A stretch of 64,000 nucleotides of DNA from Deltaproteobacteria bacterium (GTDB lineage Bacteria; Bdellovibrionota_C; UBA2361; SZUA-149; JAITKM01): NCBI GenBank assembly GCA_031278395.1, contig JAITKM010000007.1, positions 222,818-286,817 on the forward strand. Direction: 5' to 3'. The notes under the pieces are model-generated. The model was not told where the DNA came from. It saw nothing but the letters and a program-made list of their open reading frames with translations, and ran no database searches. Shown piece by piece: positions 1-64,000 of this stretch. The position numbers were made by a program, and so were the translations under genes. The first letter of the stretch is position 1, and every line of letters starts with the position of its first letter.

Positions 1-37
1 TGCCTTAAGTGATCAAATTGTTCTTAACTCACCTGTT

Positions 38-832
38 TTGTATACAGGACTAGAACGTGCAAGTAATTTTATCTTTCGTAATCGAACTTGGAAATTTTTA
101 AGACGCTGGTTTAATTCCGGCAAACAAATGCTAGTTTCTCGCAAACAGTTGTTGATGAATATGGTGCAAGTGATTTATCACGGAGTGGAGCTAGAAAAAT
201 TTTATATTATAGACGAGGTAGAACGTTCTCGGATAAGGCAAAAATTAGGCATTGAATCATCTGCTAAAGTTGTAGCATATATTGGCGAGTTTAAATCACA
301 AAACCAACAGCTTGAATTTATGCAGACCTGTGCTTTAAAAATTTTAACCGACAATCAGCAAGTTAATTTTTACTTTATAACTAAAAATCGATCCTCAAAA
401 AGTCAGTCATATATTTTTAGTTGCTGTGATTTTGTGGAAAGTTTTGGCTTACAGGATAAAATGTTTTTAACTGAAGTCCAAACCGAAATTGAAATGCTAG
501 ATTTACTGCGAGCTATAGATATTGTGGTTCTCTCCCCACAGGCGGCTTTGGAGATTGATTGGTTAGCTAAAGTTTTTAGTTTAGGTAAGCCTGTAGTAAC
601 CTTTAATTTAGCGCAACATATAAAAGAGTTTGTGGGTGAATATACAACCGGCGTAATTGTGCCTGTCGAAGATTTTTATAGATTGCAGTTAGCGCTAAAG
701 GAGTTGATTAGTAATGACATTTTTTACAAGCAGTGTGTGGAGAATGCCCTAGACGTTTCTAAATATTTTTTTGATGTCAATTATGCAGTCGAAAAGTATG
801 AAAAATTATATAGAAATTTAAAAACTGCTTGA
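38..832 (+). CDS. Glycosyltransferase-like protein, probable C-terminal fragment of a gene starting upstream of the window
   Basis: C-terminal half resembles GT1-type nucleotide-sugar binding region (GKPVV..., E-x7-E-like spacing). The first M of the ORF is probably internal. Confidence 0.35.
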   Translation: MYTGLERASNFIFRNRTWKFLRRWFNSGKQMLVSRKQLLMNMVQVIYHGVELEKFYIIDEVERSRIRQKLGIESSAKVVAYIGEFKSQNQQLEFMQTCALKILTDNQQVNFYFITKNRSSKSQSYIFSCCDFVESFGLQDKMFLTEVQTEIEMLDLLRAIDIVVLSPQAALEIDWLAKVFSLGKPVVTFNLAQHIKEFVGEYTTGVIVPVEDFYRLQLALKELISNDIFYKQCVENALDVSKYFFDVNYAVEKYEKLYRNLKTA

Positions 833-873
833 AAATAATAAACAAAATTAGTAAATTCCAAAAATTTTAAATT

Positions 874-1566
874 ATGTCAAACAACATTATTTTTTTAAGT
901 GTCTTTATTTTTGTTGCCAGTATCATCACGGTTATTGTGTTAATTGCTGTAGCCAAAGGCTTTAAAGTTTTATTTTTAAATAATCTATCGCAGGAGGGGA
1001 ATTCTTTCTATTCAGATTTAGAAGAAATAAAAACGGTTGTCGAGTCGGCTAAAGCGCGTTTGGCAAGTGGTATGTTGCCATATGAAAAATTTTACGAACT
1101 AGAACAGGCGGAAATAGAATTTAGAAACAGAATTAATGAAATAAAAGAAGACACCCAAACACTAAATCAAACTCTTAAAGATTTAAATAAAAATTTAGTC
1201 GAAAAAGAGAAGAAAAGAGAAGAACTAAAGAGTAAAAGCGCTAATGTGTTGTTATTAATTGGCGAGTTAGTAGCTAATAAGACGACTTTAGAAACAGAAA
1301 TGGGAGCCTTGCAAAAGGAGCTTAATTCTTCAAAGTCTATGCTAATTACTTTGGAAAGTGAATTAGAATTGGCTGAAGATCAAAAGGCAATTTTTGTAGA
1401 ACTCCAGAATAGTTTAGAAGAACTAGAAAACCAATTATTTGAGGTTTCTACAACATATAAAGATGTATCAAAAAGTTTTATGGAACTTGAAAATCAATAT
1501 CAATCGCTAGAAAGAGAATATAAAAGATTAATAGAGTTAAATTTAAAGGATAAACCCCATTCATGA
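874..1566 (+). CDS. Membrane-anchored coiled-coil protein (hypothetical)
   Basis: N-terminal hydrophobic helix followed by long heptad-like E/K/L-rich sequence. No recognisable catalytic motifs. Confidence 0.45.
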   Translation: MSNNIIFLSVFIFVASIITVIVLIAVAKGFKVLFLNNLSQEGNSFYSDLEEIKTVVESAKARLASGMLPYEKFYELEQAEIEFRNRINEIKEDTQTLNQTLKDLNKNLVEKEKKREELKSKSANVLLLIGELVANKTTLETEMGALQKELNSSKSMLITLESELELAEDQKAIFVELQNSLEELENQLFEVSTTYKDVSKSFMELENQYQSLEREYKRLIELNLKDKPHS

Positions 1567-1645
1567 TTTTAACGCTTAAAGTTTTGAGTAAAACTGTCGC
1601 GTGTTAGTTGGCTTGGAGGTAGTTTGTATATTATTAGGATTTATT

Positions 1646-3160
1646 ATGAAAAAATCAATTACATTAAAACCGCTTACTTTTTATTTTTTATTGTTTTGCA
1701 CTTGTTTTTCTATCTTTATTGTCCTTGGTTCGTTTAACCAAAAACCTGAAGATGTTTCAGCGGCAACTAGCAATGCTGAAAATAAAAAGGAAACTATTGT
1801 TAAAAATCAAGATGACTATAATAACTTAAAAGTTTTTACAGATGTTATCGCGCTTATTAAAAGAAACTATTACCGTGAAGTTGACTTTTTGCAACTAGTG
1901 CAAGGCGCAATTAAGGGTATGGTTGCTACCCTTGATCCGCATAGTTCATATTTGACTGCTGATAATTTTAAAGATTTAAAAGTTGAAACTAAGGGTGAAT
2001 TTGGTGGCTTAGGCATAGAAATTACCATTAGGGATACGACGCTGACAGTTGTTTCGCCGATTGAAGATTCGCCAGCTTATCGGGCTGGCGTCATGGCTGG
2101 AGATCAAATTATAAAAATTGAAGATGAGTTCACTAAGGACATGACTTTAAGTGATGCATTAAAAAGAATGCGTGGTTTAAAAGGCACTCCAGTAACTATT
2201 TATATTCATCGTGAAGGACGTAAAAATTTATTACCTTTTACGATTGTGCGAGATAATATTAAAGTTAAGAGTGTGCGTTTTAGAATGCTTGATGACGGCA
2301 TTGGTTATATTCGACTGGCGCAATTCCAAGAAGATTCGTCAAGCGAATTTATTTCTGCACTAAAGACTTTAGAAAAGCAAAATAAAAAACAGTTATCGGG
2401 CTTAGTCATGGATTTGCGCAATAATCCGGGTGGCTTATTAACTCAGGCAGTGCGAGTGACAGATTTGTTTTTAGATGGCGGAATAATTGTTTATACTGAG
2501 GGACGTTTAGAAAGTAATAAATCTGAATATTATGCGCATAACGATAGTACAGAGCCAAAATACCCAATTATAGTTTTAGTTAATGAAGGCTCGGCATCGG
2601 CTTCTGAAATTGTTGCGGGAGCATTTCAAGATGCTAGACGGGCAGTGGTGGTCGGGGCGCAGACTTTTGGAAAGGGTTCAGTGCAAACGATTATCCCAAT
2701 GGAAAATGATCAAGCCTTAAAACTAACTACAGCCCTCTATTATACGCGGAGTGGGCGTTCGATTCAGGCAGTTGGTGTAACGCCAGATAAATTAGTAGCG
2801 ACTAAACCAATTCAACTGGAAGACCTCGACGAGGTGGCTCCAGAAGATGTTTTAAAACCTAAAGAAAGCTCTTTAAAAGGTTCAATTAGAAATCCTAAAC
2901 AGAGGACTAGCGATTTGGAAGGCAATAAGGAGCTGACTATTTCGCAGTATCCTAAACAAAAAGTAAAGGAGCCAAAGTATTTAATTGGTTCAAGAGATGC
3001 AATGAACGCTGAGCTGAGTTTTGTGCTAAGCGAGGATCCGCAGTTAGCTGAAGGTTTAAAGATTATTAAAGATTGGATAGCTACAGGAAAGCAGCCTATA
3101 TTTGATAAGCCGGAAGCCTCGAAAGTCGCTAGCAGCAAAAAAACAGTTAGCGCTAATTAA
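1646..3160 (+). CDS. ctpA: Carboxy-terminal processing protease (S41 family, tail-specific protease) with PDZ domain
   Basis: Signal/TM segment. PDZ region GEFGGLGIEITIRD. S41 motifs DLRNNPGGLL and GSASASEI. The ORF track starts at 1601 (TTG/ATG) but the ATG at 1646 (MKKSITLK...) is the more plausible start. Confidence 0.85.
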   Translation: MKKSITLKPLTFYFLLFCTCFSIFIVLGSFNQKPEDVSAATSNAENKKETIVKNQDDYNNLKVFTDVIALIKRNYYREVDFLQLVQGAIKGMVATLDPHSSYLTADNFKDLKVETKGEFGGLGIEITIRDTTLTVVSPIEDSPAYRAGVMAGDQIIKIEDEFTKDMTLSDALKRMRGLKGTPVTIYIHREGRKNLLPFTIVRDNIKVKSVRFRMLDDGIGYIRLAQFQEDSSSEFISALKTLEKQNKKQLSGLVMDLRNNPGGLLTQAVRVTDLFLDGGIIVYTEGRLESNKSEYYAHNDSTEPKYPIIVLVNEGSASASEIVAGAFQDARRAVVVGAQTFGKGSVQTIIPMENDQALKLTTALYYTRSGRSIQAVGVTPDKLVATKPIQLEDLDEVAPEDVLKPKESSLKGSIRNPKQRTSDLEGNKELTISQYPKQKVKEPKYLIGSRDAMNAELSFVLSEDPQLAEGLKIIKDWIATGKQPIFDKPEASKVASSKKTVSAN

Positions 3161-3331
3161 ATTAATTAAACTATCCAGTGTCAGATAAAAGAAAAACGTA
3201 AGTCCTTGTAAGTTCCCCTTGTGGGTGACTATACAAGGACGTCGCGAGGCTATTCAAGAGTTGAAAGTTTGTTCTGTGTCCTCTGGGGTTTTATTTCCTA
3301 AGGAGCGGGTGGAGCTCCCCTAGTTAAAATT

Positions 3332-4099
3332 ATGAACTTGAAAAAACGACTAGACGTATTGTTAGTTGAGCGGGGATTAGCTAGCTCGCGAGAGAAAGCT
3401 CAAGCCTTAATTTTGGCGGGGAATGTTTTGGTTAATAATGAGCCGGCAGAAAAAGTTGGTTTGCGCTATGGAGTGGGGGAAAATATCCGGGTGCGTGGGG
3501 AGGTTTCTAAATTTGTGGGTCGTGGTGGAGATAAGATTGAACCGGCTTTTGAATTTTTTGGGATAAATTTAAATGGCGTGGTAGCGCTGGATGTTGGAGC
3601 TTCAACGGGTGGGTTTACAGATTGTATGTTACAGCGTGGTGCGAAAATGGTTTATGCAGTTGATGTTGGATATAATCAGTTGGCGCATAAATTAAGAACG
3701 GATGCGCGAGTTGTGGTCTATGAAAAAACGCATGCTAAGGATTTAGCAAGGCTTAATTTTAAGCCGCAACCAGAGTTTGCTACGATAGATGTAAGTTTTA
3801 TTGGGGTTAGAAAAGTATTAGGTTATGTAGTTGAGCTATTTAGAAATTTTGAAGCTCAACCGTATTTTTCTATTGCAGAGAAAAAGTTAGGTATTTTAGC
3901 TTTAGTTAAACCGCAATTTGAGCTTGGTCAAAAATTTATCTCTAAAGGCGGGGTTGTTAAAGAAGAACAAGCTCAGTTAGAGGCAGTTAAGTTAGTTCAA
4001 GAGTATGCACAAAGTTTAGGTTTAGTGGTGGCTAATTCCTTTGCCTGTCCCCTACGTGGCGAAAAAAGTGGTAATCAAGAATATTTTTTATATATGTAG
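3332..4099 (+). CDS. tlyA: TlyA-family rRNA 2'-O-methyltransferase (hemolysin A-like), S4 + FtsJ domains
   Basis: N-terminal S4 RNA-binding motif (LDVLLVERGLASSREKAQALI) and SAM-binding LDVGASTGGFTDCML. Confidence 0.85.
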   Translation: MNLKKRLDVLLVERGLASSREKAQALILAGNVLVNNEPAEKVGLRYGVGENIRVRGEVSKFVGRGGDKIEPAFEFFGINLNGVVALDVGASTGGFTDCMLQRGAKMVYAVDVGYNQLAHKLRTDARVVVYEKTHAKDLARLNFKPQPEFATIDVSFIGVRKVLGYVVELFRNFEAQPYFSIAEKKLGILALVKPQFELGQKFISKGGVVKEEQAQLEAVKLVQEYAQSLGLVVANSFACPLRGEKSGNQEYFLYM

Positions 4100-4427
4100 T
4101 GGTAGTGTATAACATTAGTTTTTTCTGATATCTGATATAGGATTAGTGCGTATTTTTGCTTTCTTTAAAAAAATAACAAGATAATCGATAGTTATAACTT
4201 TTTTATTGACTTGTAAAAGATTGGCTATTGTACTGTGGATACGTCAGTAATATCTATCATTTTTCTTTTTTTTCTTTTTTTTGTGTATTTTTTTTTTTTT
4301 TTGATAAGAAATTGCGGGAAAGTTTGGCAATTTTTTTAGGGCAGTTAATAATATTTGTCATTTTTTCATTTAAAAAAAATAAAGTTTCATTTTTAACAAT
4401 TAAAATTTGATTAAAGGTAATTCAATT

Positions 4428-5144
4428 ATGAAAAATAAATTATATTTAACTATTGCAGCAGTAATAGTGTTTAGTTCATCAATTAATTTGGCAAATGCCG
4501 AAAAAAATACTAGCGCTGTTTCAGTTGCTCCTTACGTTTCTTCTAAAATTTCTTTTGGTTGGGTAAAAGCGCACAATTTGTCAGCTGATGTCCCCTTATT
4601 GGCTGGGACTTCATTTGCTTCTAGTGGTCATACAGATGGAGTTTGGGGAACAAAATTAGCGATTGGCGCGGATACCGCAATTAAAGCTATTCATGGCTCA
4701 ATTAGAACTGAGTTAGAGCTTGGCTTTAATTCAGCATATGAAAACAATGGACTTGTTTCAAATAGTTCTCCCTCTACGTGGGATTATACAAATATTGAAA
4801 GCAAAACTTTTTTATTTAATCTTTACTATGACTTAAATACTTGTTCTAAATTTACTCCTTATATTGGAGGTGGATTAGGTTTGAGCCACTTAGATAGTTC
4901 TGTAACCGCGGCTGATCCTGCTGCAGGTTGGTCTTTTTCATCAAGAAAATCGGTTAATAAATTTTCGTGGCAAGTTGGCGCTGGCGTAGCATATGCCCTT
5001 AACGACAAGGTGGACTTAGACTTAGGATATAGATACTCAGATTGGGGGTCTCTTAGTAGCACGCTTACTGGGGTGATAGATATTCCAATCAAAGCTGATT
5101 TAAGAAGCCATGAAGTTTTGCTTGGTTTGCGATATACTTTCTAA
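4428..5144 (+). CDS. Outer-membrane beta-barrel protein (OmpA-like N-terminal / OmpW-opacity type porin)
   Basis: Cleavable signal peptide (AAVIVFSSSINLANA). Alternating amphipathic beta-strand pattern. C-terminal aromatic residue (…LGLRYTF). ATG at 4428 preceded by AAAGGT. Confidence 0.6.
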   Translation: MKNKLYLTIAAVIVFSSSINLANAEKNTSAVSVAPYVSSKISFGWVKAHNLSADVPLLAGTSFASSGHTDGVWGTKLAIGADTAIKAIHGSIRTELELGFNSAYENNGLVSNSSPSTWDYTNIESKTFLFNLYYDLNTCSKFTPYIGGGLGLSHLDSSVTAADPAAGWSFSSRKSVNKFSWQVGAGVAYALNDKVDLDLGYRYSDWGSLSSTLTGVIDIPIKADLRSHEVLLGLRYTF

Positions 5145-5189
5145 TTTGTTTTAATTTCTGTTTGGCTCGTGAGATAGTTCAGACAGAAA

Positions 5190-5252
5190 GACCGCAAGGT
5201 TGAGACATCAGCTATCAGACTGCCTAATTACTCCTAACTTTACCTTGCGGTC
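5190..5252. terminator. 11-bp stem hairpin (GACCGCAAGGT / ACCTTGCGGTC) with ~41-nt loop between convergent OMP and histidine-kinase genes, followed by a T-run
   Basis: Inverted repeat read directly from the sequence. The T-run CTTTGAACTTTTT lies downstream on the + strand. Possibly a bidirectional terminator or a small structured RNA. Confidence 0.35.
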
Positions 5253-5329
5253 TCCTTTGAACTTTTTAAGGGATTTTACTTCTATGGTAGCGCAACCAAT
5301 TTTATAGAAACTAATTAAAAATCATACTT

Positions 5330-6478
5330 CTAATTCACGACAAATCCAACTTTAATAATACTTCCTATACCATCCTCTGGTTTTTCATAGGTTAAAATTC
5401 CCTGGTTGAGGCGAATATAATGCTCGGCAATGCTTAACCCTAAGCCACCTCCTTGTTGCTCAAGTTTTTTTCTGTTGAGTTGCGATAATTCTTTACAAGC
5501 TTCTGCAAAAGAACCGTCTGGAAAACCTGCCCCATAATCACGAATACAGCAATAAATTAGTTGGTCTTCTTTTTTTAGCATTACATCGATGTCACAACCT
5601 TTTTGATTGAACTTATGGGCATTGGAAAGAATACGCTGTAACGCGTTGATGAGATATTTAGGCGAGACATTAATTTTTACATTTTGTAATAATAAGGAGT
5701 TAAAATTTATATATGGTGCAGCTTCATTACAATATTCCGAATAATCTTCTAGAAACGAATCAATAGCGTTTTGCACAAGTCTTGAAAAAATTACTTGCTT
5801 TGTGGTTTTTAAAATTTGGTCTGGTAACGGATTAAATCCTAGCTTTAATTGTTGGATGGTTAGTAAATCTTCTATTAAATTAGATAACTTTTTTCCACCA
5901 TGCTCAATCGTAGTTATTAATTCGGCTAAGTTATCATTTCTTAATTTTTCTTTTAACAACTCCGTGCCATTGTTAATTAAGACTAATGGAGTTCTAAATT
6001 CATGTGATATGGTTTGTAAGAGATAGTGTTTGTTAGCGCTTATCTGATCTTCTAAATATAATTTATTTTTCCAAGCTTTTTGGAGTTTGCCTTTTATAGA
6101 CGCCAACAAGTCAGCTGGCAAAAAAGGTTTGGTAATAAAATCGTCAATTCCGAATTCCTTAGCTTTTCTGATTTCAGTCCCAGAATTAAGACTACTTAAA
6201 AAAATAAAAGGTAAATTCTCATGATTATCTAAAGCCTGAACTTGGGAATAAAAATCAAAACCATCTTGTTCGGGCATTTTAATATCTGAAATTATTAAAT
6301 CAATTTTGGGCTGACCAAGTAATAAAAAACTTAAAGCTGAGTTGGCGTTAGATTTGGTAATAGCATGGTAACCCTGTGCATTTAGAAGTTCCTCTAGGGT
6401 ACTTAAAACTGTAGTATTGTCATCAACGACTAGGATATTAAATTGCGGCAAAGAAGGTGAATTGACAAAGTGTTCCAT
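5330..6478 (-). CDS. Hybrid sensor histidine kinase with N-terminal receiver domain
   Basis: REC motifs (ILVVDDN..., DLIISDIKMP). HisKA H-box SHEFRTPL. HATPase G-boxes (DYGAGF, GGGLGLSIAEHY). Confidence 0.85.
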   Translation of the reverse strand: MEHFVNSPSLPQFNILVVDDNTTVLSTLEELLNAQGYHAITKSNANSALSFLLLGQPKIDLIISDIKMPEQDGFDFYSQVQALDNHENLPFIFLSSLNSGTEIRKAKEFGIDDFITKPFLPADLLASIKGKLQKAWKNKLYLEDQISANKHYLLQTISHEFRTPLVLINNGTELLKEKLRNDNLAELITTIEHGGKKLSNLIEDLLTIQQLKLGFNPLPDQILKTTKQVIFSRLVQNAIDSFLEDYSEYCNEAAPYINFNSLLLQNVKINVSPKYLINALQRILSNAHKFNQKGCDIDVMLKKEDQLIYCCIRDYGAGFPDGSFAEACKELSQLNRKKLEQQGGGLGLSIAEHYIRLNQGILTYEKPEDGIGSIIKVGFVVN

Positions 6479-6736
6479 GGTTTATGTTTATCGGCTGTTT
6501 AAAGAAATAATGTAAAAAATTACGTAACATATTATAATTTATATTTTTCTGAGTGTAGAAAAACAGCTAATTTATTGAAACTAAAAAAGCACGATTGGCT
6601 GTGTTATTTTTCTAGCTTGATTAATTATCCTATTTATTGATATGCGTTTTGCCTACTAGGTAAATTTGCCTCAGCGTTATAATGATTTTTTAGAAGTTCC
6701 TTGAAGTATTAGAGATACCCTTAGGATATAATTTAT

Positions 6737-7660
6737 ATGAAACAACGCATTGCAGCCCTATTCACAGGTCAGGGCGCCCAAAAAATTGGTATGGGCAAAA
6801 GTTTTTTTGAGGCAAGCGAAGTAGCTCAAGAACTTTTTAAGACAGCTGACAAAACACTAGGCTTTAAACTTTCAGAATTATGTTTTAAAGGACCAATTGA
6901 GGAACTAACCTTAACAGCTAATGCCCAGCCGGCTTTACTTCTGACTTCATTTATAGCTTTTAAATTATCTGGTATTCAGCCTCTGGCTGGGGCTGGACAT
7001 AGTTTAGGAGAATATTCTGCCCTAGTCGCGGCAGGTAGTTTAAAGTTCGAAGATGCAATTAACCTCGTGCATAAACGCGGCAGGTATATGCAAGAAGCAG
7101 TGCCAGCTGGAACTGGAAAAATGATTGCTGTTATGGGGCCAGAAGAAGTAGAGTTACAGGAGTTAATCAACCAAGTTACAAACTCTAGAACAGGTGTAAT
7201 TGTCGAAATTGCAAACTTGAATACGCCGGGACAAACTGTGCTATCTGGCAATAATTCTGGAATTGACGATTTTCTTAAGTTAGCAGGTGAGAAGAAAATT
7301 AAAGTTATACCACTAAATGTCAGTGCACCTTTTCATTGTAGTTTAATGCAGTCCGCAGCCGATAAGTTAGCAATAGATTTGGAACTGACTGAATTTCGCG
7401 ATCCAGAGTGGGTAATTTATTCTAATGTTACAGCCCAAGCTGTGAAAACAGGGGTTACAGCTAGGGAGTTGTTAAAAAAGCAAGTTTGCGGTTCAGTGCG
7501 CTGGTTTGAATCCGTGCGTAACATGCTACAAGAAAATAATATCGAAGTTACAATTGAATTTGGAGCCTCAGATGTGCTGACTAAAATGCAAAAACGAATT
7601 AATGATACAGTGGAAAAATATGTAGTTAGCGATATGCAGCAACTCCAAGCATTAATTTAA
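6737..7660 (+). CDS. fabD: Malonyl-CoA:ACP transacylase
   Basis: GQGAQKIGMG and active-site GHSLGEYSALV motifs, with typical length. Confidence 0.9.
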   Translation: MKQRIAALFTGQGAQKIGMGKSFFEASEVAQELFKTADKTLGFKLSELCFKGPIEELTLTANAQPALLLTSFIAFKLSGIQPLAGAGHSLGEYSALVAAGSLKFEDAINLVHKRGRYMQEAVPAGTGKMIAVMGPEEVELQELINQVTNSRTGVIVEIANLNTPGQTVLSGNNSGIDDFLKLAGEKKIKVIPLNVSAPFHCSLMQSAADKLAIDLELTEFRDPEWVIYSNVTAQAVKTGVTARELLKKQVCGSVRWFESVRNMLQENNIEVTIEFGASDVLTKMQKRINDTVEKYVVSDMQQLQALI

Positions 7661-7665
7661 AAATT

Positions 7666-8241
7666 ATGACTTATAATAAATTTATCTTATTTGTTTTTTT
7701 GAGTTTTTTTATTTTTTTTGAAATGGCGAGCGCGCAAGATTTTTTAGGTGGTAAATCAAATTCAAATACTAAACAGGCTAACAAGCAACAGATCTATAAA
7801 TGCGGCAATAGTTGGAGCTATTATCCCTGTCCAGCAGTAATAGAAACTACAACTTCATTATCCAAAAGCGTGAGTTCAAAATATTCGGAAATCGAGAATA
7901 TCAAAGTAGATCTATCCAAGATGAAGTTAATTGAGAATATTGATAAATTGATAACGGATTTGGATAGGCGTTATCATGTCATCCCCAATCATGCTTATCG
8001 AATTAAGGCTCTTTGTAAGAATCCTGAAATTTCAGTAATGACTTGTGCCAGACTGGTAGAGGAACTAAAAGAGAGTGTTAAGTCTTATGACAAAGACCAA
8101 GAATTAGCTGAACTTGAAAGGCGAGAAAAAAGAGAGCTGGATGAAAAGAAAAGAATGGTTCTGCGGGCAGAAAGATTAAAGGCACTTCAGAGACATAAAG
8201 TTGAAAAAAAGAATCAAGAAAAAGAGATAGAGCAGTTTTAA
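7666..8241 (+). CDS. Secreted coiled-coil protein (hypothetical)
   Basis: Signal peptide (FFEMASAQD) and a charged K/E-rich C-terminus. Starts 5 nt after the fabD stop. Confidence 0.4.
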   Translation: MTYNKFILFVFLSFFIFFEMASAQDFLGGKSNSNTKQANKQQIYKCGNSWSYYPCPAVIETTTSLSKSVSSKYSEIENIKVDLSKMKLIENIDKLITDLDRRYHVIPNHAYRIKALCKNPEISVMTCARLVEELKESVKSYDKDQELAELERREKRELDEKKRMVLRAERLKALQRHKVEKKNQEKEIEQF

Positions 8242-8560
8242 AAATCAAGGGAAAATATTATAACAGATTTAATTTTTATTATTACGTCTCTAACAGATTA
8301 GTTTGACGCTTATTTAACTAGAATTTTAAAGCTGAAACTATTATTGGTAGAAAGCTAAATCCTTTAGTAGATAAAACTCTTGTTATGGCGGTATTAGTTA
8401 TGCTAAGTGCATGAACTGTCTGCGTTTACCAGCTGGATGACCGTAGTTCTGATTTCTAGGGATATGATTATTACAGGATTGCGTTCGTTGGTTGTTTTAA
8501 AAAGTAAAGTTGTTTCAGCTTTTATAGAATAATGAAATTTGTTTAATAAGGAATACTAAT

Positions 8561-8914
8561 ATGAAAAAAATATTTACTGGTTCGTCTATTTTGGTTGCTT
8601 TGTTAGTTTTGATAACTGCTTGCTCTTCAACACCAGATTTTGGAGAACCTTACGGAGAATTACCAGCGTCATGCCAGATAGAAGTATTTATTTCAGCGAG
8701 TTGTCAATATTGCCATAAGTTACAAGAATTTCTTAAAGCTAAAAATATTCCGTTTATTAAACGCGATGTAGTTCACGATTATTGGGCAAGGCAGGATTAT
8801 TATGCCTTAAAAGGTTCAGGAGTTCCATTAACTAAAATTGGCGATAAATTAGTCAAAGGTAATCGCCCAGAAGAGGTTGAAGCTGCTTTTCGTGAATATT
8901 GTGGAATTAAATAA
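8561..8914 (+). CDS. Glutaredoxin/NrdH-like thiol-disulfide oxidoreductase, probable lipoprotein
   Basis: Lipobox-like LITAC. CxxC motif (CQYC) followed by the glutaredoxin-type FIKRDV region. Confidence 0.55.
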   Translation: MKKIFTGSSILVALLVLITACSSTPDFGEPYGELPASCQIEVFISASCQYCHKLQEFLKAKNIPFIKRDVVHDYWARQDYYALKGSGVPLTKIGDKLVKGNRPEEVEAAFREYCGIK

Positions 8915-8955
8915 AAGAGCCTAAAGGTTTCCTAACTTATTAAAGATACCTTAAT

Positions 8956-9786
8956 ATGAGATTTACTAAAATGCATGGTATAGGCAATGATTATGTCTAT
9001 ATCAACGGCTTTGTTGAAACAGTAGATGAGCCAGAAAAATTAGCACTTAAAATCAGTGATCGACATTTTGGAGTTGGTAGCGATGGCTTAATTTTAGTGC
9101 TACCCTCGCAAGTCGCTGATTTAAAAATGCAAATGTTTAATGCCGACGGCTCTGAAGCTGAAATGTGCGGTAATGGTTCACGTTGTGTTGGAAAATTTGC
9201 TTTTGATAAGGAGCTTATCAAAAAGACAGAATTTACTTTAGAAACCAAAGCCGGTATTAAATATTTAAAAATTTTAGCTGGCGATCTTAAAAAACGTAAG
9301 GTGCAAGTTGATATAGGTGAACCGATTCTTGATCCAGCTCAAATACCGGTGCGGATTAATCAAAGACCTGTTTTAAATTATCCAATTCTAATTGATGATA
9401 CAACTTGGAATATTACTTGTGTTTCAATGGGTAATCCACATGCTGTTGTTATAACCCAGAATATAGAAAAGTTAGATTTGCCAACTTTGGGACCTAAATT
9501 TGAGAACCATCAACTTTTTCCTAATCGAATTAACACTGAATTTATAGAAGTAATTACGCGGTCGCTAATAAAAATGCGGGTTTGGGAACGAGGCTCTGCT
9601 GAAACCTTAGCTTGTGGAACAGGGGCTTGTGCTAGTGTGGTAGCGACAATTTTAAATGGGTTGTGTGACAGGCAAGTAGTAGTCAAATTAATAGGCGGAG
9701 ACTTGGAAGTTTATTGGAGTGCTGAAGATAACCATATTTATATGACAGGTGATGCAGTTACAGTGTTTGAAGGAGAGTATTTATAG
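8956..9786 (+). CDS. dapF: Diaminopimelate epimerase
   Basis: Hallmark N-terminus MRFTKMHGIGNDYVYI and the two catalytic Cys regions (CGNGSRC; ACGTGACAS). Confidence 0.9.
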   Translation: MRFTKMHGIGNDYVYINGFVETVDEPEKLALKISDRHFGVGSDGLILVLPSQVADLKMQMFNADGSEAEMCGNGSRCVGKFAFDKELIKKTEFTLETKAGIKYLKILAGDLKKRKVQVDIGEPILDPAQIPVRINQRPVLNYPILIDDTTWNITCVSMGNPHAVVITQNIEKLDLPTLGPKFENHQLFPNRINTEFIEVITRSLIKMRVWERGSAETLACGTGACASVVATILNGLCDRQVVVKLIGGDLEVYWSAEDNHIYMTGDAVTVFEGEYL

Positions 9787-9880
9787 TATCTACTATTATT
9801 GAATAGTAATAAATGGTAATTTATTGACGATGATTTTTGGCGCATCCTTCTTCATCATGATTTTAAAAACGTTAGATCTA

Positions 9881-11980
9881 TCAATTTCCTTTTAATTTAG
9901 AGGTAATCAAAGCATTACTTAATGTTTCAGCGGAATAGAGTAGGGCGAGCTCTTCTGTGGGGGTTAAATCATCAAATATTTCAAGCTGTGAATCTTTAGA
10001 AGTTAACTTAAAGTTTTTAAGTTTGGAGGTAACGCTTTCCCAGAGTTGTTCATTAACTTCCGGAGCTGGGCTGTTTATTGGTAACATTAAGATATGCAAA
10101 GCATATAGTAAATTATTGCTGAACAGCAATTTAATACCTTTTAATTCAGTTTGATTTAAATTTAATTCTTTTAAGAAATGTTTTGAGCGAACTAAAATTT
10201 GTGGTTTCTGAATTTCTTCAGGAGTTAAAAAGTAGCGCCGCTTTTTAAACCATAATCCAACATTAACTTTGGAAGTCAAAATCGAAATCGGAATTGAGAG
10301 AATTAATCCCAAATTAATCGGCAGCATCCACCAAAAAAGATTGGTAGTCCAATACCACAAAACTAGCATAGTCAACCATCCCAAGCCAGTCTGCCAAATA
10401 TGCCGTTTAACAGCAGTTTTAAAACTGGTTCCCATGTCGCTGCGGCTTTGGATATTCCAAGCAACTGAACGACCAAATAGAATATCAATAATAAATTTGC
10501 TCTGAAACATCATCATGATTGGAGCAAACAAACTACTAATAATTATTTCTATAAAAACACTTTTTAAAGTTTGCCAGATTCGCATTTTCGATTGTTGTAA
10601 ATATATGATGACCCCCAAAAATTTAGGGACAAGCAACATCGACATGGAGAGCGCAAATAACAAAATCGTTCCCAACACATCAAAAATAGGCCACTCTGGA
10701 AATAAAGTTTTGTAGGTAGAAAAATAAACTGGCGGGAAAAATATTTTACTTAACGCAACTGCTAAGCCAATGATTAAAAACGAAAGCCAGAGTAATGACG
10801 ACAAGTAAGACATAATCCCAATAATAAAGTGGATTCTACTAATCGGATGTATGCCTTTAGCAAATAAAACTTTTAAGTGTTGAAGATTGCCTTGACACCA
10901 ACGCCTATCACGGATGGCAAAATCAATTAAAGTCGGCGGAACTTCCTCATAACTGCCCTCTAAATCTGGCAACAACCAAGTTTCCCAGCCAGCTCGCTTA
11001 ATTAATGCCGCTTCAACAAAATCATGACTTAAAATATAGCCACCAAAAGGTTGTCGTCCTTTTAGAACAGGCAGACCACAACTATCCATAAAAGCTTGCA
11101 CTCTAATAATTGCGTTATGTCCCCAATAATTACTGGAATTACCTTGCCAATAGGCTGTACCAAAAGCCACGACAGGACCATAAACTTTACTGGCAAATTG
11201 TTGTAAGCGAGCAAATAAGGTATTGTGATTAATAGCTAGCGGAGTGGCTTGAATAATTCCAGCTTGCGGGTTGTTTTCCATAGTTTTGGCTAGGTAAATC
11301 ATAGTTTGCGCTGTAATTAAACTGTCTGCGTCAAGCACAATCATAAAATTGTAGTTTTTCCCCCATTTATTACAAAAGTCTTCAATATTGCCAGACTTGC
11401 GGGCAATGTTTTTTGGGCGCTTGCGATAAAATAAATTAATGTGGGGAATGATAGTGCCTGCTGCGCTAGAGTGAGTATGCGCTTGAACTATCTTAGCTAT
11501 GAGTCTTTTGGCATCTAACCAAGTTTTTTCTTCATCAATCCAAACTTTGGGGTTCGTTGTGTCACTTAAAATAAAAAAATCAAAATTGTTTATTTGACCC
11601 TGCCTAGTTAAATCCTCTGCCATAGCTAAGACATTTGCAAAAACCTGCTGGGGGGATTCATTATAGACTGGAACTAAGATAGCTGTTTTGGTTGAGAGTG
11701 TTATATTTTCTGGATTAGACTTAGTAAGTTTAGTTTGTTTTTTTTGCGCCAACCAAGCCAAGAATCCAAAAATACTAGACCAAAAAAATAGCGCAATCCA
11801 AGCAAAAGTTAGCGCAAACAGCACGATACTAGCAATTGCGGTGTAGTTAGAAATATCAGTCGGTAAAGATTTTATCCATTTTAATGTAGCCAAAAGCGTG
11901 TTGAGGATTGTGATCCCAAAAATTTTTAGACGTCTTTGGGATAAGGTGGAGTCAGGGATTTTTAATTCAGAGCAGCTCAT
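9881..11980 (-). CDS. opgH: Glucans biosynthesis glucosyltransferase H (GT2, osmoregulated periplasmic glucan synthase)
   Basis: Multi-TM protein with GT2 DxD region (VLDADSL), QxxRW-like RDRRWCQGN, and the ILSHDFVEAALIKRAGW block typical of MdoH/OpgH. Confidence 0.85.
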   Translation of the reverse strand: MSCSELKIPDSTLSQRRLKIFGITILNTLLATLKWIKSLPTDISNYTAIASIVLFALTFAWIALFFWSSIFGFLAWLAQKKQTKLTKSNPENITLSTKTAILVPVYNESPQQVFANVLAMAEDLTRQGQINNFDFFILSDTTNPKVWIDEEKTWLDAKRLIAKIVQAHTHSSAAGTIIPHINLFYRKRPKNIARKSGNIEDFCNKWGKNYNFMIVLDADSLITAQTMIYLAKTMENNPQAGIIQATPLAINHNTLFARLQQFASKVYGPVVAFGTAYWQGNSSNYWGHNAIIRVQAFMDSCGLPVLKGRQPFGGYILSHDFVEAALIKRAGWETWLLPDLEGSYEEVPPTLIDFAIRDRRWCQGNLQHLKVLFAKGIHPISRIHFIIGIMSYLSSLLWLSFLIIGLAVALSKIFFPPVYFSTYKTLFPEWPIFDVLGTILLFALSMSMLLVPKFLGVIIYLQQSKMRIWQTLKSVFIEIIISSLFAPIMMMFQSKFIIDILFGRSVAWNIQSRSDMGTSFKTAVKRHIWQTGLGWLTMLVLWYWTTNLFWWMLPINLGLILSIPISILTSKVNVGLWFKKRRYFLTPEEIQKPQILVRSKHFLKELNLNQTELKGIKLLFSNNLLYALHILMLPINSPAPEVNEQLWESVTSKLKNFKLTSKDSQLEIFDDLTPTEELALLYSAETLSNALITSKLKGN

Positions 11981-12432
11981 TTTTTCAAAACCTTGCTAAA
12001 TAATTTTCGCAGATTAAAAATAGAACTAAGTTTTTGTGGACGCATTTGTGATACCTTATATTCGGGGATAATTTCTAAGTTAAAATCTTTGACAAAAAAG
12101 AAATCTTGTTTCAGTTCAGTGCTAAAATCATAATATTCTGCCACCTGATTTAAAATGAAATAAAACTTAAAGAAAGCCAGCAATTCATAATCTTTTAACT
12201 TGTCATGAATAAAAATCTTCTTAGCTTCTAAAAATAAAAAACTATCCAGGAGCATTATAAAATCGTTTTGGGTATAATTCTCGGATACTGACTGCTTGGT
12301 GTTGATAATACAGAGTTCTTTGATTTTTTCTAAAACAGTCTGGGCAACTATTTTAGCTTTATTCTGGTTGTAGCCCAGTGTTTCCAAATAGGCTATTGTA
12401 ATTGCAAGGGGTTGAGAATTTACGGTAACCAT
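11977..12432 (-). CDS. Hypothetical protein between opgG and opgH
   Basis: Open frame overlapping both neighbours by 4 and 13 nt (operon-internal). No recognisable motifs. Confidence 0.4.
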   Translation of the reverse strand: MVTVNSQPLAITIAYLETLGYNQNKAKIVAQTVLEKIKELCIINTKQSVSENYTQNDFIMLLDSFLFLEAKKIFIHDKLKDYELLAFFKFYFILNQVAEYYDFSTELKQDFFFVKDFNLEIIPEYKVSQMRPQKLSSIFNLRKLFSKVLKK

Positions 12433-14141
12433 TGATAGCTCCAGACTTCCGAAATAATTTTATCCTCTTTCTTTAAGGCAATCCTAATTTCACTAATCTT
12501 GCGCGGCGGCACAAAATCAAAGTAGACCGTCGCGCCTTTAGTAAGTGGATTATAAACCAAACTAACGTCTAAAATTTCGCCTTCTGATAAATAAACATCG
12601 GGCTTAATAAGCTGTTCTTTAAGCTCAGTCTCTGAAAACTTACCGCTAAAGTTTACTACAAATTTACGCTTTTCGCGTTCTAATAAACTAGAGATTGAAT
12701 CCGTTCCAGTAAGAGTTGAATCCACACGAGCTACATTGCTTTTTTTAGGAATATTATCGCACCAGTATAACATATATTTAAAACTATATTCTTGTTCTGG
12801 AACAATCTCAGCTTCTGGTACCCAATAAGTAACAATATTATCATTGACGTCTTTGATAGATGGAATCTCAACTAATTGCAGCATGCCTTTACCCCAATTC
12901 CCCAGCGGCTCAACCCAAACGCTTGGTCGTTTTTCATATTCATTTTCTAAGTCGTAATAGTGTTTGCCACGTCTATCGCGTTGCAGCAAACCAAAGCCTT
13001 GAGGGGTTTCGTCAAGAAATGAGCTGATACGCAAATATTTTGAATTATCTAGTGGTCGCCAGAGCCACTCGCCTTTGCCGTTTAAAATGAGTAAGCCGTC
13101 GCTGTCGTGGACTTCGGGACGGTAGTCATCAAAGCGATTTTTAGTATTTTCTCCAAATAAAAACATGGAAGTTAGCGGTGCAATACCGAGCTTTTTGATT
13201 TTTGTGCGCGGAAATAAATTAGCTTCAACTTCAACTAGAGTGTTTTTGCTTGGGGTTAAGTGAGCTGGCGTAATTGTGAATTTATAGGCGCCGCTAATGC
13301 TTGGGCTGTCTAGTAGAGCATAGACTTTAACAGAAGTTTCGGCTGGGTTAGGGCGTTCAATCCAAAATTCTTTAAAATATGGAAATTCTTCGCCAGTTTG
13401 TTCGGCTGTATCAATAGCTAGTCCGCGCGCGGAAATTCCGTAATGTTGCTTTTTGGATAGTGCTCTAAAATAACTAGCTCCTAAGAATGAAATTAAATCG
13501 TCATAATAAGTTTTGGTGTTAAGTTGTGTATGTAGTCTAAAACCAGCAAAACCGGTTAGGGTGTTAGGAGGATTGTCGGTGCTGAATTTTTTAACCCAAT
13601 TACTAAAGATGGCATTTTCTTCTGGCAGAGGGATATGGTTATAGGTGAACATTTCAGGCGCGTATTTAAGGGGTAAAGCTTTGCCACGATAAACTTCGTG
13701 GATTGGAACAGGGATTTGAAAAATTGAGCCGAGGTGGTGAAAAGTTAATTCAAAAGGTAGTCTTTTGTTAGCCCATGGATTGTTTTTGCGTTCCCAGCGT
13801 AGATTTTTATGTTTGTCATAGTCTAATTTTTTTAATTCTTCGGGCAAAATATTTTCTGGATTTTGAAAAGGTTGGCTAGCGAGTTCTTTAGCTTTTTGGA
13901 TTAAAATTTTTTGGTTAAAAGCAATAGCATTGGGGGGATCTGGTTCTGCTGGTTCAGTTATGTCATTAGCGGTTGAGGTATTGGTATTTTGTTGAGTTGT
14001 TTGATTGGTTGTTGTTTGAGATGAGAGTTTTTTAAAATTAAGAGGTATAAATTTGTCGGCGAAAGATAAGACGTCAAACCAATATAATACTCCAGATATA
14101 AACAGAATGATTAGTAAAAATTTAGTTATGAATTTAGTCAT
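12420..14141 (-). CDS. opgG: Glucans biosynthesis protein G (periplasmic, MdoG/OpgG family)
   Basis: Signal peptide. Conserved MdoG block GLAIDTAEQTGEEFPYFKEFWIERP ... YALLDSPSISGAYKF. Confidence 0.8.
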   Translation of the reverse strand: MTKFITKFLLIILFISGVLYWFDVLSFADKFIPLNFKKLSSQTTTNQTTQQNTNTSTANDITEPAEPDPPNAIAFNQKILIQKAKELASQPFQNPENILPEELKKLDYDKHKNLRWERKNNPWANKRLPFELTFHHLGSIFQIPVPIHEVYRGKALPLKYAPEMFTYNHIPLPEENAIFSNWVKKFSTDNPPNTLTGFAGFRLHTQLNTKTYYDDLISFLGASYFRALSKKQHYGISARGLAIDTAEQTGEEFPYFKEFWIERPNPAETSVKVYALLDSPSISGAYKFTITPAHLTPSKNTLVEVEANLFPRTKIKKLGIAPLTSMFLFGENTKNRFDDYRPEVHDSDGLLILNGKGEWLWRPLDNSKYLRISSFLDETPQGFGLLQRDRRGKHYYDLENEYEKRPSVWVEPLGNWGKGMLQLVEIPSIKDVNDNIVTYWVPEAEIVPEQEYSFKYMLYWCDNIPKKSNVARVDSTLTGTDSISSLLEREKRKFVVNFSGKFSETELKEQLIKPDVYLSEGEILDVSLVYNPLTKGATVYFDFVPPRKISEIRIALKKEDKIISEVWSYQWLP

Positions 14142-14300
14142 GCTCTATGCCTCGTTGTGTTATAAAAAGATAGATATTTTGAAAGCTAAAGGGTGTGGAT
14201 GTCTAAAATAATATTCCAGTTTTTGCAATAAGTTATCTGAATTTTTTCTGTTATAATAATCGGTTAAGCCGTTTTTTTATATGAATTTATGAGGACTATA

Positions 14301-14324
14301 TTACAGGCAATCCTGCCTGTGCAT
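14301..14324. repeat. REP-like palindrome copy 1 (ACAGGCAATCCTGCCTGTG) at the 3' end of the ABC ATPase gene
   Basis: Imperfect palindrome shared with 27471-27496 (inverted), 32000-32033 and 58380-58412. Confidence 0.6.
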
Positions 14325-14343
14325 TTATTCTAAGAGATGTAAA

Positions 14344-15048
14344 TTATTTTGCGACATAGTTTTTGACTAAGCCATCATATTCTTTAGAGCCATCAGAAAT
14401 ACGAATCAGGCGGTCAGCATATTGAGCAATATCTGGTTCGTGAGTAACCAGGATGATTGTGCAACCTTGTTTTTTGTTGAGGTCAGTTAAAAAAAGCATA
14501 ATTTCATCACTAGTCTTACTATCTAAATTTCCAGTTGGTTCGTCAGCTAAAATAATTTCTGGATTATTAACTAAAGCGCGAGCAATAGCTACGCGTTGTT
14601 GCATACCACCAGAAAGTTGTGTTGGGAAACGATCTTCGTAACCCTTAAGTCGAACAATTTCTAAAAGTTTTTCAGCTTGAGCGCGACGGAACAGTTTATC
14701 TTTGCCCATGTAAATTAGCGGCAAAGAAACATTATCCGCAATAGTTCGCTTCATTAGTAAATTAAAACCCTGAAAAACAAAACCAATTAATGTATTACGA
14801 ATACTTGCTAATTCATTATCCGTAGCCTTAGCTATTTCTCTTTGAGCCAAAATATAGGAACCACCAGTTGGACGGTCCAGACAACCTAAAATATTCATCA
14901 GTGTTGATTTGCCAGAACCAGACGGTCCCATTATCGCAACAAACTCGCCCTGCTCAACAGAAAATGAAACATCCTTTAAAACAGGATGTTCTAAACCACC
15001 TTCCAGATAGTAAGTCTTATATAAAGATTTTATTTCAATAACGGACAT
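14344..15048 (-). CDS. ABC transporter ATP-binding protein (MacB/LolD/DevA type)
   Basis: Walker [13 protein letters not shown] signature [15 protein letters not shown]. Walker [12 protein letters not shown]. Confidence 0.9.
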
Positions 15049-15091
15049 GCTGATAATTTGTAATTACGTTCTCTTAACCTCTAGGGAGCGT

Positions 15092-16237
15092 TTATTTTTT
15101 CTTTATTTTAGCCTTCAAATATTCTGCAATTACTTCGTCACCTTCCTGTAAGCCAGAAATTATTTCTGTATTTGAAACATCTGACAACCCGCGTGTGATT
15201 TTAACTGGAACCACCTCATAGTTTTTAAACTGATAGACTAATGTTTCTTCATTTTTCAAGTTTTTTATAAACTCTCGCGTAGGTTTTTCTTTTAATAAGT
15301 CGCCAGGCTTAAACTGAAATACAACATTGGGTAGTCTTAAGACGTTAGTAACCTCTTTAATTTTAATCGTAACAAAAGCAGTCATTCCAGGTAATAATTT
15401 TTCGTTATCATTATTAATATGAATTACCACAGTATACATGATAACGTTTTGCTCTTTGGTTGGGTTTAAACGGATTTGCTCAATTTTACCAGTAAAGATT
15501 TCACCCGGATGAGCATCAACTGTAAAAGTAACTTCTTGGTTTTGATTAATCATGCCAATATCAGCTTCGGCAATACTTGCTTCAATTTGCATTTTTTTTA
15601 AGTCTTCTGCAATTTCAAAAAGAGTAGGGGTTTGGAAACTAGCAGCCACTGTCTGCCCACGTTCGATTTGTCTTGAAATTACAGTGCCTGAAACTGGCGA
15701 AGTAATTTCGGCATAACTAAGGTTACGCAGCGCCTTGTTATATCTTGATTGAGCGCTTTCCATGTCGGAGAGCGCAGTCGCTAGATCAACCTCAGCCTGC
15801 TCAAGTTCATATTTAGCAATGTAATTATCTATAAATAATTTTTTATTTCGGTCAGTATTAAGCTTTGAAATATTATATCTAGTTTTGGTTTGTTCTAATT
15901 TGGCTTTAGCTTCGTTGAGATCTTCATTAAGTATAGTTTTATCTAGTTCAGCAAGTTTTTGTCCTTTTTTGACTTTGTCGTTATAGTCGGCAAATACGTT
16001 TTCAATAATCCCAGAGACTTGGGTTCCAACACTAATAATATTAATGGGACGCAGAGTGCCGCTAGCTGTAACGCTTTGTGAAACTCGCCCGTGTCGGACT
16101 TTTTCAAATTCAAAATCAGTGGCTTTTAAGTTATGCTCGGTTGAAGTGCAACTACGAATCACGACGCCAATTATAAATATCACAATTATTAAGACAATAA
16201 TTTTAATTTTTGATTTTTTTTTCATCTGATTACTCAT
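15092..16237 (-). CDS. HlyD/MacA-family periplasmic adaptor (membrane fusion protein)
   Basis: N-terminal TM anchor, long coiled-coil hairpin region, and C-terminal beta-barrel/lipoyl-like segments. Confidence 0.8.
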   Translation of the reverse strand: MSNQMKKKSKIKIIVLIIVIFIIGVVIRSCTSTEHNLKATDFEFEKVRHGRVSQSVTASGTLRPINIISVGTQVSGIIENVFADYNDKVKKGQKLAELDKTILNEDLNEAKAKLEQTKTRYNISKLNTDRNKKLFIDNYIAKYELEQAEVDLATALSDMESAQSRYNKALRNLSYAEITSPVSGTVISRQIERGQTVAASFQTPTLFEIAEDLKKMQIEASIAEADIGMINQNQEVTFTVDAHPGEIFTGKIEQIRLNPTKEQNVIMYTVVIHINNDNEKLLPGMTAFVTIKIKEVTNVLRLPNVVFQFKPGDLLKEKPTREFIKNLKNEETLVYQFKNYEVVPVKITRGLSDVSNTEIISGLQEGDEVIAEYLKAKIKKK

Positions 16238-17630
16238 TTTCAGCTAACGCCCTTAATAAATTACTCTTGGCAATGAAAACGTTATAAACTGCTGAAACTT
16301 TTTCAACGCGGGCAGTAGCTAACTTAGATTGAGCGTTAAGTAGATTAAGAATATTGCCTTTTCCAGCTTTATATGCCCCCAGTGCAACTTTTTCATTTTC
16401 TAAGGCGCTATCTAAGAGCTTAATACTAATTTCGTGATTTTTAATTGCCGTTGTCCAGTTTTGATAAGTATCCCAAACATCAAGCTCTACAATTCTTTGG
16501 GTTCTCTTTAAGTCAGCTTTAGCGCTTTCAACTAAATAACGGCTTTGCATAATGTTGTAGGTATTACTAAATCCAGTGAAGATTGGAAAGGATAATTCTA
16601 AGCCAATTGTGCCGTTGTTTGAATTACTGTCATCGTTGCTAAATCTATCGTTAATCCCCAGTGAACTAGTTAAAGAAAGCGTGGGATAGTTTTTTTTCTG
16701 AGCAGCTTCAAGATTAGCCGTTGCGGCTTGCAATTCAGCTTTTTTGGCAGCCAGATCAGAACGTTTGTTAAGTGTAGATTTGATTAAGTCTTCAAGTTGT
16801 CCTTGAAATTGTAATTCCTTAATATCGGGAAAAAATTCAGCAAAATTAAGTTTAGCATATGGCGCCAGATTTAAAAGGGAAAGTAGTTTGCCTTTACTGA
16901 TTTGAAAATTATTTTCTGTGCGAGTTCGGTCTAGTTGCGCTTGAGCATATGAAGTTTCAGCTTGTAATTTATCACTCAACGCGACTAGTCCAAGTTCATA
17001 ACGCTTGCTGGCTGCCTCAAAAGCTGATTTAGCACTAGCTTCATTAGCTAAAGCGCTTTGGGTAGCGGAGTGGTAACTGAGCATAGTATAATAAGCTGAG
17101 GTAATATCATAAATTGTGCTACGTAGATTGTGGTCAAAGGAGAAGTTTGCAGAAAGTAGATTTTGTTTAGTTTTTTCAATGTACGCGGGCGTTGCTCCAA
17201 AATCAAAAAGTAACCAACTTAAAGAAAGATTAGCGCTAGTGTCAGAGTTATAAGTTTTATTTCTACTATTTAGCAAACTGTCTGATTCTGAGAATTTGCG
17301 ATTTAGATTAGCGCCGGAGTTTATTTTGGGTAAATATCCAGAGAGAGCTTGTCCGTAACTGGCGGCGCTGGCTCTAGCTTGCATGTAATTTTGTCTAATC
17401 GTCGGGCTATTGCAAATTGCAATTTCGATTATGTCGGCTAAGTAAAAAGCTTGGTTTGTATCAATTTGTTTTTCGTAACATTCAGTGAAGTCGGGTGAAT
17501 TTTGGAGCGCGTCAAATGGGTCGTCTATAGAGAAGGCAAAGGCTGCTGGCAAGTATGCAAGTGAGATGTAGGTAAATAATATATATTTATATAATTTGAA
17601 CATATTTGAGCGCTTATTAAATGTGAGCAT
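16230..17630 (-). CDS. TolC-family outer-membrane efflux protein
   Basis: Signal peptide and two tandem TolC-type repeat halves rich in coiled-coil (A/L/Q/N). Overlaps the adaptor gene start by 8 nt. Confidence 0.8.
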   Translation of the reverse strand: MLTFNKRSNMFKLYKYILFTYISLAYLPAAFAFSIDDPFDALQNSPDFTECYEKQIDTNQAFYLADIIEIAICNSPTIRQNYMQARASAASYGQALSGYLPKINSGANLNRKFSESDSLLNSRNKTYNSDTSANLSLSWLLFDFGATPAYIEKTKQNLLSANFSFDHNLRSTIYDITSAYYTMLSYHSATQSALANEASAKSAFEAASKRYELGLVALSDKLQAETSYAQAQLDRTRTENNFQISKGKLLSLLNLAPYAKLNFAEFFPDIKELQFQGQLEDLIKSTLNKRSDLAAKKAELQAATANLEAAQKKNYPTLSLTSSLGINDRFSNDDSNSNNGTIGLELSFPIFTGFSNTYNIMQSRYLVESAKADLKRTQRIVELDVWDTYQNWTTAIKNHEISIKLLDSALENEKVALGAYKAGKGNILNLLNAQSKLATARVEKVSAVYNVFIAKSNLLRALAENE

Positions 17631-17937
17631 TTACGGAGTGACGAAACGTTGATATTCTTCGTTACCCGCCTAAGTTTTAAAATGCGCACTGTTTTTGATG
17701 AAAATTACTAACGCAACGTTTCGATTTTTTTATTTTTTTTGGTGATAAGAAGTAAAATCTAATATCTACCAAACTGGTAAGAGTTACAAAAATTTGACAC
17801 TTTTTTGTAAACGCCGCCTTTTTGACAATCTCTAAACTTTAATTCGAATATTTTTTCGAAAATAAAAATTAAGATATTCAAGTAATTACTGCGCCTTTCA
17901 AATTTAAATCAATTTTATTGAGCAAGGTTTATTTTTC

Positions 17938-17953
17938 GGCATGCTCCTTGCTT
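17938..17953 (+). promoter_or_regulatory. Sigma-54 (RpoN) -24/-12 promoter upstream of flgB: cGGCATG-N4-TTGCT
   Basis: GG and GC elements separated by exactly 10 nt, matching TGGCAC-N5-TTGCW. Lies ~40 nt upstream of the flgB ATG. Confidence 0.55.
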
Positions 17954-17992
17954 TCAGGTTACAGAGTCAAAAATTAATCATGAATTTGAATT

Positions 17993-18412
17993 ATGAAATT
18001 ATTTAACGAAAGAAGCATAATACTCAGTGAAAAAGTTCTGGACTTGTCTTTTAGACGACATGGAATTTTAACTTCTAATGCCGCTAACAGCGAAACTCCC
18101 GGCTTTAGAGCTAAAGAGCTTGATTTTGCTAAAGAGCTTGAACGAGCTTGGAAAGTAGGAAGCCCAAACCTTAGTTTAACTAATAATCTTAGATTGACTA
18201 ACACCAGACACTTAAACACAGATTTTAATCCAGCCTCAAATGCTAAACTTGTTTATGACAATAGCGGCGCCGTAGGAGCGGATGGCAATAATGTAGATTT
18301 GGATATTAACCTGGGAAAAATCTCAACCAACGCTAGTCAATACACTGGCGCCATAACTTTACTGGGTATGAAATTAAAAATGTTAAAAAATGCCGTAACT
18401 AACAAAGGATAA
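17993..18412 (+). CDS. flgB: Flagellar basal-body rod protein FlgB
   Basis: The N-terminal sequence LSFRRHGILTSNAANSETPGFRAKELDF matches the FlgB family. Confidence 0.9.
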   Translation: MKLFNERSIILSEKVLDLSFRRHGILTSNAANSETPGFRAKELDFAKELERAWKVGSPNLSLTNNLRLTNTRHLNTDFNPASNAKLVYDNSGAVGADGNNVDLDINLGKISTNASQYTGAITLLGMKLKMLKNAVTNKG

Positions 18413-18416
18413 AATT

Positions 18417-18851
18417 ATGTTTGGTTCAATTTATAACATAGCAGCTGGAGCCTTAAGCGCTAACCGTCTGCGCATTAATGTGGTAGCTAGTAATATTGCA
18501 AACGCCGAAACAACTCGGACTGAAGAAGGCGGACCCTACAAACGTCGTGAAGTAATTATGACCACAGTTACACCGCCAAGAGAATCTTTTGCGTCATTCT
18601 TAGAAAAAAAAGAATTAAAAGGCGTGCGGGTAGCGGAAATTCATGAAGATGAAAACCCTCCGCGTCTGGTTTATGATCCAGCGCACCCAGATGCAGATCC
18701 CGTTACTGGCAACGTAGCTCTGCCGAATATTAATCCAGTGGCGGAAATGACTAATATGCTCACAGCAAGTGCGGCATATAAAGCAATGGCGGAAATTGTT
18801 GGAGTTACTAAAGATATGGCAACAGCTTTAAAAGGCTTAGCGGATAAATAA
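18417..18851 (+). CDS. flgC: Flagellar basal-body rod protein FlgC
   Basis: NIANAETTRTEEGGPYKRREV and the C-terminal rod-family motif. Confidence 0.9.
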   Translation: MFGSIYNIAAGALSANRLRINVVASNIANAETTRTEEGGPYKRREVIMTTVTPPRESFASFLEKKELKGVRVAEIHEDENPPRLVYDPAHPDADPVTGNVALPNINPVAEMTNMLTASAAYKAMAEIVGVTKDMATALKGLADK

Positions 18852-18878
18852 TATTAATTAATATTTTTTAAGAAAACT

Positions 18879-19205
18879 ATGAACAACATAACTGGCGTAT
18901 ATAATTCAACCGGAAGATTAATTAAAGATGCAGCGCCTGTCTCTGCAATTCCAAAAATCACTGGTGATGTGCAGCAAGTTGGGCAACAGTCATTTGCGGA
19001 TATGTTGGCAGAACAGATAAACAAGGTTAATGCCGAAGGCATTACGGCTGATGATAAAATGGCAAACTACTTGGTTGGCAAAGAAGCTGATCCACATAGT
19101 GCAATTTTAGCTTTGCAAAAAGCTGATATTTCTTTCCAATTACTAACCAGTGTTAGAGACAAAGTCATACAGGCATATCAGGAAGTTATGAGAACACAAT
19201 TATAA
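18879..19205 (+). CDS. fliE: Flagellar hook-basal body protein FliE
   Basis: Size and the conserved C-terminal region (LALQKADISFQLLTSVRDKVIQAYQEVMRTQL). Confidence 0.85.
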   Translation: MNNITGVYNSTGRLIKDAAPVSAIPKITGDVQQVGQQSFADMLAEQINKVNAEGITADDKMANYLVGKEADPHSAILALQKADISFQLLTSVRDKVIQAYQEVMRTQL

Positions 19206-19220
19206 TAATTAATAAAAAAT

Positions 19221-20882
19221 ATGGATTTTGATTTAAGCGTTATATTAAAGCAAATTTGGAATATGTATAAAAAACTCTCGGCAATGCAGAAGCTGGCATT
19301 ACCATTGTTATTTGTGCTGGGCGTGGTCAGTATTGTTTTTATTTCAAAGTGGGCAAGTCGTCCCGAATATGAAGTTTTATTTTCTAACTTACGTGAAAAC
19401 TCAGCTGCTAGCGTGATTCAACAGCTCAAGGATAAAAAAATATCCTATACCCTGCAAGATAATGGACATACTGTCTTAGTTGCTCCGCCTTCAATTATTA
19501 ATGAGCTGCGTCTTGACCTTGCCTCGAACGGTATTCCAAGCAGCGGTAGTATTGGCTTTGAAGTTTTTAAAGAAAACTCTTTTGGGCGTACCGGTTTTGT
19601 TGAAAAAATTATGGGCGTGCAAGCACTCCAAGGCGAACTAGAAAGAACCATTGCGAGTATTAGTGCAGTCCAAAGTGTACGGGTACACATTACTAAACCA
19701 GAGCGTTCAGTATTTGTTACTAAAGATATAGCCCCTACTGCGTCAGTCTTTCTTGACCTGAAAGCCGGGACTAGTTTAGAGAAAAAACAAATTAAAGGTA
19801 TTACAAATTTAGTTGCCAATGCAGTTGAAGGCTTAACACCAGAAAATATCACTATTGTTGATGAGCAAGGTAGTCAACTAAGCTATCAAGCTGAGGCTGA
19901 GCTGGACGGCTTAGATATATCAAGATTCGACTATCAAAAGAAACTCGAACAAACATATGAAAAACGGATTGAGTCGATGTTAAGCGGTATTTTAGGTGAT
20001 GGCAAAGCAATTGCTCGTGTTACAGCGGAACTAGATTTTAATAAAGTTGAAAAAGAGGAAGAAATTTATGATCCCAGCAGTAAAGTTGCTCGTAGTGAAA
20101 GACTGCTTTCGGATAAGCTGGCTGGCACCGAAGAAGTTGGCGGTGTTTCTGGCGTGATGTCTAATTTGCAAAATCAGCGAGGTTTATTAAAAGCGCCGGA
20201 TGGACAAAATGGTCTGGGACGCAAAGAATCCCTGGTTAATTATGAAATCTCACGTTCGGTCAGCAGAACCACCGCGCAACTAGGACGTTTAAGTCGTCTT
20301 TCGGTAGCAGTATTGGTCGATGGCAATTATACCACCACAGTAGGAGCGGCAGAAGCAGAATATAAGCCACTTTCAACTGAAATGATAAAACAAATTGAAA
20401 ATTTAGTTAAACAATCTGTAGGTTATGATTCGGCACGCGGCGATATGGTTACTGTAGAAAATATTCGTTTTATTGAGCCAACTGTTAGCACTCCGCTAGC
20501 AACGACAACTCCAACAGGAATTAATTTTGATTGGCAAAATAAAGCCTTTTTAATGGAAACGGGTCAGGTCGTTGTACCATTTTTGATTGCCGTTTTCTTT
20601 TTTATTTTTATGGTGCGTCCTTTGGTTAAAACTTTGTTAGCTAAACCAACCGAAGCGGATGTTGATTTAAGTAGATTATTGCCAACTGGTATCAAAGAAT
20701 TGGAAGCAGAATTAGAAGCTGAACGTAAGAAACTTTCAACTTCAATTGGGAGTGATGATATTGGCACTATTGATATTGAAGAACTGGAAGGGTTAATTGC
20801 AAGCAATGCCAAAATGACTAAAGAAAATCCACAACAAGCAGCCTTGTTGATTAGACATTGGTTAAACGAAGGTATTAGGTAA
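19221..20882 (+). CDS. fliF: Flagellar M-ring protein FliF
   Basis: N-terminal TM, large periplasmic ring-forming domains, and a second TM near residue 450. Confidence 0.9.
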   Translation: MDFDLSVILKQIWNMYKKLSAMQKLALPLLFVLGVVSIVFISKWASRPEYEVLFSNLRENSAASVIQQLKDKKISYTLQDNGHTVLVAPPSIINELRLDLASNGIPSSGSIGFEVFKENSFGRTGFVEKIMGVQALQGELERTIASISAVQSVRVHITKPERSVFVTKDIAPTASVFLDLKAGTSLEKKQIKGITNLVANAVEGLTPENITIVDEQGSQLSYQAEAELDGLDISRFDYQKKLEQTYEKRIESMLSGILGDGKAIARVTAELDFNKVEKEEEIYDPSSKVARSERLLSDKLAGTEEVGGVSGVMSNLQNQRGLLKAPDGQNGLGRKESLVNYEISRSVSRTTAQLGRLSRLSVAVLVDGNYTTTVGAAEAEYKPLSTEMIKQIENLVKQSVGYDSARGDMVTVENIRFIEPTVSTPLATTTPTGINFDWQNKAFLMETGQVVVPFLIAVFFFIFMVRPLVKTLLAKPTEADVDLSRLLPTGIKELEAELEAERKKLSTSIGSDDIGTIDIEELEGLIASNAKMTKENPQQAALLIRHWLNEGIR

Positions 20883-20887
20883 TACAT

Positions 20888-21910
20888 ATGGCGACAGAAA
20901 CAGAAACCCCTAAGAAAAAAATAAGCTCAACGCAAAAAGCAGCAATTATCTTGATGAGCTTAGGTAAAGACCAAGCCGCTGAAGTTATGCGTTTTTTGTC
21001 TGAAAGTGAAGTTAAAAAAATCAGTCGAGCATTTATGGAGGTTCAAGAAGTTCAGCGCGAAATTCAACAGGAGATCGCGACCGAGTTTCGCAAAATGCTC
21101 ACTGCAGCAAATAAGCTCGTGATTGACGGACAAGAATTTGCCAAAGATGTAATTGCGGCAGCTTTTGGTAGCGAAGGTGGCGATAGCCTGTTGGATTATA
21201 TGAAAGGAAGTAAAAAAGAATCCTTAACTTCTATTATAGGGGATATTCCAGAAAATATTTTGGATACAATTATTGCTGGCGAACACCCGCAAACTGTAGC
21301 TTTTATCTTAACTAAAATGTTACCAGACCAAGCCGCTCGCACAGTTGCCAGATTAGAAGAAGAATTGCGTTTTGATGTTATGCGTCGTTTATCCACTATG
21401 GAAAATGTTAAAGCTGAAGTTGTTGATGAAGTTCGCGAAATATTACGCGGTTATATTAAAGGGGGAGGGCAGGAAGAAGAAAATGTAGGCGGTCCTAAAG
21501 TTGCTGCTTCAATTTTAAACTTAATTGATAAAAATATTGAAAATCAGATTTTTGAAGATTTAGAAGAAACGAATCCAGAACTCGCATCTGAAATTAAGAG
21601 TTTAATGTTTACCTTTGAGGATATTGTTGGTTTTGACGATCGCACAATGCAGACAATTTTAAAAGACGTCCCACGCGAAACTTTAGTTTTGGCAATTAAA
21701 ACAGCTAGTCCAGAATTAAAGACGTTAATCTTTAAGAATATGTCGCAAAGAGCCGGGCAAATGTTAAAAGAAGATTTAGAAGTTATGGGACCAACCAAAT
21801 TGAAGGATGTAGAAAAAGCTCAACAGTCGATTATTGACTTAATTAGAAAATTAGAAGGCGAAGGTAAGATTGTCATCGGCGGTGGCACAGGTGGAGATGT
21901 CTTAGTTTGA
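20888..21910 (+). CDS. fliG: Flagellar motor switch protein FliG
   Basis: FliG N/M/C domains, including the conserved region MGPTKLKDVEKAQQSIIDLIRKLEGEGKI. Confidence 0.9.
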   Translation: MATETETPKKKISSTQKAAIILMSLGKDQAAEVMRFLSESEVKKISRAFMEVQEVQREIQQEIATEFRKMLTAANKLVIDGQEFAKDVIAAAFGSEGGDSLLDYMKGSKKESLTSIIGDIPENILDTIIAGEHPQTVAFILTKMLPDQAARTVARLEEELRFDVMRRLSTMENVKAEVVDEVREILRGYIKGGGQEEENVGGPKVAASILNLIDKNIENQIFEDLEETNPELASEIKSLMFTFEDIVGFDDRTMQTILKDVPRETLVLAIKTASPELKTLIFKNMSQRAGQMLKEDLEVMGPTKLKDVEKAQQSIIDLIRKLEGEGKIVIGGGTGGDVLV

Positions 21911-21917
21911 GAATATT

Positions 21918-22655
21918 ATGAAGATAATTGATTCTATCAAAGATTATATTGCGTCGAACTACCAAGATCAGGGCTGGGAACGTCTGGGAGCTTGCGAGGG
22001 AGAGGATTTTAATAGCTTGGAATGTGAAAAACTAGGTTTAATGCCGAGCGTTAGTCCAATGTTTGAGGATTTTGAGGAAAGCCAGTTTGCCGAAGTTATC
22101 GCAGAAGCTGATTCAGATTCTGAAATTAATCCAGAATTAATAGAAAAAATAAAAGAAGAAAGTTTCGCAGCGGGCAAGTTGGCTGGTAGAGAAGAATGTA
22201 AAAGTCTAGTCACAGCCGAATATACTAAACAACTTGAAGTATTAGAAAATAAGTTCCAGCAATTAACATTTGATATTAACCAAGAGAAAAAAACTTTTTA
22301 CGAAAAGCTGGAAAAAGAAACACTGAATCTGGCGCTGCAAGTTGCCAAGAGAATTTTACAAATTACGGTCGAGACAAAACCAGACTATATAATTGAAATT
22401 CTGCATCAGGCTTTTGCAACCAAGCTGGCAAGTCAGCCGCTAAGAATCAAGCTGTCACGGACAGATTACGAGTTTATACAAAAGTTAGGTTTACCAGCTG
22501 AGTTAAGTCCTGAAAAGACAGGTGTTGAATATGTAGCAGATAATAATATTAAGTCTGGCTGTATTGTTGAAACAGAAGTTGGAAATTTAGATTTACAGAT
22601 TGAAAATATGTGGCGCGAGGTAGTAGCGCAATTGGAGGAGATTTATAAAGCATAA
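21918..22655 (+). CDS. fliH: Flagellar assembly protein FliH
   Basis: Acidic N-terminus, FliH/ATP-synthase-b-like coiled coil, and C-terminal FliI-binding region. Position between fliG and fliI. Confidence 0.7.
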   Translation: MKIIDSIKDYIASNYQDQGWERLGACEGEDFNSLECEKLGLMPSVSPMFEDFEESQFAEVIAEADSDSEINPELIEKIKEESFAAGKLAGREECKSLVTAEYTKQLEVLENKFQQLTFDINQEKKTFYEKLEKETLNLALQVAKRILQITVETKPDYIIEILHQAFATKLASQPLRIKLSRTDYEFIQKLGLPAELSPEKTGVEYVADNNIKSGCIVETEVGNLDLQIENMWREVVAQLEEIYKA

Positions 22656-22682
22656 AGGTTCCCTGAATTATTGGAGATATCC

Positions 22683-23987
22683 ATGAATTATTTTGGTCGC
22701 GCGGAAGAATTATTAACTCGTACATCGCCAGTCAGCACTTGCGGTTATGTAACAGATATTACGGGACTAATTATTGAAGGCTCTGGACCAGCTGTCGGCA
22801 TTGGCACAACTTGCACAATTGTTCAAGACAGTCGTCGTATTGCAGCGCAAGTTGTAGGATTTAGAAAAGGTAGTATTTTGCTTATGTCTTTTGATGATGT
22901 TTATGGTATTGCGCCTGGCGCAACAATTATTTCACAAGGGGAAATTTCAAAAGTTTTAGTTAGTCGTGAACTTTTAGGACATGTTATTGATCCGTTAGGT
23001 AAACCGCTGGATTCGGCTTTGCCTCTGACAGTTGGTTCAGAAGTTCCTGTATTTCAAAATCCACCGTCGCCACTCAAACGCGATAGAATTGAGGAAGTTT
23101 TTGATGTGGGGATTAAGGCAGTGAATAGTATTTTGTCTATTGGTAAAGGGCAACGTGTAGCAATTATGGCTGGTTCGGGTGTAGGTAAATCAACTTTTTT
23201 AAGTATGATTGCTAAACATTCCAAAAGCTCGATTAATGTAATTGCTTTAGTAGGCGAGCGAGGACGTGAAGTGCGGGAATTTATTGAAAGAGATTTGGGC
23301 GTTGAGGGACTGGCCAGAAGTGTCATTGTTACGGCAACCAGCGATTCCAGCGCCTTGCTTAGGATACGAGCTGGGTTTGTGGCTACTGCGATTGCGGAGT
23401 ATTTTAGAGATCAGGGAGAAGATGTGTGTTTGATGTTGGATTCAATTACTCGTTTTTGCATGGCACAAAGAGAGATTGGTTTAGCTGTGGGTGAGCCACC
23501 TTCAACTAATGGCTATACGCCATCAGTTTTTGCGCTCTTACCCAAGTTGCTTGAACGAGCTGGTTGTAAGGCTGGGGCTGGGTCGATTACGGCATTCTAT
23601 ACTGTTTTGGTTGAAGGCGATGATCTAAACGAACCTATTGCAGATGCAGTGCGAGGTATTCTTGACGGTCATATTGTTTTAAGTCGGGCGTTGGCAAATG
23701 CAGGTCATTATCCAGCTATCGATGTCTTGCAAAGTGTATCTAGAGTGATGACTGATATTGTGCCAATTGAAAAGATTACTTTAGCACAAGAGACGCGAAA
23801 AGTGCTAGCCGATTATAAAGCCATTGAGGATTTAGTAACGGCTGGAGCTTATAAAGAAGGGCAAAATAAGTCGGCGGATTATGCTTTAGCGCATATTGAA
23901 GAAGTGCAGGAGTTTTTAAAACAAAAACCGCTTGAGGCATATAATGTCGGGCAAGCTGATGAATTATTAAGTAAGGTATTTAAATGA
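22683..23987 (+). CDS. fliI: Flagellum-specific ATP synthase FliI
   Basis: Walker A MAGSGVGKST and Walker B DSITRF, with F1-ATPase beta-like fold. The ORF track start at 22671 is a TTG inside the upstream leader motif. The ATG at 22683 has GGAG 5 nt upstream. Confidence 0.9.
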   Translation: MNYFGRAEELLTRTSPVSTCGYVTDITGLIIEGSGPAVGIGTTCTIVQDSRRIAAQVVGFRKGSILLMSFDDVYGIAPGATIISQGEISKVLVSRELLGHVIDPLGKPLDSALPLTVGSEVPVFQNPPSPLKRDRIEEVFDVGIKAVNSILSIGKGQRVAIMAGSGVGKSTFLSMIAKHSKSSINVIALVGERGREVREFIERDLGVEGLARSVIVTATSDSSALLRIRAGFVATAIAEYFRDQGEDVCLMLDSITRFCMAQREIGLAVGEPPSTNGYTPSVFALLPKLLERAGCKAGAGSITAFYTVLVEGDDLNEPIADAVRGILDGHIVLSRALANAGHYPAIDVLQSVSRVMTDIVPIEKITLAQETRKVLADYKAIEDLVTAGAYKEGQNKSADYALAHIEEVQEFLKQKPLEAYNVGQADELLSKVFK

Positions 23988-24415
23988 AAAAATTTGATTT
24001 TCGCTTAGACAAAATTTTAGATTATCGACAAGGTTGTCGGAAAATAAGTCAGGAGGAGTTAGTGCGGCGTAATAATGAATTATTTGAGATAGAGCAATAT
24101 ATTGAAGCCCTAGCTAAAGAGCAGCAGCGAGTTGCTACCAGCCAAGAGCAGTATCAATTAAATATTGCGGACTTGTTTTTGTCTTCGATGTATCAGGAAA
24201 AATTGCAAAAAGAGTTAGTTCTGCAAAAAGAATTAGGTAAGAAAGTTGAGGCGCAAGTTGATTTAGCTCGTGAGAATTATATAGAGAAAAGTAAGGAAGT
24301 TCGTGTTTTGGAATTATTAAAGGATAAAAAATTTGACGAGCATAAAATAGATTTAAAGAGAAGTGAAAGAAAACGTTTAGATGAAATAGCACACAGACAA
24401 CCAAGAGGAGTTTAA
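23984..24415 (+). CDS. fliJ: Flagellar export chaperone FliJ
   Basis: ~140-aa coiled-coil protein overlapping the fliI stop (ATGA), in the canonical position. Confidence 0.6.
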   Translation: MKKFDFRLDKILDYRQGCRKISQEELVRRNNELFEIEQYIEALAKEQQRVATSQEQYQLNIADLFLSSMYQEKLQKELVLQKELGKKVEAQVDLARENYIEKSKEVRVLELLKDKKFDEHKIDLKRSERKRLDEIAHRQPRGV

Positions 24416-24417
24416 GC

Positions 24418-25314
24418 ATGGCAATACAAACAAATAATCTAGCCCAAACTCAAGAGAGTATTACCACACAACAACGAGCTGAAATGCTAAAATTGTTGGA
24501 TAATGAATTAAAAAGACGTGGTCAGAGCGGGAACAGGAATGTAAATGCAGGTCTTAGTGAACGCCAGAAATTAAACACATTTACATTTCCAACTAGTGCA
24601 AGACAAGGTTCTACTATTGTTAGTGTTCTGGATAATCAGGAAGAAACAGAAGCTCGTCGTCAAAAGATTAAGCAGTTAGAGGAAAAGATTGAAGCTTTAA
24701 AACAAGAATATTTATTAAAACAAGTTGCGACTAATAAAAACAAGATGCAATCGCTGAAGAACAATTTAAATTCAATACTCCGTTGGGGATTAGCGTTGGT
24801 TTTGATTCTAGTTGGGACAATAAGATTGGCGCTGCCAGAGGATTTACTGGATAGTTTAGAAAATAAATTATCAGCGCTTCCAAAAGTTGAAATTTTGGCG
24901 CAACAAGTAATTGATTCTGAACACACTCCAGCTGAAAATAAAATTTTGTTAGCCTTAGATAAAAGACGGGTTGAATTAGAAAATAGGAAACAAGAGTTAG
25001 ATAAACGAGAGCAAGAATTAGCTTTGCAAGATCAAATTCTTGCTACTAAAGCCAAAGAATTAAAAACTCTATATACTGAATTGCAAACTCGTCGAGCTGA
25101 AAAAGATAAAAAAGCTTTGGCGCGCTTAGAGCAATTAGCGGAAGTTTATGGTTCCATAGCCCCAGAGCAAGCTGCGCCAATTATTGCTAAGTTAGATGAT
25201 GAAACCGCACTGAGCTTATTAGAGCATATGACAGGTAAACGTATGGGGCAAATTTTAAGCGCAATGAGTAGTGAAAGAGCAATTGAACTAACTAAGGGTT
25301 TAAAGCAGATATAA
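24418..25314 (+). CDS. Flagellar-operon protein with MgtE-N/MotE-like C-terminal domain (hypothetical)
   Basis: Coiled-coil N-terminal half. C-terminus LLEHMTGKRMGQILSAMSSERAIELTKGL resembles the MgtE_N/MotE family. Translationally coupled to fliJ. Confidence 0.4.
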   Translation: MAIQTNNLAQTQESITTQQRAEMLKLLDNELKRRGQSGNRNVNAGLSERQKLNTFTFPTSARQGSTIVSVLDNQEETEARRQKIKQLEEKIEALKQEYLLKQVATNKNKMQSLKNNLNSILRWGLALVLILVGTIRLALPEDLLDSLENKLSALPKVEILAQQVIDSEHTPAENKILLALDKRRVELENRKQELDKREQELALQDQILATKAKELKTLYTELQTRRAEKDKKALARLEQLAEVYGSIAPEQAAPIIAKLDDETALSLLEHMTGKRMGQILSAMSSERAIELTKGLKQI

Positions 25315-25369
25315 ACTCCTCCCTGTTGCTGCTCCGCATCGACGAAGTTTGTTTTTTACCTCATATTTT

Positions 25370-27358
25370 TTAAGCTAAAATAGAAGGTGTTGGACTGCTA
25401 GTAAGAGGAAGTTCTTGAGAAGTAATTTTATCGCAGGTTGTCTGAATTTCAATGTCTTTAAAACCATTAGCTTCTAAAATCGATTTTAAAAGTGGAGTTT
25501 GAGTTGCTAAAAAATTAATTACTTCTTGCTGCTCAGCGGTTAAATTAAGCCACATTTCGGCTTGGCGATAAGCAATATTAATCTCAACTAAGCCCAGATT
25601 AGGTAGAGGAAGAGTAACCTGAATTTTTTGAAATGGAATCTTTGAGTTGCTAGTCGCGGAATCTTCAAATTGTTGAGCGTTCGCATCCTGGTCTTGATTT
25701 ACAAATATATTAGCGTTAGCCAATAAACCATGCAGTAGAAACGGAAATAAAATTAGCGCTGGCTCACCAGCTGCTTGCAACATAGGATTAAGATTAAGGG
25801 TTGTATTTTGAGTTACAATTAATTGTTCTACCTTATTAATTAGCGGTTGAATATCTAATTCTTGATGAGTTGGTGAATTTGCTAATAAATTTTGGTCTAA
25901 ATTATTTTTTAGTAAACTGAGATTCTTTTCAAACTGTTCTTGAATCTTATCCAAGTGCAGATTAACCTTGATTTCTTTAGGTTGTGTGGAGTTGCTGGAG
26001 TTCAATTTTAATGCTGTGGCTAAGAGTTGGGGTTGAACTTTTTGAGATGCAGCTAAATCATCTAGGCGAGTTAAATTTGTGTTGGGCTTTGGCTCATGGC
26101 GTTGCCCCAAAAGTTCTGGTGTTAAACTTTCTTGCGCTAGTAAATGGTTGAGCTGTGGTATTTGAGTTTTAAGAGGGCTAACGTGGTTCTTAGTCGAAAG
26201 TGGCAAATTGGGAGTTAAATTTTTTATAATTTCGTAGCTGACAGAATTTAGAAATTTTTCAAGCTTTTGTGAGTGGCTGGTTGTGGTGGTAGGTAGTGTT
26301 GAGCTTGATTTGAGCAGTGAGGTGGCTGGTTCGTGGAACATAAAGGTTTTAGGTGATGTTTCTGTTAAGGTATTGCTCTGGGTTAATGTTGTTTGGGGAG
26401 ATGAATATTGTTTAATTGGTTCAAAAATTTCTTTTAGTTGCGTTGTCAAAATTGTTTTTAGGTTTATATCTTGTTTAGTCACTGCTGTGTTACTAACTTC
26501 TTTTATAACTTCGTTTAAAATTAGCGCTTGGATTTTTGTAGGTAGTTGATTTAGTTTTTCTGCGATATTTTGAAGATAATTTGCTGTGGCAATTTTATTG
26601 GCTGGATTGTCAGTGTTAGCAGCTGATATATGTCGGAGCAAGGTAATAATATTCTTAGTTGTTTCTTGGATTAGAGGCTGAATTTGTAAAGGAGTTTGAG
26701 GTGTTTCAGGAGTCGTCAGCAAAGATTTAACTGGGATAGAATTTAAAGCAGCTTTAAATTGGGTTAAAAGGCGAGCTTGTTGTCCGTTAGTTGCTGCTAG
26801 GATGTTTTTTTCTAATTCAGAAATCAGAGTTTGAATTTGTGATTTGTTAGTTTCTGGTTGAGGTTGAGCTACTTCTGAGGATTGAATTTGATTAGCCGTA
26901 ATTTCTAATTGGGCTAAGATTTTATTTAGTTGTGGGTTGTTTTTGAGCAGCTCAAGTAGAGGAGTTTGAATTTTTAGGCTTTGTTGAGTATTGTTAAAAA
27001 TATTTTTTAATGTATTTTGTAGAAAATAATTTAATTCTTTTTCAATTTTAAATTCTAGATTATTGGCTACTTCATTTTTGGGGATGATAGCTTTTTGAAT
27101 ATCAATAATTTTTAGAACTACTTCTCCAGCGGTAATTTCGACTTTAGCTTGAATTATATCGCCAGCTGTTAAGTTGTTTGGTAGCTTAGCTTGAATAATT
27201 TGGTTTTTATAGTTGATTGTTCCTAACTCTGAATCATCGGCTTGAGCCGCAACAACAAACTTTAGCGTTTCGCCTTCACTAATCTTCTGTGTCTGTTGTA
27301 ACCAGACAGAACTACTGTTCGCCTTAATAGTAACAATATTATTGGGTATAGTTTGCAT
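25370..27358 (-). CDS. fliK: FliK-like flagellar hook-length control protein (Q/T/P-rich)
   Basis: Low-complexity Q/T/P/N-rich protein with a C-terminal block (PLPNLGLVEINIAYRQAEMWLNLTAEQQEVINFL) resembling the Flg_hook domain. Confidence 0.5.
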   Translation of the reverse strand: MQTIPNNIVTIKANSSSVWLQQTQKISEGETLKFVVAAQADDSELGTINYKNQIIQAKLPNNLTAGDIIQAKVEITAGEVVLKIIDIQKAIIPKNEVANNLEFKIEKELNYFLQNTLKNIFNNTQQSLKIQTPLLELLKNNPQLNKILAQLEITANQIQSSEVAQPQPETNKSQIQTLISELEKNILAATNGQQARLLTQFKAALNSIPVKSLLTTPETPQTPLQIQPLIQETTKNIITLLRHISAANTDNPANKIATANYLQNIAEKLNQLPTKIQALILNEVIKEVSNTAVTKQDINLKTILTTQLKEIFEPIKQYSSPQTTLTQSNTLTETSPKTFMFHEPATSLLKSSSTLPTTTTSHSQKLEKFLNSVSYEIIKNLTPNLPLSTKNHVSPLKTQIPQLNHLLAQESLTPELLGQRHEPKPNTNLTRLDDLAASQKVQPQLLATALKLNSSNSTQPKEIKVNLHLDKIQEQFEKNLSLLKNNLDQNLLANSPTHQELDIQPLINKVEQLIVTQNTTLNLNPMLQAAGEPALILFPFLLHGLLANANIFVNQDQDANAQQFEDSATSNSKIPFQKIQVTLPLPNLGLVEINIAYRQAEMWLNLTAEQQEVINFLATQTPLLKSILEANGFKDIEIQTTCDKITSQELPLTSSPTPSILA

Positions 27359-27470
27359 CTACTTTTAGATGCAGTTTTTAGCTAAGTGGTTTATTTTTTT
27401 ATAGTTAACGCCTAATACTAGCTAACAATGTATTATCCTCAAAAACCGATGTTATGTTGTATTTTACTGT

Positions 27471-27496
27471 AACACAGGCAGGATTACCTGTGCTAG
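27471..27496. repeat. REP-like palindrome copy 2 (inverted orientation) at the 3' end of the REC-HisKA gene
   Basis: CACAGGCAGGATTACCTGTG is the reverse complement of CACAGGTAATCCTGCCTGTG. Confidence 0.55.
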
Positions 27497-27505
27497 ACGT
27501 TTGAT

Positions 27506-28198
27506 TTATTCCCAGTCTTTGTCATTAGGGAGGTGAAAGGTTGCAACGTTACCTTTGGTAACTTGCTGAATCTCAGTCATGCTTTTTAATTCTTTAAGAA
27601 CAGTCTTAATACGTTTGCCACTTTCTTCTACAACTTTTAGACTTTCTTTTTGTTCTTTTGAAAGTTCTAGTGAAGATTTAAGTAAAAAAATTCCACCAAA
27701 AACAGCGCCTAAAGGATTGTTAATTTCATGTTCAAGCGTCGCAATCAGAGTTTTAATTACTTCGAGTTTTGATTCTTCTAACTTAGTGGCTAATAATTTA
27801 TTTTCGAATTCCTTCCTTTCTAATAAGGCAAAAATTAAAGGAATAAATAACGGTTCTGAAATTTGTCTTTTATGCACAAAGTGCATGGCTCCAGCTCGAA
27901 CGCTTTTAGACGGAATTAGCGGCGAATCATCTGAACTCATGGCAATCTTAGCCGAATACTCAAATTTAGGATGATTAAATAATTGTTCTCCAGTTCCATC
28001 TGGTAGAAAATGGTCAAGAATAGCAATATTAATAAACTCTGTCGTGGTTTCAAGAAAATTAGTAGCTGCGGCTATTGTTTCAGCTACATGGAAAAAAAGA
28101 TTGTTGTTCCAGCTTTTTAGTCTTAATTGTAACAATCTCAAAAATGACTGATCGTCTTCCAAAATAAATATATGTAATGGACGTTCTTCTAGTTTCAT
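27506..28198 (-). CDS. Receiver domain fused to HisKA-like dimerisation/phosphoacceptor domain, with no HATPase domain
   Basis: REC acidic pocket (FILEDD, DHFLPDG). H-box LEHEINNPLGAV. The protein ends ~60 aa later with no ATP-binding G-boxes. Confidence 0.6.
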   Translation of the reverse strand: MKLEERPLHIFILEDDQSFLRLLQLRLKSWNNNLFFHVAETIAAATNFLETTTEFINIAILDHFLPDGTGEQLFNHPKFEYSAKIAMSSDDSPLIPSKSVRAGAMHFVHKRQISEPLFIPLIFALLERKEFENKLLATKLEESKLEVIKTLIATLEHEINNPLGAVFGGIFLLKSSLELSKEQKESLKVVEESGKRIKTVLKELKSMTEIQQVTKGNVATFHLPNDKDWE

Positions 28199-28334
28199 TG
28201 AATGATTAGAGATACCCTATTGTTAAAAATGAGGCTTTATTGTAGTAGCACCTAGTTTTAACTAGTCCCCTTAACTTTAGATTGGATTTTTAACAACCCC
28301 TTATTTTTTTTAAGATAAAAACAAAATTGTAGTT

Positions 28335-28517
28335 ATGAAACATATATTATTTCTATTTTTATTAGTCTTGTCTCTTGGTTTTTTAGAAAGTTGTGGAGTG
28401 AAAAAATTGGATCCAGGTAGATGTGAAGTTAATGATGATTGTAAACAGTCATTGCGCTGTGTGGATACATATTGCAAGGATATTTATTATCCTCCGGAGT
28501 CCTTAATGGTGCCATAA
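28335..28517 (+). CDS. Small secreted Cys-rich protein (hypothetical, 60 aa)
   Basis: Signal peptide plus five Cys after the signal. Its stop overlaps the prfA start region. Short, so low confidence. Confidence 0.3.
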   Translation: MKHILFLFLLVLSLGFLESCGVKKLDPGRCEVNDDCKQSLRCVDTYCKDIYYPPESLMVP

Positions 28518-28520
28518 CAG

Positions 28521-29588
28521 ATGTTACTTGAAAAGTTAGAAGGTATTGAAAGTCGTTACCAAGAGTTGACGCAACTATTATCACAGGCGGAAGTTATTGC
28601 TGATCGGGAGAATTTTACCAAACTAAATAAGGAACACGCTGAACTTGCGCCCATTGTTTTTGTTTTTGAAGAATATAAAAAAGTCTGCAAAGAATTAAGA
28701 GACAGTAAGACCTTACTAGACGAAACCAAAGATAATGAACTCAAGGAGCTAGCTTTATTAGATATTGAGAATCTGAAAGAAAAAGAAGTGCAATTAAAAG
28801 ATAAATTATTAGGTTTAATTGCCCCTAAGGATCCTAACGACGATAAAAATATTATTTTAGAAATTCGAGCTGGCACTGGCGGAGATGAGTCAAGTATTTT
28901 TTCTGGAGACTTATTTAGCATGTATTCCAAATACGCAGATTTGCAGCATTGGATAGTTGAAATTTTAAGCGCTTCTGAAGGCACAATGGGCGGCTATAAA
29001 GAAATTATAGCTCGGATTGAAGGCCGAGGAGCTTTTAGCCGTCTTAAATACGAACGAGGTGTGCATCGTGTGCAACGTGTGCCTCTAACAGAAACTCAGG
29101 GGCGTATACATACTTCAACCTGTACTGTAGCCGTTTTGCCAGAAGCTGAAGAAGTAGAAATTAAAATTGATGATAAAGATTTGCGCATTGACGTCTACCG
29201 CTCGTCGGGAGCAGGTGGACAAAGTGTAAATACAACAGATTCAGCTGTGAGAGTTACTCATATCCCGTCTGGTTTAGTTATTACTTGTCAAGATGAAAGG
29301 TCTCAATGGAAAAATAAGGCTAAAGCCTTGATGGTGCTGAGGTCGCGCTTGTTAGCCTTGCAAGAGTCAACTGCATCTGCCGAGCGTGCAGATGATCGAC
29401 GTTCACAAATTGGGACTGGAGATAGATCAGAGAGAATTCGCACTTATAATTTTCCACAAGGGCGAGTTTCGGATCATCGGATAGGGCTTACGCTTTATCA
29501 AATTGAAACTATTATGGCTGGTAATTTAGATTCAGTTATTAATCCATTAATGGCACATTATCGGGCAGAAGCCTTAAAGAAAGGGTAA
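28521..29588 (+). CDS. prfA: Peptide chain release factor 1
   Basis: GGQ motif ([23 protein letters not shown]) and PxT-type class-I RF architecture. Confidence 0.95.
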
Positions 29589-29601
29589 TCTATATATACT
29601 T

Positions 29602-30726
29602 ATGTTAAGCGATATTTTTATCAACATCCTAATTATTACCGCCAAAGCGCTGGTTGCAGTGCTGTGTTTTCTTTTGCCACTTGCTGCAATTAATAGTTGG
29701 TTTGAAAGAAAAGTCTCCGCGCTAATTCAAGATAGGGTTGGGGCAAATCGTTCTAATATTTTTGGGTTTGATTTAGCTGGTATAATAAACACAGTCTTGG
29801 CAGATCCGGTAAAGGCGTTTTTAAAAGAAGATTTAATTCCACAAGGCGTTAATAAAATTTTACATACTCTAGCTCCTATTTTGGCTGCCTTGCCTGTTTT
29901 TATGTGTGTAGCTGTTATTCCATTTGGACCACCGTTTGAAATTTTAGGACGAACTATTACGATGCAGGTTGCTAATCTTAATGTCGCTTTGCTTTATATT
30001 TTTGCCATGGGCGGTTTGGCAATTTATGGGGTTATTTTAGCTGGCTGGGTTTCAAATAATAAATTTTCTCTGCTAGGTTCTTTAAGGGCTGTCGCTCAAA
30101 TGATGTCATATGAAGTAACTTTAGGCTTAAGTGTAGTGGGGTTGATTTGTATTTATAAAACTTTGGATTTAAACAAAATAGTATTGTTGCAGGGTGGCAG
30201 TTTTTATGGACTACCAGCTTGGGGTATTTTTTTAAATCCAATTGCGTTTTTTGTGTTTTTTGCAGCGGCGATGGCTGAGACGCGACGGGCTCCTTTTGAT
30301 GTTGCAGAAGGGGAGTCAGAGATTGTGGCTGGCTATTTCACTGAATATTCGGGCATGAAATTTATTTTATTTTGGTTGGGTGAATTTGCGGAGATAGTTA
30401 TAGTTTCAGCTTTAATTGTGTTGTTGTTTTTTGGCGGTTGGCAAGTTCCGTATTTTGATATTACAACAATTCCATCTGATTTATGGGGAGTGTTACCAGA
30501 GTGGTTTAATGAAGTTGAGTTTAATTGGACACCGCTGGTAGCCTGGTCTGTGTTTATTGCCAAAGTTATCTTCTTTTGTGTTTTACAAATTGTAATACGT
30601 TGGACTTTACCTCGTTTTCGTTATGATCAAGTCATGGGTTTGTGCTGGAAGATTTTACTGACAGTGAGTATTTTAAATTTTCTCTTAACAGTTGGTTTAG
30701 TGTTAGGTGGGAGTTATAAAATTTAG
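29602..30726 (+). CDS. NuoH/ND1-like membrane subunit (complex I subunit H family or related hydrogenase-type membrane subunit)
   Basis: Strong resemblance to NuoH blocks (FERKVSALIQDR...; LAGWVSNNKFSLLGSLRAVAQMMSYEV; YFTEYSGMKF; LFFGGW). Stands alone between prfA and a TadE-like gene. Confidence 0.7.
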   Translation: MLSDIFINILIITAKALVAVLCFLLPLAAINSWFERKVSALIQDRVGANRSNIFGFDLAGIINTVLADPVKAFLKEDLIPQGVNKILHTLAPILAALPVFMCVAVIPFGPPFEILGRTITMQVANLNVALLYIFAMGGLAIYGVILAGWVSNNKFSLLGSLRAVAQMMSYEVTLGLSVVGLICIYKTLDLNKIVLLQGGSFYGLPAWGIFLNPIAFFVFFAAAMAETRRAPFDVAEGESEIVAGYFTEYSGMKFILFWLGEFAEIVIVSALIVLLFFGGWQVPYFDITTIPSDLWGVLPEWFNEVEFNWTPLVAWSVFIAKVIFFCVLQIVIRWTLPRFRYDQVMGLCWKILLTVSILNFLLTVGLVLGGSYKI

Positions 30727-30879
30727 GGGAGTATGATCTCACATACCCAAAACAATAAGCGTAATGCTTTGATTTTACTTATGTTTTATTTGACGGAAAT
30801 AAAATTTTAAGTAACGCTGGAAATTTTTTCAAAATAAAAGTAGTGCTTCGTTTTTTTTAATTTTCAACCCCATAACGTA

Positions 30880-31995
30880 GTGAGGATTTTTATGGATGTG
30901 AATTTTAAAGAAAAAGGAAATTATACTCTTGGTGCGATTTTTTCTATTACTGTCGGTATTGCTTTTCTGCTTGGTGTAGTTAATTTAACCAGATATGCAT
31001 ATGCCGTGAATGCTGTCGAACAAGCATCCAGAAGTGTGGCACGCTGTTTAACTCCAACTGATTCGGAATGTTTAGATTTAGATTCTATCAGCACCCAGAA
31101 AAATATTGAGGTAACTAATTCAATTCCAGAATGGTTCGGAATAAAAAAATGTCCACCCATTATTTTTTCTCCTGATCCAATTGAATGTAATCAACAACAA
31201 ACTTATTTTCAACTAGATGATGGACAAGTTATTACTAAGCCTGAAGACTGTAAAATAGATCCTACAATTTGCAATTGTCTTTGTAGCTGTTGCGGAAAAT
31301 ATAACTATTTCTTTCGCCTAAACAACAGCAGTGAGACAACCCAATTCTCCAGCGATTCAGCAGCCGAGCCAATTCCTTCGTTGTGGTCTACCAATTGCCC
31401 CGCAGAGCTTGGTGAGATTGTGGCGTTGTCAACTGATTTTGCCTTTAGTTATAACAATAACCCCAAAATTTTTATGCCGCAGAGTTTAGCTGCTGGTAAT
31501 TATTTAGATTATTTCAATACTATTAATCTTCCAGAAAATTCCAGCGTTACTAAAATAGAAACAACAGTTACTATCAATGGCGACAACAAAAATTGCAAGG
31601 AGCAAACATCAGAGGTTGTAACTTCTGTCGTTGAGCGCGTTACTTTAGGCAGATCTAAAGAACGCCCAGAAGCCTGCGCTGCTTTTGATGATTGCCAAAA
31701 CGAGAATGAAACAATGCAAGCTTTAGCGTTTAAGGATTTATCAAGTAATGAACAAGCTACCCAAATCGCCAAACAAAAAGGCTATGCTGAAATAGCCAGA
31801 GCTTTTGCTAATTATCTACCTAATTGTAATAATCAAGCCAATTGTTCACAAATTTCTATTACTCAAAATGGTTCTAACGCTTTAATTGATGTTAGTTATA
31901 ATTTACAGCTAACTTTTCCATTTGATTTGTTGCTCAAAGATTTTTTACCGGTGCGAACTAGAAAAGAAGAAGCTATGGAATTGTTTATTGAGTAG
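30880..31995 (+). CDS. Cys-rich secreted protein with TadE/TadG-like N-terminal pseudopilin segment (hypothetical)
   Basis: N-terminal pattern GNYTLGAIFSITVGIAFLLGVVNLTRYAYAVNAVEQASRSVARC resembles the TadE-like domain. About 20 Cys in the remainder. Confidence 0.4.
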   Translation: MRIFMDVNFKEKGNYTLGAIFSITVGIAFLLGVVNLTRYAYAVNAVEQASRSVARCLTPTDSECLDLDSISTQKNIEVTNSIPEWFGIKKCPPIIFSPDPIECNQQQTYFQLDDGQVITKPEDCKIDPTICNCLCSCCGKYNYFFRLNNSSETTQFSSDSAAEPIPSLWSTNCPAELGEIVALSTDFAFSYNNNPKIFMPQSLAAGNYLDYFNTINLPENSSVTKIETTVTINGDNKNCKEQTSEVVTSVVERVTLGRSKERPEACAAFDDCQNENETMQALAFKDLSSNEQATQIAKQKGYAEIARAFANYLPNCNNQANCSQISITQNGSNALIDVSYNLQLTFPFDLLLKDFLPVRTRKEEAMELFIE

Positions 31996-31999
31996 GAAT

Positions 32000-32033
32000 G
32001 TAGCACAGGCAATCCTGGCTGTGTGTATAAAAC
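32000..32033. repeat. REP-like palindrome copy 3 (GTAGCACAGGCAATCCTGGCTGTGTGTATAAAAC)
   Basis: GTAG-initiated palindrome in the convergent intergenic region. Near-identical to 58380-58412. Confidence 0.6.
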
Positions 32034-32128
32034 ATGGAGTAATATAGAATCGCGTTGTATTCATCGAAATCTGCATTCAGCTTTGAGTTTAAAATTTTCA
32101 GTTGTAAGGTTTTAAATCTGCCGCACTC

Positions 32129-32887
32129 TTACAAGTTAGGCAAGTAGAGGGTCGCATCCCAGTTGCTTGATTTTTTAAGTTTCCCATAGTCTCTAGTTGT
32201 AATCCGTTGCTCAAAGTTTTTTTCTAGTTTTTCTTTAAAGAAGTCTGTGCCGCGCACTTTTTCATTTTTGAGTTGCTCTTCATTTCTGAAGGTTCCTTTG
32301 CTGGTAAATAGTTTAGACGGGTTGTTAATGCCCTCATAAATATACTTTTTGTCGTGATACTGCACAATCCAAGTTGGAGAAATACTAACTTGAAAAGCGC
32401 TGCGCAGCTTTTCAAAGTCAATATTTCCATACTCTGTAAAACCTAATTCTTTTAATAATTTTTCTTGCGGGATAAGTTCTTCTAAAATATCAAAATCTAC
32501 TTTTTGTAAAGATGATTTAGTTATTAAGTCCTCTTGTCGTTTTTGCTTATGCTCAGCTTTGGATTTAGCTAAACCTAACACAATAACTTGCCCGAGCTGA
32601 GCATTATATATTTTTTTTAATCTTGATAATTCCTTGGCAACAACTGAAAAATGTTCATCTGGCAGAGCATTAACTATAACACTGACAGTCGGCTGCTTAA
32701 CATAGCTTTGGAGTAGTAAGGCTGGATCTAGTTCTGTCGTCGCAGTTGGAAGGCTTGTCTGACTACCTTCACCTATATCTGAAATATCAATGACATTTGT
32801 ATTTTTTATATTTTGTTTTTCAGATTTTTTCTGAGCTTGAATTTCCAAAGCTGTCAAAGGAGAGTCAGTAGCAAAAAGACTATCCAC
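32129..32887 (-). CDS. Hypothetical protein
   Basis: Long open frame co-oriented with 32917-33402. No clear motifs. Confidence 0.4.
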   Translation of the reverse strand: MDSLFATDSPLTALEIQAQKKSEKQNIKNTNVIDISDIGEGSQTSLPTATTELDPALLLQSYVKQPTVSVIVNALPDEHFSVVAKELSRLKKIYNAQLGQVIVLGLAKSKAEHKQKRQEDLITKSSLQKVDFDILEELIPQEKLLKELGFTEYGNIDFEKLRSAFQVSISPTWIVQYHDKKYIYEGINNPSKLFTSKGTFRNEEQLKNEKVRGTDFFKEKLEKNFEQRITTRDYGKLKKSSNWDATLYLPNL

Positions 32888-32916
32888 AAAATTATTTATT
32901 TCAGCAGTTTTTTGAT

Positions 32917-33402
32917 TTACTTGCTGTTGGAGATGGGGTTGACTGTGGTGGTCAAGATTGCTTTGGGATTTTTTTTTTGAGTCGAGTCTTTATCTAAGAC
33001 GTCCATAGAAATTATAGACGGATGAGAAGAAAGGTTAGTTTGGGCATTATTAATGTTAGTCTTATTAAGTTCATCCGTTGTTTTAGTAGGATTACTACTA
33101 ACTGAGAGAGGTTCAGTATAATTATTACCCATATTTGCTTTTGTGCTTTCAGCAATAACTTTGTTGCGCACCTCGTTTAAATGCCGTTCTATTTCCTTAC
33201 GAGAAACATCTGCATCTGGCGCAAGTTTTTTAAGCGTTTTAAAATCATGATTCTTTTTTTTCTCTTCAAAACCAAAAGACAATTCCTCAGCTTGAGCCAA
33301 ATTGGTTATACCCAAAGCTATAATAAAAAACATTGTTTTTAATAAAAACTCTTGCATATTACTTATTATCCATCCAGAAATATTTTTCTTTTGTTTTGTC
33401 AT
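32917..33402 (-). CDS. Secreted hypothetical protein
   Basis: Internal Met followed by a signal peptide (MFFIIALGITNLAQA). Low-complexity N/T-rich tail. Confidence 0.4.
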   Translation of the reverse strand: MTKQKKNISGWIISNMQEFLLKTMFFIIALGITNLAQAEELSFGFEEKKKNHDFKTLKKLAPDADVSRKEIERHLNEVRNKVIAESTKANMGNNYTEPLSVSSNPTKTTDELNKTNINNAQTNLSSHPSIISMDVLDKDSTQKKNPKAILTTTVNPISNSK

Positions 33403-33875
33403 AATGTGTTTTTACAATTGGGCTGTATCATTGCCGTTGTCCCTTTGGGAGCTAAATATTTGCCAGCGCGAACAATAGATTCCACGGGAAAGTGCAAGCT
33501 GTTCTTCTATTCCACATTGCAATTCTGATAGAAGCAAACTGCGCGGGGTTTACCATATCCGGATTAAATACGCTATTTTATTCTTATCCTTTTTTATCTA
33601 GTATCGGAGTATACATTTAATAGAGAAAATATCGTTTGGGGTTAACAATATGGATACCTCCGTTCAATAATACTTTTGAGAATTGGTTCATATAAAATCT
33701 TAAATAGAAAATACACAGAGTTACAGACTAACCTAAAGCAGTTATTAATAATTATGCTACTCTTAAAAAATAACAGTTGCTTTTATTGGGCTAATTAATT
33801 ATTTTGCGCGACAGTTCAGGGGGATGATATTTAAATCATCCCCGCCCTGAAAAAGAATAATTACAGACTATTGCT

Positions 33876-35186
33876 ATGAAAAAACTACTTATCTACACAC
33901 ATGATCTAGTCTGTAATGGTAGTAACAAACATTTGATTCGGATTTTGCCGCACCTACTTAAGGTATATGAAGTTATTTTGGTGATAAATCTAGAAGCTGA
34001 ATCAGAAAAATTAATTAAGCATTTACCAAAACAAGCTAAGAATTTTAAAATTTTATTTTTAGAAAATACATCCTTTATTTCACCACTCAAACAGCTTGTT
34101 AAAATTATTAAGCAATACCAGCCAGTTTACGTATTATCCCTGCGCAATGAGGCTAATTTTGTAGCGCTTCTGAGTAAGCGGCTGATAATTGGTTTAACTA
34201 AGAGTGGGTTAGCTACCTGTCCTAAGTATGTTTGTTTGGTGCAACAGCATTTTTCTAAACAATTCAAGTATGCCCGCACGGTTAAGGAACGGTTATTTTT
34301 AAAAACTTTGCTTAGATTATATAAATCTGCCGATTTAATTGTTTCAGCTAGTGAGGGGTTAGCTATAGATTTAAATAATTTAATCCCGAGGTTAATTAAT
34401 AAAATTAAACCGGTTTACAACGCAGGTTTTGACGGCGATTACGCTAAATTAGAGGTCGCTAGCGTAGGTGATAGGTGGTTCAATGAAAAATCAAAACAGC
34501 TTGTTGGAAATTCTAAAAGGTCCAAAAAAATAAACTCAGGAAAGAAATTTGTTTTACCAGAGTTTAATTTTCAACCAGCCGCTCCAGTGCCGATTATTAT
34601 TAGTTGCTGTAATTTAAAAGAGCATAAGAATTTAGAACTTTTGATTCAGGCTTTTTCTATTGTAGTGAAGAAGCAACCCGCCAGATTAGTTTTATTAGGA
34701 ATTCCTGCTATCCCACTTTTAACAAGCGTCGTCGAGCAGAAGGATTTGTCTGCCGCTAAAATTTCAAAACTAGAGCTAGAATATATTGTCAAGCTTTCTG
34801 GCTTAATTAGCCAGTTAAAACTTGAACAAAGTGTCAAAGTTTTACCATTTCAGAATAATCCGTATAAATTTTTTTCCAAATCGGATATTTTTGTTTTGCC
34901 TTCGCTGTATGAAGGGTTTGCTACAGTGCTAGTCGAGGCAATGAGCGCTAAGTGTCCAGTTATTGCGTGTAATTGTCAGTCCAGCCCCAATGAAATTATT
35001 GAGGACAATAAAAGTGGTTTTTTAATTGCAGTCAACAACGTTAATGAGTTAGCCCAAAATATTTTGCTGCTTTTAACTCGTCCTGAATTACAGCAAAAAT
35101 TTCGTGAAGAGGGGTTTTTAAGATCTCAAAAATTTTCAGCGGAAAACAGTGTTGCCGGGTTAATTAAATTGTTGGATAAGCTGTAA
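33876..35186 (+). CDS. Glycosyltransferase family 1
   Basis: C-terminal GT1 motif (EGFATVLVEAMSAKCPVIACN...SPNEII). Confidence 0.7.
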   Translation: MKKLLIYTHDLVCNGSNKHLIRILPHLLKVYEVILVINLEAESEKLIKHLPKQAKNFKILFLENTSFISPLKQLVKIIKQYQPVYVLSLRNEANFVALLSKRLIIGLTKSGLATCPKYVCLVQQHFSKQFKYARTVKERLFLKTLLRLYKSADLIVSASEGLAIDLNNLIPRLINKIKPVYNAGFDGDYAKLEVASVGDRWFNEKSKQLVGNSKRSKKINSGKKFVLPEFNFQPAAPVPIIISCCNLKEHKNLELLIQAFSIVVKKQPARLVLLGIPAIPLLTSVVEQKDLSAAKISKLELEYIVKLSGLISQLKLEQSVKVLPFQNNPYKFFSKSDIFVLPSLYEGFATVLVEAMSAKCPVIACNCQSSPNEIIEDNKSGFLIAVNNVNELAQNILLLLTRPELQQKFREEGFLRSQKFSAENSVAGLIKLLDKL

Positions 35187-35369
35187 AGAATGACCGCATT
35201 TGGTGTGGCTAATAACTTGGCTGTCGTTCCATCTATTAACTATTTTGGTTTAGTTAAAATAAAAATTTCAATTGTTATGTTTTTTAACTCTTCGGGCTGG
35301 ACAGCTGAAAACCTGGTATTATCAAATTTGACTAAAAAATTATTTTTCTATATAGCCCTACTCGCAAAG

Positions 35370-35444
35370 GCGAGAGTAATTCAGTGGCAGAATGCAAGCT
35401 TCCCAAGCTTGACGTCGCGGGTTCAATCCCCGTCTCTCGCTCCA
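35370..35444 (+). tRNA. tRNA-Gly (anticodon CCC)
   Basis: Hand-folded cloverleaf. Acceptor stem GCGAGAG/CTCTCGC. D-stem ATTC/GAAT. Anticodon stem CAAGC/GCTTG with loop TTCCCAA. T-arm GCGGG-TTCAATC-CCCGT. Encoded CCA. Confidence 0.8.
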
Positions 35445-35446
35445 AT

Positions 35447-36856
35447 TCACGACAAGCCATATTCCTTAATTTTATACAATAAGGCACGATGGCTGATTTC
35501 TAAAAGTTTTGCCGCTTGGGTCCGATTGCCTTTTGTTTGTTCTAAGGCTTTGAGAATCAACGCTTTTTCTATATCTGTAGTATGTTGCTTAATTGATAGA
35601 TTCTTGGAGTTTTCAACTATGATTTGCTGAGTTAGAGGTATATATTGAGAATTTTGTTGAGTTAAAATTTTATTCGATAAATCTTTAACCGTAATAATAT
35701 TACCTGTTTTTAAAATCATCGCCTGCTCAAGACAGTTTTCCAACTCTCTAATATTACCTTGCCAATTGTAATTAATGAGGGCTTGTCGCGCCGTAGCTTC
35801 AAGAGTAGGTCGGGCAATCTTAAACTTGATAGCCTGTTTTTCCAAAAAATAATCGAGCAAAAGATTAATATCCCCCCGGCGTTCGCGTAGCGCTGGAACT
35901 TTAATGTTAATCACATTCAGACGATACAATAAGTCTTCTCGAAAATTTCCCTTTTGAACTTCCTCTTCTAAATCTTTTAAAGTAGCAGTAATAATTCGCA
36001 CGTCAATCGGAATTTGCTCTGAACTGCCAATTGGAGTAATAACTCGTTCTTGTAAGACTCTCAGCAGTTTTACCTGCAAGAGAAAAGGCAAATCGCCAAT
36101 TTCGTCAAGAAAGATTGTGCCATTATTGGCTTCTTCAAATAAACCTTTTTTGTCTGACTTAGCATCAGTAAAAGAACCTTTTTTATACCCAAATAATTCA
36201 CTTTCTAACAGCGTTTCAGGAATAGCGCCGCAATTGATCGCAATAAATTTATGGTCTTTACGAGACGAATTTTGATGAATAGCTTTGGCAATTAATTCTT
36301 TACCAGTTCCAGACTCACCAGTAATTAAAACTGTCGTATTAAAATTAGAAATTTTAGTAATCACCTCAAAAATTTCTAATATTTTCGGGTCTTGAGAAAT
36401 AATTTCCGAAAAATTAGATTTTGGCTGTTGCTGAACCTGTGGATTAGTATCTTTAAAATTTAAATGGCGCCTATTTTTCTTTAAAATAAAAAGTAATTCT
36501 TCTGGGCTAAAGGGTTTAGTTATAAAATCAACTGCCCCTAGACGAATAGCTTCTAAAGCTAAATCTGAAATGCCACTTGCGGACATCGCAATAATTGCCC
36601 CTTTAAATTCTGATTTTTGAAGATATCTTAAAAAGGTTAGCCCATCGATTTGAGGCATCTTTAAGTCAATTAAGAGAAGGTCAAAGTCGTTCTTGTCTTT
36701 GAGAGTTTGTAAAGCAGTGCAAGAATCTGAAGAAGTTGTTATCTCAAATTGAAACGCACTATCAGCTTTAGTGTTTTCGTGATTTAAAATGGCTCTTAGC
36801 GATTGAGTAATTGTTTCTTCATCATCTAAGATAAAAATTTTTTGTATTATTTTCAT
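35447..36856 (-). CDS. Sigma-54-dependent response regulator (NtrC/FlrC/FlgR family enhancer-binding protein)
   Basis: REC domain. AAA+ sigma-54 interaction domain (GESGTGKELIAKAIH, GAFTGA-like GSFTDA, ESELFGY). C-terminal Fis-type HTH. The ORF-track start at 36883 is a TTG within the leader motif, so the ATG at 36856 is preferred. Confidence 0.9.
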   Translation of the reverse strand: MKIIQKIFILDDEETITQSLRAILNHENTKADSAFQFEITTSSDSCTALQTLKDKNDFDLLLIDLKMPQIDGLTFLRYLQKSEFKGAIIAMSASGISDLALEAIRLGAVDFITKPFSPEELLFILKKNRRHLNFKDTNPQVQQQPKSNFSEIISQDPKILEIFEVITKISNFNTTVLITGESGTGKELIAKAIHQNSSRKDHKFIAINCGAIPETLLESELFGYKKGSFTDAKSDKKGLFEEANNGTIFLDEIGDLPFLLQVKLLRVLQERVITPIGSSEQIPIDVRIITATLKDLEEEVQKGNFREDLLYRLNVINIKVPALRERRGDINLLLDYFLEKQAIKFKIARPTLEATARQALINYNWQGNIRELENCLEQAMILKTGNIITVKDLSNKILTQQNSQYIPLTQQIIVENSKNLSIKQHTTDIEKALILKALEQTKGNRTQAAKLLEISHRALLYKIKEYGLS

Positions 36857-36894
36857 AATGCTTAGGGGTCTCCAATAATTCAAGGAACCTTCAG

Positions 36895-37560
36895 TTACAC
36901 AATCAACTCAATTAATCTAAACATATAAACTATTGCAGCTAAGGCTAACCAAGGTCCAAATGAAATTTCAGTTTTACGGTTTTGCTTAGTAGCAAACATA
37001 AAAATTATTCCAAAAATCGAACCGAAAATCGAGCTTAAAAAGAAAATAGCAAGTGTTGCTTGCCAGCCAAACCAAGTCCCGAAAAGTCCTAACAGTTTGA
37101 TGTCTCCCATACCAAAACCTATTTTTTTGGTTATTAAAAAGTAGAGATAAACAAAAATAAACGGTATTCCCAAGCCAATCGCTAAGCCTAGCAGTGAATC
37201 ATAAATACTTTGGGTTAGAGGTGGATCTAATTTGTAGCAGTAAGATGAAATAAGACCTAAAATAAGACCAATAATTATACCGGGAAAATTAATTTTATCG
37301 GGAATGATTTTAAACTCTAGGTCAATAAAGGTAATCGCAATTAAGGTAGCGCTCATGACAAAAATTAAAATAGCGGTAATTATTGACTCAAAAGTGTAAT
37401 AACTAAGGGCAGCAGTGGAAATGCTCAGCACTTCAATAAGCCAAGGCTGAAGCTTAGACAGATTTTTTTCTCTGGGCAGATGCCGAATATAAAGATTAAT
37501 TAAATGTCCAATAATTAAACCGAGGATTATGATTAAAAACGCAATTAAATAAATATCCAT
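36895..37560 (-). CDS. A24-family prepilin (leader) peptidase, TadV/CpaA-like
   Basis: Multi-TM protein with the two catalytic-Asp regions (IPDKINFPG; GMGDIKLLGLFGTWFGW). Confidence 0.75.
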   Translation of the reverse strand: MDIYLIAFLIIILGLIIGHLINLYIRHLPREKNLSKLQPWLIEVLSISTAALSYYTFESIITAILIFVMSATLIAITFIDLEFKIIPDKINFPGIIIGLILGLISSYCYKLDPPLTQSIYDSLLGLAIGLGIPFIFVYLYFLITKKIGFGMGDIKLLGLFGTWFGWQATLAIFFLSSIFGSIFGIIFMFATKQNRKTEISFGPWLALAAIVYMFRLIELIV

Positions 37561-37606
37561 TTGATAAAAGTTAAATTCTTGTGTAAGTCAGTGTTACTAC
37601 GAATCT

Positions 37607-37629
37607 AGGTCTGCAAATTTTGCAGACCT
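37607..37629. promoter_or_regulatory. Perfect 23-bp palindrome AGGTCTGCAAATTTTGCAGACCT in the divergent promoter region
   Basis: Read directly from the sequence. Lies between the prepilin peptidase start (37560, -) and the unknown operon start (37675, +). Candidate operator for a dimeric regulator. Confidence 0.4.
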
Positions 37630-37674
37630 CCCTATATAGATATTTGTTGTTTAAAGCTAGAGATAAATTTAGTT

Positions 37675-38148
37675 ATGGTCAAAATAAAGAAATTACAATC
37701 CACCAAGATTACCAGTATTCCAGGTGGGAAAGACCCCCTTTTATTAATTGAAGAATTTTTAACTCAACGGGGTTATCAACCTAAGTCTTGTTTGCAATTT
37801 AAAAGCAACGAAGTTGTAACTTGGTCAGTTCCAATTAATGAAGAAGATGAGCTTGAGATTACTTTGGAAAAATTAAACCAGCACACTCAAACAACAATTT
37901 ATTTTGGGATTAATATTTTTGCAGTTCCATTGAAATATACTGAAGCTTTTTTAGCTTCAGCTTTAATTGTGGCTGATAGTTTGATTGGGACAAAAATTAG
38001 TTTGATTGATTACGATCTTGTGCTGAGCGTTACACATTATGTTTATAACATGACTATCGAAGATTTAAATTATTTCTTTGAGTTACTCCTGAGCCAACAA
38101 GAACCTATAAAAAGCGCAATCCTTGAAGGCATGAAGTTAGATTTTTAG
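37675..38148 (+). CDS. Hypothetical cytoplasmic protein (possibly YbjN/secretion-chaperone-like fold)
   Basis: ~157 aa, no TM segments, two-lobed hydrophobic pattern. First gene of a tightly spaced 4-gene operon. Confidence 0.35.
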   Translation: MVKIKKLQSTKITSIPGGKDPLLLIEEFLTQRGYQPKSCLQFKSNEVVTWSVPINEEDELEITLEKLNQHTQTTIYFGINIFAVPLKYTEAFLASALIVADSLIGTKISLIDYDLVLSVTHYVYNMTIEDLNYFFELLLSQQEPIKSAILEGMKLDF

Positions 38149-38176
38149 GTCACCTGAAATACTAGAGATACCCCAT

Positions 38177-39175
38177 ATGTCGCAACTTAAAAATAAAATT
38201 ATAGTTTTTTTTACTTTCATTGGAGGTTTATATTTTTTTCTTGAATATATTCTACCTGAAAAATGGCAACTCATTGGTTATGAAATAGAGTTTGGCAAAT
38301 ATCATGATCAAATCACTCAAGGCGTCATTATTTTAAGCTTAATGACTATTGGTTTAGGAATTATTAATATCTTTATGACGCACGGGGCAATAATTCTAAA
38401 AAGTAGACCACATTGGATAAATTCTTTGGTTTTATTACTGAGTTTTCTGATAACTGCATTTTATTTAACCTCTGATTTTATCGCTCAAGAAAAAAAAAAT
38501 TATACTATAGCTAGGTTTGAAAATTTAGAACTTTTTGTGAAAACTGTAGTTGAAGATTACGAAACTAAACAAAGCGCGCCTTTGCCTAGACTACAAGCTT
38601 TAATTATCAGCCTCGAAAAAGAGCGATCTCCAGAATTAAATGCTGCTATTAATTCTAGCATTTCAGAGACTAAAATTTTAATGCGAGAACTAGAAGTTAA
38701 CAACGCAGTTAAGAATAATCTACATTCACAAAAAGAAATTTTAATTGTGGCGCTTCAAGGGTTAACTAAACAAGTGGCTCGGCTTGCTCAAATAAATTAC
38801 GAAAAAGACAAGGCACAACTTGTTTCAAGCTTTATTAAAAATAGTCTTTTTATTCCGCTGGGTTCGGCAATGTTTTCGTTGTTAGCTTTTTATGTAGTAA
38901 CTGCCGCTTACCGTTCATTTAGAATTAAATCCTGGGAGGCGTTGGCAATTATGATACCAGCCCTGTTAATTATGTTGGGACAAATTCCACATGGACCAGC
39001 CTATATATATAGCGGACTTCCAGATATTAGAACTTGGTTGTTAAAAAACTTAAGTTCGCCAGCTTTTCGAGCAATATTTTTTGGTTCGGCTATTGCAGGT
39101 CTAGCTATGGCAGTGCGTATGTGGCTTTCCTTAGAAAAAAGTCCTGTGCAGGATGATGAGCAAGATAGGGGATAG
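38177..39175 (+). CDS. Integral membrane protein (hypothetical), operon gene 2
   Basis: ~3 N-terminal and ~3 C-terminal TM helices flanking a ~150-aa soluble coiled-coil region. Preceded by the conserved leader motif, which overlaps the upstream stop. Confidence 0.5.
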   Translation: MSQLKNKIIVFFTFIGGLYFFLEYILPEKWQLIGYEIEFGKYHDQITQGVIILSLMTIGLGIINIFMTHGAIILKSRPHWINSLVLLLSFLITAFYLTSDFIAQEKKNYTIARFENLELFVKTVVEDYETKQSAPLPRLQALIISLEKERSPELNAAINSSISETKILMRELEVNNAVKNNLHSQKEILIVALQGLTKQVARLAQINYEKDKAQLVSSFIKNSLFIPLGSAMFSLLAFYVVTAAYRSFRIKSWEALAIMIPALLIMLGQIPHGPAYIYSGLPDIRTWLLKNLSSPAFRAIFFGSAIAGLAMAVRMWLSLEKSPVQDDEQDRG

Positions 39176-39184
39176 TGTTAATTT

Positions 39185-40078
39185 ATGAATTACGGATTAA
39201 AATTAGATTCTCGATTGATTTTTTTGCTAGTGTTTATTGTTGTCGCTATCCCGCTAGTTTATGATTCTTCCATTAAACCTGCTAAAATGGAGACCGCTAA
39301 TGTTACCTATCAAGAGCTTGAAAAGCTTGCCGAAAACCAAAAAAATGGCAAGCCAGCTTTGGTGCTAATTGCCGCTGATTTAGCTCCTTCAACGCAATCC
39401 GAAAATGAGCCGCAAACTTCAGTGCTAATTGAGCATTTGTTGCGCAGAAGAATTCCTTTTGGCTTAATTTCTCTGATTCCGTTTGCAACTCCTTATCTAG
39501 AACAAATGCCCCAGGAGATTGTAACTAAGTTAGCTCAAGAGACAGGAGAAACTTGGGAATACGGTAAAGATTGGGTTAATTTTGGTTATCGACCAGGGTC
39601 GACTATTATGATTCAAAAATTTGCTAAGTCCAAAGACCTACACGAATTTTTTAAAACTGATGCTCAGGCAATTCCGATGAAGAAGTTAGAAATTATGAAA
39701 GGGATTAAAACAATTCAGGACATTCCAGCTTTGATAGAACTAACTGGCACGGTTGGGGTTTTTAATGTTTGGTTACAGTTTTTTAGGTCGGATCAGCATG
39801 TACCAACTTTAATTCATGGTTGCACCGCAATTACAATTCCAGAAGCTTATAATTATTTTATTACCAATCAAATCTCTGGTTTGCTAGAAGGGGTAGCTGG
39901 CGCGGCATGGTATGAGGAATTATTAAGTGAAGTGTATCCAGCCCGCAAGCCTGGTCATGCGTTAAAAATTATGACTGCTTTGTCAATTGGCAATATTTTA
40001 ATTATTGTTTTAATCGGCATTGGGAATTTGCAAGAGTTGTGGAATTACTGGAAGAATAAGAGAACTAGAAATTTTTAG
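39185..40078 (+). CDS. Membrane-anchored protein (hypothetical), operon gene 3
   Basis: N-terminal TM, a large domain, and a C-terminal TM. Starts 10 nt after gene 2. Confidence 0.5.
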   Translation: MNYGLKLDSRLIFLLVFIVVAIPLVYDSSIKPAKMETANVTYQELEKLAENQKNGKPALVLIAADLAPSTQSENEPQTSVLIEHLLRRRIPFGLISLIPFATPYLEQMPQEIVTKLAQETGETWEYGKDWVNFGYRPGSTIMIQKFAKSKDLHEFFKTDAQAIPMKKLEIMKGIKTIQDIPALIELTGTVGVFNVWLQFFRSDQHVPTLIHGCTAITIPEAYNYFITNQISGLLEGVAGAAWYEELLSEVYPARKPGHALKIMTALSIGNILIIVLIGIGNLQELWNYWKNKRTRNF

Positions 40079-40111
40079 AGGTCCCCTGAGATATTAGAAA
40101 TACCCTTAATT

Positions 40112-40834
40112 ATGAATTACACATTATTTACACTATCTTGGTTTGAAACTATTTTAGCTGGGATATCTGTGTTAGCAATTTATTCTTTTCTCTATCGGGA
40201 AAACAAATTTTACCGTTTGTTTGAGCATCTTTTTATTGGTATTTCTACGGCAATTGTAACTATTGAACCAATTAAAACTTTTTTTTGGCAAACAACTTTA
40301 AAACCGCTACTGGGTTTAGATCGTCTTGCATTTCCGGATGGTACATATGTTGCGGATTACGATTTTAATTATTTGTTATTTTTAATTCCTATCTTTTTTG
40401 GTTCGCTTTATTACAGCATATTAGTTCCTAAATATAGTTGGCTGGCGCAAATCACAATTGGTTTTTTATTAGGGATTAGTGGAGGTATGGCTTTTAATGC
40501 AACCATGGTAGAAGTTACTCCACAAATTATTGATTCCTTTCGTCCACTTTATATAAATCTGCCGGAGCAATCGGCGAGAGAAAACTTAATCAATAGTCTT
40601 AATAATATTTTCTTTCTTATAGTTTTATTTTCGACTTCTTGTTATTTCTTTTTTACTTTTAAGCGCAAGCCAAACGGAGTGGTGGAGAAAATTTCAACTT
40701 CCGGACGTTGGCTCATGATGGGTTGTTTTGGGGCGTTTTTTGGCACTACTATAATGGCGCGCCTAGCATTGTTAATTGAGAGATTGCAATTTATGGTTGA
40801 CCATTGGTGGGTTGCTGTCATGGCATTGTTTTAA
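40112..40834 (+). CDS. Polytopic membrane protein (hypothetical), operon gene 4
   Basis: ~6 predicted TM helices. Preceded by the conserved leader motif, which overlaps the upstream stop. Confidence 0.5.
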   Translation: MNYTLFTLSWFETILAGISVLAIYSFLYRENKFYRLFEHLFIGISTAIVTIEPIKTFFWQTTLKPLLGLDRLAFPDGTYVADYDFNYLLFLIPIFFGSLYYSILVPKYSWLAQITIGFLLGISGGMAFNATMVEVTPQIIDSFRPLYINLPEQSARENLINSLNNIFFLIVLFSTSCYFFFTFKRKPNGVVEKISTSGRWLMMGCFGAFFGTTIMARLALLIERLQFMVDHWWVAVMALF

Positions 40835-40933
40835 TTTGTTATGTTTTTTATGTTATTCAAAACCACGATATAATGAAAAAATTTGGAATAAGTTTGTAGT
40901 AGGGACACCGTATCATTTTACAAAATATAAATT

Positions 40934-41971
40934 ATGTTAAAAATTACTGATACATTGCAACTACAAACGCCCCTGATTTTAGCTCCAATGTCTGGGATTA
41001 CTAATGGAGCCTTTAGAAGTTTGATTTTTCGCGAAAATAAAATTGTAAATTCTCCGATTAATGTTTCCAATTCCCAGACTAATAATTTTCTAACTAACGT
41101 AGATCCTACATCTGAGATAGAAAATGCCGTCGGACTAATGGTTACTGAGTTTGTTAGTGTCGAAGCGCTAATCCGCAATAATCAACGCTGCTTGCAAATG
41201 CTAAAATTTTTGCCAACAGAAAAGCCAATTGCCATTCAAATCTTCGGTTACGAAATTAATCATATGGTGCAAGCCGCCAAAATGGTCGAAGAATTTGGAG
41301 CAGACCTTCTTGACATAAATTGTGGCTGCCCGGTCCCTAAAGTTGTTCGTCGAGGTGGTGGAGCGGAACTTATGAGACAGCCCGGACATCTTCGCAAAAT
41401 GCTGTCAGCCATAAAAAAAGAAATAAAAATTCCAATCGGCGTAAAGATTCGTTCTGGCTGGGATGAAGCTCATAAAAATGCAATTGAAATAGCAAAACTT
41501 GTAGAAGCTGAAGGGGCGAGCATGCTTACGATTCATGCTCGGACAAAAGTGCAGGGGTATAGTGGGAAAGTTGACTATAATATAGTAGAAGAAATTTGTA
41601 AAAGTATCTCAATTCCCACGATTGGTAGTGGAGATATTTGTGATATAGAGGACGCTAAATTTTACTTAGGGTTAGGTGTGCGTGGATTAATGATTGGTCG
41701 AGCATCACTAAAAAATCCGTGGGTGTTTAAGGATATTTTCAATGCTTTGTGTGGGGCAGTTGAGCAGGAAAGTAGAAGTTATCAGGAAATAGTTAGGATT
41801 TTAAGAGATTATAATTTTTTATTGCAGAATGACCTTCCAGAAAAAGCAATTCTTGGTCGTCTTAAACAATTAGTTGCCCAAATTACAAAAGGACAGGTAG
41901 GCGGCACAAAATTGCGGGCTGCTTTGTGCCAAGCTAAAACGACTGAACAATTTTTTGAATTGCTATGCTAG
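40934..41971 (+). CDS. dusB: tRNA-dihydrouridine synthase (Dus family, DusB-like)
   Basis: Motifs LAPMSGITNGAFR and DINCGCPVPKV. TIM-barrel FMN-binding blocks. Confidence 0.85.
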   Translation: MLKITDTLQLQTPLILAPMSGITNGAFRSLIFRENKIVNSPINVSNSQTNNFLTNVDPTSEIENAVGLMVTEFVSVEALIRNNQRCLQMLKFLPTEKPIAIQIFGYEINHMVQAAKMVEEFGADLLDINCGCPVPKVVRRGGGAELMRQPGHLRKMLSAIKKEIKIPIGVKIRSGWDEAHKNAIEIAKLVEAEGASMLTIHARTKVQGYSGKVDYNIVEEICKSISIPTIGSGDICDIEDAKFYLGLGVRGLMIGRASLKNPWVFKDIFNALCGAVEQESRSYQEIVRILRDYNFLLQNDLPEKAILGRLKQLVAQITKGQVGGTKLRAALCQAKTTEQFFELLC

Positions 41972-41983
41972 TTTTAGGTTTTT

Positions 41984-42093
41984 CTGGTATGGGGTTACTT
42001 TTGTATATTGAATTTTTATATAATAATTAGTTAATTCAATATATTATATTTTTATAAATCATTAAAAAAGTAAGAAAAGTAACCCCATACCAG
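41984..42093. repeat. MITE/BIME-like palindromic element, full copy A (18-bp terminal inverted repeats CTGGTATGGGGTTACTTT / AAGTAACCCCATACCAG, AT-rich core)
   Basis: Terminal inverted repeats read directly. Same family as 55230-55357 and 60093-60203. Followed by 3x CAGAAAAACC at 42091-42120. Confidence 0.8.
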
Positions 42094-42120
42094 AAAAACC
42101 CCAGAAAAACCAGAAAAAAC

Positions 42121-42258
42121 AATTCCCACTATTGGTAGTGGAGATATTTGTGATATAGGGGGGGACGCTAAATTTTACTTAAGATTAGGTGTGCAAGGGT
42201 TAATAATTGCTCAAGCGTCACTAAAAAATCTGCGAGTGTTTAAGGATATTTTTAATGC
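42121..42258 (+). pseudogene. Diverged duplicate (~85% identity) of dus-gene internal fragment 41611-41745
   Basis: Direct alignment of the two stretches (AATTCCCAC[G/T]ATTGGTAGTGGAGATATTTGTGATATAG... to ...GGATATTTT[C/T]AATGC). The copy ends at the ATG of the downstream ABC ATPase gene. Confidence 0.75.
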
Positions 42259-42995
42259 TAAATGTTATTAACCTACACAAATCGTTTGCTGACCATCTAG
42301 TCATTAACGGCGTGAGTTTCGTTTTAGAAGGTGGAGATCTAGTTGGTTTAGTTGGACCAAGCGGTTGTGGAAAAAGTGTGCTTCTCAAACTTTTGGCAAA
42401 TGTTATCGAGCCGGACCAAGGGCAGATTCTAATGGGAAGTAATATCAACACTCGCCATATGGTTCCGAATGTCTCATATAAGGTAGGCTTCTTGTTTCAA
42501 GAAAGCGCTTTGTTTGATTCTATGACAGTGTTAGAAAATGTGCTTTTTCCTTTAAAAGATGGCGGATTGCGTGAAACAAAACTTAGCGAGAAATCTGCTT
42601 TGGAACGAGCGTATCAAATTTTAACTGAAGTTGGTTTAGCAAAAGCCTACCACAAATTGCCTGGCGAATTAAGTGGTGGTATGCGGCGTCGAGTTGGGAT
42701 TGCTAGAGCTTTGGTGAATAATCCAGATTTAGTTCTGTTAGATGACCCTACTGGTGGGCTTGATCCAGTTGCGGCAAGCGTTATTATGGATCTAATTAAA
42801 AAACTACATCAAACCTATAAGCCGATTGTAGTTTTAGTTAGTCACGATATTCGACGCTTACTGCCCAATGTAAGTCGAGTGTTAGGTTTGTTTAATGGTA
42901 AAATATGTTGTGATTGCTCACCAGAAATGCTTACGACAACCACTCCTGATTATGTTGTTCAGTTTTTAGCTACGAGATATGATTTTAAAAAGTAA
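42255..42995 (+). CDS. ABC transporter ATP-binding protein (MlaF/Ttg2A-like)
   Basis: Walker A GPSGCGKSVL. Signature LSGGMRRRVGIARAL. Walker B LLDDPTGGLD. H-loop SHD. Confidence 0.8.
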   Translation: MLNVINLHKSFADHLVINGVSFVLEGGDLVGLVGPSGCGKSVLLKLLANVIEPDQGQILMGSNINTRHMVPNVSYKVGFLFQESALFDSMTVLENVLFPLKDGGLRETKLSEKSALERAYQILTEVGLAKAYHKLPGELSGGMRRRVGIARALVNNPDLVLLDDPTGGLDPVAASVIMDLIKKLHQTYKPIVVLVSHDIRRLLPNVSRVLGLFNGKICCDCSPEMLTTTTPDYVVQFLATRYDFKK

Positions 42996-43033
42996 AGATA
43001 ATTAGTTCGTGATTGTTGTAATAGGTTAATAGA

Positions 43034-43810
43034 ATGTCAAAATATCAAAATAAAATAAACGAAATTAGAGAAAAATTTTTAGCTGGGATTAGTGTTCCTG
43101 AAAAGAAACCTTTTGTGCCGGATGATTTTCAACTTGAAGCAATTGAATCCTTAAAACAAGGTAAGGATACTTTAGTTGTTGCTCCAACTGGAGCCGGAAA
43201 AACTTATATTGCCTTAGAAGCAATTCAAGAGATTGTAGCGCAAGGCAAGCGGGTGATTTATACAGTTCCGCTTAAGGCTTTATCGAATGCGAAGTATGCT
43301 GAAATGAAAAGGCTTTTTCAAGGAAAGTTCACGGTTGGAATTTTAACCGGCGATAGAAAAATCGACGGCGATAGTGATGTGGTGGTGGCAACTACAGAGA
43401 TTTATCGTAATGAGCTTTACCGCTACTGCGAAAACTATGGTTTGGTAGTGCTGGATGAATTGCACTATTTGTCTGACCCACAGCGTGGGGCAGTTTGGGA
43501 AGAGAGTATTATTCTGGCGCCACGTTCAGCAACCCTCTTAATGTTGTCAGCTTCAATATCTAATTATCAGGAAGTTGCAGAGTGGATAAAAAGTATTCGG
43601 GATAAGGAAGTTAAAATCGTGCATATTACAAAACGTCCAGTAGAGTTAAGACTTGGTTTTTTACATCCGAAGTTGGGATTATTACCTTTGGCAAATGAGA
43701 ATGGCGAACCCTTAGCAGAAGTGCAGAATTTTTATAGTCAGGCTAACGATACATTCCGTGGGAACTTGGGCGGCAGATTTGGTAGAGGAGCAAGACGGGG
43801 ATTTAGATAA
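43034..43810 (+). CDS. Ski2-like/DEAD-DEAH superfamily-2 helicase, N-terminal (RecA1) half, as a separate ORF
   Basis: Motif I APTGAGKT. Motif II DELHY. Motif III SASISN. Ends with a Gly/Arg-rich tail and a TAA stop. Confidence 0.75.
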   Translation: MSKYQNKINEIREKFLAGISVPEKKPFVPDDFQLEAIESLKQGKDTLVVAPTGAGKTYIALEAIQEIVAQGKRVIYTVPLKALSNAKYAEMKRLFQGKFTVGILTGDRKIDGDSDVVVATTEIYRNELYRYCENYGLVVLDELHYLSDPQRGAVWEESIILAPRSATLLMLSASISNYQEVAEWIKSIRDKEVKIVHITKRPVELRLGFLHPKLGLLPLANENGEPLAEVQNFYSQANDTFRGNLGGRFGRGARRGFR

Positions 43811-43855
43811 AGGGAAATTTTAGGAGGTTCCTTAATTAACTAAGGATAAGCATTA

Positions 43856-45310
43856 ATGATTAAAGAATACAATATTACAGATATAGTTTTAGAATTAGAG
43901 CGATGTAATTTATTACCAACTATCGTTTTTAGAACTTCGCGTTCACAGTGCGATTCAGATATTTTAAAGGCGGTAAATAACAAAGCCTTAGCTTTGCCTA
44001 TCTCGCAGCAGCGAGCTATCAAAGATGCGGTCTATGAAATAGCCAAAAATTATGAAATGGAGTTGGAATTAATTACTACCCATCCACATTATAGTAGCTT
44101 AATTAAAACTGGCGTAGGGGCGCATCATGCGGGGCAACTCTTAATGTGGCGGTTGTTGCTTGAGGAGTTAATGTCATTGGGAGTGTTAAAAGTTCTTTGT
44201 GCAACAGGAACTGTCGCGGCTGGTGTTGACTTTCCAGCTCGCACAACTGTGGTAACAGCCCATACGAAGCGTGGGCATGACGGTTATAATAAGTTACTTT
44301 CAACAGAGTTTCAGCAGATGTCGGGTCGAGCGGGGCGTCGTGGTAAAGATATAGTTGGTTTTTGTGTAGCAGCGCCCTCGGCGTTTTGTGATGCTCGTGA
44401 ATTATTGAAGTTGTCTAAAACTCCGCCAGAGCCGTTGATGTCCGCATATTTTCCAAGCCCTAGCACAGTTTTAAATTTGTTACGCTATCGCAATGTTGAT
44501 GATTTACGTTTTACGGTGGAGCGGAGTTTAGCCAGTTTTGCCGATAAGAAGCAGGCTGTAATTTTGGAGAAAGAGGCGGCTGAGGTTGATGAAAAAATTA
44601 AAGTTAAAGAAGATCTAGTTGGGCGCTTGAAAGGACATCAGAAAGACAATGAAACTAAGGCGCTGACTAAGTTAATCAAGAAGTCTAAACGACTACACAC
44701 GCAAGCTGAGGAATTAAAGAATAAGCAAGGGACGTTGTTAGATCGAACGATAGCCGGTCTGCGGCAATTAGGGCATTTGAATAATTTTACCCTTTCAGAT
44801 AAGGGGTATTGGAGCGCTAATCTTTGCACAGGTATGGTTTTGGAATTAGCTGAAATAATAGAGGCGGGATATTTTGATCATATTAGTCCAGAGCGGTTAG
44901 CGACAATTTTGGCAGGTATTTGTGGTGAAGATCATCGTCAGTATTTAAAGGCGAGTAAATCTCCGATTTCAGATGCTGATTTTCAAGGGTTAAATGAAAT
45001 TTTAAAGCGTGTTCAAGACATGAACTTACCGGGAGCGCCGACGGAGATAAATGTTATAGTTCCTAATGCGGCATACACTATGGAAGTTTGGTTGCAAGCT
45101 GAGAACTGGCAGGAATTTCGGGCGATGTTGTTGTTGAATGGCGCAGCAGAGGGGGATGCTGCTAGATTAATTACCCAAACTGCAGAGCATTTAAATCAGC
45201 TCAAACGGCTTGACGAGAAGTTTCCAAAATTAGCCAAGCGAGCCGAGGAAGCCCGTCGCAGAATTTTAAGACCGCCTCTTACAGAAGCAATTAATTTAGA
45301 TAGCGTTTAA
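43856..45310 (+). CDS. Ski2-like helicase, C-terminal (RecA2 + winged-helix/ratchet) half, as a separate ORF
   Basis: Motif IV region IVFRTSRSQCD. Motif V/VI (ATGTVAAGVDFPARTTV; QMSGRAGRRG). Has its own leader motif and ATG. Confidence 0.75.
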   Translation: MIKEYNITDIVLELERCNLLPTIVFRTSRSQCDSDILKAVNNKALALPISQQRAIKDAVYEIAKNYEMELELITTHPHYSSLIKTGVGAHHAGQLLMWRLLLEELMSLGVLKVLCATGTVAAGVDFPARTTVVTAHTKRGHDGYNKLLSTEFQQMSGRAGRRGKDIVGFCVAAPSAFCDARELLKLSKTPPEPLMSAYFPSPSTVLNLLRYRNVDDLRFTVERSLASFADKKQAVILEKEAAEVDEKIKVKEDLVGRLKGHQKDNETKALTKLIKKSKRLHTQAEELKNKQGTLLDRTIAGLRQLGHLNNFTLSDKGYWSANLCTGMVLELAEIIEAGYFDHISPERLATILAGICGEDHRQYLKASKSPISDADFQGLNEILKRVQDMNLPGAPTEINVIVPNAAYTMEVWLQAENWQEFRAMLLLNGAAEGDAARLITQTAEHLNQLKRLDEKFPKLAKRAEEARRRILRPPLTEAINLDSV

Positions 45311-45394
45311 TTTTGATATAGACAGAGACTAATTCTTCAACTCGTAAAAAACTAATAGATAGTAGATAGTTAGAGTAGTTTAGAGTAGTTTTTT

Positions 45395-45413
45395 CTGGTA
45401 TGGGGTTACTTTT
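45395..45413. repeat. Solo left arm of the palindromic element family (CTGGTATGGGGTTACTTTT)
   Basis: Exact arm match with no partner arm within 150 bp. Preceded by short tandem AGTAGATAGT/TAGAGTAGTT repeats. Confidence 0.6.
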
Positions 45414-45599
45414 ATATTTTACTTTTATACTTTTGTATCTAGTTTCATCTAGAACAGCGGATCAGTTAAGATTTATGCTGAATTTTAATATGTATTTATA
45501 TTTTAGGACAAGGTCGTTTAAAGAAATTATGAGATATTGTCGATTGTTAGAGTAGTAGAGTGTTAAAAAATTAAGGTCTTTGAAATAGGGAGGAGGTTT

Positions 45600-46574
45600 T
45601 TGGCTATTCAAAAAATTTTATCAGCAGATATTGGTGGAACGAATGGGCGCTTTGCTTATTTTAGCTACGAGGTCGAGGCAAAAAAACTTGAATTAGTAAA
45701 AACCCATTGGATCTCATTAGGACAACTAGAAGAAAAATATTCCAAACCAACTTTAATCGCTATTCTTTCACAGCTGGATTTTGGTTTTGAACTAAACGAG
45801 TTTGACGTTTTAGTGATAGCAGTCGCCTGTCCAATAACTGAACGAAAATTAAAACTGACTAATAATTTACTGACTCTAGACTTAGACGAATTAGAAGCCA
45901 ATTTTAAATGTGTTAGATTACTTAATGACTTTGTTGCGCAAGCCTGCTCTTGTCTTTCTGACCTCAAAGAAACTAGCCGAATAATTCAGCTGGGCAAAAC
46001 AAATCCCAATTCACCCATTGCAGTGGTTGGGGCTGGCACTGGATTTGGTAAAGCCTATATTGTGCCAAACCAAAACGCACCTCTTATTTGCTCCGCCGAA
46101 GGCGGTCAGGCAGCTTTTGCAATGCAAAGTAGGGAAGAAATGGAATTTGCAGAATTTGTTAAAGACCGCCTTGGGGTAACATATCCAAATTACGATAATA
46201 TTGTGTCTGGGTTAGGTTTAACGCTGTTACATGAATTTCTAACTGGTGAGAAACTCAAGCCTCAAGAAATTGCAGCACAATTTACTAACAATCCAAAGCT
46301 TAAAACATTAGAATGGTTTTCAGGTTTTTATGGACGAGCTGGACGAAATTATGTGCTGGAAACACTGGCGTTGGGTGGTTTATTTATTTCTGGTGGAATT
46401 GCTATTAAAAATCCGATTATTATTAGTCATGAAGCTTTTAGGGCTAATTTCATTGATTCAAAAAAGTGTTCAAAGCTTTTACAAGAAGTGCCGATAAGGT
46501 TGTTGACTAATGAAGCGAGCGGTTTATGGGGGGCAGCAGAATTTTGGAGATTGAAGCAGTTAAATTCTTTTTAA
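45600..46574 (+). CDS. glk: Glucokinase (Glk family)
   Basis: N-terminal ATP-binding motif DIGGTNGRFAYF. TTG start with GGAGGAGG 6 nt upstream. Confidence 0.8.
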   Translation: MAIQKILSADIGGTNGRFAYFSYEVEAKKLELVKTHWISLGQLEEKYSKPTLIAILSQLDFGFELNEFDVLVIAVACPITERKLKLTNNLLTLDLDELEANFKCVRLLNDFVAQACSCLSDLKETSRIIQLGKTNPNSPIAVVGAGTGFGKAYIVPNQNAPLICSAEGGQAAFAMQSREEMEFAEFVKDRLGVTYPNYDNIVSGLGLTLLHEFLTGEKLKPQEIAAQFTNNPKLKTLEWFSGFYGRAGRNYVLETLALGGLFISGGIAIKNPIIISHEAFRANFIDSKKCSKLLQEVPIRLLTNEASGLWGAAEFWRLKQLNSF

Positions 46575-46583
46575 TTAAAAATT

Positions 46584-47069
46584 ATGGATTTAGAACTATT
46601 AAATATTTTTACACAATCAGCGGTGAGTGTGATTGAAACAATGGCATTTACAAAAGTTGCTGTTGGCAAACCAGTCTTGAAAGTAGAGAAGGTTACTAAC
46701 GGGGATGTTACTGGTATTATTGGGCTTGCTAATTCAGAGTTTAAAGGGACTTTAGTGATTAGCTTTGAGGCTGAAGCAATAATTGCAGTGGTCAATAACA
46801 TGTTGGGTAGCAATTACACAGAAATGAGTAGCGATGTTATTGATGCAGTTGGCGAAATTACAAATATGATTTGTGGCGCTTCTAAACGTTCTCTTGCCGA
46901 TAGTAAACAGATAATCTTAGATATGGCTTCGCCAACTACTATAATTGGTAGAGATTTAATGATTAATTTTCCGGGTAGCTTACCAGTGGTAGAAATTCCT
47001 TTTGCAACAGAAAAAGGTAAATTTATAATTGATATTACGCTAGGCAAGGAACATCAGTCATTAATTTGA
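46584..47069 (+). CDS. cheX: CheX/CheC-family chemotaxis phosphatase-like protein
   Basis: ~160 aa with a CheX-like conserved block (VGEITNMICGASKRSL). Confidence 0.55.
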   Translation: MDLELLNIFTQSAVSVIETMAFTKVAVGKPVLKVEKVTNGDVTGIIGLANSEFKGTLVISFEAEAIIAVVNNMLGSNYTEMSSDVIDAVGEITNMICGASKRSLADSKQIILDMASPTTIIGRDLMINFPGSLPVVEIPFATEKGKFIIDITLGKEHQSLI

Positions 47070-48617
47070 GAATTTACCTAGCATCACAATTATTTTTGAG
47101 GGGTGGTGAATTACTGCAAAAATAAACGGACGTTCAGCAATAAAAGAAAGCTGTTCAGTATTTTCACTCAAGTTTGTGTTTGCTGCAGTAGCAGTGCCTT
47201 TATCTATAGTAGTTAAATTAGCTTGTTGAATATAAGGATTTAAAAATAAATCAGTAGTGCCGGTAATGCCGGATAAATCAGCTTTGCCGGTAAAGATATC
47301 TGACACGCCTAGTTTTGTTAATTTTTCTTTGACATTAATTCTGGAACTAATTTTTAATTTTGGCACTTTAATATATAATTCCTTCTCGGTGAGAGAAGTT
47401 TCGATAGTATTAATTAGTTCAGCTGATAAAATATTTTCAAGTTCTGCAATGGACATACTGGCATTGGGTAAAATAAATAACAGAGCCAACTCTTGCTCCG
47501 CTGGTTTTAATTCCAGAGCTTGAAAATCTTGGTTAGCAAGATATAAATAATTATTCTTACCAGTAATATAATGTAGCCTTTTTGTTCCAGTGTTATGGGA
47601 GGTAAAAGTTCCTTCGGTTGAAGTAAAATTTTTGTCAAAGGTCAAAGTTAGATTAAACAGATCAGCAATTACCATTCTAGTTGAGATTTTAATTTCTTTA
47701 TTAAAAAGATTTTCAATGTTTTGTTCCGATTTGCTAAAGACCCAGTCATTGATTCTTTTTTGGGTGAAATCAATATCGTTGAAGAAGTCCGATTTATCAA
47801 AATTTAATAGAAAATAATCATTTAGATAGTCATTAAACTCTTTTTGGATGTAATTATTGTCATTTGCCCAGATATTAGAACGATAATAGGAACTATCTTT
47901 ATTGGCTAAAAATATATTGTTAATAGAATTAAAGGTTTCTTTAAAACGCACGCCAATACTTTTTAGATTTTTATCTAGACCTAAGATGTCCTGCATTTGT
48001 TTTTTAGTTTCGTTTTTACTACCAGCGTATAAAGCTGCTAGGTGATGCATTATACTATAAGTTGCCACAACAAAAGAGTCTTCTTTTGTTGCCATGGTTT
48101 GGTAAAGCTTAAGAGAAAATTGGTTATTAGCTGTGGTGATGTCGAAATTTTCTAATAGTTGATCTTGTAAGGGAATAATTTTTTCTTCTTTAACTGGCTC
48201 AGTGATTGTGGCAGATGATTCTACCTCTAGACTATTAGTAGTTGATTTTGAGATTCTAGAGTTTTTAGGCTTGACTTCTTCAAACTGGATATTATTTTTA
48301 CTAACAGCTTGTGCAGTTAGTGGGGCTAGAGATAACGAACAAGCCAGGATGATGAGTAGTATGATTTTGGTTTTATGTTTTAAAACGTCAGATAGAATGT
48401 GCTGAGTAAGTTTATTGATTAGTTTTTTATTAACTGAGACTTCTTCTGCAACATCATAAATGGCACAGATAAGTTCGCCTATAGTGGTATTAAGACTAGA
48501 TTGCGATTGATGGTTTGCTGCGTTTTTTCCCACTTTTATAGGTTTGATTGGCAGTGTGTGGCTAGGTTTAGCATGAGGATTAATTTTTTTCCTATTACTG
48601 TTAGTAACTTTTTCCAT
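47061..48617 (-). CDS. Serpin-family protease inhibitor with ~150-aa N-terminal extension containing a hydrophobic anchor
   Basis: C-terminal serpin signature (FIAERPFIFAVIHHPSKIIVMLGKFSN). Hinge/reactive-centre-loop region upstream. N-terminal hydrophobic segment IILLIILACSLSLAPLTAQA. Confidence 0.8.
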   Translation of the reverse strand: MEKVTNSNRKKINPHAKPSHTLPIKPIKVGKNAANHQSQSSLNTTIGELICAIYDVAEEVSVNKKLINKLTQHILSDVLKHKTKIILLIILACSLSLAPLTAQAVSKNNIQFEEVKPKNSRISKSTTNSLEVESSATITEPVKEEKIIPLQDQLLENFDITTANNQFSLKLYQTMATKEDSFVVATYSIMHHLAALYAGSKNETKKQMQDILGLDKNLKSIGVRFKETFNSINNIFLANKDSSYYRSNIWANDNNYIQKEFNDYLNDYFLLNFDKSDFFNDIDFTQKRINDWVFSKSEQNIENLFNKEIKISTRMVIADLFNLTLTFDKNFTSTEGTFTSHNTGTKRLHYITGKNNYLYLANQDFQALELKPAEQELALLFILPNASMSIAELENILSAELINTIETSLTEKELYIKVPKLKISSRINVKEKLTKLGVSDIFTGKADLSGITGTTDLFLNPYIQQANLTTIDKGTATAANTNLSENTEQLSFIAERPFIFAVIHHPSKIIVMLGKFSN

Positions 48618-48702
48618 TTTATCTCCCGAAACTAGTTATGGTTTTAATGATGTTTTGAGATGTTCTAAACCATGAATTAGATACAAATTTTTGGTCGGGA
48701 GA

Positions 48703-48738
48703 TTTTGGTATCGGGTTCTTGGGATTTTGGTATCGGGT
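48703..48738. repeat. Two degenerate tandem copies of the element arm (TTTTGGTATCGGGTT x2) downstream of the HUH transposase gene
   Basis: Differs from the family arm TTTTGGTATGGGGTT at a single position, and is duplicated 21 bp apart. Confidence 0.5.
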
Positions 48739-49013
48739 TATTAGATTTTTCTTAGTTTTTTTAGTGTCTAATAAGAATTTTTTATTTTATAAAACATCGA
48801 TTTGAAGGGGATAAAAGATAAGAAATTAGTAAAAAGATATATATTGTCAATTCATATGTAGTAGAATTAGTTATTCTCCATGTAACTTATTTAGTTTTTT
48901 ATAAAAAAAAGTTAAAAAGCATATATTTTTCCATAGTTGTCAGTGCAATTTATATCAAATCAGGCTTTTGCATGTAAAATTTTCGATTAATTTACCGCTT
49001 TAAAAAGAACTTG

Positions 49014-49988
49014 TTAAGTTAAAAATAAATTCGGAGGTATATGTTCAAGAAATTCTCCACCCGGCATAAACATTCCAGCCGGAAACAAGATATTACATAA
49101 ACCATTCTTTATTGTTTTATAAGCTTGCTTTGCAATTTGCGTCAGAGATCTGAAATAAGTGATATATGTTTTACGTAATTCGATATTGGAACTGATACAG
49201 AGCATTCTTTTGCTATATTTGGCTGACTTAAATTTTTTATTTATATGTTGAGTTTTAAGTTTTTTTGCTCCGACGACCCCTTTGGGATGTTCTAGTTTTT
49301 TCTCTTCTTCAATAACTTCCTTGATAATTTGATTATTTATTTCCTCAGGATTATTATCTTTATATTCAATAAATCCCTCCATCCAAGCATTAGGTTCTAA
49401 TTCAAAAGTGTGAAATATAGGTTTATCTCCGGCTAGGTTATTAATAAGTTCTTTTTGTTTTTTATCTGTCATTAAAGCTAAGTTGTTTATTTTATAAAAT
49501 TGCGAACGTTTTATCCAAACACATTCTTTTCTATATTCTTTCTTTTTAAACATACTCCAAGAAGAAAGTCCTGGATATTGTTCGATAGAGTTGACTAGAT
49601 CAGCAGAGGCAGGATTTTTATAAATATATTTAATAGTATCAATAACTTTGTCGTAGGTTAAAACTATTGGATCGTCAAATCCATCATTCCAGACGGTATT
49701 TTGTCGAATGCCACAGATTCTATTGATAGCAGAGGCTGATTCTAATTTTAAGAGTCTAATAAAGTTAGGTATATCTGCTGGGTTTCTCACAACTGCGAGT
49801 ATATGAAAGTGGTTAGACATAAAGACAAAGTGACAGATTGAGATGTTATACAAAGATTTAGCGCGTGCTAATATGCCTATTAATGCTGTATTGATTAGGG
49901 GGTATGCAGGAAATGGCAAATCTTTTTCAACGCGTGAGGTTATAAATAATACTGTATTTTCAACATATAATTTTCTTTTCTTAGCCAT
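49014..49988 (-). CDS. HUH-motif Y1 tyrosine transposase (IS200/IS605 TnpA / REP-associated RAYT-like) with ~170-aa C-terminal extension
   Basis: HUH motif NHFHILAVV. The Y/NP/LV/WSS block IKYIYKNPASADLVNSIEQYPGLSSWSMF is typical of Transposase_17/RAYT proteins. Confidence 0.7.
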   Translation of the reverse strand: MAKKRKLYVENTVLFITSRVEKDLPFPAYPLINTALIGILARAKSLYNISICHFVFMSNHFHILAVVRNPADIPNFIRLLKLESASAINRICGIRQNTVWNDGFDDPIVLTYDKVIDTIKYIYKNPASADLVNSIEQYPGLSSWSMFKKKEYRKECVWIKRSQFYKINNLALMTDKKQKELINNLAGDKPIFHTFELEPNAWMEGFIEYKDNNPEEINNQIIKEVIEEEKKLEHPKGVVGAKKLKTQHINKKFKSAKYSKRMLCISSNIELRKTYITYFRSLTQIAKQAYKTIKNGLCNILFPAGMFMPGGEFLEHIPPNLFLT

Positions 49989-50101
49989 AATAGATAGCTC
50001 CGATTGGTAAATTTTTATAAATAAAGAGGTGAGGTTATAACCTCGCTATATACCTATCGGGTGAAATTCTTATTGTTTTCATATGTTCGCTGTCGTAAAT
50101 A

Positions 50102-50175
50102 TAACCCCATACCAGTTCGCGCCAGTTCCAGTTCGCGCCCGCGCGAGTTCGCCAATTAGTAACCCCATACCAGTT
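50102..50175. repeat. Two direct copies of the element right arm (TAACCCCATACCAGTT) flanking a GC-rich CCAGTTCGCGCC-type spacer, upstream of the transposase gene
   Basis: Exact arm sequence at 50102-50117 and 50160-50175. Confidence 0.7.
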
Positions 50176-50265
50176 ACAAAAAAACTTATGGTTAAAATTA
50201 CAATTTTTATGTAGTCCATAGCAGCAGTTTTACAGGTTTAGTAATTATACATTATAAATAAAGAG

Positions 50266-53010
50266 ATGTCACAGACTGTTCGCAAAAGAGTTCCACCATT
50301 GCCTAGGCATTTTGAACCACCTAAAAAATCTAAGCCACCAGTAGAAATACCGCCGGTAAACCGGACTTTTGTTCAGGAAAGTTTTGTATGGTTTTTTTGT
50401 GCCATAGGAATTTTTTTGTTTTTAGCTCTCTACTCAAATTTTAAAGCCCACAGTTTTTTAAAAGGACATGACCCTAGAGAGACTTTACAAATGTCGTTAG
50501 CCATAACTAATTCCATGGGGCAGGTAGGGCAAAAGGTTTCTGACTTTTTAATAATCTGGCTGAGCTATTGTTCTTTTATCGTGGCGTTATGTCCATTTCT
50601 GCTGGCACTAAAATTATGGCGTAGTGGTTTTCCACAAATTAAAAAAATTTTCATCGGCGCATTTCTAGCAACCATATCTTCAGTCGTTATGGTTGGTTCT
50701 TTAGCCGCACTAGCAACAGTTCTTTATGGACATAATGGCGGCGGTAAAGCAGGAGCGCTACTAGCTAAATCTATTAATAATTATATCAATGAAGGTGGCA
50801 CCTGCTTAGTTTCTATAGTTGTATTTTTTCTTTCACTAGCTTTCTGTACAGGTCTCAAAACAACACAAATTCTGGCTTACATTTCAAGAAGCTTTCAACT
50901 TCTGAAACAAACTATTGTTGACGCTTTAGTCGAGCTGAAAGAAGAAAATGAATTCTTAAAAGATAAGGATTTAAGTATTAGTCACCTAGTTTTAAATTCC
51001 ATTAGGTTTTCATTTAACATTGTTTGTGCGACTTTATTTGCAATTCTGATTATCTATCCTAAGGTTTTAATTGGTAAAATTAGAAATAAATGGTTGGCTC
51101 AACAGCCTAGTTCATTCAAAAAACATATGGCGGATAATTATAAGGTTGTCCGAGTTGGTCATAAACTAAGGTTAAGATTTGACCCAGAAAAACAAACCAA
51201 AAATAGTAAAGATCTAAAATGGAAACTCGGTAACAAGAAAACAGCTCAGCAAATGGAATTAAATTTGGATCAGCGTGTCCAAATATCTCGCCAGAAAAAA
51301 GATAAAAAAGACAAAAAGAATTTACTAGGCAGATTAAAAAACAAAAATAAACATCCTAAATCTATAATCAAAGAGCTAAACTTAGCAGAACGCTATTCTT
51401 TGCCTCCACTGAATTTATTAGCTAGTGGCGAGAATGAACCAAGTGTTGCTCCAACCAATGAGGAAATAATAGAAAATAGTCATCTCTTAGAGCAGGCCTT
51501 TGAGGATTTTAAAATTAGCGGCAAAATTACAGAAGTTCATCCTGGACCTATTGTAACTTTATACCAATACAAGCCAGCTGCTGGAATTAAAACTAAATCA
51601 ATTGTTAGCCTTTCAGATGACATTGCTAGAACTTTAAAAGTAGCTAGCGTGCGAATTTATGCCCCAGTGCCAGGGCAAGACACTGTGGGAATTGAAATTC
51701 CTAATACTAATCGTGAAGTTGTGTATTTTCGTGACGTAATTGATAGTAACGTTTGGTTTGACGCTAAAGATTATGAACTAAAGCTGGCTTTGGCTAAAAC
51801 AACTTTTGGTGACCCATATGTAGCAGATTTGGCACGTATGCCGCATTTATTAATTGCTGGCGCTACTGGAACAGGTAAGTCAGTTTCTCTTAATTCTGTT
51901 TTATTAAGCTTATTATATCAGCATACGCCTGAAACTTTAAGATTGATTCTTTTTGACCCAAAACTAGTTGAACTTAGTGTCTACGATGGAATTGCCCATT
52001 TGCTAACACCCGTCGTTACTGATCCTAAACGAGCTAAAGGAGTTTTGTGGTGGGCTTTAGAAGAGATGGAGCGACGTTTAACTCTCATGCAGGAGTTGGG
52101 TGTGAGAAATTTAAGTAGTTTTAATAAAGCTGTGCGTGGCGAACATGTTGATTTAAATTCTTTAGAAACTGAGCCTGTTTTAGATGATGAAGTGATTGAG
52201 CTGGGTGATAAGAATAAAATTGATCCGCATGATAAACTTAAAGAAAGTGAAAAGAAAAAATATGAGCCTCTGCCTTGGATTGTGATTGTTATAGATGAAT
52301 TTGCTGACTTGATTATGTCAGTGCGTGAAATAGAGGAATATATTGTTAAGTTGGCTCAAAAAGCCCGTGCGACTGGAATACACCTAATTATTGCTACGCA
52401 ACGACCTAGTGTAAATGTAATAACTGGTTTGATTAAGGCAAACTTTCCGTCGCGTATTTCGTTTAAAGTAACAAGCCGCACTGATGCTCGAACTGTTTTG
52501 GATGCCTCAGGCGCAGAGAAATTACTCGGGCGCGGTGATATGTTATTTTTGCCGCCAGGCACAGCAGTAGTCAGAAGAATGCACGGACCTTTTGTGAGCG
52601 ATAAAGAAGTACTGTCAGTAGTGCGCTGGTTAAAGACGCATAACAAGCCAATGTATAATTCAGAAATTGAAGAAGCTATCAATAAAATTACCGAAATAAA
52701 TGAAAATAGTGCTGGAGCATTGAGTGAAGGTATTGAGTTAGATATTGATGGTAAGCCATATGATAAACTTTATGACAAGGTTGTAGCGTTCACGATAGCT
52801 AAGGGAGAAATTTCAACCAGTCGTTTACAAGCTGAGTTTGGTATAGGTTATCCTAAAGCCACTAAATTAATGAGCACGATGGAGAAGGAAGGAATAATTG
52901 AAGCAGCGAAAGGTTCAAAAAGGCGGAGGGTTATTGTGGGAATGGGAAGTAGTGTTAACTCAAATAATCTTGATAAAGATTACGACGACGGAGAGGAAAG
53001 TTTATTGTAA
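50266..53010 (+). CDS. ftsK: DNA translocase FtsK
   Basis: N-terminal TM domain, linker, AAA+ motor (GATGTGKSV; DEFADL; ATQRPS) and C-terminal gamma winged-helix domain. Confidence 0.95.
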   Translation: MSQTVRKRVPPLPRHFEPPKKSKPPVEIPPVNRTFVQESFVWFFCAIGIFLFLALYSNFKAHSFLKGHDPRETLQMSLAITNSMGQVGQKVSDFLIIWLSYCSFIVALCPFLLALKLWRSGFPQIKKIFIGAFLATISSVVMVGSLAALATVLYGHNGGGKAGALLAKSINNYINEGGTCLVSIVVFFLSLAFCTGLKTTQILAYISRSFQLLKQTIVDALVELKEENEFLKDKDLSISHLVLNSIRFSFNIVCATLFAILIIYPKVLIGKIRNKWLAQQPSSFKKHMADNYKVVRVGHKLRLRFDPEKQTKNSKDLKWKLGNKKTAQQMELNLDQRVQISRQKKDKKDKKNLLGRLKNKNKHPKSIIKELNLAERYSLPPLNLLASGENEPSVAPTNEEIIENSHLLEQAFEDFKISGKITEVHPGPIVTLYQYKPAAGIKTKSIVSLSDDIARTLKVASVRIYAPVPGQDTVGIEIPNTNREVVYFRDVIDSNVWFDAKDYELKLALAKTTFGDPYVADLARMPHLLIAGATGTGKSVSLNSVLLSLLYQHTPETLRLILFDPKLVELSVYDGIAHLLTPVVTDPKRAKGVLWWALEEMERRLTLMQELGVRNLSSFNKAVRGEHVDLNSLETEPVLDDEVIELGDKNKIDPHDKLKESEKKKYEPLPWIVIVIDEFADLIMSVREIEEYIVKLAQKARATGIHLIIATQRPSVNVITGLIKANFPSRISFKVTSRTDARTVLDASGAEKLLGRGDMLFLPPGTAVVRRMHGPFVSDKEVLSVVRWLKTHNKPMYNSEIEEAINKITEINENSAGALSEGIELDIDGKPYDKLYDKVVAFTIAKGEISTSRLQAEFGIGYPKATKLMSTMEKEGIIEAAKGSKRRRVIVGMGSSVNSNNLDKDYDDGEESLL

Positions 53011-53161
53011 TTGTAGGGCAGCCCTGATGGTTGTTGTCCTTAGATCTGTTTTTTTTATCCGGATTTTCATAAATTAATACTAATTTTTTTCGTGTTAATT
53101 CGTGGATAAAAAAAGCTAGAACGGTTCAGATTTCTTATTAATTGTAAATTTAAAGTTTTTT

Positions 53162-53896
53162 ATGGATATAAAAACTGTCAGTGTTGGTAATAAAAAACTA
53201 TTTGCGTTTGGGGATATTCATGGATGTTTTACGGAGTTGAATATCTTAATTCAGTATTTAGAACAGAACAAAATTATTGCGCCGGATGATATGGTTGTTT
53301 TTTTAGGAGATTATATTGACCGGGGGGCTAACTCATTTGCTGTAGTTGATTTACTGATTGACTTTAAATATAAATATCCGCAGACTTACTTTTTAAAAGG
53401 CAATCATGAGTCAATGTTTTTAAATTTTTTAGGTTTTGACGCCAGAAAAGAAAGCGTTTTTTTGTATAATGGAGGTTTAGAAACCATTCTTAGTTATGAT
53501 ATTCAAGTCGGCGCGTTACCAGAAACTGCGGTGCATAAGATACCGCCTTTACATTTTAAATTTTACACAGAGTTGATTGATATTTTAGAGACAGAGGAAT
53601 TTATTTTTGTGCATGGTGGTCTCGATATTAAACGGAAATTATCTGAGCAGGTGGAGCGCGATACTTTGTGGATTAGAGATGAATTTATTACTAAGCCACA
53701 TGAATTTGGCAAAACAATAATTTTTGGACATACGCCATTTAAGGAAATCTATCTGGATTTGCCTTACAAGATTGGTCTAGATACCGGCTTAGTATATGGT
53801 AACAAATTAACCTGTTTAGAAATGACAGAGTTCAAGTATTACGAAACTGCCTTAGCTGAGCAGGAAGTAGTAGCGGGAAAAATTGAGAAGTTATGA
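53162..53896 (+). CDS. PPP-family Ser/Thr (metallo)phosphatase
   Basis: GDIHG, GDYIDRG and GNHE metal-binding motifs. Confidence 0.8.
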   Translation: MDIKTVSVGNKKLFAFGDIHGCFTELNILIQYLEQNKIIAPDDMVVFLGDYIDRGANSFAVVDLLIDFKYKYPQTYFLKGNHESMFLNFLGFDARKESVFLYNGGLETILSYDIQVGALPETAVHKIPPLHFKFYTELIDILETEEFIFVHGGLDIKRKLSEQVERDTLWIRDEFITKPHEFGKTIIFGHTPFKEIYLDLPYKIGLDTGLVYGNKLTCLEMTEFKYYETALAEQEVVAGKIEKL

Positions 53897-55212
53897 AGTT
53901 AGCAAATGAACAAAAAATACAGCGAGCGCCTTTGGCAGAGCGGATGCGCCCACGCACCTTGGATGAAGTTCTAGGGCAGGATAAAATTATTGGACCCAAG
54001 TCTTCGTTTGGGCAAATTATTCGAAACCCACTAGCATCTGTTCCGTCAGTAATTTTTTGGGGACCGCCGGGAACTGGCAAAACAACCTTAGCTCAAGTTA
54101 TTGCCGCAACAGGTAATTATAATTTTGTTCGGTTATCTGGTGTGCTGGATGGAGTGGCTGAGTTAAGAAAGATTGTAGCGGATGCGTTAGAAATGCAAAA
54201 AGCAGAAGGTAAGCCGACACTAGCCTTAGTAGATGAAATTCACCGTTTTAATAAATCACAACAAGATGCTTTTTTACCGCATGTTGAATCGGGATTATTA
54301 ACTGTTATTGGGCAAACCACTGAAAATGTAAGTTTTAGAATTCGTAACGCCTTACTGAGTAGGATGCGAGTATTGCCGCTGGAAGCTCTGGACGAGGAAG
54401 TTATCGTGAAAATCCTGAATAATGCTATCAACGATAAGGAGCGAGGTTTAGGAGGATGGGGAATAAAACTGGAGGCAGATGCTGCAGAATTAATTGCCAA
54501 ATATAGTATTGGGGATGCTAGACGAGCTTTAAATTGTTTGGAGTGGGCAGCAGCATATGTGCGCGCTGAAAATACGACGATCATCAATAAAGAAGTGGTT
54601 AATAATTCATTTAATAAGCAGCCGCAGTTATTTGATCAGAGCGATGACTATCACTACGACAATATTTCAGCGTTTATTAAGTCTATGCGTGGGTCTGATC
54701 CAGATGCGGCTTTGTATTATATGATGAATGCGTTGGAGGGTGGTGAAGATCCGTTGTTTTTGACGCGGCGGATGATAATTTTTGCTTCTGAAGATTGTAG
54801 TTGTGATCCGCGGGCTTTAGAAATTGCTTTAAATGTTGATCAAGCTGTGCAGAGAGTTGGTATGCCAGAGGGGCGAATTCCGCTAGCGCAGGGGGTAGTA
54901 TATTTATCATGTTGTGCGAAATCCAATGCTTCTTATTTGGCAATGGAAGCAATGACGGCAATTGTGCGGGAGAATCAAAATTTAGAAATTCCGCGTCGAA
55001 TTAGAAATGCCCCGACAGATTTAATGAAAAAAATGGGCAATCATTTAGGTTATCATTATCCACATAATTATCCAGGTGGTTTTTATCCAGAGCGCTATTT
55101 GCCCGATAAGTTGGGGGATTTAATTGTGTATGAACCGACTGACAGGGGTTTGGATGCACAAATTAAAGAGCGTTTAACGAAATACCGTGAATTAATAAAA
55201 CAAGCGAAATAA
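53893..55212 (+). CDS. rarA: Replication-associated recombination protein A (AAA+ ATPase RarA/MgsA)
   Basis: Walker A GPPGTGKTTLA, Walker B LVDEIHRFNK, and the MgsA C-terminal helical domain. Confidence 0.9.
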   Translation: MKLANEQKIQRAPLAERMRPRTLDEVLGQDKIIGPKSSFGQIIRNPLASVPSVIFWGPPGTGKTTLAQVIAATGNYNFVRLSGVLDGVAELRKIVADALEMQKAEGKPTLALVDEIHRFNKSQQDAFLPHVESGLLTVIGQTTENVSFRIRNALLSRMRVLPLEALDEEVIVKILNNAINDKERGLGGWGIKLEADAAELIAKYSIGDARRALNCLEWAAAYVRAENTTIINKEVVNNSFNKQPQLFDQSDDYHYDNISAFIKSMRGSDPDAALYYMMNALEGGEDPLFLTRRMIIFASEDCSCDPRALEIALNVDQAVQRVGMPEGRIPLAQGVVYLSCCAKSNASYLAMEAMTAIVRENQNLEIPRRIRNAPTDLMKKMGNHLGYHYPHNYPGGFYPERYLPDKLGDLIVYEPTDRGLDAQIKERLTKYRELIKQAK

Positions 55213-55229
55213 TGAAAGTTTCTAGTTCA

Positions 55230-55357
55230 CTGGTATGGGGTTACTTTATTTCCTATGTCTTTTATATTTTTATTTAAAAAATATCACATTATTTAAGTAT
55301 ATTATTGTTACTAAAATCATTAAAAATATAAGAAAATAAAGTAACCCCATACCAGTT
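55230..55357. repeat. MITE/BIME-like palindromic element, full copy D
   Basis: Arms CTGGTATGGGGTTACTTT and AAAGTAACCCCATACCAGTT. The core shares TAAGTATATTAT and AAAATATAAGAAA with copy E. Confidence 0.8.
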
Positions 55358-55552
55358 GACCCAGTTGAATATAGAGATTCCATAGAATAATTATGGTATT
55401 TTCGATTTTTGCAACTATTTATCTTGATTGTCATCTAATTCATAACAGTATTGTGCATATAGACTTCTAAGCCAATATTTATGCTTTATACATTTTTCGC
55501 GTATCGAAAATATTAACACTACAAGCGTAGTAATATATTCTATTTTTTACAT

Positions 55553-57616
55553 ATGAAAATCTATATTAATTTTTTTAAACGAATATCAATTGCATCAAAA
55601 CTTTTTGTTATTTTATTACCGATTCTGATTATTGGACTTGGAATATCAGTTTTTTATACTAATAAAGTTACTAACGAAAGAGTGACTGAACAAGTTGTTC
55701 GCGAACTGCAGGAATTATCTCTATCATATTCCAAAGAGATTAGTCTGGTTTTGACTTCGGCATATACTGTCGCCAAAACAACAGCAGATGGTTTTGCTAA
55801 TATAATAGCAAGTGGTGTTGCAACCCGTGAAAATTTAGTTGATTTTTACACTGGTATTTTACAACAACATCAAGAATACACAGGTGTTGGATTTTTATTT
55901 GAACCTAATGCTCTAGACGGTAATGATTACGAATTTAAGGGGACTCAATACCATGATGAGACTGGACGTGCAATGGTCTACTTAACTTTTGACGACAAAG
56001 GTGCAATCGTCCGTGAAGCAATTACTGGCTATGATATTCCTGGTGAAGGTGATTGGTATTTAAAGCCTAAAGCCAATAACAAACCTATCTTAACCGAAGC
56101 TTATAATTATGTAGCCAATGGCAAAAAAATCTTACTGACTACTATTGCTGTACCAATTATAGTTGATAGACAGTTTTTAGGTGTAGTTACAATTGATTTG
56201 CCTTTAACAAAAATTGCAGAATTAGTTGCAAAAATTAAAGTATTAAGCAGCGGCTATGCATTTATGATTTCTGATGCTAATGCTTTTGTAACACACACTA
56301 AACCAGAAAATATCGGAGTTAACTTGCTAGAGTTTAATTCTTTATGGAAACCATATGAACAAGATTTTAAATCTGGCAGGTCGTTTCAAGCTTCTCATAT
56401 TTCTAAAGCTACCAAACGTAAGACTAACTATTTTATTGCTCCCGTTAGTATTCCAGATATTGAACAACGTTGGAAATTATTACTAAATGTTCCGGAACAA
56501 GAAGCTTTGCAAACAGTTTTTGCAATTTCTAATGTTCTGTTATATTCATCAGGACTTTTATTATTGGTTTTAAGTCTAGGTATTTATATTGTAGCTAGAA
56601 ATATTAGCTGCCCAGTAAAAAATATGGCTGACTTAATGTTAGAACTAGCTAACGGTAACCGTTTAGTTGAAATACCATATCAAGATCATACTGATGAACT
56701 AGGAGAGATAGCACAGGCAATGGGTATTTTTAAGAAAAACTTGAGCCAGATGGATACCGCCGAAGAACGTAAGCAAATTATGGCAAAGATGGCAGACGAA
56801 TTAGATAACGGTGTTGGTATGATTGCCCGTTCGTTATCTGAAGCAGTTCAGCGTCTTAATAGTATAGCGCAAGACGCTGGACTAGCAGCGACAAATGCAA
56901 TGGAACAGTCTGAACATGGTTCAGAGACATCATGTCAAACTGCAGCAAATGTTCAAACTGTAGCTACGGCTACTGAACAATTGTCTGGCGCTATTCAAGA
57001 AATTTCACAGCAGATTTTAGAGTCAAATGAAATAGTTAATAACGCAGTTAAAGAAGCTGAAGATACTTCGCGTGTGATGAATGCTCTCTTGGTGTCCGCC
57101 TCACAAATTAGGGAAGTTATAGCCTTAATTAAGGATATTGCTAGCAGAACTAATTTGTTGGCACTAAATGCGACAATTGAGGCTGCCAGAGCTGGCGAGA
57201 CTGGTAAGGGATTTGCAGTTGTTGCAGGAGAAGTAAAATCGCTGGCAGCTCAGACTAGTGAAGCTACTGAAAAGATTGCAGAGAAAATTTCAGAAGTTCA
57301 AAAAATTACTGACGATGCAGTGAATGCAATTAAACATATAAATGAAGTGATTGTGAAGGTAAATCAAATTACAACTACTATTGCTGCTGCTGTAGAAGAA
57401 CAGGGGGCAGCGACTAAAGATATTAATCAGAGTACGCAACAAGCAAGTTTGGGGACACAAAATGTCTCGCAAAACATTTCTTCTGTTCATGAGTCTGTAA
57501 AGCTAGTTGCCCAGAATGCAAAAGATGTTGAGAAGACTTCTACTGAATTGACTGAATTAGGTGAAAACCTTAAAAATAAGGTTACTTCATTTTTGTCGCA
57601 TATTTATCAAGGATGA
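55553..57616 (+). CDS. Methyl-accepting chemotaxis protein (periplasmic Cache-like sensor + HAMP + MCP signalling domain)
   Basis: Two TM segments flank a ~280-aa periplasmic domain. HAMP region. Conserved MCP hairpin (ASRTNLLALNATIEAARAGETGKGFAVVAGEVKSLA). Confidence 0.9.
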   Translation: MKIYINFFKRISIASKLFVILLPILIIGLGISVFYTNKVTNERVTEQVVRELQELSLSYSKEISLVLTSAYTVAKTTADGFANIIASGVATRENLVDFYTGILQQHQEYTGVGFLFEPNALDGNDYEFKGTQYHDETGRAMVYLTFDDKGAIVREAITGYDIPGEGDWYLKPKANNKPILTEAYNYVANGKKILLTTIAVPIIVDRQFLGVVTIDLPLTKIAELVAKIKVLSSGYAFMISDANAFVTHTKPENIGVNLLEFNSLWKPYEQDFKSGRSFQASHISKATKRKTNYFIAPVSIPDIEQRWKLLLNVPEQEALQTVFAISNVLLYSSGLLLLVLSLGIYIVARNISCPVKNMADLMLELANGNRLVEIPYQDHTDELGEIAQAMGIFKKNLSQMDTAEERKQIMAKMADELDNGVGMIARSLSEAVQRLNSIAQDAGLAATNAMEQSEHGSETSCQTAANVQTVATATEQLSGAIQEISQQILESNEIVNNAVKEAEDTSRVMNALLVSASQIREVIALIKDIASRTNLLALNATIEAARAGETGKGFAVVAGEVKSLAAQTSEATEKIAEKISEVQKITDDAVNAIKHINEVIVKVNQITTTIAAAVEEQGAATKDINQSTQQASLGTQNVSQNISSVHESVKLVAQNAKDVEKTSTELTELGENLKNKVTSFLSHIYQG

Positions 57617-57628
57617 TCATGAAAATTA

Positions 57629-58357
57629 ATGCTAAACAATAAAAATAAAAACAGAAGACAGAATAATAGTAGAGAATATAATCGTAGTGCCAGACGTGAG
57701 AGGTTGACTAAGAGTTTAAATATTCTACGTGAACGAGTTCATTTAATTGAACTAGAACTTGAAGAATACACGAATGATTTTTTTAGGGTCTGCATTTTTG
57801 GTAGTGCCAGAATTAAGCCAGACGATAAAATGTATAAGCAAGTTTTTCAGCTTGCGTTTTCGCTTGGTGAGTTGGGGATTGATGTGTTAACTGGTGGTGG
57901 ACCTGGCATGATGGCGGCAGCCAATAAGGGGATTATTGAAGGTCGTCAGGAATTTAATACCCATAGTAGGTCAATTGGTATTTCAGTGGATTTAAATAAT
58001 TTTGAACCATTAAATTCGTATTTAGATATTAAACATCATCATAAAAAATTTTCTTCTAGGTTGGATGATTTTATGCGACTTTCCAATGCTGTAGTGATTA
58101 CAGCTGGCGGGATTGGGACTCTCTTAGAAATTTATTATACTTGGCAGTTATTGCAGTTAAAATTAATTTCATCGCGTCCCTTTATTTTTTGGGGTTCAGA
58201 AATGTGGGGCGATTTGATTGACTGGATGAAAAAGAGGCAACTAGCAAACGGTTTAGTTAGTGGGAGTGATTTCAGTTTTATTCATATTGTTGATACAGCC
58301 GAAGAGGTAGTTCAGATTATCAAAGAGCATTACGATAAATTTAAAGCCAAACATTAA
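57629..58357 (+). CDS. LOG-family (TIGR00730) Rossmann-fold nucleotide-binding protein with basic N-terminal extension
   Basis: GGGPGMMAAANKG and ITAGGIGTLLEI motifs. ~50-aa N/R/K-rich N-terminus. Confidence 0.75.
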   Translation: MLNNKNKNRRQNNSREYNRSARRERLTKSLNILRERVHLIELELEEYTNDFFRVCIFGSARIKPDDKMYKQVFQLAFSLGELGIDVLTGGGPGMMAAANKGIIEGRQEFNTHSRSIGISVDLNNFEPLNSYLDIKHHHKKFSSRLDDFMRLSNAVVITAGGIGTLLEIYYTWQLLQLKLISSRPFIFWGSEMWGDLIDWMKKRQLANGLVSGSDFSFIHIVDTAEEVVQIIKEHYDKFKAKH

Positions 58358-58379
58358 TCATTTCTTTTTTGAAAGGACA

Positions 58380-58412
58380 GTAGCACAGGCAATACTGCCT
58401 GTGTATCAAAAC
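58380..58412. repeat. REP-like palindrome copy 4 (GTAGCACAGGCAATACTGCCTGTGTATCAAAAC), followed by a second GC hairpin
   Basis: Near-identical to copy 3. A second hairpin GTCGGCGAAGCCGAC follows immediately. Confidence 0.6.
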
Positions 58413-58486
58413 AGCGAGGCGTCGGCGAAGCCGACACGGGGGGGATTATGCCTTTGCTACTGTTTGGTATAATCGTTTGTTTGAGT

Positions 58487-59281
58487 TCACTTAGCAAAAT
58501 TAATAAATGGGACGCTGTTACCCAACATATATTGCGGCAAGATACCATTCCATTTTTGAACAGCTTCGTATTGAACTAGGCTAGCATTTTGCGTAAGTGC
58601 ATTAGCTCTAATACGCATGGATTCTGCTTCGGCTTGTGCGGAAATAATTTTTTGATTAGCCTCTTCTTTTATTCGCAAAGTATTGTTTTGAGATTCAATT
58701 GCCCTTTGAGTTGCGACAACTTTTGCTTCAATTGCCTTTTCAAAAACCTCACTATAGTCAATATTCGTGATTGATACAGCTTCTAAAATTATAGGATAGC
58801 CAACAAAACTTTGCGTTAAGATCTCCTTAATATCCGCCGCGCCTTTATCACGATTGGCAATTAACTCAACCGCATCCCACTTACCAAGAGCAGCTTTAGT
58901 CGAGTCTTGCACTCTTTGCATGATAATCTTTCTAAACCAGTCCTGCCCATATTTTTCATATGTTTCAACAATTTTTGACTCCTCCAGATGAACATTGATG
59001 GCAATTTTAATTTCCGCTTGTTGAACATCCTTAGTATAAACATTAGTTACTTCTTCGTGTTTGATAAGCTTAATATCGAAAACTTTAATCTCTTGAATTA
59101 CTGGAATAAACAAAACCAGCCCAGGCTTAAGCATTTCTTGAGAAGCTCTACCAAAAGTTAGTTTCACCCCACGCTCACCTTCGTCAATTGTAGTAAATGG
59201 TTTTAAAAACAACAATGCTAGCAAAATAAATGCTACAACAAATAATTTTTTTTCAAGGTTCAAGTCCACCATTTTCGCCAT
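58487..59281 (-). CDS. SPFH/band-7 (prohibitin/HflC-like) membrane protein
   Basis: N-terminal TM anchor, SPFH domain pattern and a C-terminal coiled coil. Confidence 0.8.
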   Translation of the reverse strand: MAKMVDLNLEKKLFVVAFILLALLFLKPFTTIDEGERGVKLTFGRASQEMLKPGLVLFIPVIQEIKVFDIKLIKHEEVTNVYTKDVQQAEIKIAINVHLEESKIVETYEKYGQDWFRKIIMQRVQDSTKAALGKWDAVELIANRDKGAADIKEILTQSFVGYPIILEAVSITNIDYSEVFEKAIEAKVVATQRAIESQNNTLRIKEEANQKIISAQAEAESMRIRANALTQNASLVQYEAVQKWNGILPQYMLGNSVPFINFAK

Positions 59282-59308
59282 TTCTTTGTCCTCCTAAATT
59301 TTAAATAC

Positions 59309-59875
59309 CTACTGTAATATGTATGTTGTTAAATAATATAAATCATCGCTTTTGTTACGGGCTTTACCACAAACTACCTGAGCAGTTAGGCTATAACCAT
59401 TAGCTTCTGTTTGGAGAATATGGTATTCATACTGCGGACTACAGTCTCCAGAACAACGTTTATATAAATCTTTACCTTCCTGACCATTACCCTGTGAAAA
59501 ATCTGAAATCCAATCCAGCAAAGCGCTGTTGTTGTAAAAAGTTTTATTAGTATAGCTCAGCGGGGTTTTAGATGTTTCTGTGAAACGAGTAGCGCAGGAA
59601 ACGCCGGCAGCATCTGTTTTGCCTTCTAAAAAAGTCGTTGGGATAGAAGTGAAAATAATAGTTGCTTTTTCCTGACCAACTTTTGCAAGAGCTTCTGTCA
59701 GTAGTTGGTTGGATTTGAATTTAATAGAATTTTCACTATTCCAGAGATTGCTTGTAATACTAGCTGTTGCTGTAACTTGATTAAGTTTAGTTTTCTTTAA
59801 AGTTTGAGCCGTTGTGATATTTAACGCCAAACAGGTAATGAAAGTGAGAATAATTAATTTAAAGATGTTTTGCAT
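59309..59875 (-). CDS. Secreted hypothetical protein
   Basis: Signal peptide (LTFITCLALNITTAQT). Four Cys. Downstream of and co-oriented with the LRR protein. Confidence 0.45.
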   Translation of the reverse strand: MQNIFKLIILTFITCLALNITTAQTLKKTKLNQVTATASITSNLWNSENSIKFKSNQLLTEALAKVGQEKATIIFTSIPTTFLEGKTDAAGVSCATRFTETSKTPLSYTNKTFYNNSALLDWISDFSQGNGQEGKDLYKRCSGDCSPQYEYHILQTEANGYSLTAQVVCGKARNKSDDLYYLTTYILQ

Positions 59876-60092
59876 ATATAATAGGGGTGTTTTTATGATA
59901 TTAGATATTTTTAGTCTCAGATTGTTATTTTACTCCACACTTTGAGCCTTGATTACATATAATTAATTCAGCCAGTTAGATGTTCTTAAAAAAATCTTTA
60001 TCCTTTTATATACATTTTGTCAGGGAAGCAACTGTTGTTTGCGGTGTTACCAAATATCGAATAATGGCAATTCTAATAGTTCTGGATTTTTT

Positions 60093-60203
60093 TGGTATGG
60101 GGTTACTTTGATATTTAGATATCTAAAAAAATAACAAATAAATTAAGTATATTATAGTATTTAATACACTGAAAATATAAGAAATAAAGTAACCCTGTAC
60201 CAG
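60093..60203. repeat. MITE/BIME-like palindromic element, full copy E, overlapping the 3' end of the LRR gene
   Basis: Arms TGGTATGGGGTTACTTT and AAAGTAACCCTGTACCAG. The last ~28 codons of the LRR ORF are read from this element. Confidence 0.8.
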
Positions 60204-63200
60204 TGGGAATATGATGAATATGACCGCCAACGTATTCCGGGAGCTGCAATCCTTTTGCTGAGGTAAGCTTATTAAGATAAATATCTTTGCCAACGTATTC
60301 CGGGAGCTGCAATCCTTTTACTGAGGTAAGATTCCTAAGATAAAGATTTCCGCCGACGTGTTTCGGGAGCTGTAATCCTTCGGCTGAGGTAAGATAATCA
60401 AGATAAAGATCTCCGCCGACGTATTCCGTGAGTTGCAATCCTTCGGCTGAGGTAAGATTACTAAGAACAAGATTTTTACTAACGTATTCCGGGAGTTTTA
60501 TTCCTTTGGCTGAGGTAAGCCTACTAAGAAAAAGATCTCCGTCGACGTGTTTCGGGAGCTGCAATCCTTCGGCTGAGGTAAGATTATCAAGATAAAGAGC
60601 TCCGCTGACGTGTTTCGGGAGCTGCAATCCTTTTGCTGAGGTAAGATTACCAAGATAAAGAATTCCGCCGAAGTGTTTCGGGAGCTGTAATCCTTCGGCT
60701 GAGGTAAGACTAGTAAGATCAAGATATCCGCCAACGTATTCCGGGAGCTGCAATCCTTCGGCTGAGGTAAGATTATTAAGATTAAGACCTCCGCCGACGT
60801 GTTTCGGGAGCTGCAATCCTTTGGCTGAGGTAAGATCATCAAGAAAAAGATTTCCACTAACGTATTCCGGGAGTTTTATTCCTTTGGCTGAGGTAAGATT
60901 CCTAAGATCAATATGTCCGTAATAAATCTTAGCTCCCTTAAATATTTTATTAAATGATTTCACAGTGAATTTTTGTTCATTAATATCCTCATCTAAACGT
61001 ACCTCCTCTGGTTTACAATTGAAAATTTGACTCAAATCTTGTTTTTTATTTCGATTTTCAAGAAGTTCTTTAATTCTTGGATCGTTACTATAGCCAAATC
61101 CTTCAATTCTTCCGTCAATTTCGTAGAGGAATCTTAAATCTTCTACAGTCAACTCCTCTCCTGTTTTTGCACGATTATCTATGTCTGTAAGCCGCTGCAT
61201 GTCGGCGCTCCTTTTCCTGAAAACATCGGCTTCTCTGCCAAACTCTGCAAGTTTTTTATTAAGAGTTTCTTGCATTACAGGCTCAATATTCTGACTTGGC
61301 AAGATGCCACGAATTTCGCCAATTTTATTCTTGTTCATACGAATAGCTAAACGAGGTTGAACAAATTTACCTTGCTCATCTTTTGAGTAATAAACATAAA
61401 AATCACCACCTTGAATTTGAGTATTAGCTGTGCTTTGACCAGCTGTACACCAGCCGGTTCCCCTACCTTGTAAGGATTTCCAGAGCTCTTTGGCGTGCGA
61501 CATGTTGCCTTGCGAGAATTTTCTCCATTCGCCTTCAATGCTTAAGTTATTTTCTTGAGCAGCTAAGGACTTCTGAATTAATTCGGCATACAGCTTAGGA
61601 AAATTTTTTTCAAAATCTATGATAGCTTGCGGATTTTTATTACCTTTGGCGATTCCCTCGTAGATATCATAAATTTGCGCCAGCGCTTCGCGGTTGATAT
61701 CCGGAAACGGCGCTACTGTGTTTTTAGTGCGTTTCTTAAATTTTCCTTGCTTTTTGTCAAATTGCGAAAGACTGATAAGTTGATTCCAAGCGTAAAACTT
61801 AAACCACGCTGGATATACAGCATCGCTGGAAGCAAGATAGTCAATGATATTATCAAGCGATTTCTTCTGGTCGTTGATAACGGTTTCTATCATTCTTTTC
61901 CTTGTTTCGGGAGTAATTTCAATTGTTCCATGCCCTTGCTCACGAGCAATTTTCTTTTGGAGTTCAATTTCGGATTCCGGGTAATTTTCAGGTTTTAACA
62001 GAAGTTGGTCGTAAATTTTATCTCGGTATACTTTTCTAAAAGTTTTTCTATCGAGAAAAATATTTTCTAATCGATTAATATATGTATCAATTTTTGGCCC
62101 GGGTTCGTTTGGAACATTTTTACCTGTAACTAGTTTTTTACTTTTAACAGCTTTTTTAACCGGAGCTGAGTTATGTAGTTTGGGGTCCTTCAAATGAATA
62201 GGATGTTTGTTGTTACCGCGCTTTTCAGCTTTGATATTAGGTAAGGCTTGTTCAATGTGGTAATTATCGGAAGTTTGGTGTGAAGCAACCGAGCTTACGA
62301 TATCGTTTCCTATGGCCTTTAAAGGAGTTTCTATTACTTCCACTTTAATCCCGAAATTATTCGCTTTGATAAAATCAGCAAATTCTCTCGCTTCTTTAAC
62401 CTTATTTTCACTGCACAACTGCGCTAACTTTCGCACCACCGCATCGTTGACTTGCGGGTTATCTAAATTCAGCTCTAATTTTTTATTTTTTGCAGATTGA
62501 AGCAACTTAGCCACATTCTCTAAATTACCTTTTTCAATCGATTGGCTTACGCCTTTATAAAACGACTCGGTATTTTCCTGCTTGCTTAATATTCCATATC
62601 CCTTCGCTGCATTGATAACTGCTGCATCCAAATTACCATCAGCTACAGCAGCACTAATTTTACTTGCTATATTCTTCTTAACCTGCACCTGCACTAGCTT
62701 GCCACCAACGTGTAACATTACCAGCAACGTCGCTGTCTGTGCCAGTGCATCACCTTTTTGTCCCTCAGAGGCCGCAATCCCACTCTCGGAGACCAGCACT
62801 ACATTACCTAAACTTCCTAAAACTCCTACCGCACCTCCTGTTAAAAACGATCGACCAACCTCGTTAAAATTTACTCCCGTGCCATACCGCACGTCTGACC
62901 CAACTTGACTAACAAGATTGCTTGATGCAAAAGCCGAAGCTGTCGAAAGACCACCAATGCCTCTTGTACTCAGTTGTCTCACAATTGATTGCTGTATCTC
63001 AGGCGAAAAATTAGCTTTAGATAATGTCACTGCAAGCATTTCCGGACCCTGACTGGCTAGCCATTTGGTATTGCAAAGCACACTTACTCCGTTAGCTACT
63101 TTGAAAAAAGTAGCATTAGCTAAACCTTCCACGGCATTGTCTGCTATAGACTTTGACAAGTCAAAATTACCTGCCACTCCGCCTCCTTGAACTGCCGCAT

Positions 63201-64000
63201 CTGTCAAATCAATAGCAAGCCCTGCTGCACCACTAACGCCAGCTGTTGCTCCAAACACTATCGTGCCCCCTGCTACTGTTCCTCCAGTTACACCCAATGA
63301 CGGAAGAAGATACACTTGCCCAGTAGCAGTGATCGCTATTGCCGCCGTCATCGTTCCAACAAACTTGATAGAGCTTGCCCACATTTCTTGCGAACACACA
63401 TAGCTGTCAAGGTATTTGTTACTTTGGCTAAACTCTTCGCTAAGGCGGGCATACTTATGAGTGTCGCGATTTAATATTCCGTCCATTTCAAGATAGCGAT
63501 CAAACAATACGTCTTCACCGCGAATTGCTTTATACCGCGCATTAAACTCAGCGTCGGATAAACTAGGAGCGGCTTTTGCTAACTCAGTAATGGATTGCTG
63601 GACACGCACTTGTTCTTCCAGCAAAGTTTGGGCTGATAACGGCAGAGTTTTGAACCACGAGGCATCACGATAATCTTTTGCATTAGCAGAGCCGTTGGTT
63701 AGTATATACATAGCTGCGTCGGAAAGAATTAAATTGCCTTCGGTCTTTAATTTTTCTGCTAGTCCGCCTAACCAGCCTTGCTTTTCCCACGCGTCGGATA
63801 TTAGTTGTGAACGTCCCTGATTAATATAAGTCAGACGCCGAATATCTCTTTCACGGGTTGTACGTAGCGCTTCTGCTAACGCTTCAGGAGAAAGCAAAAT
63901 TTGCTGTGTTGAGGAAGAGGTCGGCTCGACAGATGCTTGTAAAGCTTCCAACGCTTTGGCGTCAAAAAATTCTAACACAGAATATTTATTCCGTAGTTGC
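60115..64000 (-). CDS. Very large secreted/surface leucine-rich-repeat protein (bacterial 20-residue LRR type), 5' end beyond the window
   Basis: About 12 tandem 20-aa repeats NLTSAEGLQLPKHVGGxLYLD (LxxLxLPxxV type) at the C-terminus. Upstream there is a Gly-zipper-like hydrophobic region (GVTGGTVAGGTIVFGATAGVSGAAGLAIDL) and long alpha-helical regions. The frame is open to the window edge. Confidence 0.8.
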   Translation of the reverse strand, partial: QLRNKYSVLEFFDAKALEALQASVEPTSSSTQQILLSPEALAEALRTTRERDIRRLTYINQGRSQLISDAWEKQGWLGGLAEKLKTEGNLILSDAAMYILTNGSANAKDYRDASWFKTLPLSAQTLLEEQVRVQQSITELAKAAPSLSDAEFNARYKAIRGEDVLFDRYLEMDGILNRDTHKYARLSEEFSQSNKYLDSYVCSQEMWASSIKFVGTMTAAIAITATGQVYLLPSLGVTGGTVAGGTIVFGATAGVSGAAGLAIDLTDAAVQGGGVAGNFDLSKSIADNAVEGLANATFFKVANGVSVLCNTKWLASQGPEMLAVTLSKANFSPEIQQSIVRQLSTRGIGGLSTASAFASSNLVSQVGSDVRYGTGVNFNEVGRSFLTGGAVGVLGSLGNVVLVSESGIAASEGQKGDALAQTATLLVMLHVGGKLVQVQVKKNIASKISAAVADGNLDAAVINAAKGYGILSKQENTESFYKGVSQSIEKGNLENVAKLLQSAKNKKLELNLDNPQVNDAVVRKLAQLCSENKVKEAREFADFIKANNFGIKVEVIETPLKAIGNDIVSSVASHQTSDNYHIEQALPNIKAEKRGNNKHPIHLKDPKLHNSAPVKKAVKSKKLVTGKNVPNEPGPKIDTYINRLENIFLDRKTFRKVYRDKIYDQLLLKPENYPESEIELQKKIAREQGHGTIEITPETRKRMIETVINDQKKSLDNIIDYLASSDAVYPAWFKFYAWNQLISLSQFDKKQGKFKKRTKNTVAPFPDINREALAQIYDIYEGIAKGNKNPQAIIDFEKNFPKLYAELIQKSLAAQENNLSIEGEWRKFSQGNMSHAKELWKSLQGRGTGWCTAGQSTANTQIQGGDFYVYYSKDEQGKFVQPRLAIRMNKNKIGEIRGILPSQNIEPVMQETLNKKLAEFGREADVFRKRSADMQRLTDIDNRAKTGEELTVEDLRFLYEIDGRIEGFGYSNDPRIKELLENRNKKQDLSQIFNCKPEEVRLDEDINEQKFTVKSFNKIFKGAKIYYGHIDLRNLTSAKGIKLPEYVSGNLFLDDLTSAKGLQLPKHVGGGLNLNNLTSAEGLQLPEYVGGYLDLTSLTSAEGLQLPKHFGGILYLGNLTSAKGLQLPKHVSGALYLDNLTSAEGLQLPKHVDGDLFLSRLTSAKGIKLPEYVSKNLVLSNLTSAEGLQLTEYVGGDLYLDYLTSAEGLQLPKHVGGNLYLRNLTSVKGLQLPEYVGKDIYLNKLTSAKGLQLPEYVGGHIHHIPTGTGLLYFLYFQCIKYYNILNLFVIFLDI
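60215..60900. repeat. Tandem ~60-bp DNA repeats (≈12 units) encoding the LRR units
   Basis: Unit ...CCGACGTGTTTCGGGAGCTGCAATCCTTCGGCTGAGGTAAGATT... repeated with >85% identity. Generates a spurious 119-aa ORF in another frame (60498-60857). Confidence 0.85.

What the first reader, a model, noticed from the sequence alone, without database searches (positions are those of the whole stretch)
41611..42258. Diverged duplicate of an internal dus-gene fragment placed after a repeat element, supplying the start codon of the next ABC ATPase gene
The 135-bp dus-gene segment 41611-41745 (encoding IPTIGSGDICDIEDAKFYLGLGVRGLMIGRASLKNPWVFKDIFNAL) recurs at 42121-42258 with ~85% identity. It still reads as an open frame. 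It lies immediately downstream of element A and a CAGAAAAACC x3 microsatellite. The copy ends ...GGATATTTTTAATGCTAAATG, so the ABC ATPase initiation region (ATG 42255) sits inside the duplicated fragment. This is a rearrangement scar, probably associated with element activity, that created a new 5' region for the downstream gene. The ABC ATPase (MlaF-like) has no cognate permease nearby.
Basis: seen in the sequence. Interest (0 to 1): 0.55.

Follow-up and report, generated by a model that had tools for sequence, protein, structure and literature searches.

The report
Decaying dus gene fragment before ABC gene
A 137-base piece from the middle of a tRNA-modification gene (dus) was copied about 500 bases downstream into what used to be a near-zero gap before the next gene; it is a real but ordinary mutational scar that is decaying like junk DNA, and the next gene's start codon is its own, not a gift from the copy.

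Summary
Window 41610-41746, inside the dusB-like gene, recurs at 42120-42259: 122 of 137 bases identical, one 3-nt insertion, blastn E=5e-45. An independent assembly shows the same layout.

- **Ancestral state.** In six relatives dus and the ABC ATPase gene overlap or lie at most 9 nt apart. The 283-nt spacer here is therefore derived. It holds a 124-nt palindromic repeat, a CCAGAAAAACC slippage repeat and the dus fragment.
- **Start codon.** ABC orthologues begin MLNV, MLKV or MLSV, and one relative reads AAATGCTGAATGT at the start. The ATG is native. It lies in a 6-nt microhomology (AATGCT) that forms the right junction.
- **Decay.** With outgroups, the live dus took 5 changes, all synonymous. 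The copy took 9-10, of which 8 are non-synonymous and hit invariant Dus motifs (Fisher p=0.003-0.007). Its open frame is expected by chance (P about 0.63).

My best reading is a microhomology-mediated templated insertion, or a duplication followed by deletion, that is now a pseudogene fragment. It incidentally places an AAGGA Shine-Dalgarno-like motif 8 nt before the ATG. A causal role for the repeat element is plausible but unproven. Interest is low.

The parts
40934..41971 (+). Intact dusB-like tRNA-dihydrouridine synthase gene (345 aa), the donor of the duplicated segment.
   Evidence: Pfam Dus E=3e-73. The best NCBIfam hit is DusB at 274.7 bits, slightly below the equivalog cut-off of 293.3. 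Since the duplication it has taken only synonymous changes in the compared segment.
41610..41746 (+). Donor segment inside dus. It encodes (S)IPTIGSGDICDIEDAKFYLGLGVRGLMIGRASLKNPWVFKDIFNA.
   Evidence: Alignments. It ends exactly where the variable linker of Dus begins.
41741..41746 (+). AATGCT in dus, the donor-side microhomology of the right junction.
   Evidence: Read directly from the sequence. Identical to 42254-42259.
41977..42100 (.). 'Element A': a 124-nt palindromic dispersed repeat. The arms are 41977-42002 and 42075-42100 (26/26 complementary), around an AT-rich centre with its own inner hairpin.
   Evidence: the repeat finder I1. RNA fold -53.5 kcal/mol, z=-9.1. Family copies elsewhere in the window. 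Rfam gives only far-sub-threshold hairpin hits.
42090..42119 (+). Short tandem repeat CCAGAAAAACC | CCAGAAAAACC | AGAAAAAA. The first unit is the end of the element's right arm.
   Evidence: TRF: period 11, 2.0 exact copies, about 3 degenerate copies. Pattern search.
42120..42259 (+). Diverged copy of dus 41610-41746: a pseudogene fragment with no start codon and neither the 5' nor the 3' part of the gene.
   Evidence: 89% identity, E=5e-45. tblastn to Dus residues 226-273, E=2e-17. Of the 9-10 changes on the copy lineage, 8 are non-synonymous and hit conserved motifs.
42242..42246 (+). AAGGA, a Shine-Dalgarno-like motif 8 nt upstream of the ABC ATG. It derives from dus codons F-K-D.
   Evidence: Read from the sequence. 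SD-like tetramers precede 18 of 49 long ORFs in the window, against 12% background. Its function is inferred, not shown.
42254..42259 (+). AATGCT, the right junction microhomology. It contains the native ABC start codon ATG at 42255-42257.
   Evidence: Homology to dus ends here. Homology to the ABC start regions of relatives begins here; L024 reads AAATGCTGAATGT.
42255..42995 (+). Orphan ABC-type ATPase gene (246 aa). Its N-terminus is conserved with orthologues.
   Evidence: Pfam ABC_tran E=5e-34. Orthologue N-termini. Below every NCBIfam family cut-off.
55228..55355 (.). A second full copy of the palindromic repeat family. It has the tandem CCAGTTGA x2 at its right end.
60085..60205 (.). A third, more decayed full copy of the repeat family.
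45388..45440 (+). A left-arm-only copy of the repeat family, preceded by the tandem TTAGAGTAGT x2.
50101..50172 (-). Two arms of the repeat family in the same orientation, separated by a CCAGTTCGCG-type microsatellite.

Best explanation
The 140-nt stretch at 42120-42259 is a non-functional, neutrally decaying fragment of the neighbouring dusB-like gene.

**Ancestral state (shown).** dus and the ABC ATPase gene were abutting or overlapping and probably translationally coupled.

**The event (inferred).** After this lineage split from its closest sampled relative, 137 nt from the middle of dus were copied about 510 nt downstream into the tiny dus-ABC spacer. The most parsimonious route is a replication or repair template switch, that is, a templated insertion. 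A nascent strand at the ABC start paired with the identical hexamer AATGCT inside dus. It copied back to position 41610 and then returned. The right junction therefore falls in AATGCT, which already contained the ABC gene's own ATG.

**The neighbours (shown as features, timing inferred).** A 124-nt palindromic MITE/REPIN-like repeat and a slippage microsatellite occupy the same new spacer. They arrived either at the same time or later.

**Consequences.** The fragment encodes nothing. It incidentally provides the present 5' leader of the ABC gene, including an AAGGA ribosome-binding-like motif 8 nt upstream of the ATG. This replaces the lost coupling to dus.

Shown: the duplication, its polarity and age bracket, the decay pattern, the native start codon, and the derived spacer. 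Inferred: the template-switch route and any role as a leader.
For: **The duplication is real.**
- 122/137 identical bases plus a 3-nt insertion, E=5e-45.
- The identical layout appears in a second assembly.

**The spacer is derived.**
- The dus-to-ABC distance is +7, +8 and +9 nt in L024, L025 and L026.
- It is -14, -4 and 0 nt in L032, L033 and L035.
- It is 283 nt here.
- None of the relatives contains the element or a second dus fragment.

**Age and polarity.**
- The copy is 88.9% identical to the window's dus but only 77% identical to the closest relative's dus. The two dus genes are 80% identical over the same segment.
- The copy therefore arose within this lineage, not recently.

**Decay.**
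- Five changes fall on the live dus lineage, all synonymous third positions.
- Nine to ten fall on the copy lineage. Eight are non-synonymous. They include G>A and R>Q in MIGRA, and P>L and W>R in KNPW, which are invariant in all five Dus sequences.
- Fisher p=0.003-0.007. The neutral expectation is 78% non-synonymous.
- Six of nine copy-specific changes are GC>AT.
- The frame stays open in about 63% of neutral simulations.

**The start codon is native.**
- Orthologue N-termini are MLNV, MLKV or MLSV.
- The L024 DNA reads AAATGCTGAATGT.
- Homology to dus stops, and homology to ABC orthologues starts, within the same hexamer.

**Local signs of template switching and slippage.**
- This element copy's palindrome extends 8-9 nt beyond the family core (GGTTTTTCT / AGAAAAACC).
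- Its right end is tandemly repeated.

**General knowledge.** Templated insertions primed at microhomology are an established outcome of polymerase template switching (abstract of PMC8421209, listed).
Against: - The left junction (...CCAGAAAAAA|CAATTCCC) shows no clear microhomology with the sequence upstream of 41610. One of the two proposed switches therefore lacks its expected signature. The element and microsatellite may have overwritten it.
- No intermediate allele was found in any database searched, so the order of events cannot be observed. The events are the fragment insertion, the element insertion and the slippage.
- A pseudogene fragment that has survived to about 11% divergence in a compact bacterial genome might hint at some constraint, for example as a leader. 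The first 40 nt are less diverged than the rest (1/40 against 14/97, p=0.07). This could reflect gene conversion or constraint.
- The mechanism is taken largely from work in eukaryotes and E. coli. Nothing is known about repair pathways in this uncultivated organism.
Confidence: 0.6

Rival explanations
1. The fragment arose by tandem duplication followed by deletions. A tandem duplication starting at 41610 and covering the dus 3' half and the spacer (or more) gave dus-X'Y'-ABC. A later deletion between the two AATGCT hexamers removed Y' and the second spacer. The element then inserted at or near the duplication junction. The end product and its non-function are the same as in the best explanation. 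Only the route differs.
For: - Tandem duplications and microhomology-mediated deletions are the commonest rearrangements in bacteria (general knowledge).
- The X'|ABC junction is exactly what a deletion between the two AATGCT sites would give.
- Both ends of the homology are sharp.
Against: - It needs at least two independent rearrangements plus the element insertion, against one plus the element insertion.
- No trace of the duplicated dus 3' end remains.
- No intermediate allele was found.
Confidence: 0.25
2. The fragment is retained because it was exapted. After the hairpin element separated ABC from dus, the dus-derived sequence became the ABC gene's functional leader. It would supply the ribosome-binding site (AAGGA) and possibly a promoter (TTAAGA-17-AATAAT, 42179-42207). 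It would therefore be under selection as regulatory DNA. This is compatible with either origin route.
For: - AAGGA lies 8 nt before the ATG.
- SD-like motifs are enriched upstream of genes here, 18 of 49 against 12% background.
- Copy-specific G>A changes turn TTAGGG...AATGAT into TTAAGA...AATAAT, a better sigma-70-like match.
- The last 17 nt before the junction hexamer are unchanged.
- The fragment has persisted to 11% divergence.
Against: - The promoter-like match is 9/12. One such site in the region is fewer than the 2.3 +/- 1.8 found in shuffles.
- G>A drift in an AT-rich genome (36% GC) creates such matches by itself.
- Overall the substitutions fit neutrality.
- Most genes in the window lack an SD motif.
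- There are no expression data.
Confidence: 0.15
3. The fragment was moved by the palindromic element itself. The routes would be aberrant transposition, flank transduction or gene-fragment capture as in Pack-MITEs, or repair of a transposase- or nuclease-induced break at the element's end using nearby dus as filler.
For: - The fragment starts 19 nt from the element's right arm.
- About 6 of 10 element ends in the window carry short tandem duplications next to them. Element ends therefore look like hot spots for local copying errors.
Against: - The fragment is outside the inverted repeats, not between them.
- No other element copy in the window is flanked by a gene fragment.
- There is no target-site duplication.
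- There is no transposase evidence.
- The arms are 26/26 perfect. At the fragment's decay rate, 3.4-3.8 changes would be expected in the 52 arm positions (P=0.02-0.03). The element is therefore either younger than the fragment or independently maintained.
- The element family was not found in the metagenome or viral collections, so no wider test was possible.
Confidence: 0.1
4. The direct repeats are attL/attR-like remains of an integrative element that targeted dus and carried a replacement 3' end. The model is the islands that integrate into dusA. Most of the island would since have been deleted.
For: - Direct repeats of 137 nt bracket a segment that contains a dus 3' end.
- dus genes are known integration targets (dusA-specific integrases; recalled from the literature, not checked here).
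Against: - Only 373 nt lie between the repeats. They consist of the gene's own 3' end, which is 87-92% identical to the relative L023 and so not foreign, plus the small repeat.
- No integrase gene was seen in the adjacent ORFs scanned.
- The model predicts the original dus 3' end downstream of the right repeat. ABC follows directly instead.
- At least two extra deletions would be required.
Confidence: 0.03
5. The copy is an assembly artefact, or it is a small translated gene.
For: - The source is a metagenome-assembled genome.
- The frame is open for 60 codons.
Against: - Two assemblies agree base for base.
- 11% divergence with lineage-specific changes on both copies cannot be an assembler duplication.
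- There is no ATG, GTG or TTG start giving 40 aa or more.
- The substitutions destroy conserved motifs.
- Frame retention is expected by chance.
Confidence: 0.03

Closest known systems
Microhomology-mediated templated insertion or local duplication (polymerase template switching; MMBIR-type events, slipped-strand and copy-choice illegitimate recombination in bacteria)
   Same: - A short stretch (137 nt) is copied from a template about 0.5 kb away, in direct orientation.
- The right junction lies in a 6-nt microhomology.
- A strong hairpin-forming palindrome and slippage repeats are adjacent. These are classical contexts for polymerase stalling and switching.
   Different: - The left junction lacks clear microhomology.
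- The event is ancient (about 11% divergence) and fixed, not a fresh somatic or laboratory event.
- The mechanism is inferred from sequence only.
Bacterial gene remnants (pseudogene fragments)
   Same: - There is no start codon and both ends of the gene are missing.
- The substitution pattern is neutral and hits invariant catalytic-domain residues.
- There is an AT-biased mutation spectrum and an indel in a homopolymer run.
   Different: Most bacterial gene remnants are leftovers of the original gene after disruption. Here the original gene is intact next door, and the remnant is an extra partial copy.
REPINs and MITEs (miniature palindromic dispersed repeats), for element A
   Same: - About 125 nt long, extragenic and non-coding.
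- Two conserved inverted ends (core CTGGTATGGGGTTACTTT) around a less conserved spacer.
- Predicted long hairpin, with complementarity kept within each copy although copies differ.
- Several copies within 20 kb. This matches the REPIN organisation described in PMC3116915.
   Different: - No target-site duplication is visible, as would be expected for a MITE.
- The arm has no internal palindromic REP core, and no RAYT was identified, as would be expected for a REPIN.
- Copy number outside the window is unknown.
- The family was not detected in other collections.
Pack-MITE or transduplication-type capture of gene fragments
   Same: A gene fragment is found next to a miniature inverted-repeat element.
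   Different: Captured fragments lie between the terminal inverted repeats and move with the element. Here the fragment is outside the repeats and is unique to this locus.

Membership tests
Partial duplicate / pseudogene fragment of dusB | Significant nucleotide and protein homology to a parent gene over part of its length. | tested here: met
   blastn E=5e-45 and tblastn E=2e-17 to Dus residues 226-273.
Partial duplicate / pseudogene fragment of dusB | No start codon, and the rest of the gene is missing. | tested here: met
   Homology ends sharply at 42120 and 42259. No ORF of 40 aa or more is listed on the + strand there.
Partial duplicate / pseudogene fragment of dusB | Relaxed selective constraint relative to the parent. 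| tested here: met
   Non-synonymous:synonymous counts are 8:1 on the copy lineage and 0:5 on the parent lineage, Fisher p=0.003. The neutral expectation is 78% non-synonymous.
Microhomology-mediated templated insertion | Microhomology at both junctions between donor and recipient. | tested here: inconclusive
   The right junction has the 6-nt AATGCT, shared by dus 41741-41746 and the native ABC start. The left junction has none recognisable, and it now abuts the element's microsatellite.
Microhomology-mediated templated insertion | The template lies nearby and the copy is otherwise colinear with it. | tested here: met
   The donor is 510 nt upstream on the same strand, colinear except for one 3-nt indel.
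MITE | Terminal inverted repeats, small size, no coding capacity and multiple dispersed copies. | tested here: met
   26-nt perfect arms and 124 nt in length. At least four related copies in 41-61 kb, with 10 arm matches against 0.24 expected.
MITE | Target-site duplication flanking the inverted repeats. | tested here: not met
   The flanks of the copies at 41977, 55228 and 60085 show no direct repeat across the element. Only one-sided tandem repeats are present.
MITE | A cognate autonomous IS with the same ends. | not tested
   Only 64 kb of the genome is available. The ORFs of the window were not all scanned for transposases.
REPIN | Two conserved inverted REP units separated by a less conserved spacer, forming a hairpin, in an extragenic position. 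| tested here: met
   Alignment A2, fold, and intergenic positions relative to ORFs. The definition is taken from PMC3116915.
REPIN | Each REP unit has its own imperfect palindromic core. | tested here: not met
   The arm CTGGTATGGGGTTACTTT contains no internal inverted repeat (inspection).
REPIN | An associated RAYT (Y1 transposase) gene, and tens to hundreds of copies per genome. | not testable with these tools
The collection scans found no further copies.
Pack-MITE-type gene-fragment capture | The captured fragment lies between the terminal inverted repeats. | tested here: not met
   The fragment at 42120-42259 lies outside the arms at 41977-42002 and 42075-42100.
Integrative-element att duplication in a dus gene | Direct repeats bracket an integrase-bearing island, with the displaced gene end downstream of the distal repeat. 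| tested here: not met
   Only 373 nt lie between the repeats: the native-like dus 3' end plus the small repeat. ABC follows the distal repeat directly.
   The NCBIfam MlaF model scores 137.2 bits against a cut-off of 441 and is ranked 11th. The conserved neighbours are dus and a split helicase, not a permease.

The most novel reading that the evidence does not exclude
The ~125-nt palindromic repeat family of this uncultivated Bdellovibrionota-like bacterium may be a local mutator. Its hairpin ends would repeatedly provoke polymerase slippage and template switching. This would produce the one-sided short tandem duplications seen at about 6 of 10 ends, the extension of the palindrome into flanking DNA at 41977-42100, and occasionally long-range templated insertions such as the dus fragment. 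That fragment would then have been co-opted as the new translation-initiation region of a gene that had lost translational coupling.
Probability: 0.12. Interest if true: 0.5.

Novelty: new member of a known kind. Interest (0 to 1): 0.2.

Why it matters
This is a clean, datable natural example of how a tightly coupled bacterial gene pair is pulled apart. In one lineage a near-zero spacer grew to 283 nt through a copied gene fragment plus a miniature palindromic repeat. The downstream gene kept its own start codon because the junction fell in a microhomology that contained it.

It is useful as an annotation caution. The open frame is not a gene, and the ATG was not donated.

It is also a small data point on microhomology-mediated rearrangement next to hairpin repeats in a poorly known phylum. 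It does not reveal a new kind of system or bear on a long-standing open question.

Tried and rejected
1. **Genome-contig scan with the Dus protein.** It returned only distant relatives at 28-43% identity.
2. **Metagenome-contig scan for the 18-nt element core.** The three hits are all chance matches inside coding sequence with no second arm.
3. **Viral-contig scan for the two-arm pattern.** No hits.
4. **Rfam scan.** It found only plant-miRNA and snoRNA hairpin models at 20-39 bits against gathering scores of 80-230. This reflects a generic long hairpin, not a known RNA.
5. **Promoter and terminator scan.** One weak promoter-like site, fewer than in shuffles. The two terminator-like hits are a short stem in the fragment without a convincing T-run. 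Neither was used as evidence.
6. **The 16-nt match CCAGAAAAAGCAATTC (41837) against CCAGAAAAAACAATTC (42110).** I considered it as a possible left-junction microhomology and rejected it. blastn E=0.47, and what follows belongs to the 41610 site, not to 41837.
7. **Foreign origin of the dus 3' end.** I tested this by sliding identity to L023. Identity is 87-92% there and 80% overall. This is explained by strong protein conservation of the C-terminal domain in all relatives, so the idea was rejected.
8. **Closer ABC relatives.** The nearest are 67-71% identical, so no intermediate allele was found. P0123 sits in yet another context, Peptidase_S26-ABC-Ham1.
9. **Left-flank synteny.** The membrane proteins upstream of dus have no homologues in the relatives' loci.
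Full report
**1.

The dusB-like ORF runs from 40934 to 41971. It has Pfam Dus E=3e-73, and its best NCBIfam model is DusB. Its internal segment 41610-41746 recurs in the same orientation at 42120-42259.
- MAFFT, the repeat finder and blastn agree on 15 substitutions in 137 aligned positions (89% identity).
- There is one in-frame 3-nt insertion that turns GAG into GGGGGG.
- blastn gives E=5e-45 within the window.
- tblastn with the Dus protein finds only this second place, at residues 226-273, E=2e-17.

The copy follows a 124-nt palindrome at 41977-42100.
- The arms are 26/26 complementary.
- The RNA fold energy is -53.5 kcal/mol, z=-9.1.
- It is followed by a short tandem repeat, CCAGAAAAACC twice exactly plus a degenerate third unit, at 42090-42119.

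The ABC ATPase ORF starts at ATG 42255, inside the last five bases of the homology.

The window comes from a MAG labelled 'Deltaproteobacteria bacterium', on a 302-kb contig. Its homologues carry Bdellovibrionota and Oligoflexia labels. A Logan assembly of run SRR14710901 is identical to the window over 18,476 bases, including the whole region. An 11%-diverged repeat cannot be an assembler's duplication.

**2. What the neighbourhood looked like before**

I fetched loci encoding the nearest Dus and ABC relatives. The distance from the dus stop to the ABC start is:
- +7 nt in L024, +8 nt in L025 and +9 nt in L026, whose Dus proteins are 61-67% identical;
- -14 nt in L032, -4 nt in L033 and 0 nt in L035, whose Dus proteins are about 46-52% identical.

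Where the contig reaches that far (L024, L032, L033 and L035), a helicase split into a DEAD half and a HelC+DSHCT half follows. The window has 283 nt between the two genes. None of the relatives' loci contains the palindromic element or a second dus fragment. The long spacer and everything in it are therefore derived in this lineage.

The closest Dus (L023, 83% aa) sits in a different context, PHO4-dus-cysS. It still serves as an outgroup for the gene sequence.

**3. The start codon is the ABC gene's own**

The ABC orthologues begin MLNVKNLYKSF, MLKVKNLYKSF and MLSVINLYKAF. The window protein begins MLNVINLHKSF.

At the DNA level L024 reads ...AAAGCAAATGCTGAATGT..., and the window reads ...TTTTTAATGCTAAATGT.... 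Homology to dus ends at AATGCT (42254-42259, matching 41741-41746). Homology to the orthologous ABC start begins in the same hexamer.

So the hexamer is a junction microhomology. It existed at both places before the event, and the ATG within it is ancestral. What the fragment does supply is everything immediately upstream of it.

**4. The copy is decaying neutrally**

I aligned the segment codon by codon with L023, L025, L024 and L026.
- The copy groups with the window's dus (88.9%) rather than with L023 (77%).
- The window and L023 are 80% identical over this segment.
- The duplication therefore happened within this lineage after that split, roughly half-way back.

I polarised the 15 differences with the outgroups.
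- Five fall on the live dus lineage. All are synonymous third-position changes.
- Nine fall on the copy lineage, and one is ambiguous.
- Eight of the nine are non-synonymous. They include G>A and R>Q in the MIGRA motif, and P>L and W>R in KNPW. These positions are invariant in all five Dus proteins.
- The contrast is significant, Fisher p=0.003-0.007.
- The copy's 8:1 ratio matches the 78% non-synonymous expected for random hits.
- Six of the nine are GC>AT, as expected for drift in a 36%-GC genome.

The preserved reading frame means little.
- About 63% of simulated neutral histories with 10 substitutions keep it open.
- The single indel is a multiple of three, in what is now a G7 run.
- No usable start codon exists.

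The fragment is a pseudogene fragment, not a gene.

**5. How it probably arose (inference)**

The product is dus[...X Y]-stop-(element, microsatellite)-X'-ABC. Its X'|ABC junction lies in a 6-nt microhomology.

The simplest history is one templated insertion. A nascent strand at the ABC start mispaired with the AATGCT inside dus. It copied 137 nt and switched back. The established class is polymerase template switching at microhomology (abstract of PMC8421209, listed).

The main alternative is a tandem duplication starting at 41610, followed by a deletion between the two AATGCT sites. This gives the same product with one more step.

I cannot separate these two routes. The left junction (...AGAAAAAA|CAATTCCC) has no recognisable microhomology and is now occupied by the element's slippage repeat. 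No intermediate allele exists in the collections I could search.

**6. The palindromic element and its possible role**

The element belongs to a dispersed family.
- The core is CTGGTATGGGGTTACTTT ... AAGTATATTAT ... ATCATTAAAAATATAAGAAA..AAAGTAACCCCATACCAG.
- Copies lie at 41977, 45388 (left half only), 50101/50159, 55228 and 60085. A degenerate tandem lies at 48702.
- All are extragenic.

Its organisation is two conserved inverted ends, a less conserved spacer and a long hairpin, with complementarity kept within each copy. This resembles REPINs as defined in PMC3116915 and MITEs. However:
- no target-site duplication is seen;
- the arm has no internal REP palindrome;
- no transposase could be looked for beyond the window.

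Rfam gives only far-sub-threshold hairpin matches.

Two local features point to copying errors at this element.
- In this copy the palindrome extends 8-9 nt beyond the family core (GGTTTTTCT / AGAAAAACC).
- About six of ten element ends in the window have a short one-sided tandem duplication.

That makes a hairpin-provoked template switch plausible. The case for element involvement remains weak, for these reasons.
- The dus fragment lies outside the inverted repeats.
- No other element copy has a gene fragment beside it.
- The arms are perfect although 3.4-3.8 changes would be expected at the fragment's decay rate (P=0.02-0.03). The element may therefore have arrived later in the only dispensable DNA available, or its hairpin is maintained.

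Element involvement is possible, not shown.

**7. Consequences for the ABC gene (inference)**

The ancestral overlap or abutment implies co-transcription and probably translational coupling with dus. Now a -53 kcal/mol hairpin and 283 nt intervene. No canonical terminator was detected, so read-through remains possible.
- The dus-derived AAGGA at 42242-42246 lies 8 nt before the ATG.
- SD-like motifs precede 18 of 49 long ORFs, against 12% background. It may therefore now serve as the ribosome-binding site.
- A promoter-like TTAAGA-17-AATAAT (42179-42207) was improved by copy-specific G>A changes. It is no better than chance.

Exaptation is a minority possibility, not excluded.

**8. The ABC ATPase label**

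The protein is a generic ABC ATPase.
- Every NCBIfam family scores below its cut-off, and MlaF ranks 11th at 137 bits against 441.
- It is conserved next to dus and the split helicase, without a permease.

'Orphan' is fair. 'MlaF-like' is not established.

**9. Verdict**

This is a genuine, well-delimited and moderately old partial duplication of dus. It is now a neutrally decaying scar, joined to the downstream gene at a microhomology that contains that gene's own start codon. It is a new instance of known kinds of events, namely a microhomology-mediated local duplication and a miniature palindromic repeat. Interest is low (0.2).

The only reading with some novelty is that the repeat family acts as a local template-switch hot spot and that the fragment was co-opted as a leader. 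That needs the whole genome, closer relatives and expression data.

Noticed in passing
window 40934-45310; L024, L032, L033, L035: The four-gene cluster dusB, orphan ABC ATPase, DEAD-box half-helicase and HelC+DSHCT half-helicase is conserved across distant Bdellovibrionota-like MAGs. The genes overlap or abut. The Ski2/DSHCT-type helicase is split into two ORFs at the same place in every genome seen.
   Followed up: partly
window 42090-42119, 45370-45391, 48702-48750, 50112-50152, 55351-55366, 60205-60225: About six of ten ends of the palindromic repeat family carry a short (8-22 nt) one-sided tandem duplication directly beside them. Examples are CCAGAAAAACC x2-3, TTAGAGTAGT x2, CCAGTTGA x2 and GAATATGA x2. 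This suggests recurrent slippage or an unusual end-processing footprint.
   Followed up: partly
L023 1475-2482: The closest Dus relative (83% aa) is not next to the ABC gene. It lies between a PHO4-family phosphate transporter and cysS. The dus neighbourhood has therefore been rearranged in at least one of the two closest lineages.
   Followed up: partly
window 60115-63978 (minus strand), array 60224-60919: A 1287-aa ORF contains eleven 63-nt (21-aa) tandem repeats, with a 189-nt super-period. Its stop codon lies inside a copy of the palindromic element (60085-60205).
   Followed up: no
window 14292-14329, 31994-32031, 58374-58411: A second small repeat family has three copies built around the hairpin CACAGGC-AATCCT-GCCTGTG.
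   Followed up: no
window 41747 onward; L024-L026 Dus proteins: The Dus linker just after KDIF(N/C/Y)A is 30-60 residues longer in L024-L026 than in the window and L023. The right end of the duplicated segment coincides with the start of this variable linker.
   Followed up: no
whole window (49 ORFs of 150 aa or more): Only about 37% of long ORFs have an SD-like tetramer upstream. Many start codons are directly preceded by AATT, which hints at frequent non-SD initiation contexts in this organism.
   Followed up: no
window 39185-40834: Two predicted membrane proteins (297 and 240 aa) upstream of dus have no Pfam or NCBIfam match and no homologue in the relatives' loci.
   Followed up: partly
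window 4260-4302: A 43-nt T-rich homopolymer-like tract (76% T).
   Followed up: no

What the first reader, a model, noticed from the sequence alone, without database searches (positions are those of the whole stretch)
41984..60203. Family of ~110-130 bp MITE/BIME-like elements with 18-bp terminal inverted repeats: 3 full and several partial copies in 64 kb
Full copies at 41984-42093, 55230-55357 and 60093-60203 share arms CTGGTATGGGGTTACTTT / AAAGTAACCCCATACCAG, an AT-rich core, and conserved internal blocks (TAAGTATATTAT, AAAATATAAGAAA). A solo arm lies at 45395-45413 and arm pairs flank the transposase gene (48703-48738; 50102-50175). All copies sit at gene 3' ends or intergenic regions. 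This density suggests an active or recently active non-autonomous element. The arms could fold into a long hairpin in RNA or ssDNA. That is relevant to Y1-transposase recognition and to transcript stability.
Basis: seen in the sequence. Interest (0 to 1): 0.6.

Follow-up and report, generated by a model that had tools for sequence, protein, structure and literature searches.

The report
Hairpin repeats tied to Y1 transposase
The repeats are real: they are small hairpin-forming doublets of an 18-base "arm" that also brackets a nearby tyrosine (HUH/Y1) transposase gene, making this a new example, in an uncultured Bdellovibrio-like bacterium, of the known REPIN/RAYT or "TIRtron" kind of miniature mobile DNA.

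Summary
The arm CTGGTATGGGGTTACTTT occurs 9 times (0.04 expected by chance). It forms three 110-126 bp inverted doublets (41984-42093, 55230-55355, 60092-60203) and one solo arm (45395). Arm variants lie on both sides of a 324-aa Y1 gene (49014-49988, minus strand).

That gene has the HUH and Y---NP motifs of class-2 "RAYT" transposases. Its closest solved structure is the E. coli REP transposase (4ER8). It also carries an unannotated 185-aa C-terminal domain that recurs in at least 257 protein clusters.

In eight homologous loci the arm sequence changes along with the protein but keeps its position: about 100-125 nt upstream and 220-340 nt downstream of the gene. The outer CTGG end is kept in most of them.

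Single arms do not fold on their own and carry no GTAG tag. They are therefore terminal inverted repeats (TIRYT/TIRtron type, Di Nocera 2013), arranged as REPIN-like doublets.

The same MAG appears to encode three diverged paralogues, and a further element copy lies on another contig.

One feature I could not find described: short tandem "stutter" duplications that reuse CCAG plus adjacent flank pile up at arm edges in most lineages examined.

Genome-wide copy number and current mobility could not be tested. Verdict: a new member of a known kind, of moderate interest.

The parts
41984..42093 (+). Full doublet c1. Arms are 41984-42001 and 42076-42093; the perfect inverted repeat extends to 41977-42002 / 42075-42100. 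It lies 12 nt after the dus stop codon.
   Evidence: (I12)
42089..42119 (+). Outer 'stutter' next to the c1 right arm: CCAGAAAAAC | CCCAGAAAAAC | CAGAAAAAAC.
42120..42259 (+). A 140-nt diverged copy (87-95% identical) of an internal dus fragment (41610-41746). It begins exactly where the c1 stutter ends, and the ATG of the ABC-transporter ORF (42255) lies in its last bases.
   Evidence: (D4, D11)
45395..45412 (+). Solo arm (left-arm type). Tandem micro-duplications lie on both sides (45356-45391 and 45406-45434). The segment 45395-45545 is bracketed by the direct repeat GTTAGAGTAGT.
48702..48750 (+). Two tandem arm variants (TTTTGGTATCGGGTT, period 22) about 273-295 nt downstream of the Y1 gene stop. 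They are inverted relative to the upstream arms.
49014..49988 (-). Y1 (HUH) tyrosine transposase gene, 324 aa. Motifs are NHFH (residues 59-62) and YIYKNP (121-126). The N-terminal domain is RAYT-like. The C-terminal ~185 aa form an unannotated conserved domain.
50031..50044 (-). Stem-loop GAGGTTATAACCTC preceded by CGATAGG, about 45-60 nt upstream of the Y1 ATG. The same position holds stem-loops of different sequence in three homologous loci.
50098..50173 (-). Two upstream arms (50098-50115 and 50156-50173, both minus strand). Between them lie the stutter GCGAACTGG / AACTGG / CGCGAACTGG and a GC-rich palindrome. Synteny with relative L026 starts no more than 5 nt outside 50173.
55230..55355 (+). 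Full doublet c2. Arms are 55230-55247 and 55338-55355. It lies 17 nt after the rarA/mgsA stop codon. The outer stutter CCAGTTGAC | CCAGTTGAA follows the right arm.
   Evidence: (I16)
60092..60203 (+). Full but decaying doublet c3. Its arms are TTGGTATGGGGTTACTTT and CTGGTACAGGGTTACTTT. It provides the last ~29 codons and the stop codon of the minus-strand LRR-like repeat ORF.

Best explanation
This is a REPtron/TIRtron-type system. A class-2 Y1 (HUH) transposase gene is bracketed by short inverted arms (5'-CTGGTAT[G/C]GGGTTAC...). The same arms occur nearby as non-coding inverted doublets of 110-126 bp, which are REPIN-like, and as singlets at gene 3' ends.

Shown:
- The arms are far more frequent than chance.
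- They flank the Y1 gene in inverted orientation.
- The arm sequence co-varies with the Y1 protein across homologous loci, while arm position is kept and the outer CTGG end is kept in most loci.
- The doublets fold into long hairpins as single strands.
- The enzyme keeps its catalytic motifs and has a RAYT-like fold.

Inferred:
- The Y1 enzyme binds the arms. For doublets this would most likely be the hairpin extruded from single-stranded DNA at the replication fork.
- It nicks at or next to the conserved outer CTGG/CCAG through a 5'-phosphotyrosine link, then rejoins, which moves or copies arms and doublets without target duplication.
- Repeated nick/extend/rejoin, or polymerase slippage at the bound site, would leave the short tandem duplications (CCAG plus flank) seen at arm edges.
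- As a by-product, hairpins in 3' UTRs could stabilise or terminate transcripts, as REPs do.
For: - Arm excess.
- Hairpins.
- Y1 identity: Pfam Y1_Tnp 31.8 bits. NCBIfam REP_Tyr_transpos 59.7 bits, below the cut-off of 80. N59, H60, H62, Y121, N125 and P126 are invariant in 19 homologues. The best PDB match is 4ER8, E. coli TnpA-REP bound to a REP (E 1.6e-7, target TM 0.71).
- Co-variation of arms with protein and conserved spacing: CTGGTATCGGGTTCC / GGAACCCGATACCAG in L024 (86% identity), CTGGTACCGGGTTAC in L012 (81%), CTGGTATCGGGTT in L018 (73%), GCTGGTATTAGGTTC in L021 (56%), CTGGTGCAGCCCTA in L025 (52%), GAACGGGGTTACTTTT / AAAAGTAACCCTGTTC in L022 and L023 (38%).
- Three diverged paralogues (100/81/76% identity) carry neighbouring accessions of one MAG submission.
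- Another element copy lies on contig L012.
- The right half of the doublets resembles the gene's downstream end.
- A single arm is present in L023 and absent in L022.
- A synteny break lies at the outer edge of an arm.
- Tandem micro-duplications are enriched at arms. Over all loci, 25 of 82 arrays lie in 2.4% of the DNA. In window non-coding DNA alone, 6 of 11 lie in 10% (P = 3e-4).
- The concept fits the published descriptions of REPINs and RAYTs (PMC3116915) and of TIRYTs and TIRtrons (PMC3733652, PMC6006769).
Against: - No transposition event of a doublet was observed.
- No empty orthologous site was found for c1, c2 or c3.
- Genome-wide copy number is unknown: the exact-arm scans of genome and metagenome collections returned only chance hits plus L003.
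- All arms in the 73 kb available lie within 11 kb of the gene.
- Interiors are only ~65-70% alike, so the copies are not recent duplicates of one another.
- Single arms have no hairpin. The hairpin-recognition mode known for IS608 and for E. coli TnpA-REP therefore cannot apply to singlets.
- The NCBIfam RAYT model is matched below its cut-off.
- The role of the C-terminal domain is unknown.
Confidence: 0.72

Rival explanations
1. This is an ordinary autonomous insertion sequence. The ~1.47-kb arm-to-arm unit (48702-50173) would be the IS, and the 110-126 bp elements would be its internal-deletion MITEs. The system would be purely selfish and horizontally spreading, not a long-term resident RAYT-like system.
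For: - The Y1 unit sits in a different gene context in every relative.
- It sits at a synteny break relative to L026.
- The Logan assembly of the same organism breaks inside the gene, at window ~49409 and ~49955, as expected for a repeated gene.
- The right half of the doublets resembles the gene's downstream end.
Against: - The three copies attributed to the same MAG are only 76-81% identical. Active ISs have near-identical copies, about 99% for IS200 according to Table 1 of PMC6006769.
- Each paralogue examined has its own arm variant.
- No target duplication is present.
- The Y---NP motif belongs to class 2 (RAYT-like), not to IS200 (Y---Q).
Confidence: 0.18
2. These are host cis-elements, such as 3'-UTR hairpins, terminators or a protein-binding site, kept by selection. 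Their link to the Y1 gene would be incidental or secondary, and they would not be mobile.
For: - All four non-gene-flanking sites lie 0-85 nt from a stop codon.
- The arms are perfectly conserved while the interiors drift.
- T/A runs abut several arms.
Against: - No match to any Rfam family.
- None of the elements scores as an intrinsic terminator.
- The arms bracket the Y1 gene at conserved distances and co-vary with it in eight loci. A host regulatory site would not do this.
- One copy runs into a coding region.
- Several assembly contigs end at arms: L003, L012, L017, L018 and L024.
Confidence: 0.07
3. The copies arose by local segmental duplication or recombination around the Y1 gene, not by dispersal.
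For: All arms in 73 kb lie within 11 kb of the gene. A partial dus duplication lies next to c1.
Against: Flanks of c1, c2, c3 and the solo arm are unrelated. A further copy lies on another contig of the same run and MAG. The identical arm is present in another MAG.
Confidence: 0.03

Closest known systems
TIRtrons / TIRYTs (Di Nocera, De Gregorio and Rocco 2013, PMC3733652; discussed as subclass 2.1 in Quentin et al. 2018, PMC6006769)
   Same: A RAYT-like Y1 gene is flanked by inverted repeats that are not GTAG-tagged REP hairpins. The arms sit at roughly fixed distances from the gene. The arms also occur elsewhere as moderately abundant singlets and dimers. The arm contains GGGGTTAC, which matches the published motif GGGGWSAS at 7 of 8 positions.
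   Different: The published TIRYTs mostly belong to subclass 2.1 (median 238 aa) with a C-terminal helix-turn-helix similar to DnaA_C, HTH_23 or HTH_28. This protein is 324 aa. Its 185-aa C-terminal domain has no Pfam match and forms its own family of at least 257 clusters. The host lineage, an uncultured Bdellovibrionota-like 'Deltaproteobacteria' MAG, is new.
REPIN-RAYT systems (Bertels and Rainey 2011, PMC3116915; Bertels et al. 2017, PMC5581495)
   Same: The elements are inverted doublets of a conserved ~16-18-mer separated by a less conserved spacer (inter-repeat spacings of 71 and 110 bp in P. fluorescens SBW25; 72-90 nt between arms here). They are predicted to form a long hairpin in single-stranded DNA. 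Singlets look like decayed remnants. The repeat flanks a Y1 gene with the Y---NP motif. One genome holds several diverged paralogues, each examined one with its own repeat variant.
   Different: Each REP is itself a small palindrome, usually GTAG-tagged. Here a single arm has no self-structure (0 kcal/mol) and no GTAG. Abundance (tens to hundreds per genome) was not shown. The protein is twice as long as typical RAYTs.
IS200/IS605 family (IS608, ISDra2) and their miniature derivatives
   Same: The catalytic domain has the same HUH/Y1 fold (ranks 2-25). No target-site duplication is seen. All copies share one orientation on the leading strand (GC skew positive throughout), which suits single-strand transposition at the fork, but n = 4.
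   Different: IS200-type enzymes are ~150 aa with a Y---Q motif. Their ends are different subterminal hairpins rather than inverted repeats. They often travel with tnpB and occur as near-identical copies. None of this applies here.
Classical bacterial MITEs (Correia/NEMIS, RUP, ERIC) and E. coli BIMEs
   Same: Similar size (about 100-130 bp), terminal inverted repeats, location next to genes, and hairpin potential in transcripts.
   Different: Classical MITEs derive from DDE-transposase ISs and carry target-site duplications, which were not seen here. BIMEs are mosaics of palindromic REPs, and these arms are not palindromic.

Membership tests
REPIN-RAYT system | Associated Y1/HUH transposase of the RAYT type (HUH motif and Y---NP motif) | tested here: met
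   NHFH and YIYKNP are invariant in 19 homologues. Pfam Y1_Tnp is above its cut-off. The best structural match is 4ER8, TnpA-REP. The NCBIfam RAYT equivalog scores only 59.7 bits against a cut-off of 80, so this is a relative, not an equivalog.
REPIN-RAYT system | The repeat flanks the transposase gene on both sides | tested here: met
   Arms at 50098-50173 (upstream) and 48702-50 (downstream) are inverted relative to each other. The same layout occurs in L024, L018 and L025.
REPIN-RAYT system | Each repeat unit (REP) is itself a short imperfect palindrome, typically GTAG-tagged | tested here: not met
   Single arms with their flanks fold at 0 kcal/mol. No GTAG lies at the arm ends.
REPIN-RAYT system | Inverted doublets with a spacer that form a hairpin | tested here: met
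   c1 and c2 have 26-nt stems that are 96-100% complementary, with z-scores of -10.7 and -7.9.
REPIN-RAYT system | High genome-wide abundance of the flanking 16-mer, dispersed in extragenic space | not testable with these tools
   The MAG is not in the searchable genome set. Only 73 kb plus contig L012 were available.
TIRtron / TIRYT | RAYT-like gene flanked by terminal inverted repeats unrelated to GTAG REPs | tested here: met
TIRtron / TIRYT | GGGGWSAS motif in the TIR (present in the majority of published cases) | tested here: inconclusive
   GGGGTTAC matches at 7 of 8 positions. Paralogue and relative arms have CGGGTTAC, AGGGTTAC or GCAGCCC instead.
TIRtron / TIRYT (subclass 2.1 of Quentin et al.) | C-terminal helix-turn-helix domain (DnaA_C / HTH_23 / HTH_28-like); median length 238 aa | tested here: not met
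   No Pfam hit beyond Y1_Tnp in the 324-aa protein. The C-terminal 175 aa recover ~325-aa proteins with the same architecture only.
TnpA-Y1 subclass 2.3 (Quentin et al.; median 325 aa) | 55-aa insertion between beta3 and alphaC of the core; NHYH and YVDLNP motifs | tested here: not met
   The HUH-to-Y spacing is 59 residues, leaving no room for the insertion, and the motifs are NHFH and YIYKNP. Family features were taken from Table 1 of PMC6006769.
IS200/IS605 | Short (~150 aa) Y1 enzyme with Y---Q motif; different subterminal hairpins at the two ends; near-identical multiple copies | tested here: not met
   The motif is Y---NP. The ends are inverted repeats. The paralogues are 76-81% identical.
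Classical (DDE-derived) MITE | Target-site duplication flanking the TIRs | tested here: not met
   The 12-nt flanks of c1, c2 and c3 share no direct repeat. No DDE transposase lies near the elements.

The most novel reading that the evidence does not exclude
The short tandem arrays at arm edges are units made of the outer CCAG plus 5-12 nt of flank, repeated up to about ten times in L025. The 140-nt templated dus patch that begins exactly at the end of the c1 stutter may belong with them. On this reading, both are footprints of repeated nick-extend-rejoin by this Y1 enzyme at a CCAG cleavage site. The system would then be a distinct TnpA-Y1 subclass with a new 185-aa C-terminal domain that recognises non-palindromic arms. 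It would actively write templated micro-duplications, and occasionally larger patches, into gene 3' ends. That would reveal the cleavage site and a mutagenic by-activity not described for RAYTs or TIRYTs.
Probability: 0.2. Interest if true: 0.65.

Novelty: new member of a known kind. Interest (0 to 1): 0.42.

Why it matters
How REP-like repeats spread is still poorly understood. Biochemistry exists essentially for one enzyme, E. coli TnpA-REP, and the TIR-flanked relatives (TIRYTs) have not been studied functionally.

This locus offers a compact, readable example in a little-known lineage. It combines a catalytically intact Y1 gene, arms that co-vary with it, hairpin doublets, singlets, apparently three diverged paralogues in one genome, and a conserved outer tetranucleotide (CTGG in most loci) marked by stutter duplications. 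The stutter points to where the enzyme probably cuts, which gives a directly testable substrate prediction.

It also shows these elements reshaping genes. One supplies a new C-terminus to a repeat protein, one has a templated patch next to dus, and one arm lies at a synteny break.

If the full genome shows only a handful of copies, the finding is simply one more TIRtron.

Tried and rejected
- **Exact-arm scans of public collections.** The genome scan gave 11 loci, of which 10 are single chance hits and only L003 is real. The metagenome scan gave 3 hits, all inside coding sequence and therefore chance. The viral scan gave none. The source MAG is not in the searchable genome set, so genome-wide counting failed.
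- **Extending the window.** The left side gained 9.1 kb (L016) with no arms. The right side could not be extended, because the Logan contig ends at c3 and the large ORF runs off the window.
- **Exact-protein look-ups.** P0001 and P0004 are not on record.
- **PDB sequence search with the Y1 protein.** No meaningful hit. Only the fold search worked.
- **Rfam and terminator scans.** Neither found anything at the elements.
- **Rejected readings.** A classical MITE is rejected because there is no target-site duplication. A BIME or REP is rejected because the arms are not palindromic. IS200/IS605 is rejected on motif, ends and copy identity. Subclass 2.3 is rejected because the core insertion is absent.
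- **L003 as a Y1 locus.** Its ORFs were checked for a Y1 gene and none was found.
- **Copy-specific extension of the inverted repeat into the flanks** (c1 GGTTTTT, c2 TTCA). I considered this as evidence for fold-back formation or palindromic targets. The support is too weak to claim.


Full report
**1.

The 18-mer CTGGTATGGGGTTACTTT matches 9 times with up to 3 mismatches, against 0.04 expected, and none of 100 shuffles came close. Core searches add two variant copies at 48706 and 48728.

The arms form three inverted doublets:
- c1, 41984-42093
- c2, 55230-55355
- c3, 60092-60203

There is also one solo arm (45395-45412), and two arms lie on each side of a 324-aa ORF on the minus strand (49014-49988).

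As single-stranded DNA, c1 and c2 fold into hairpins with 26-bp stems (-34.9 and -28.3 kcal/mol; z -10.7 and -7.9). c3 has three arm mismatches and folds weakly.

The interiors are AT-rich and only about 65-70% alike, but they share blocks and align in one orientation. The flanks are unrelated, so these are not segmental duplications.

c1, c2 and the solo arm lie 12-85 nt after stop codons. c3 supplies the last ~29 codons and the stop codon of a large LRR-like repeat protein.

**2. The neighbouring gene is a class-2 Y1 (HUH) transposase of the RAYT type**

- Pfam Y1_Tnp is matched above its cut-off.
- The NCBIfam model 'REP-associated tyrosine transposase' is matched over its whole length, but below its cut-off (59.7 against 80 bits).
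- In an alignment of 19 homologues, NHFH (HUH) and Y121-x3-N125-P126 are invariant. Y---NP is the class-2 (TnpA-REP) signature, whereas IS200 has Y---Q (Table 1 of PMC6006769).
- An AlphaFold model (pLDDT 81.8) has E. coli TnpA-REP bound to a REP hairpin (4ER8) as its best PDB match (E 1.6e-7, target TM 0.71). ISDra2 and IS608 transposases follow.
- Residues ~150-324 have no Pfam match. A search with this part alone recovers 257 cluster representatives. Most of those listed are ~315-335 aa with the domain in the same place, the rest look like fragments, and 8 of 10 sampled carry a Y1_Tnp hit at E <= 0.01, four of them just below Pfam's 23-bit cut-off.

The length and C-terminal domain fit none of the subclasses tabulated by Quentin et al. 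Subclass 2.1 has an HTH tail and a median of 238 aa. Subclass 2.3 is 325 aa but has a 55-aa core insertion that is absent here.

**3. The arms belong to the gene**

I read homologous Y1 loci that are 86, 81, 73, 56, 54, 52 and 38% identical to this protein (L024, L012, L018, L020/L021, L019, L025, L022/L023). Where enough flank was present on the contig, inverted arms bracket the gene at conserved distances, about 100-125 nt before the ATG and 220-340 nt after the stop.

The arm sequence changes with the protein:
- CTGGTATCGGGTTCC
- CTGGTACCGGGTTAC
- GCTGGTATTAGGTTC
- CTGGTGCAGCCCTA
- GAACGGGGTTACTTTT

The outer CTGG/CCAG end is kept in most loci, though not in L019 (CTTG) or L022/L023 (GAAC).

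The inner ~50 nt of the doublets' right half resemble the gene's downstream end.

A single arm has no self-structure (0 kcal/mol) and no GTAG tag. The arms are therefore terminal inverted repeats in the sense of the TIRYT/TIRtron description (PMC3733652). They are arranged in hairpin-forming doublets like REPINs (PMC3116915).

**4. The source organism, and whether the family is confined to this locus**

The window comes from a 301,962-nt contig of a MAG labelled Deltaproteobacteria. GC content is 36% and GC skew is positive throughout.

The same organism is present in the Logan assembly of SRR14710901 at 99.99% identity.

Three Y1 paralogues (100, 81 and 76% identity) carry neighbouring NCBI accessions, MDR2337401, MDR2337761 and MDR2337786, and so most likely sit in the same MAG. 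This resembles the multiple diverged RAYTs of P. fluorescens SBW25 rather than the near-identical copies of an active IS.

Contig L012 carries the 81% paralogue and comes from the same run. It begins inside another copy of the element family whose arm, AAAGTAACCCTGTACCA, is also the variant found in c3's right arm.

A different Bdellovibrionales MAG (L003) holds the identical arm at the end of a different 116-nt repeat, present twice.

Contigs L003, L012, L017, L018 and L024 all end at or within arms, as expected for multi-copy repeats.

The family is therefore not confined to this locus. True copy number could not be measured, because the MAG is not in the searchable genome set and the metagenome hits were chance.

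Within the 73 kb available, all arms lie within 11 kb of the Y1 gene. That has a probability of roughly 0.01 under uniform placement. The test is post hoc and the pattern is unexplained.

**5. Indications of activity**

(a) In the 38% relative, two otherwise nearly identical contigs from different samples differ by the precise presence or absence of a 26-nt single arm (TTTTTTTTTAGAACGGGGTTACTTTT) upstream of the Y1 gene.

(b) Nucleotide synteny with a relative whose FtsK is 84% identical (L026) starts no more than 5 nt outside the outer upstream arm. In that relative rpsO occupies the place of the Y1 gene and the serpin gene.

(c) Short tandem duplications pile up at arm edges. Examples:
- CCAGAAAAAC, three copies, at c1
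- CCAGTTGA, two copies, at c2
- GCGAACTGG, three copies, upstream of the gene
- CCAGAATGTT, three copies, in L003
- AAAAAAGCTGG, three copies, in L021
- about ten CCAGTAAT... units in L025

Over all loci, 25 of 82 TRF arrays lie within 25 nt of arms, which cover 2.4% of the DNA. Within window non-coding DNA alone, 6 of 11 arrays lie in the 10% near arms (P = 3e-4).

(d) A 140-nt diverged copy of an internal dus fragment starts exactly where the c1 stutter ends.

These patterns fit either repeated nick/extend/rejoin at the conserved outer tetranucleotide, or polymerase slippage and template switching at a bound or hairpin block. I cannot separate the two.

**6. Mechanism**

Shown: a catalytically intact RAYT-like Y1 enzyme, cognate co-varying inverted arms, and hairpin-forming doublets.

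Inferred, from the established chemistry of IS608, ISDra2 and TnpA-REP: the enzyme acts on single-stranded DNA, cleaves next to CTGG/CCAG through a 5'-phosphotyrosine intermediate, and rejoins. This moves arms and doublets without target duplication, and none is seen.

All four non-flanking copies share one orientation on the leading strand. That suits fork-coupled single-strand transposition, but n = 4.

Singlets lack a hairpin, so recognition must differ from E. coli TnpA-REP. The new C-terminal domain is the obvious candidate for arm binding, but this is speculation.

A conserved CGATAGG motif followed by a stem-loop of varying sequence lies 45-60 nt upstream of the ATG in four loci. It may regulate the gene, as the leader hairpins of IS200 do.

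**7. Comparison with known systems and verdict**

The system works like a REPIN-RAYT system. It meets the loose definition of a TIRtron. It fails the REP-palindrome criterion, the HTH tail of subclass 2.1, the core insertion of subclass 2.3, and all IS200/IS605 criteria apart from the fold.

It is best filed as a new member of the TIRYT/REPIN kind in a new lineage, with a Y1 protein that probably represents an unclassified subclass.

The stutter signature is the one feature I could not find described. If it reflects enzyme action it would pinpoint the cleavage site.

Interest is moderate.

Noticed in passing
window 42120-42259 (copy of 41610-41746): A 140-nt, 87-95% identical copy of an internal fragment of the dus gene sits immediately after the c1 stutter. 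The ATG of the downstream ABC-transporter ORF (42255) lies in its last bases. It looks like a templated patch inserted at the foot of the hairpin.
   Followed up: partly
window 60115-64000 (minus strand): A very large ORF runs off the right end of the window. It contains 11 tandem 63-nt (21-aa) LRR-like repeats (LTSAEGLQLPEYVGG...; 60224-60919). Its C-terminal ~29 aa and stop codon are encoded by element c3.
   Followed up: partly
window 6689, 9702, 22651, 28186, 38142, 40074, 54981 (32-nt motif, + strand): A second repeat family, unrelated to the finding, has the consensus TTTAGAGGTyCCCTGAAnTATTAGAGATACCC. In five of the seven copies it ends 0-16 nt before a start codon, so it may be a conserved promoter or leader motif. 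The copy at 54981 lies inside the rarA ORF.
   Followed up: no
window 14292-14329, 31994-32031, 58374-58411: A third small repeat contains the hairpin CACAGGCAATCCTGCCTGTG. It occurs three times in intergenic DNA and could be a terminator or another REP-like element.
   Followed up: no
window 50031-50060; L024, L012 and L018 upstream regions: A conserved CGATAGG motif is followed by a stem-loop whose sequence differs between loci but which keeps pairing. It lies 45-60 nt upstream of the Y1 start codon and is a possible regulatory leader.
   Followed up: partly
L022 vs L023 (Y1 relative, 38% identity): Two near-identical contigs from different samples differ by a precise 26-nt single-arm indel. 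They also differ by a 99-nt indel of unknown nature upstream of the Y1 gene.
   Followed up: partly
L020 and L025 (both from assembly GCA_031548505.1): One MAG carries two Y1 paralogues (P0011 and P0018) with different arm types. An arm of the P0018 type (CTGGTGCAGCCCT), with stutter, also lies ~450 nt upstream of the P0011 gene.
   Followed up: partly
window 47061-48617 (minus strand): A 518-aa serpin gene lies directly downstream of the Y1 unit. Serpins are uncommon in bacteria. This gene and the Y1 gene are absent from the corresponding place in the relative L026, where rpsO lies instead.
   Followed up: no
window ~49409 and ~49955; 60109: The Logan contigs of the same organism end inside the Y1 gene and at the left arm of c3. 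This is consistent with repeated or polymorphic sequence in the sample, although the break at c3 may instead be due to the adjacent 63-nt tandem repeats.
   Followed up: partly

What the first reader, a model, noticed from the sequence alone, without database searches (positions are those of the whole stretch)
43034..45310. Ski2-like superfamily-2 helicase encoded as two adjacent ORFs with an independent translation start for the C-terminal half
ORF 43034-43810 holds motifs I-III (APTGAGKT, DELHY, SASISN) and ends in a Gly/Arg-rich tail plus TAA. After 45 nt, ORF 43856-45310 starts exactly at the RecA2 domain (IVFRTSRSQCD; QMSGRAGRRG) and continues through the helical/ratchet regions. The gap contains a full copy of the conserved leader motif (AGGAGGTTCCTTAATTAACTAAGGATAAGCATTA-ATG). 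So the second half appears equipped for independent translation rather than being a recent frameshift pseudogene. A two-polypeptide Ski2-like helicase would be unusual.
Basis: partly seen in the sequence, partly recalled or inferred. Interest (0 to 1): 0.55.

Follow-up and report, generated by a model that had tools for sequence, protein, structure and literature searches.

The report
Naturally split two-gene Ski2-like RNA helicase
A Mtr4/Ski2/HelY-type RNA helicase is encoded here as two adjacent genes, and this split is conserved under strong selection across a whole group of Bdellovibrio-related bacteria and, in reversed gene order, in Nitrospira, so it is a real two-subunit motor and not a broken gene.

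Summary
ORF 43034-43810 (258 aa) carries helicase motifs Q-III. ORF 43856-45310 (484 aa) carries motifs IV-VI, a helical stalk and a DSHCT domain. They lie in the same frame, separated by 45 nt with three in-frame TAA codons.

It is not a pseudogene or a sequencing error.
- All 120 best database hits to the joined sequence are C-halves only.
- In all 83 related genome loci with upstream DNA, the N-half ORF stops within a few bases of the C-half start. The frames and junction types vary, and none is fused.
- dN/dS against the closest relative is 0.04 for each half.

The joined halves align end to end with single-chain helicases of about 700 aa from Desulfomonile-like bacteria. With an alignment they fold into a Mtr4-like ring (pLDDT 91). 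The break sits in the model's only low-confidence internal loop.

The cut appears to lie inside RecA2, not at its start: the N-half keeps what should be RecA2's first strand.

Nitrospira carries the same break with the gene order reversed.

The "leader motif" in the gap is a degenerate copy. It is not conserved in relatives, most of which use overlapping or abutting stop and start codons.

I found no literature describing this. I rate it a new variant of a known kind, of moderate interest.

The parts
43034..43810 (+). helN: the N-terminal subunit (258 aa). It contains the Q motif, motifs I, Ia, Ib, II (DELH) and III (SAS) of RecA1, followed by the first strand, hairpin and helix that should belong to RecA2, and a basic Gly/Arg tail.
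   Evidence: ORF. Pfam DEAD 6.6e-27. Motifs conserved in 79 orthologues. dN/dS 0.042 against L086. Public annotation MDR2337396.1 'DEAD/DEAH box helicase'.
43643..43759 (+). Codons for N-half residues 204-242: strand ELRLGFLH, strand LLPL and helix AEVQNFYSQANDTFR. These elements follow the seven strands of RecA1. By the SF2 fold they belong to RecA2.
   Evidence: DSSP and pLDDT 88-97 in the AlphaFold model. Colinear with MTR4 RPTPLQH.... The assignment to RecA2 comes from established SF2 topology and was not measured here.
43754..43807 (+). Gly/Arg-rich C-terminal tail of helN (FRGNLGGRFGRGARRGFR). It is predicted to be disordered. An R/K/G-rich tail is found at this position throughout the clade.
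   Evidence: pLDDT <50 at residues 245-252. Median 68% R+K+G in the last 25 residues of 79 orthologues, against 18% in their first 200 residues. Tails listed.
43808..43855 (+). Stop codon plus the 45-nt spacer. In-frame TAA codons at 43808, 43841 and 43847. AGGAGG at 43822-43827 (28 nt before the ATG). AAGGA at 43842-43846 (9 nt before the ATG). Degenerate copy of the 27-nt leader motif at 43825-43851.
   Evidence: No promoter-like or terminator-like site in the gap. No significant RNA structure, z = -0.16.
43856..45310 (+). helC: the C-terminal subunit (484 aa). It contains the rest of RecA2 (motifs IV, IVa, V, VI), a winged-helix region, a long helical hairpin (stalk without KOW) and the DSHCT/ratchet domain.
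   Evidence: ORF. Pfam Helicase_C + DSHCT. Motifs conserved in 78 orthologues. dN/dS 0.043. Model and Foldseek matches to Mtr4/Ski2. Public annotation MDR2337397.1 'hypothetical protein'.
44528..44767 (+). Codons for the long antiparallel helical hairpin (model residues 483-562). It occupies the position of the Mtr4/Ski2 arch stalk, but no KOW or fist module was found.
   Evidence: Helices H483-515 and H519-562. No KOW hit in Pfam.
44789..45277 (+). DSHCT (helical bundle / ratchet) domain.
   Evidence: Pfam PF08148, 8e-15, residues 312-474 of helC.
42255..42995 (+). ABC-type ATPase gene directly upstream. It is a conserved neighbour and probably in the same operon.
   Evidence: Pfam ABC_tran. 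Directly upstream on the same strand in 65 of 65 related loci that have enough upstream DNA. No NCBIfam equivalog reaches its cut-off.
40934..41971 (+). dusB-like tRNA dihydrouridine synthase gene, a conserved upstream neighbour.
   Evidence: Pfam Dus. Best NCBIfam hit is DusB at 274.7 bits, below the 293.3 cut-off. Upstream on the same strand in 54 of 65 loci. Seen in L001, L002 and L004.

Best explanation
This is a naturally split, two-subunit Ski2-like DExH helicase of the Mtr4/Ski2/HelY type. An ancestral single-chain gene of about 700 codons was cut inside a disordered, basic Gly/Arg-rich surface loop.

helN now encodes RecA1 plus the first strand, hairpin and helix that should belong to RecA2. 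helC encodes the rest of RecA2, the winged helix, a helical stalk and the DSHCT/ratchet domain.

The two genes are probably co-transcribed behind dusB and an ABC ATPase gene. In most relatives helC appears translationally coupled to helN: the stop and start codons overlap or abut, and a Shine-Dalgarno sequence is embedded in the Arg/Gly codons of the tail. In this genome helC starts after a 45-nt spacer that has its own AAGGA 9 nt before the ATG.

The two proteins then assemble non-covalently into the usual four-domain ring. The helN strand would complete the RecA2 sheet. The WH and DSHCT domains of helC would pack on RecA1. The ATP site forms between motifs I/II/III of helN and V/VI of helC.

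What is shown: the split, its conservation, purifying selection on both halves, colinearity with fused homologues, and a confident Mtr4-like fold with the cut in its only disordered loop.

What is inferred: assembly of the halves, translational coupling, co-transcription, and the role as a 3'->5' RNA helicase.
For: - Both ORFs and their domains are confirmed.
- The 120 best hits to the joined sequence are all 467-529 aa and cover only the C-half.
- The gene order Dus, ABC, DEAD-half, DSHCT-half recurs in distant relatives.
- In 83 of 83 loci with upstream DNA, the N-half ORF ends at the C-half start. Gaps are -4, -1 or 0..+6 nt in most, N and C frames differ between loci, and none is fused.
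- Helicase motifs are conserved in both halves.
- dN/dS is 0.042 and 0.043.
- N+C aligns in one HSP over residues 4-733 with the fused 696-aa P0142, and with other proteins of 666-809 aa. The relatives of P0142 are fused helicases of about 696 aa from Desulfomonilaceae and Syntrophaceae.
- The joined sequence aligns colinearly with MTR4 across the junction. Against the Hel308 profile, the N-half covers positions 31-212 and the C-half covers 251-399.
- AlphaFold gives pLDDT 91.3 and pTM 0.89. The only internal low-confidence segment is residues 245-252, at the junction.
- The best structural matches are Mtr4, FRH and Ski2, with TM 0.72-0.81.
- In MTR4 the WH domain packs on RecA1 and the helical bundle closes the RNA cavity (PMC6004480). 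This gives helC a large interface with helN.
- A 5-mer SD lies upstream of the C-half start in 41 of 80 loci, against 8 of 78 for the N-half start.
- Nitrospira has the same cut with the gene order reversed.
Against: - There is no direct evidence here that either protein is made or that the two bind each other.
- The AlphaFold model was built on an artificial fusion, guided partly by fused homologues, so it cannot prove assembly in trans.
- The SD enrichment before helC is confounded by the Arg/Gly codon composition of the tail.
- Many genes in this window lack an obvious SD, so the AAGGA may not be what drives initiation.
- An N-half-like gene stands alone in another lineage (P0126). RecA1-only proteins may therefore have a life of their own.
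- The 68%-identical relative shows a frameshift inside helN, in two low-coverage contigs.
Confidence: 0.82

Rival explanations
1. It is a recent pseudogene, or a sequencing or assembly error: a stop or frameshift has broken an ordinary single-chain helicase gene.
For: The two ORFs are adjacent, in the same frame and colinear with single-chain homologues. The window comes from a metagenome-assembled genome.
Against: - The same break is found in 83 of 83 independent related loci, with different junction sequences and frames.
- dN/dS is about 0.04 for both halves, at dS of about 1.3-1.5.
- All catalytic motifs are intact.
- There are three in-frame stops and 45 nt of non-coding spacer, not a single lesion.
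- NCBI's annotation calls two CDS, neither named as partial or pseudo.
Confidence: 0.02
2. A single polypeptide is still made, through programmed stop-codon readthrough, ribosomal frameshifting or bypassing, or through protein trans-splicing.
For: In the window, and in some relatives, the two ORFs are in the same frame. Overlapping ATGA/TAATG junctions are also places where frameshifting can occur.
Against: - The window would need readthrough of three TAA codons.
- Junction frames differ among orthologues (offsets of -4, -1, 0, +2, +3, +5 and more). No single recoding mechanism fits them all.
- There is no stable RNA structure at the junction.
- Pfam reports no intein or Hint domain in either half.
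- In Nitrospira the C-half gene precedes the N-half gene.
Confidence: 0.03
3. The halves are both functional but act separately. For example, HelN could be a stand-alone RecA1-type ATP- or RNA-binding protein, and HelC a nucleotide-independent RNA-binding or adaptor protein. They would not be one reconstituted motor.
For: A HelN-like protein (P0126) is encoded in three contigs with no C-half next to it. The free Gly/Arg tail could act as an RNA-binding element on its own.
Against: - The two genes are strictly adjacent in 83 of 83 Bdellovibrionota loci, and also adjacent in Nitrospira.
- The ATP-site motifs that only work across the RecA1/RecA2 cleft are retained: I, II and III in HelN, and V and VI in HelC.
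- HelN carries a strand that, by the SF2 fold, belongs to the RecA2 sheet.
- The evolutionary rates of the two halves are equal.
Confidence: 0.1

Closest known systems
Mtr4 / Ski2 / FRH (eukaryotic exosome-associated Ski2-like DExH helicases) and bacterial HelY
   Same: The joined halves give phmmer E ~1e-65 to MTR4 and Mtr4p, and 1e-63 to Ski2. The domain order is the same: RecA1, RecA2, WH, helical stalk, DSHCT. The best Foldseek matches have TM 0.72-0.81. Some source databases label relatives 'ATP-dependent RNA helicase HelY'.
   Different: It is encoded as two polypeptides. It is much shorter (742 aa in total, against ~900-1290). It has a helical stalk, but no KOW/fist module was detected, and it has no long N-terminal extension. 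No partner such as an exosome or TRAMP is known. No solved HelY structure was among the hits.
Single-chain ~666-810-aa DSHCT helicases of Desulfomonilaceae, Syntrophaceae and other bacteria (e.g. P0142, P0132, P0137)
   Same: They align end to end with N+C at 32-36% identity and share the C-terminal '...LLRPP(L/I/V)' ending. Some have a basic, loop-like segment where the split lies, for example P0144 and P0129.
   Different: They are fused. The split clade is a separate, 100%-supported group in a simple NJ tree.
Nitrospira 'helicase-related protein' (618-620 aa) plus its neighbouring 355-aa DEAD protein
   Same: It is the same helicase family, cut in the same loop. The N-half ends after the helix that follows RSVPLRAGYMH. 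The C-half starts MPPSIHPVDLVATLRQRNLTPAIIFLTSRR. The arrangement is conserved in many genomes.
   Different: The gene order is reversed (glgC, C-half, about 80-130 nt, N-half). The C-half is longer and carries a Cys-rich insert. The N-half has an N-terminal extension of about 100 aa. It never grouped as sister to the Bdellovibrionota clade in bootstraps (0 of 100), which suggests an independent fission.
Split 'large helicase-related protein' (Lhr) of Nanoarchaeota, and naturally split reverse gyrases
   Same: These are precedents for SF2-helicase-containing enzymes encoded as two genes. Lhr is split in N. equitans (NEQ003/409) and in Nst1 (PMC3655853). Reverse gyrase subunits associate into an active heterodimer (PMC4117796).
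   Different: They are archaeal, occur in reduced or hyperthermophile genomes, and are often at unlinked loci. The reverse gyrase cuts lie between the helicase and topoisomerase modules, or inside the topoisomerase, not inside the helicase motor core. I did not determine the Lhr split sites.

Membership tests
Ski2-like DExH helicases with DSHCT (Mtr4/Ski2/HelY group) | SF2 helicase core with motifs Q, I, Ia, Ib, II (DExH), III, IV, IVa, V and VI | tested here: met
   All motifs are present and conserved, but distributed over two polypeptides.
Ski2-like DExH helicases with DSHCT (Mtr4/Ski2/HelY group) | C-terminal DSHCT / helical-bundle (ratchet) domain following a winged helix | tested here: met
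   Pfam PF08148 at 55.5 bits, against a cut-off of 22.7. The model superposes on Mtr4 and Ski2.
Ski2-like DExH helicases with DSHCT (Mtr4/Ski2/HelY group) | Four-domain ring fold (RecA1-RecA2-WH-ratchet) | tested here: met
   AlphaFold on the joined sequence gives pLDDT 91.3 and pTM 0.89. Foldseek gives TM 0.72-0.81 to Mtr4. The model is of an artificial fusion.
Ski2-like DExH helicases with DSHCT (Mtr4/Ski2/HelY group) | Arch insertion with a KOW/fist module (specific to Mtr4/Ski2) | tested here: not met
   Only a two-helix hairpin is present (residues 483-562), and Pfam reports no KOW domain. It is therefore not an Mtr4 or Ski2 orthologue in the strict sense. It is closer to the short bacterial forms.
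Ski2-like DExH helicases with DSHCT (Mtr4/Ski2/HelY group) | Single polypeptide carrying both RecA domains | tested here: not met
   There are two ORFs here and in 83 of 83 related loci.
Ski2-like DExH helicases with DSHCT (Mtr4/Ski2/HelY group) | RNA-stimulated ATPase and 3'->5' unwinding activity | not testable with these tools
   This needs biochemistry on co-expressed HelN and HelC.
Hel308 (archaeal/metazoan Ski2-like DNA helicase) | Reaches the NCBIfam equivalog score | tested here: not met
   109 and 64 bits, against a cut-off of 1200. The similarity is to the helicase core only.
Hachiman HamB / other defence helicases | Full-length match to a PADLOC model, with partner genes nearby | tested here: not met
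   Only helicase-core matches of up to 58 bits. The neighbours are dusB, an ABC ATPase and glucokinase.
Split-intein (trans-splicing) proteins | Hint/intein halves at the junction | tested here: not met
   Pfam finds no intein domain in either half. The junction is a Gly/Arg tail on one side and MIKEY... on the other.

The most novel reading that the evidence does not exclude
Ski2-like helicases have been cut repeatedly and independently at one and the same loop inside RecA2: at least once in Bdellovibrionota and once in Nitrospirota, the latter followed by or coupled to a swap of gene order. The two-subunit form has been kept for long periods because it does something the fused enzyme cannot. 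Possibilities include assembly-controlled activity, separate control of subunit dosage, or a freed Gly/Arg tail acting as an RNA-binding or condensing element. That would make this a natural test case for how much covalent linkage an SF2 motor core needs.
Probability: 0.35. Interest if true: 0.65.

Novelty: new variant of a known kind. Interest (0 to 1): 0.52.

Why it matters
SF2 helicases couple ATP hydrolysis to movement through the relative motion of two covalently linked RecA domains. Here the motor is cut inside what should be RecA2, in a way that has been conserved.

- It shows that the covalent link is dispensable in vivo.
- It marks a permissive site for engineering split helicases.
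- It offers two systems for asking how the halves find each other and whether assembly is regulated: uncultured Bdellovibrionota, and Nitrospira, a genus I know to include cultured species (one search lists a named strain).
- It corrects annotation. The C-halves are mostly labelled 'hypothetical protein' or 'helicase-related protein', and the N-halves look like truncated DEAD-box proteins.

The biological role is unknown and is inferred from homology only. Bacterial Ski2/HelY-type helicases are, to my knowledge, poorly understood. The conserved linkage to dusB and an ABC ATPase gives a first handle on function.

Tried and rejected
- **AlphaFold on the joined sequence without an alignment** gave pLDDT 36 and was unusable. 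It worked once fused homologues and C-halves were supplied as an alignment.
- **RecA1/RecA2 residue boundaries.** I looked for published boundaries in Mtr4, FRH, MTR4 and Hel308 papers, to prove that the RPxxL strand is in RecA2. None of the accessible texts gives residue ranges, and the Hel308 structure paper is not held. The assignment therefore rests on general SF2 topology and the order of secondary-structure elements in the model.
- **RNA structure at the junction:** none (z = -0.16).
- **Promoter or terminator in the gap:** none.
- **Rfam:** it finds only a tRNA in the window, so the leader motif is not a described RNA family.
- **PADLOC:** only generic helicase-core similarity, so a defence role is rejected given the housekeeping synteny.
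- **NCBIfam:** no family reaches its cut-off for either half.
- **Literature searches** for split Ski2-like or HelY helicases, or for Ski2-like helicases in Bdellovibrio, found nothing.
- **An SD brought close by a hairpin.** I considered that AGGAGG, 28 nt upstream, might be brought near the ATG by the TCCTTA/TAAGGA hairpin. The predicted fold does not support it, and the AGGAGG is absent in the 90%-identical relative.
Full report
**1. What is in the sequence**

ORF 43034-43810 (+, 258 aa) and ORF 43856-45310 (+, 484 aa) exist exactly as described.
- Pfam assigns DEAD/ResIII to the first (6.6e-27), and Helicase_C plus DSHCT (8e-15) to the second.
- Motif I APTGAGKT, motif II DELH and motif III SAS are in the first ORF. 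Motif VI QMSGRAGRRG is in the second.
- The first ORF ends in FRGNLGGRFGRGARRGFR followed by TAA.
- The 45-nt spacer keeps the two ORFs in the same frame, but it contains two further in-frame TAA codons, making three in all.
- The window has 36% G+C.
- It is identical to a 302-kb contig of a metagenome-assembled 'Deltaproteobacteria bacterium'. There the two products are deposited as MDR2337396.1 'DEAD/DEAH box helicase' and MDR2337397.1 'hypothetical protein'.

**2. The split is conserved, so it is not an error or a pseudogene**

- I searched 5.8 billion proteins with the two halves joined. The 120 best hits were all 467-529 aa and covered only the C-terminal 65% of the query, at identities from 100% down to 51%.
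- Three distant hits, looked up on their contigs, showed the same gene order: Dus, ABC ATPase, a DEAD half of 259-284 aa, and a DSHCT half of 473-494 aa.
- A scan of one genome per species (GTDB) found 201 relatives. The best 80 loci carry titles such as Bdellovibrionota, Bdellovibrionales, Oligoflexia and 'Deltaproteobacteria', with a few labelled 'Dadabacteria' or unclassified.
- In all 83 loci with upstream DNA, the N-half ORF ends within a few nucleotides of the C-half start. None has a continuous ORF.
- The junctions are of many kinds: 4-nt overlap (11 loci), 1-nt overlap (14), gaps of 0-6 nt (41), and a few long gaps (55, 66, 96 nt). The relative frames of the halves differ between loci. 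That pattern cannot come from one inherited lesion or from one recoding signal.
- Helicase motifs Q, I, Ia, Ib, II and III are conserved in 79 N-halves. Motifs IV, IVa, V and VI are conserved in 78 C-halves.
- Against the closest relative (L086, 90% protein identity), dN/dS is 0.042 for the N-half and 0.043 for the C-half, at dS of about 1.3-1.5.

**3. What it was cut from, and where**

- Searching cluster representatives with the N-half collapses the split clade to about five entries. Single-chain proteins of 666-977 aa follow.
- The joined halves align in a single HSP (residues 4-733) with the 696-aa P0142 at 36% identity, and likewise with P0132, P0137, P0161 and P0139.
- P0142's relatives are fused 'DEAD/DEAH box helicases' of about 696 aa from Desulfomonilaceae, Desulfomonile tiedjei and Syntrophaceae.
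- The joined sequence is also colinear with human MTR4 and yeast Mtr4 across the junction. The junction falls opposite the MTR4 segment GDLAKGDQKGRKGGTKGPSN.
- Against the NCBIfam Hel308 profile, the N-half covers positions 31-212 and the C-half covers 251-399. Nothing is missing between them.
- With an alignment of fused relatives and C-halves, AlphaFold gives a confident model (pLDDT 91.3, pTM 0.89). Its only low-confidence internal stretch is residues 245-252, with the 241-260 blocks at 51-54. This is the Gly/Arg tail and the 258|259 junction.
- The best structural matches are Mtr4, FRH and Ski2 (TM 0.72-0.81), followed by Hel308 and Hjm.

In the model, seven strands of a RecA1 sheet end at residues 193-197. 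After them, the N-half still contains strand 204-211 (ELRLGFLH, preceded by RPV, the RPxPL element of MTR4), strand 215-218 and helix 228-242. The C-half begins with helix 265-274 and the motif IV strand 280-284. In the canonical SF2 fold, RecA2 starts with a strand, then a helix, then the motif IV strand. From this I infer that the cut lies inside RecA2, between its first strand and first helix, and not at the RecA1/RecA2 linker. I could not find published residue boundaries, and I could not read contacts from the model, so this step rests on fold knowledge and not on a measurement.

**4. How it probably works**

*Transcription.* No promoter-like or terminator-like site falls in the gap. The ABC ATPase gene lies directly upstream in 65 of 65 loci, and dusB lies upstream in 54 of 65. 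This points to one operon.

*Translation.*
- In most relatives the stop and start codons overlap or abut, which is the classic arrangement for coupled translation.
- The Arg/Gly codons of the tail (AGG, GGA, CGG AGG ...) contain a Shine-Dalgarno 5-mer in 41 of 80 loci, against 8 of 78 loci before the N-half start. Composition alone could explain part of that excess.
- This genome and its 90% relative are exceptions, with spacers of 45 and 58 nt. What they share is AGGAT(A/T)A...ATTAATG directly before the start. The AGGAGGTTCC part is not shared.
- The RNA around the junction has no significant structure.

*Assembly (inferred).*
- The helN strand would complete the RecA2 sheet.
- In MTR4 the WH domain packs on RecA1 and the helical bundle encloses the RNA cavity (PMC6004480). 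HelC would therefore embrace HelN on several sides.
- The ATP site needs motifs from both subunits.
- The basic tail is R/K/G-rich in every orthologue (median 68% over the last 25 residues). It corresponds to a basic loop in some fused relatives and in MTR4. It may add RNA affinity.
- The cellular role, as an RNA helicase in processing or decay, is inferred from family membership only.

**5. A second lineage with the same cut but reversed gene order**

One of the short N-half-like representatives (P0130, 356 aa) lies downstream of a 620-aa Helicase_C + DSHCT gene.
- That C-half begins MPPSIHPVDLVATLRQRNLTPAIIFLTSRR.
- The N-half ends ...RSVPLRAGYMHPNEKLTPLF...EAKRLFTEYEEETGPSRSR.

This is the same structural position as here. 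Its 120 best relatives are all 585-620 aa and come from Nitrospira, including N. defluvii-labelled MAGs, Nitrospira sp. NS4 and many other MAGs. Contigs of up to 0.9 Mb show glgC, the C-half, about 80-130 nt, then the N-half.

In a simple neighbour-joining tree (114 sequences, 559 columns), each split clade has 100% support. The two never group together in 100 bootstraps, and fused sequences lie between them. This favours independent fissions at the same loop, but the method is crude and the deep branches are unresolved.

A third lineage (P0126) has an N-half-like gene with no C-half beside it.

**6. The leader motif**

- The exact 34-mer is unique in the window.
- A 27-nt element, AGGTYCCYTGAANTATTAGAGATACCC, occurs five times with <=3 mismatches, against none expected. 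Weaker copies bring the family to about seven.
- Most copies sit 3-15 nt before the start codons of unrelated genes: an acyltransferase, DapF, a FliI/T3SS-type ATPase, two proteins without a Pfam family, and, partially, a sigma-54 activator. At g6737 an ATG lies 16 nt downstream of the motif.
- One copy (28191-28217) has no long ORF behind it. It lies antisense to a gene start.
- The copy in the helicase gap has a perfect first box but differs from the consensus at 8 of 27 positions. It is not retained in the 90% relative.
- It matches no Rfam family, and its function is open.

The motif therefore does not carry the argument for independent translation. The comparative data do.

**7. Comparison with what is known, and novelty**

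*Family.* This is a Ski2-like DExH helicase with DSHCT. It is closest in fold to Mtr4 and Ski2, but it is short and has a bare helical stalk instead of a KOW-bearing arch. It fails the 'single polypeptide' and 'KOW arch' features, and it reaches no NCBIfam or PADLOC family threshold.

*Precedents for split helicase-containing enzymes.*
- The 'large helicase-related protein' of Nanoarchaeota (PMC3655853).
- The naturally split reverse gyrases, whose subunits form an active heterodimer. Their cuts lie outside the helicase core (PMC4117796).

*Literature.* Four full-text searches found no description of a split Ski2/HelY-type helicase, or of this gene pair in Bdellovibrionota or Nitrospira. The library does not hold most subscription journals.

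*Verdict.* I classify it as a new variant of a known kind. Interest is moderate: gene fission is common in prokaryotes, but a conserved cut inside the motor core, repeated in a second phylum with permuted gene order, is unusual and experimentally approachable.

Noticed in passing
window 6694-6720, 8925-8951, 22656-22682, 28191-28217, 38147-38173, 40079-40105, 43825-43851 (all + strand); partial copy near 36882-36890 (-): A 27-nt two-box element (about AGGTYCCYTGAANTATTAGAGATACCC, often preceded by a T-run) mostly lies 3-15 nt upstream of the start codons of unrelated genes (an ATG lies 16 nt downstream at g6737). There are 5 copies with <=3 mismatches, against 0 expected. It matches no Rfam family. 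From memory, its second box resembles the conserved 16S rRNA sequence ATTAGATACCC; I did not test this. Its function is unknown: it could be a translation element, a promoter or an operator.
   Followed up: partly
window 28191-28260: One copy of the leader element is followed only by an 8-codon ORF. It lies directly upstream of, and antisense to, the start of the minus-strand gene 27506-28198. This suggests the element may act at the DNA level, or may mark a small unannotated transcript.
   Followed up: no
L093 1056-4071; L095/L096 3501-6524; L097/L098 3501-6557 (Nitrospira): Nitrospira genomes encode the same Ski2-like helicase cut at the same loop, but with the C-half gene (618-620 aa) upstream of the N-half gene (355-356 aa) and downstream of glgC. 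The C-half has a Cys-rich insert, and the N-half has an N-terminal extension of about 100 aa.
   Followed up: partly
L089 3361-4254, L090 1064-1957, L091 449-1342: An N-half-like protein (P0126, 297 aa) ends at the same position with a basic tail but stands alone. The next gene is on the opposite strand and there is no C-half nearby. By eye, its sequence looks very similar to the fused P0127 and P0129; I did not compute this.
   Followed up: no
L087 and L088, about 480-500: In the 68%-identical relative, the N-half gene is interrupted by a 1-nt frameshift at a run of C. The same frameshift is seen in two contigs from different samples, one of them with coverage 0.6. It could be a sequencing error or a real inactivation. 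The C-half next to it is intact, and the junction there is only 5 nt.
   Followed up: partly
L059 3992-4429: A 219-nt segment spanning the end of the N-half tail and the first ~45 codons of the C-half is present three times in tandem in a long-read MAG contig. This gives two extra 72-aa ORFs before the full C-half. It is either an assembly artefact or a real duplication at the junction.
   Followed up: no
window 40934-45310 and 65 related loci: The gene order dusB-like, ABC-type ATPase, helN, helC is conserved. The ABC gene is directly upstream in 65 of 65 loci and dus in 54 of 65. The ABC ATPase matches no specific transporter family above cut-off. Within the 3-4 kb of DNA I held on each side, I did not look for a permease gene. 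Its link to the helicase is unexplained.
   Followed up: partly
window 47061-48617 (-): By eye, this 518-aa ORF has a C-terminal region that looks serpin-like (...FIAERPFIFAVIHHP...), behind an N-terminal region that looks like a signal or membrane segment. I did not test it with any tool.
   Followed up: no
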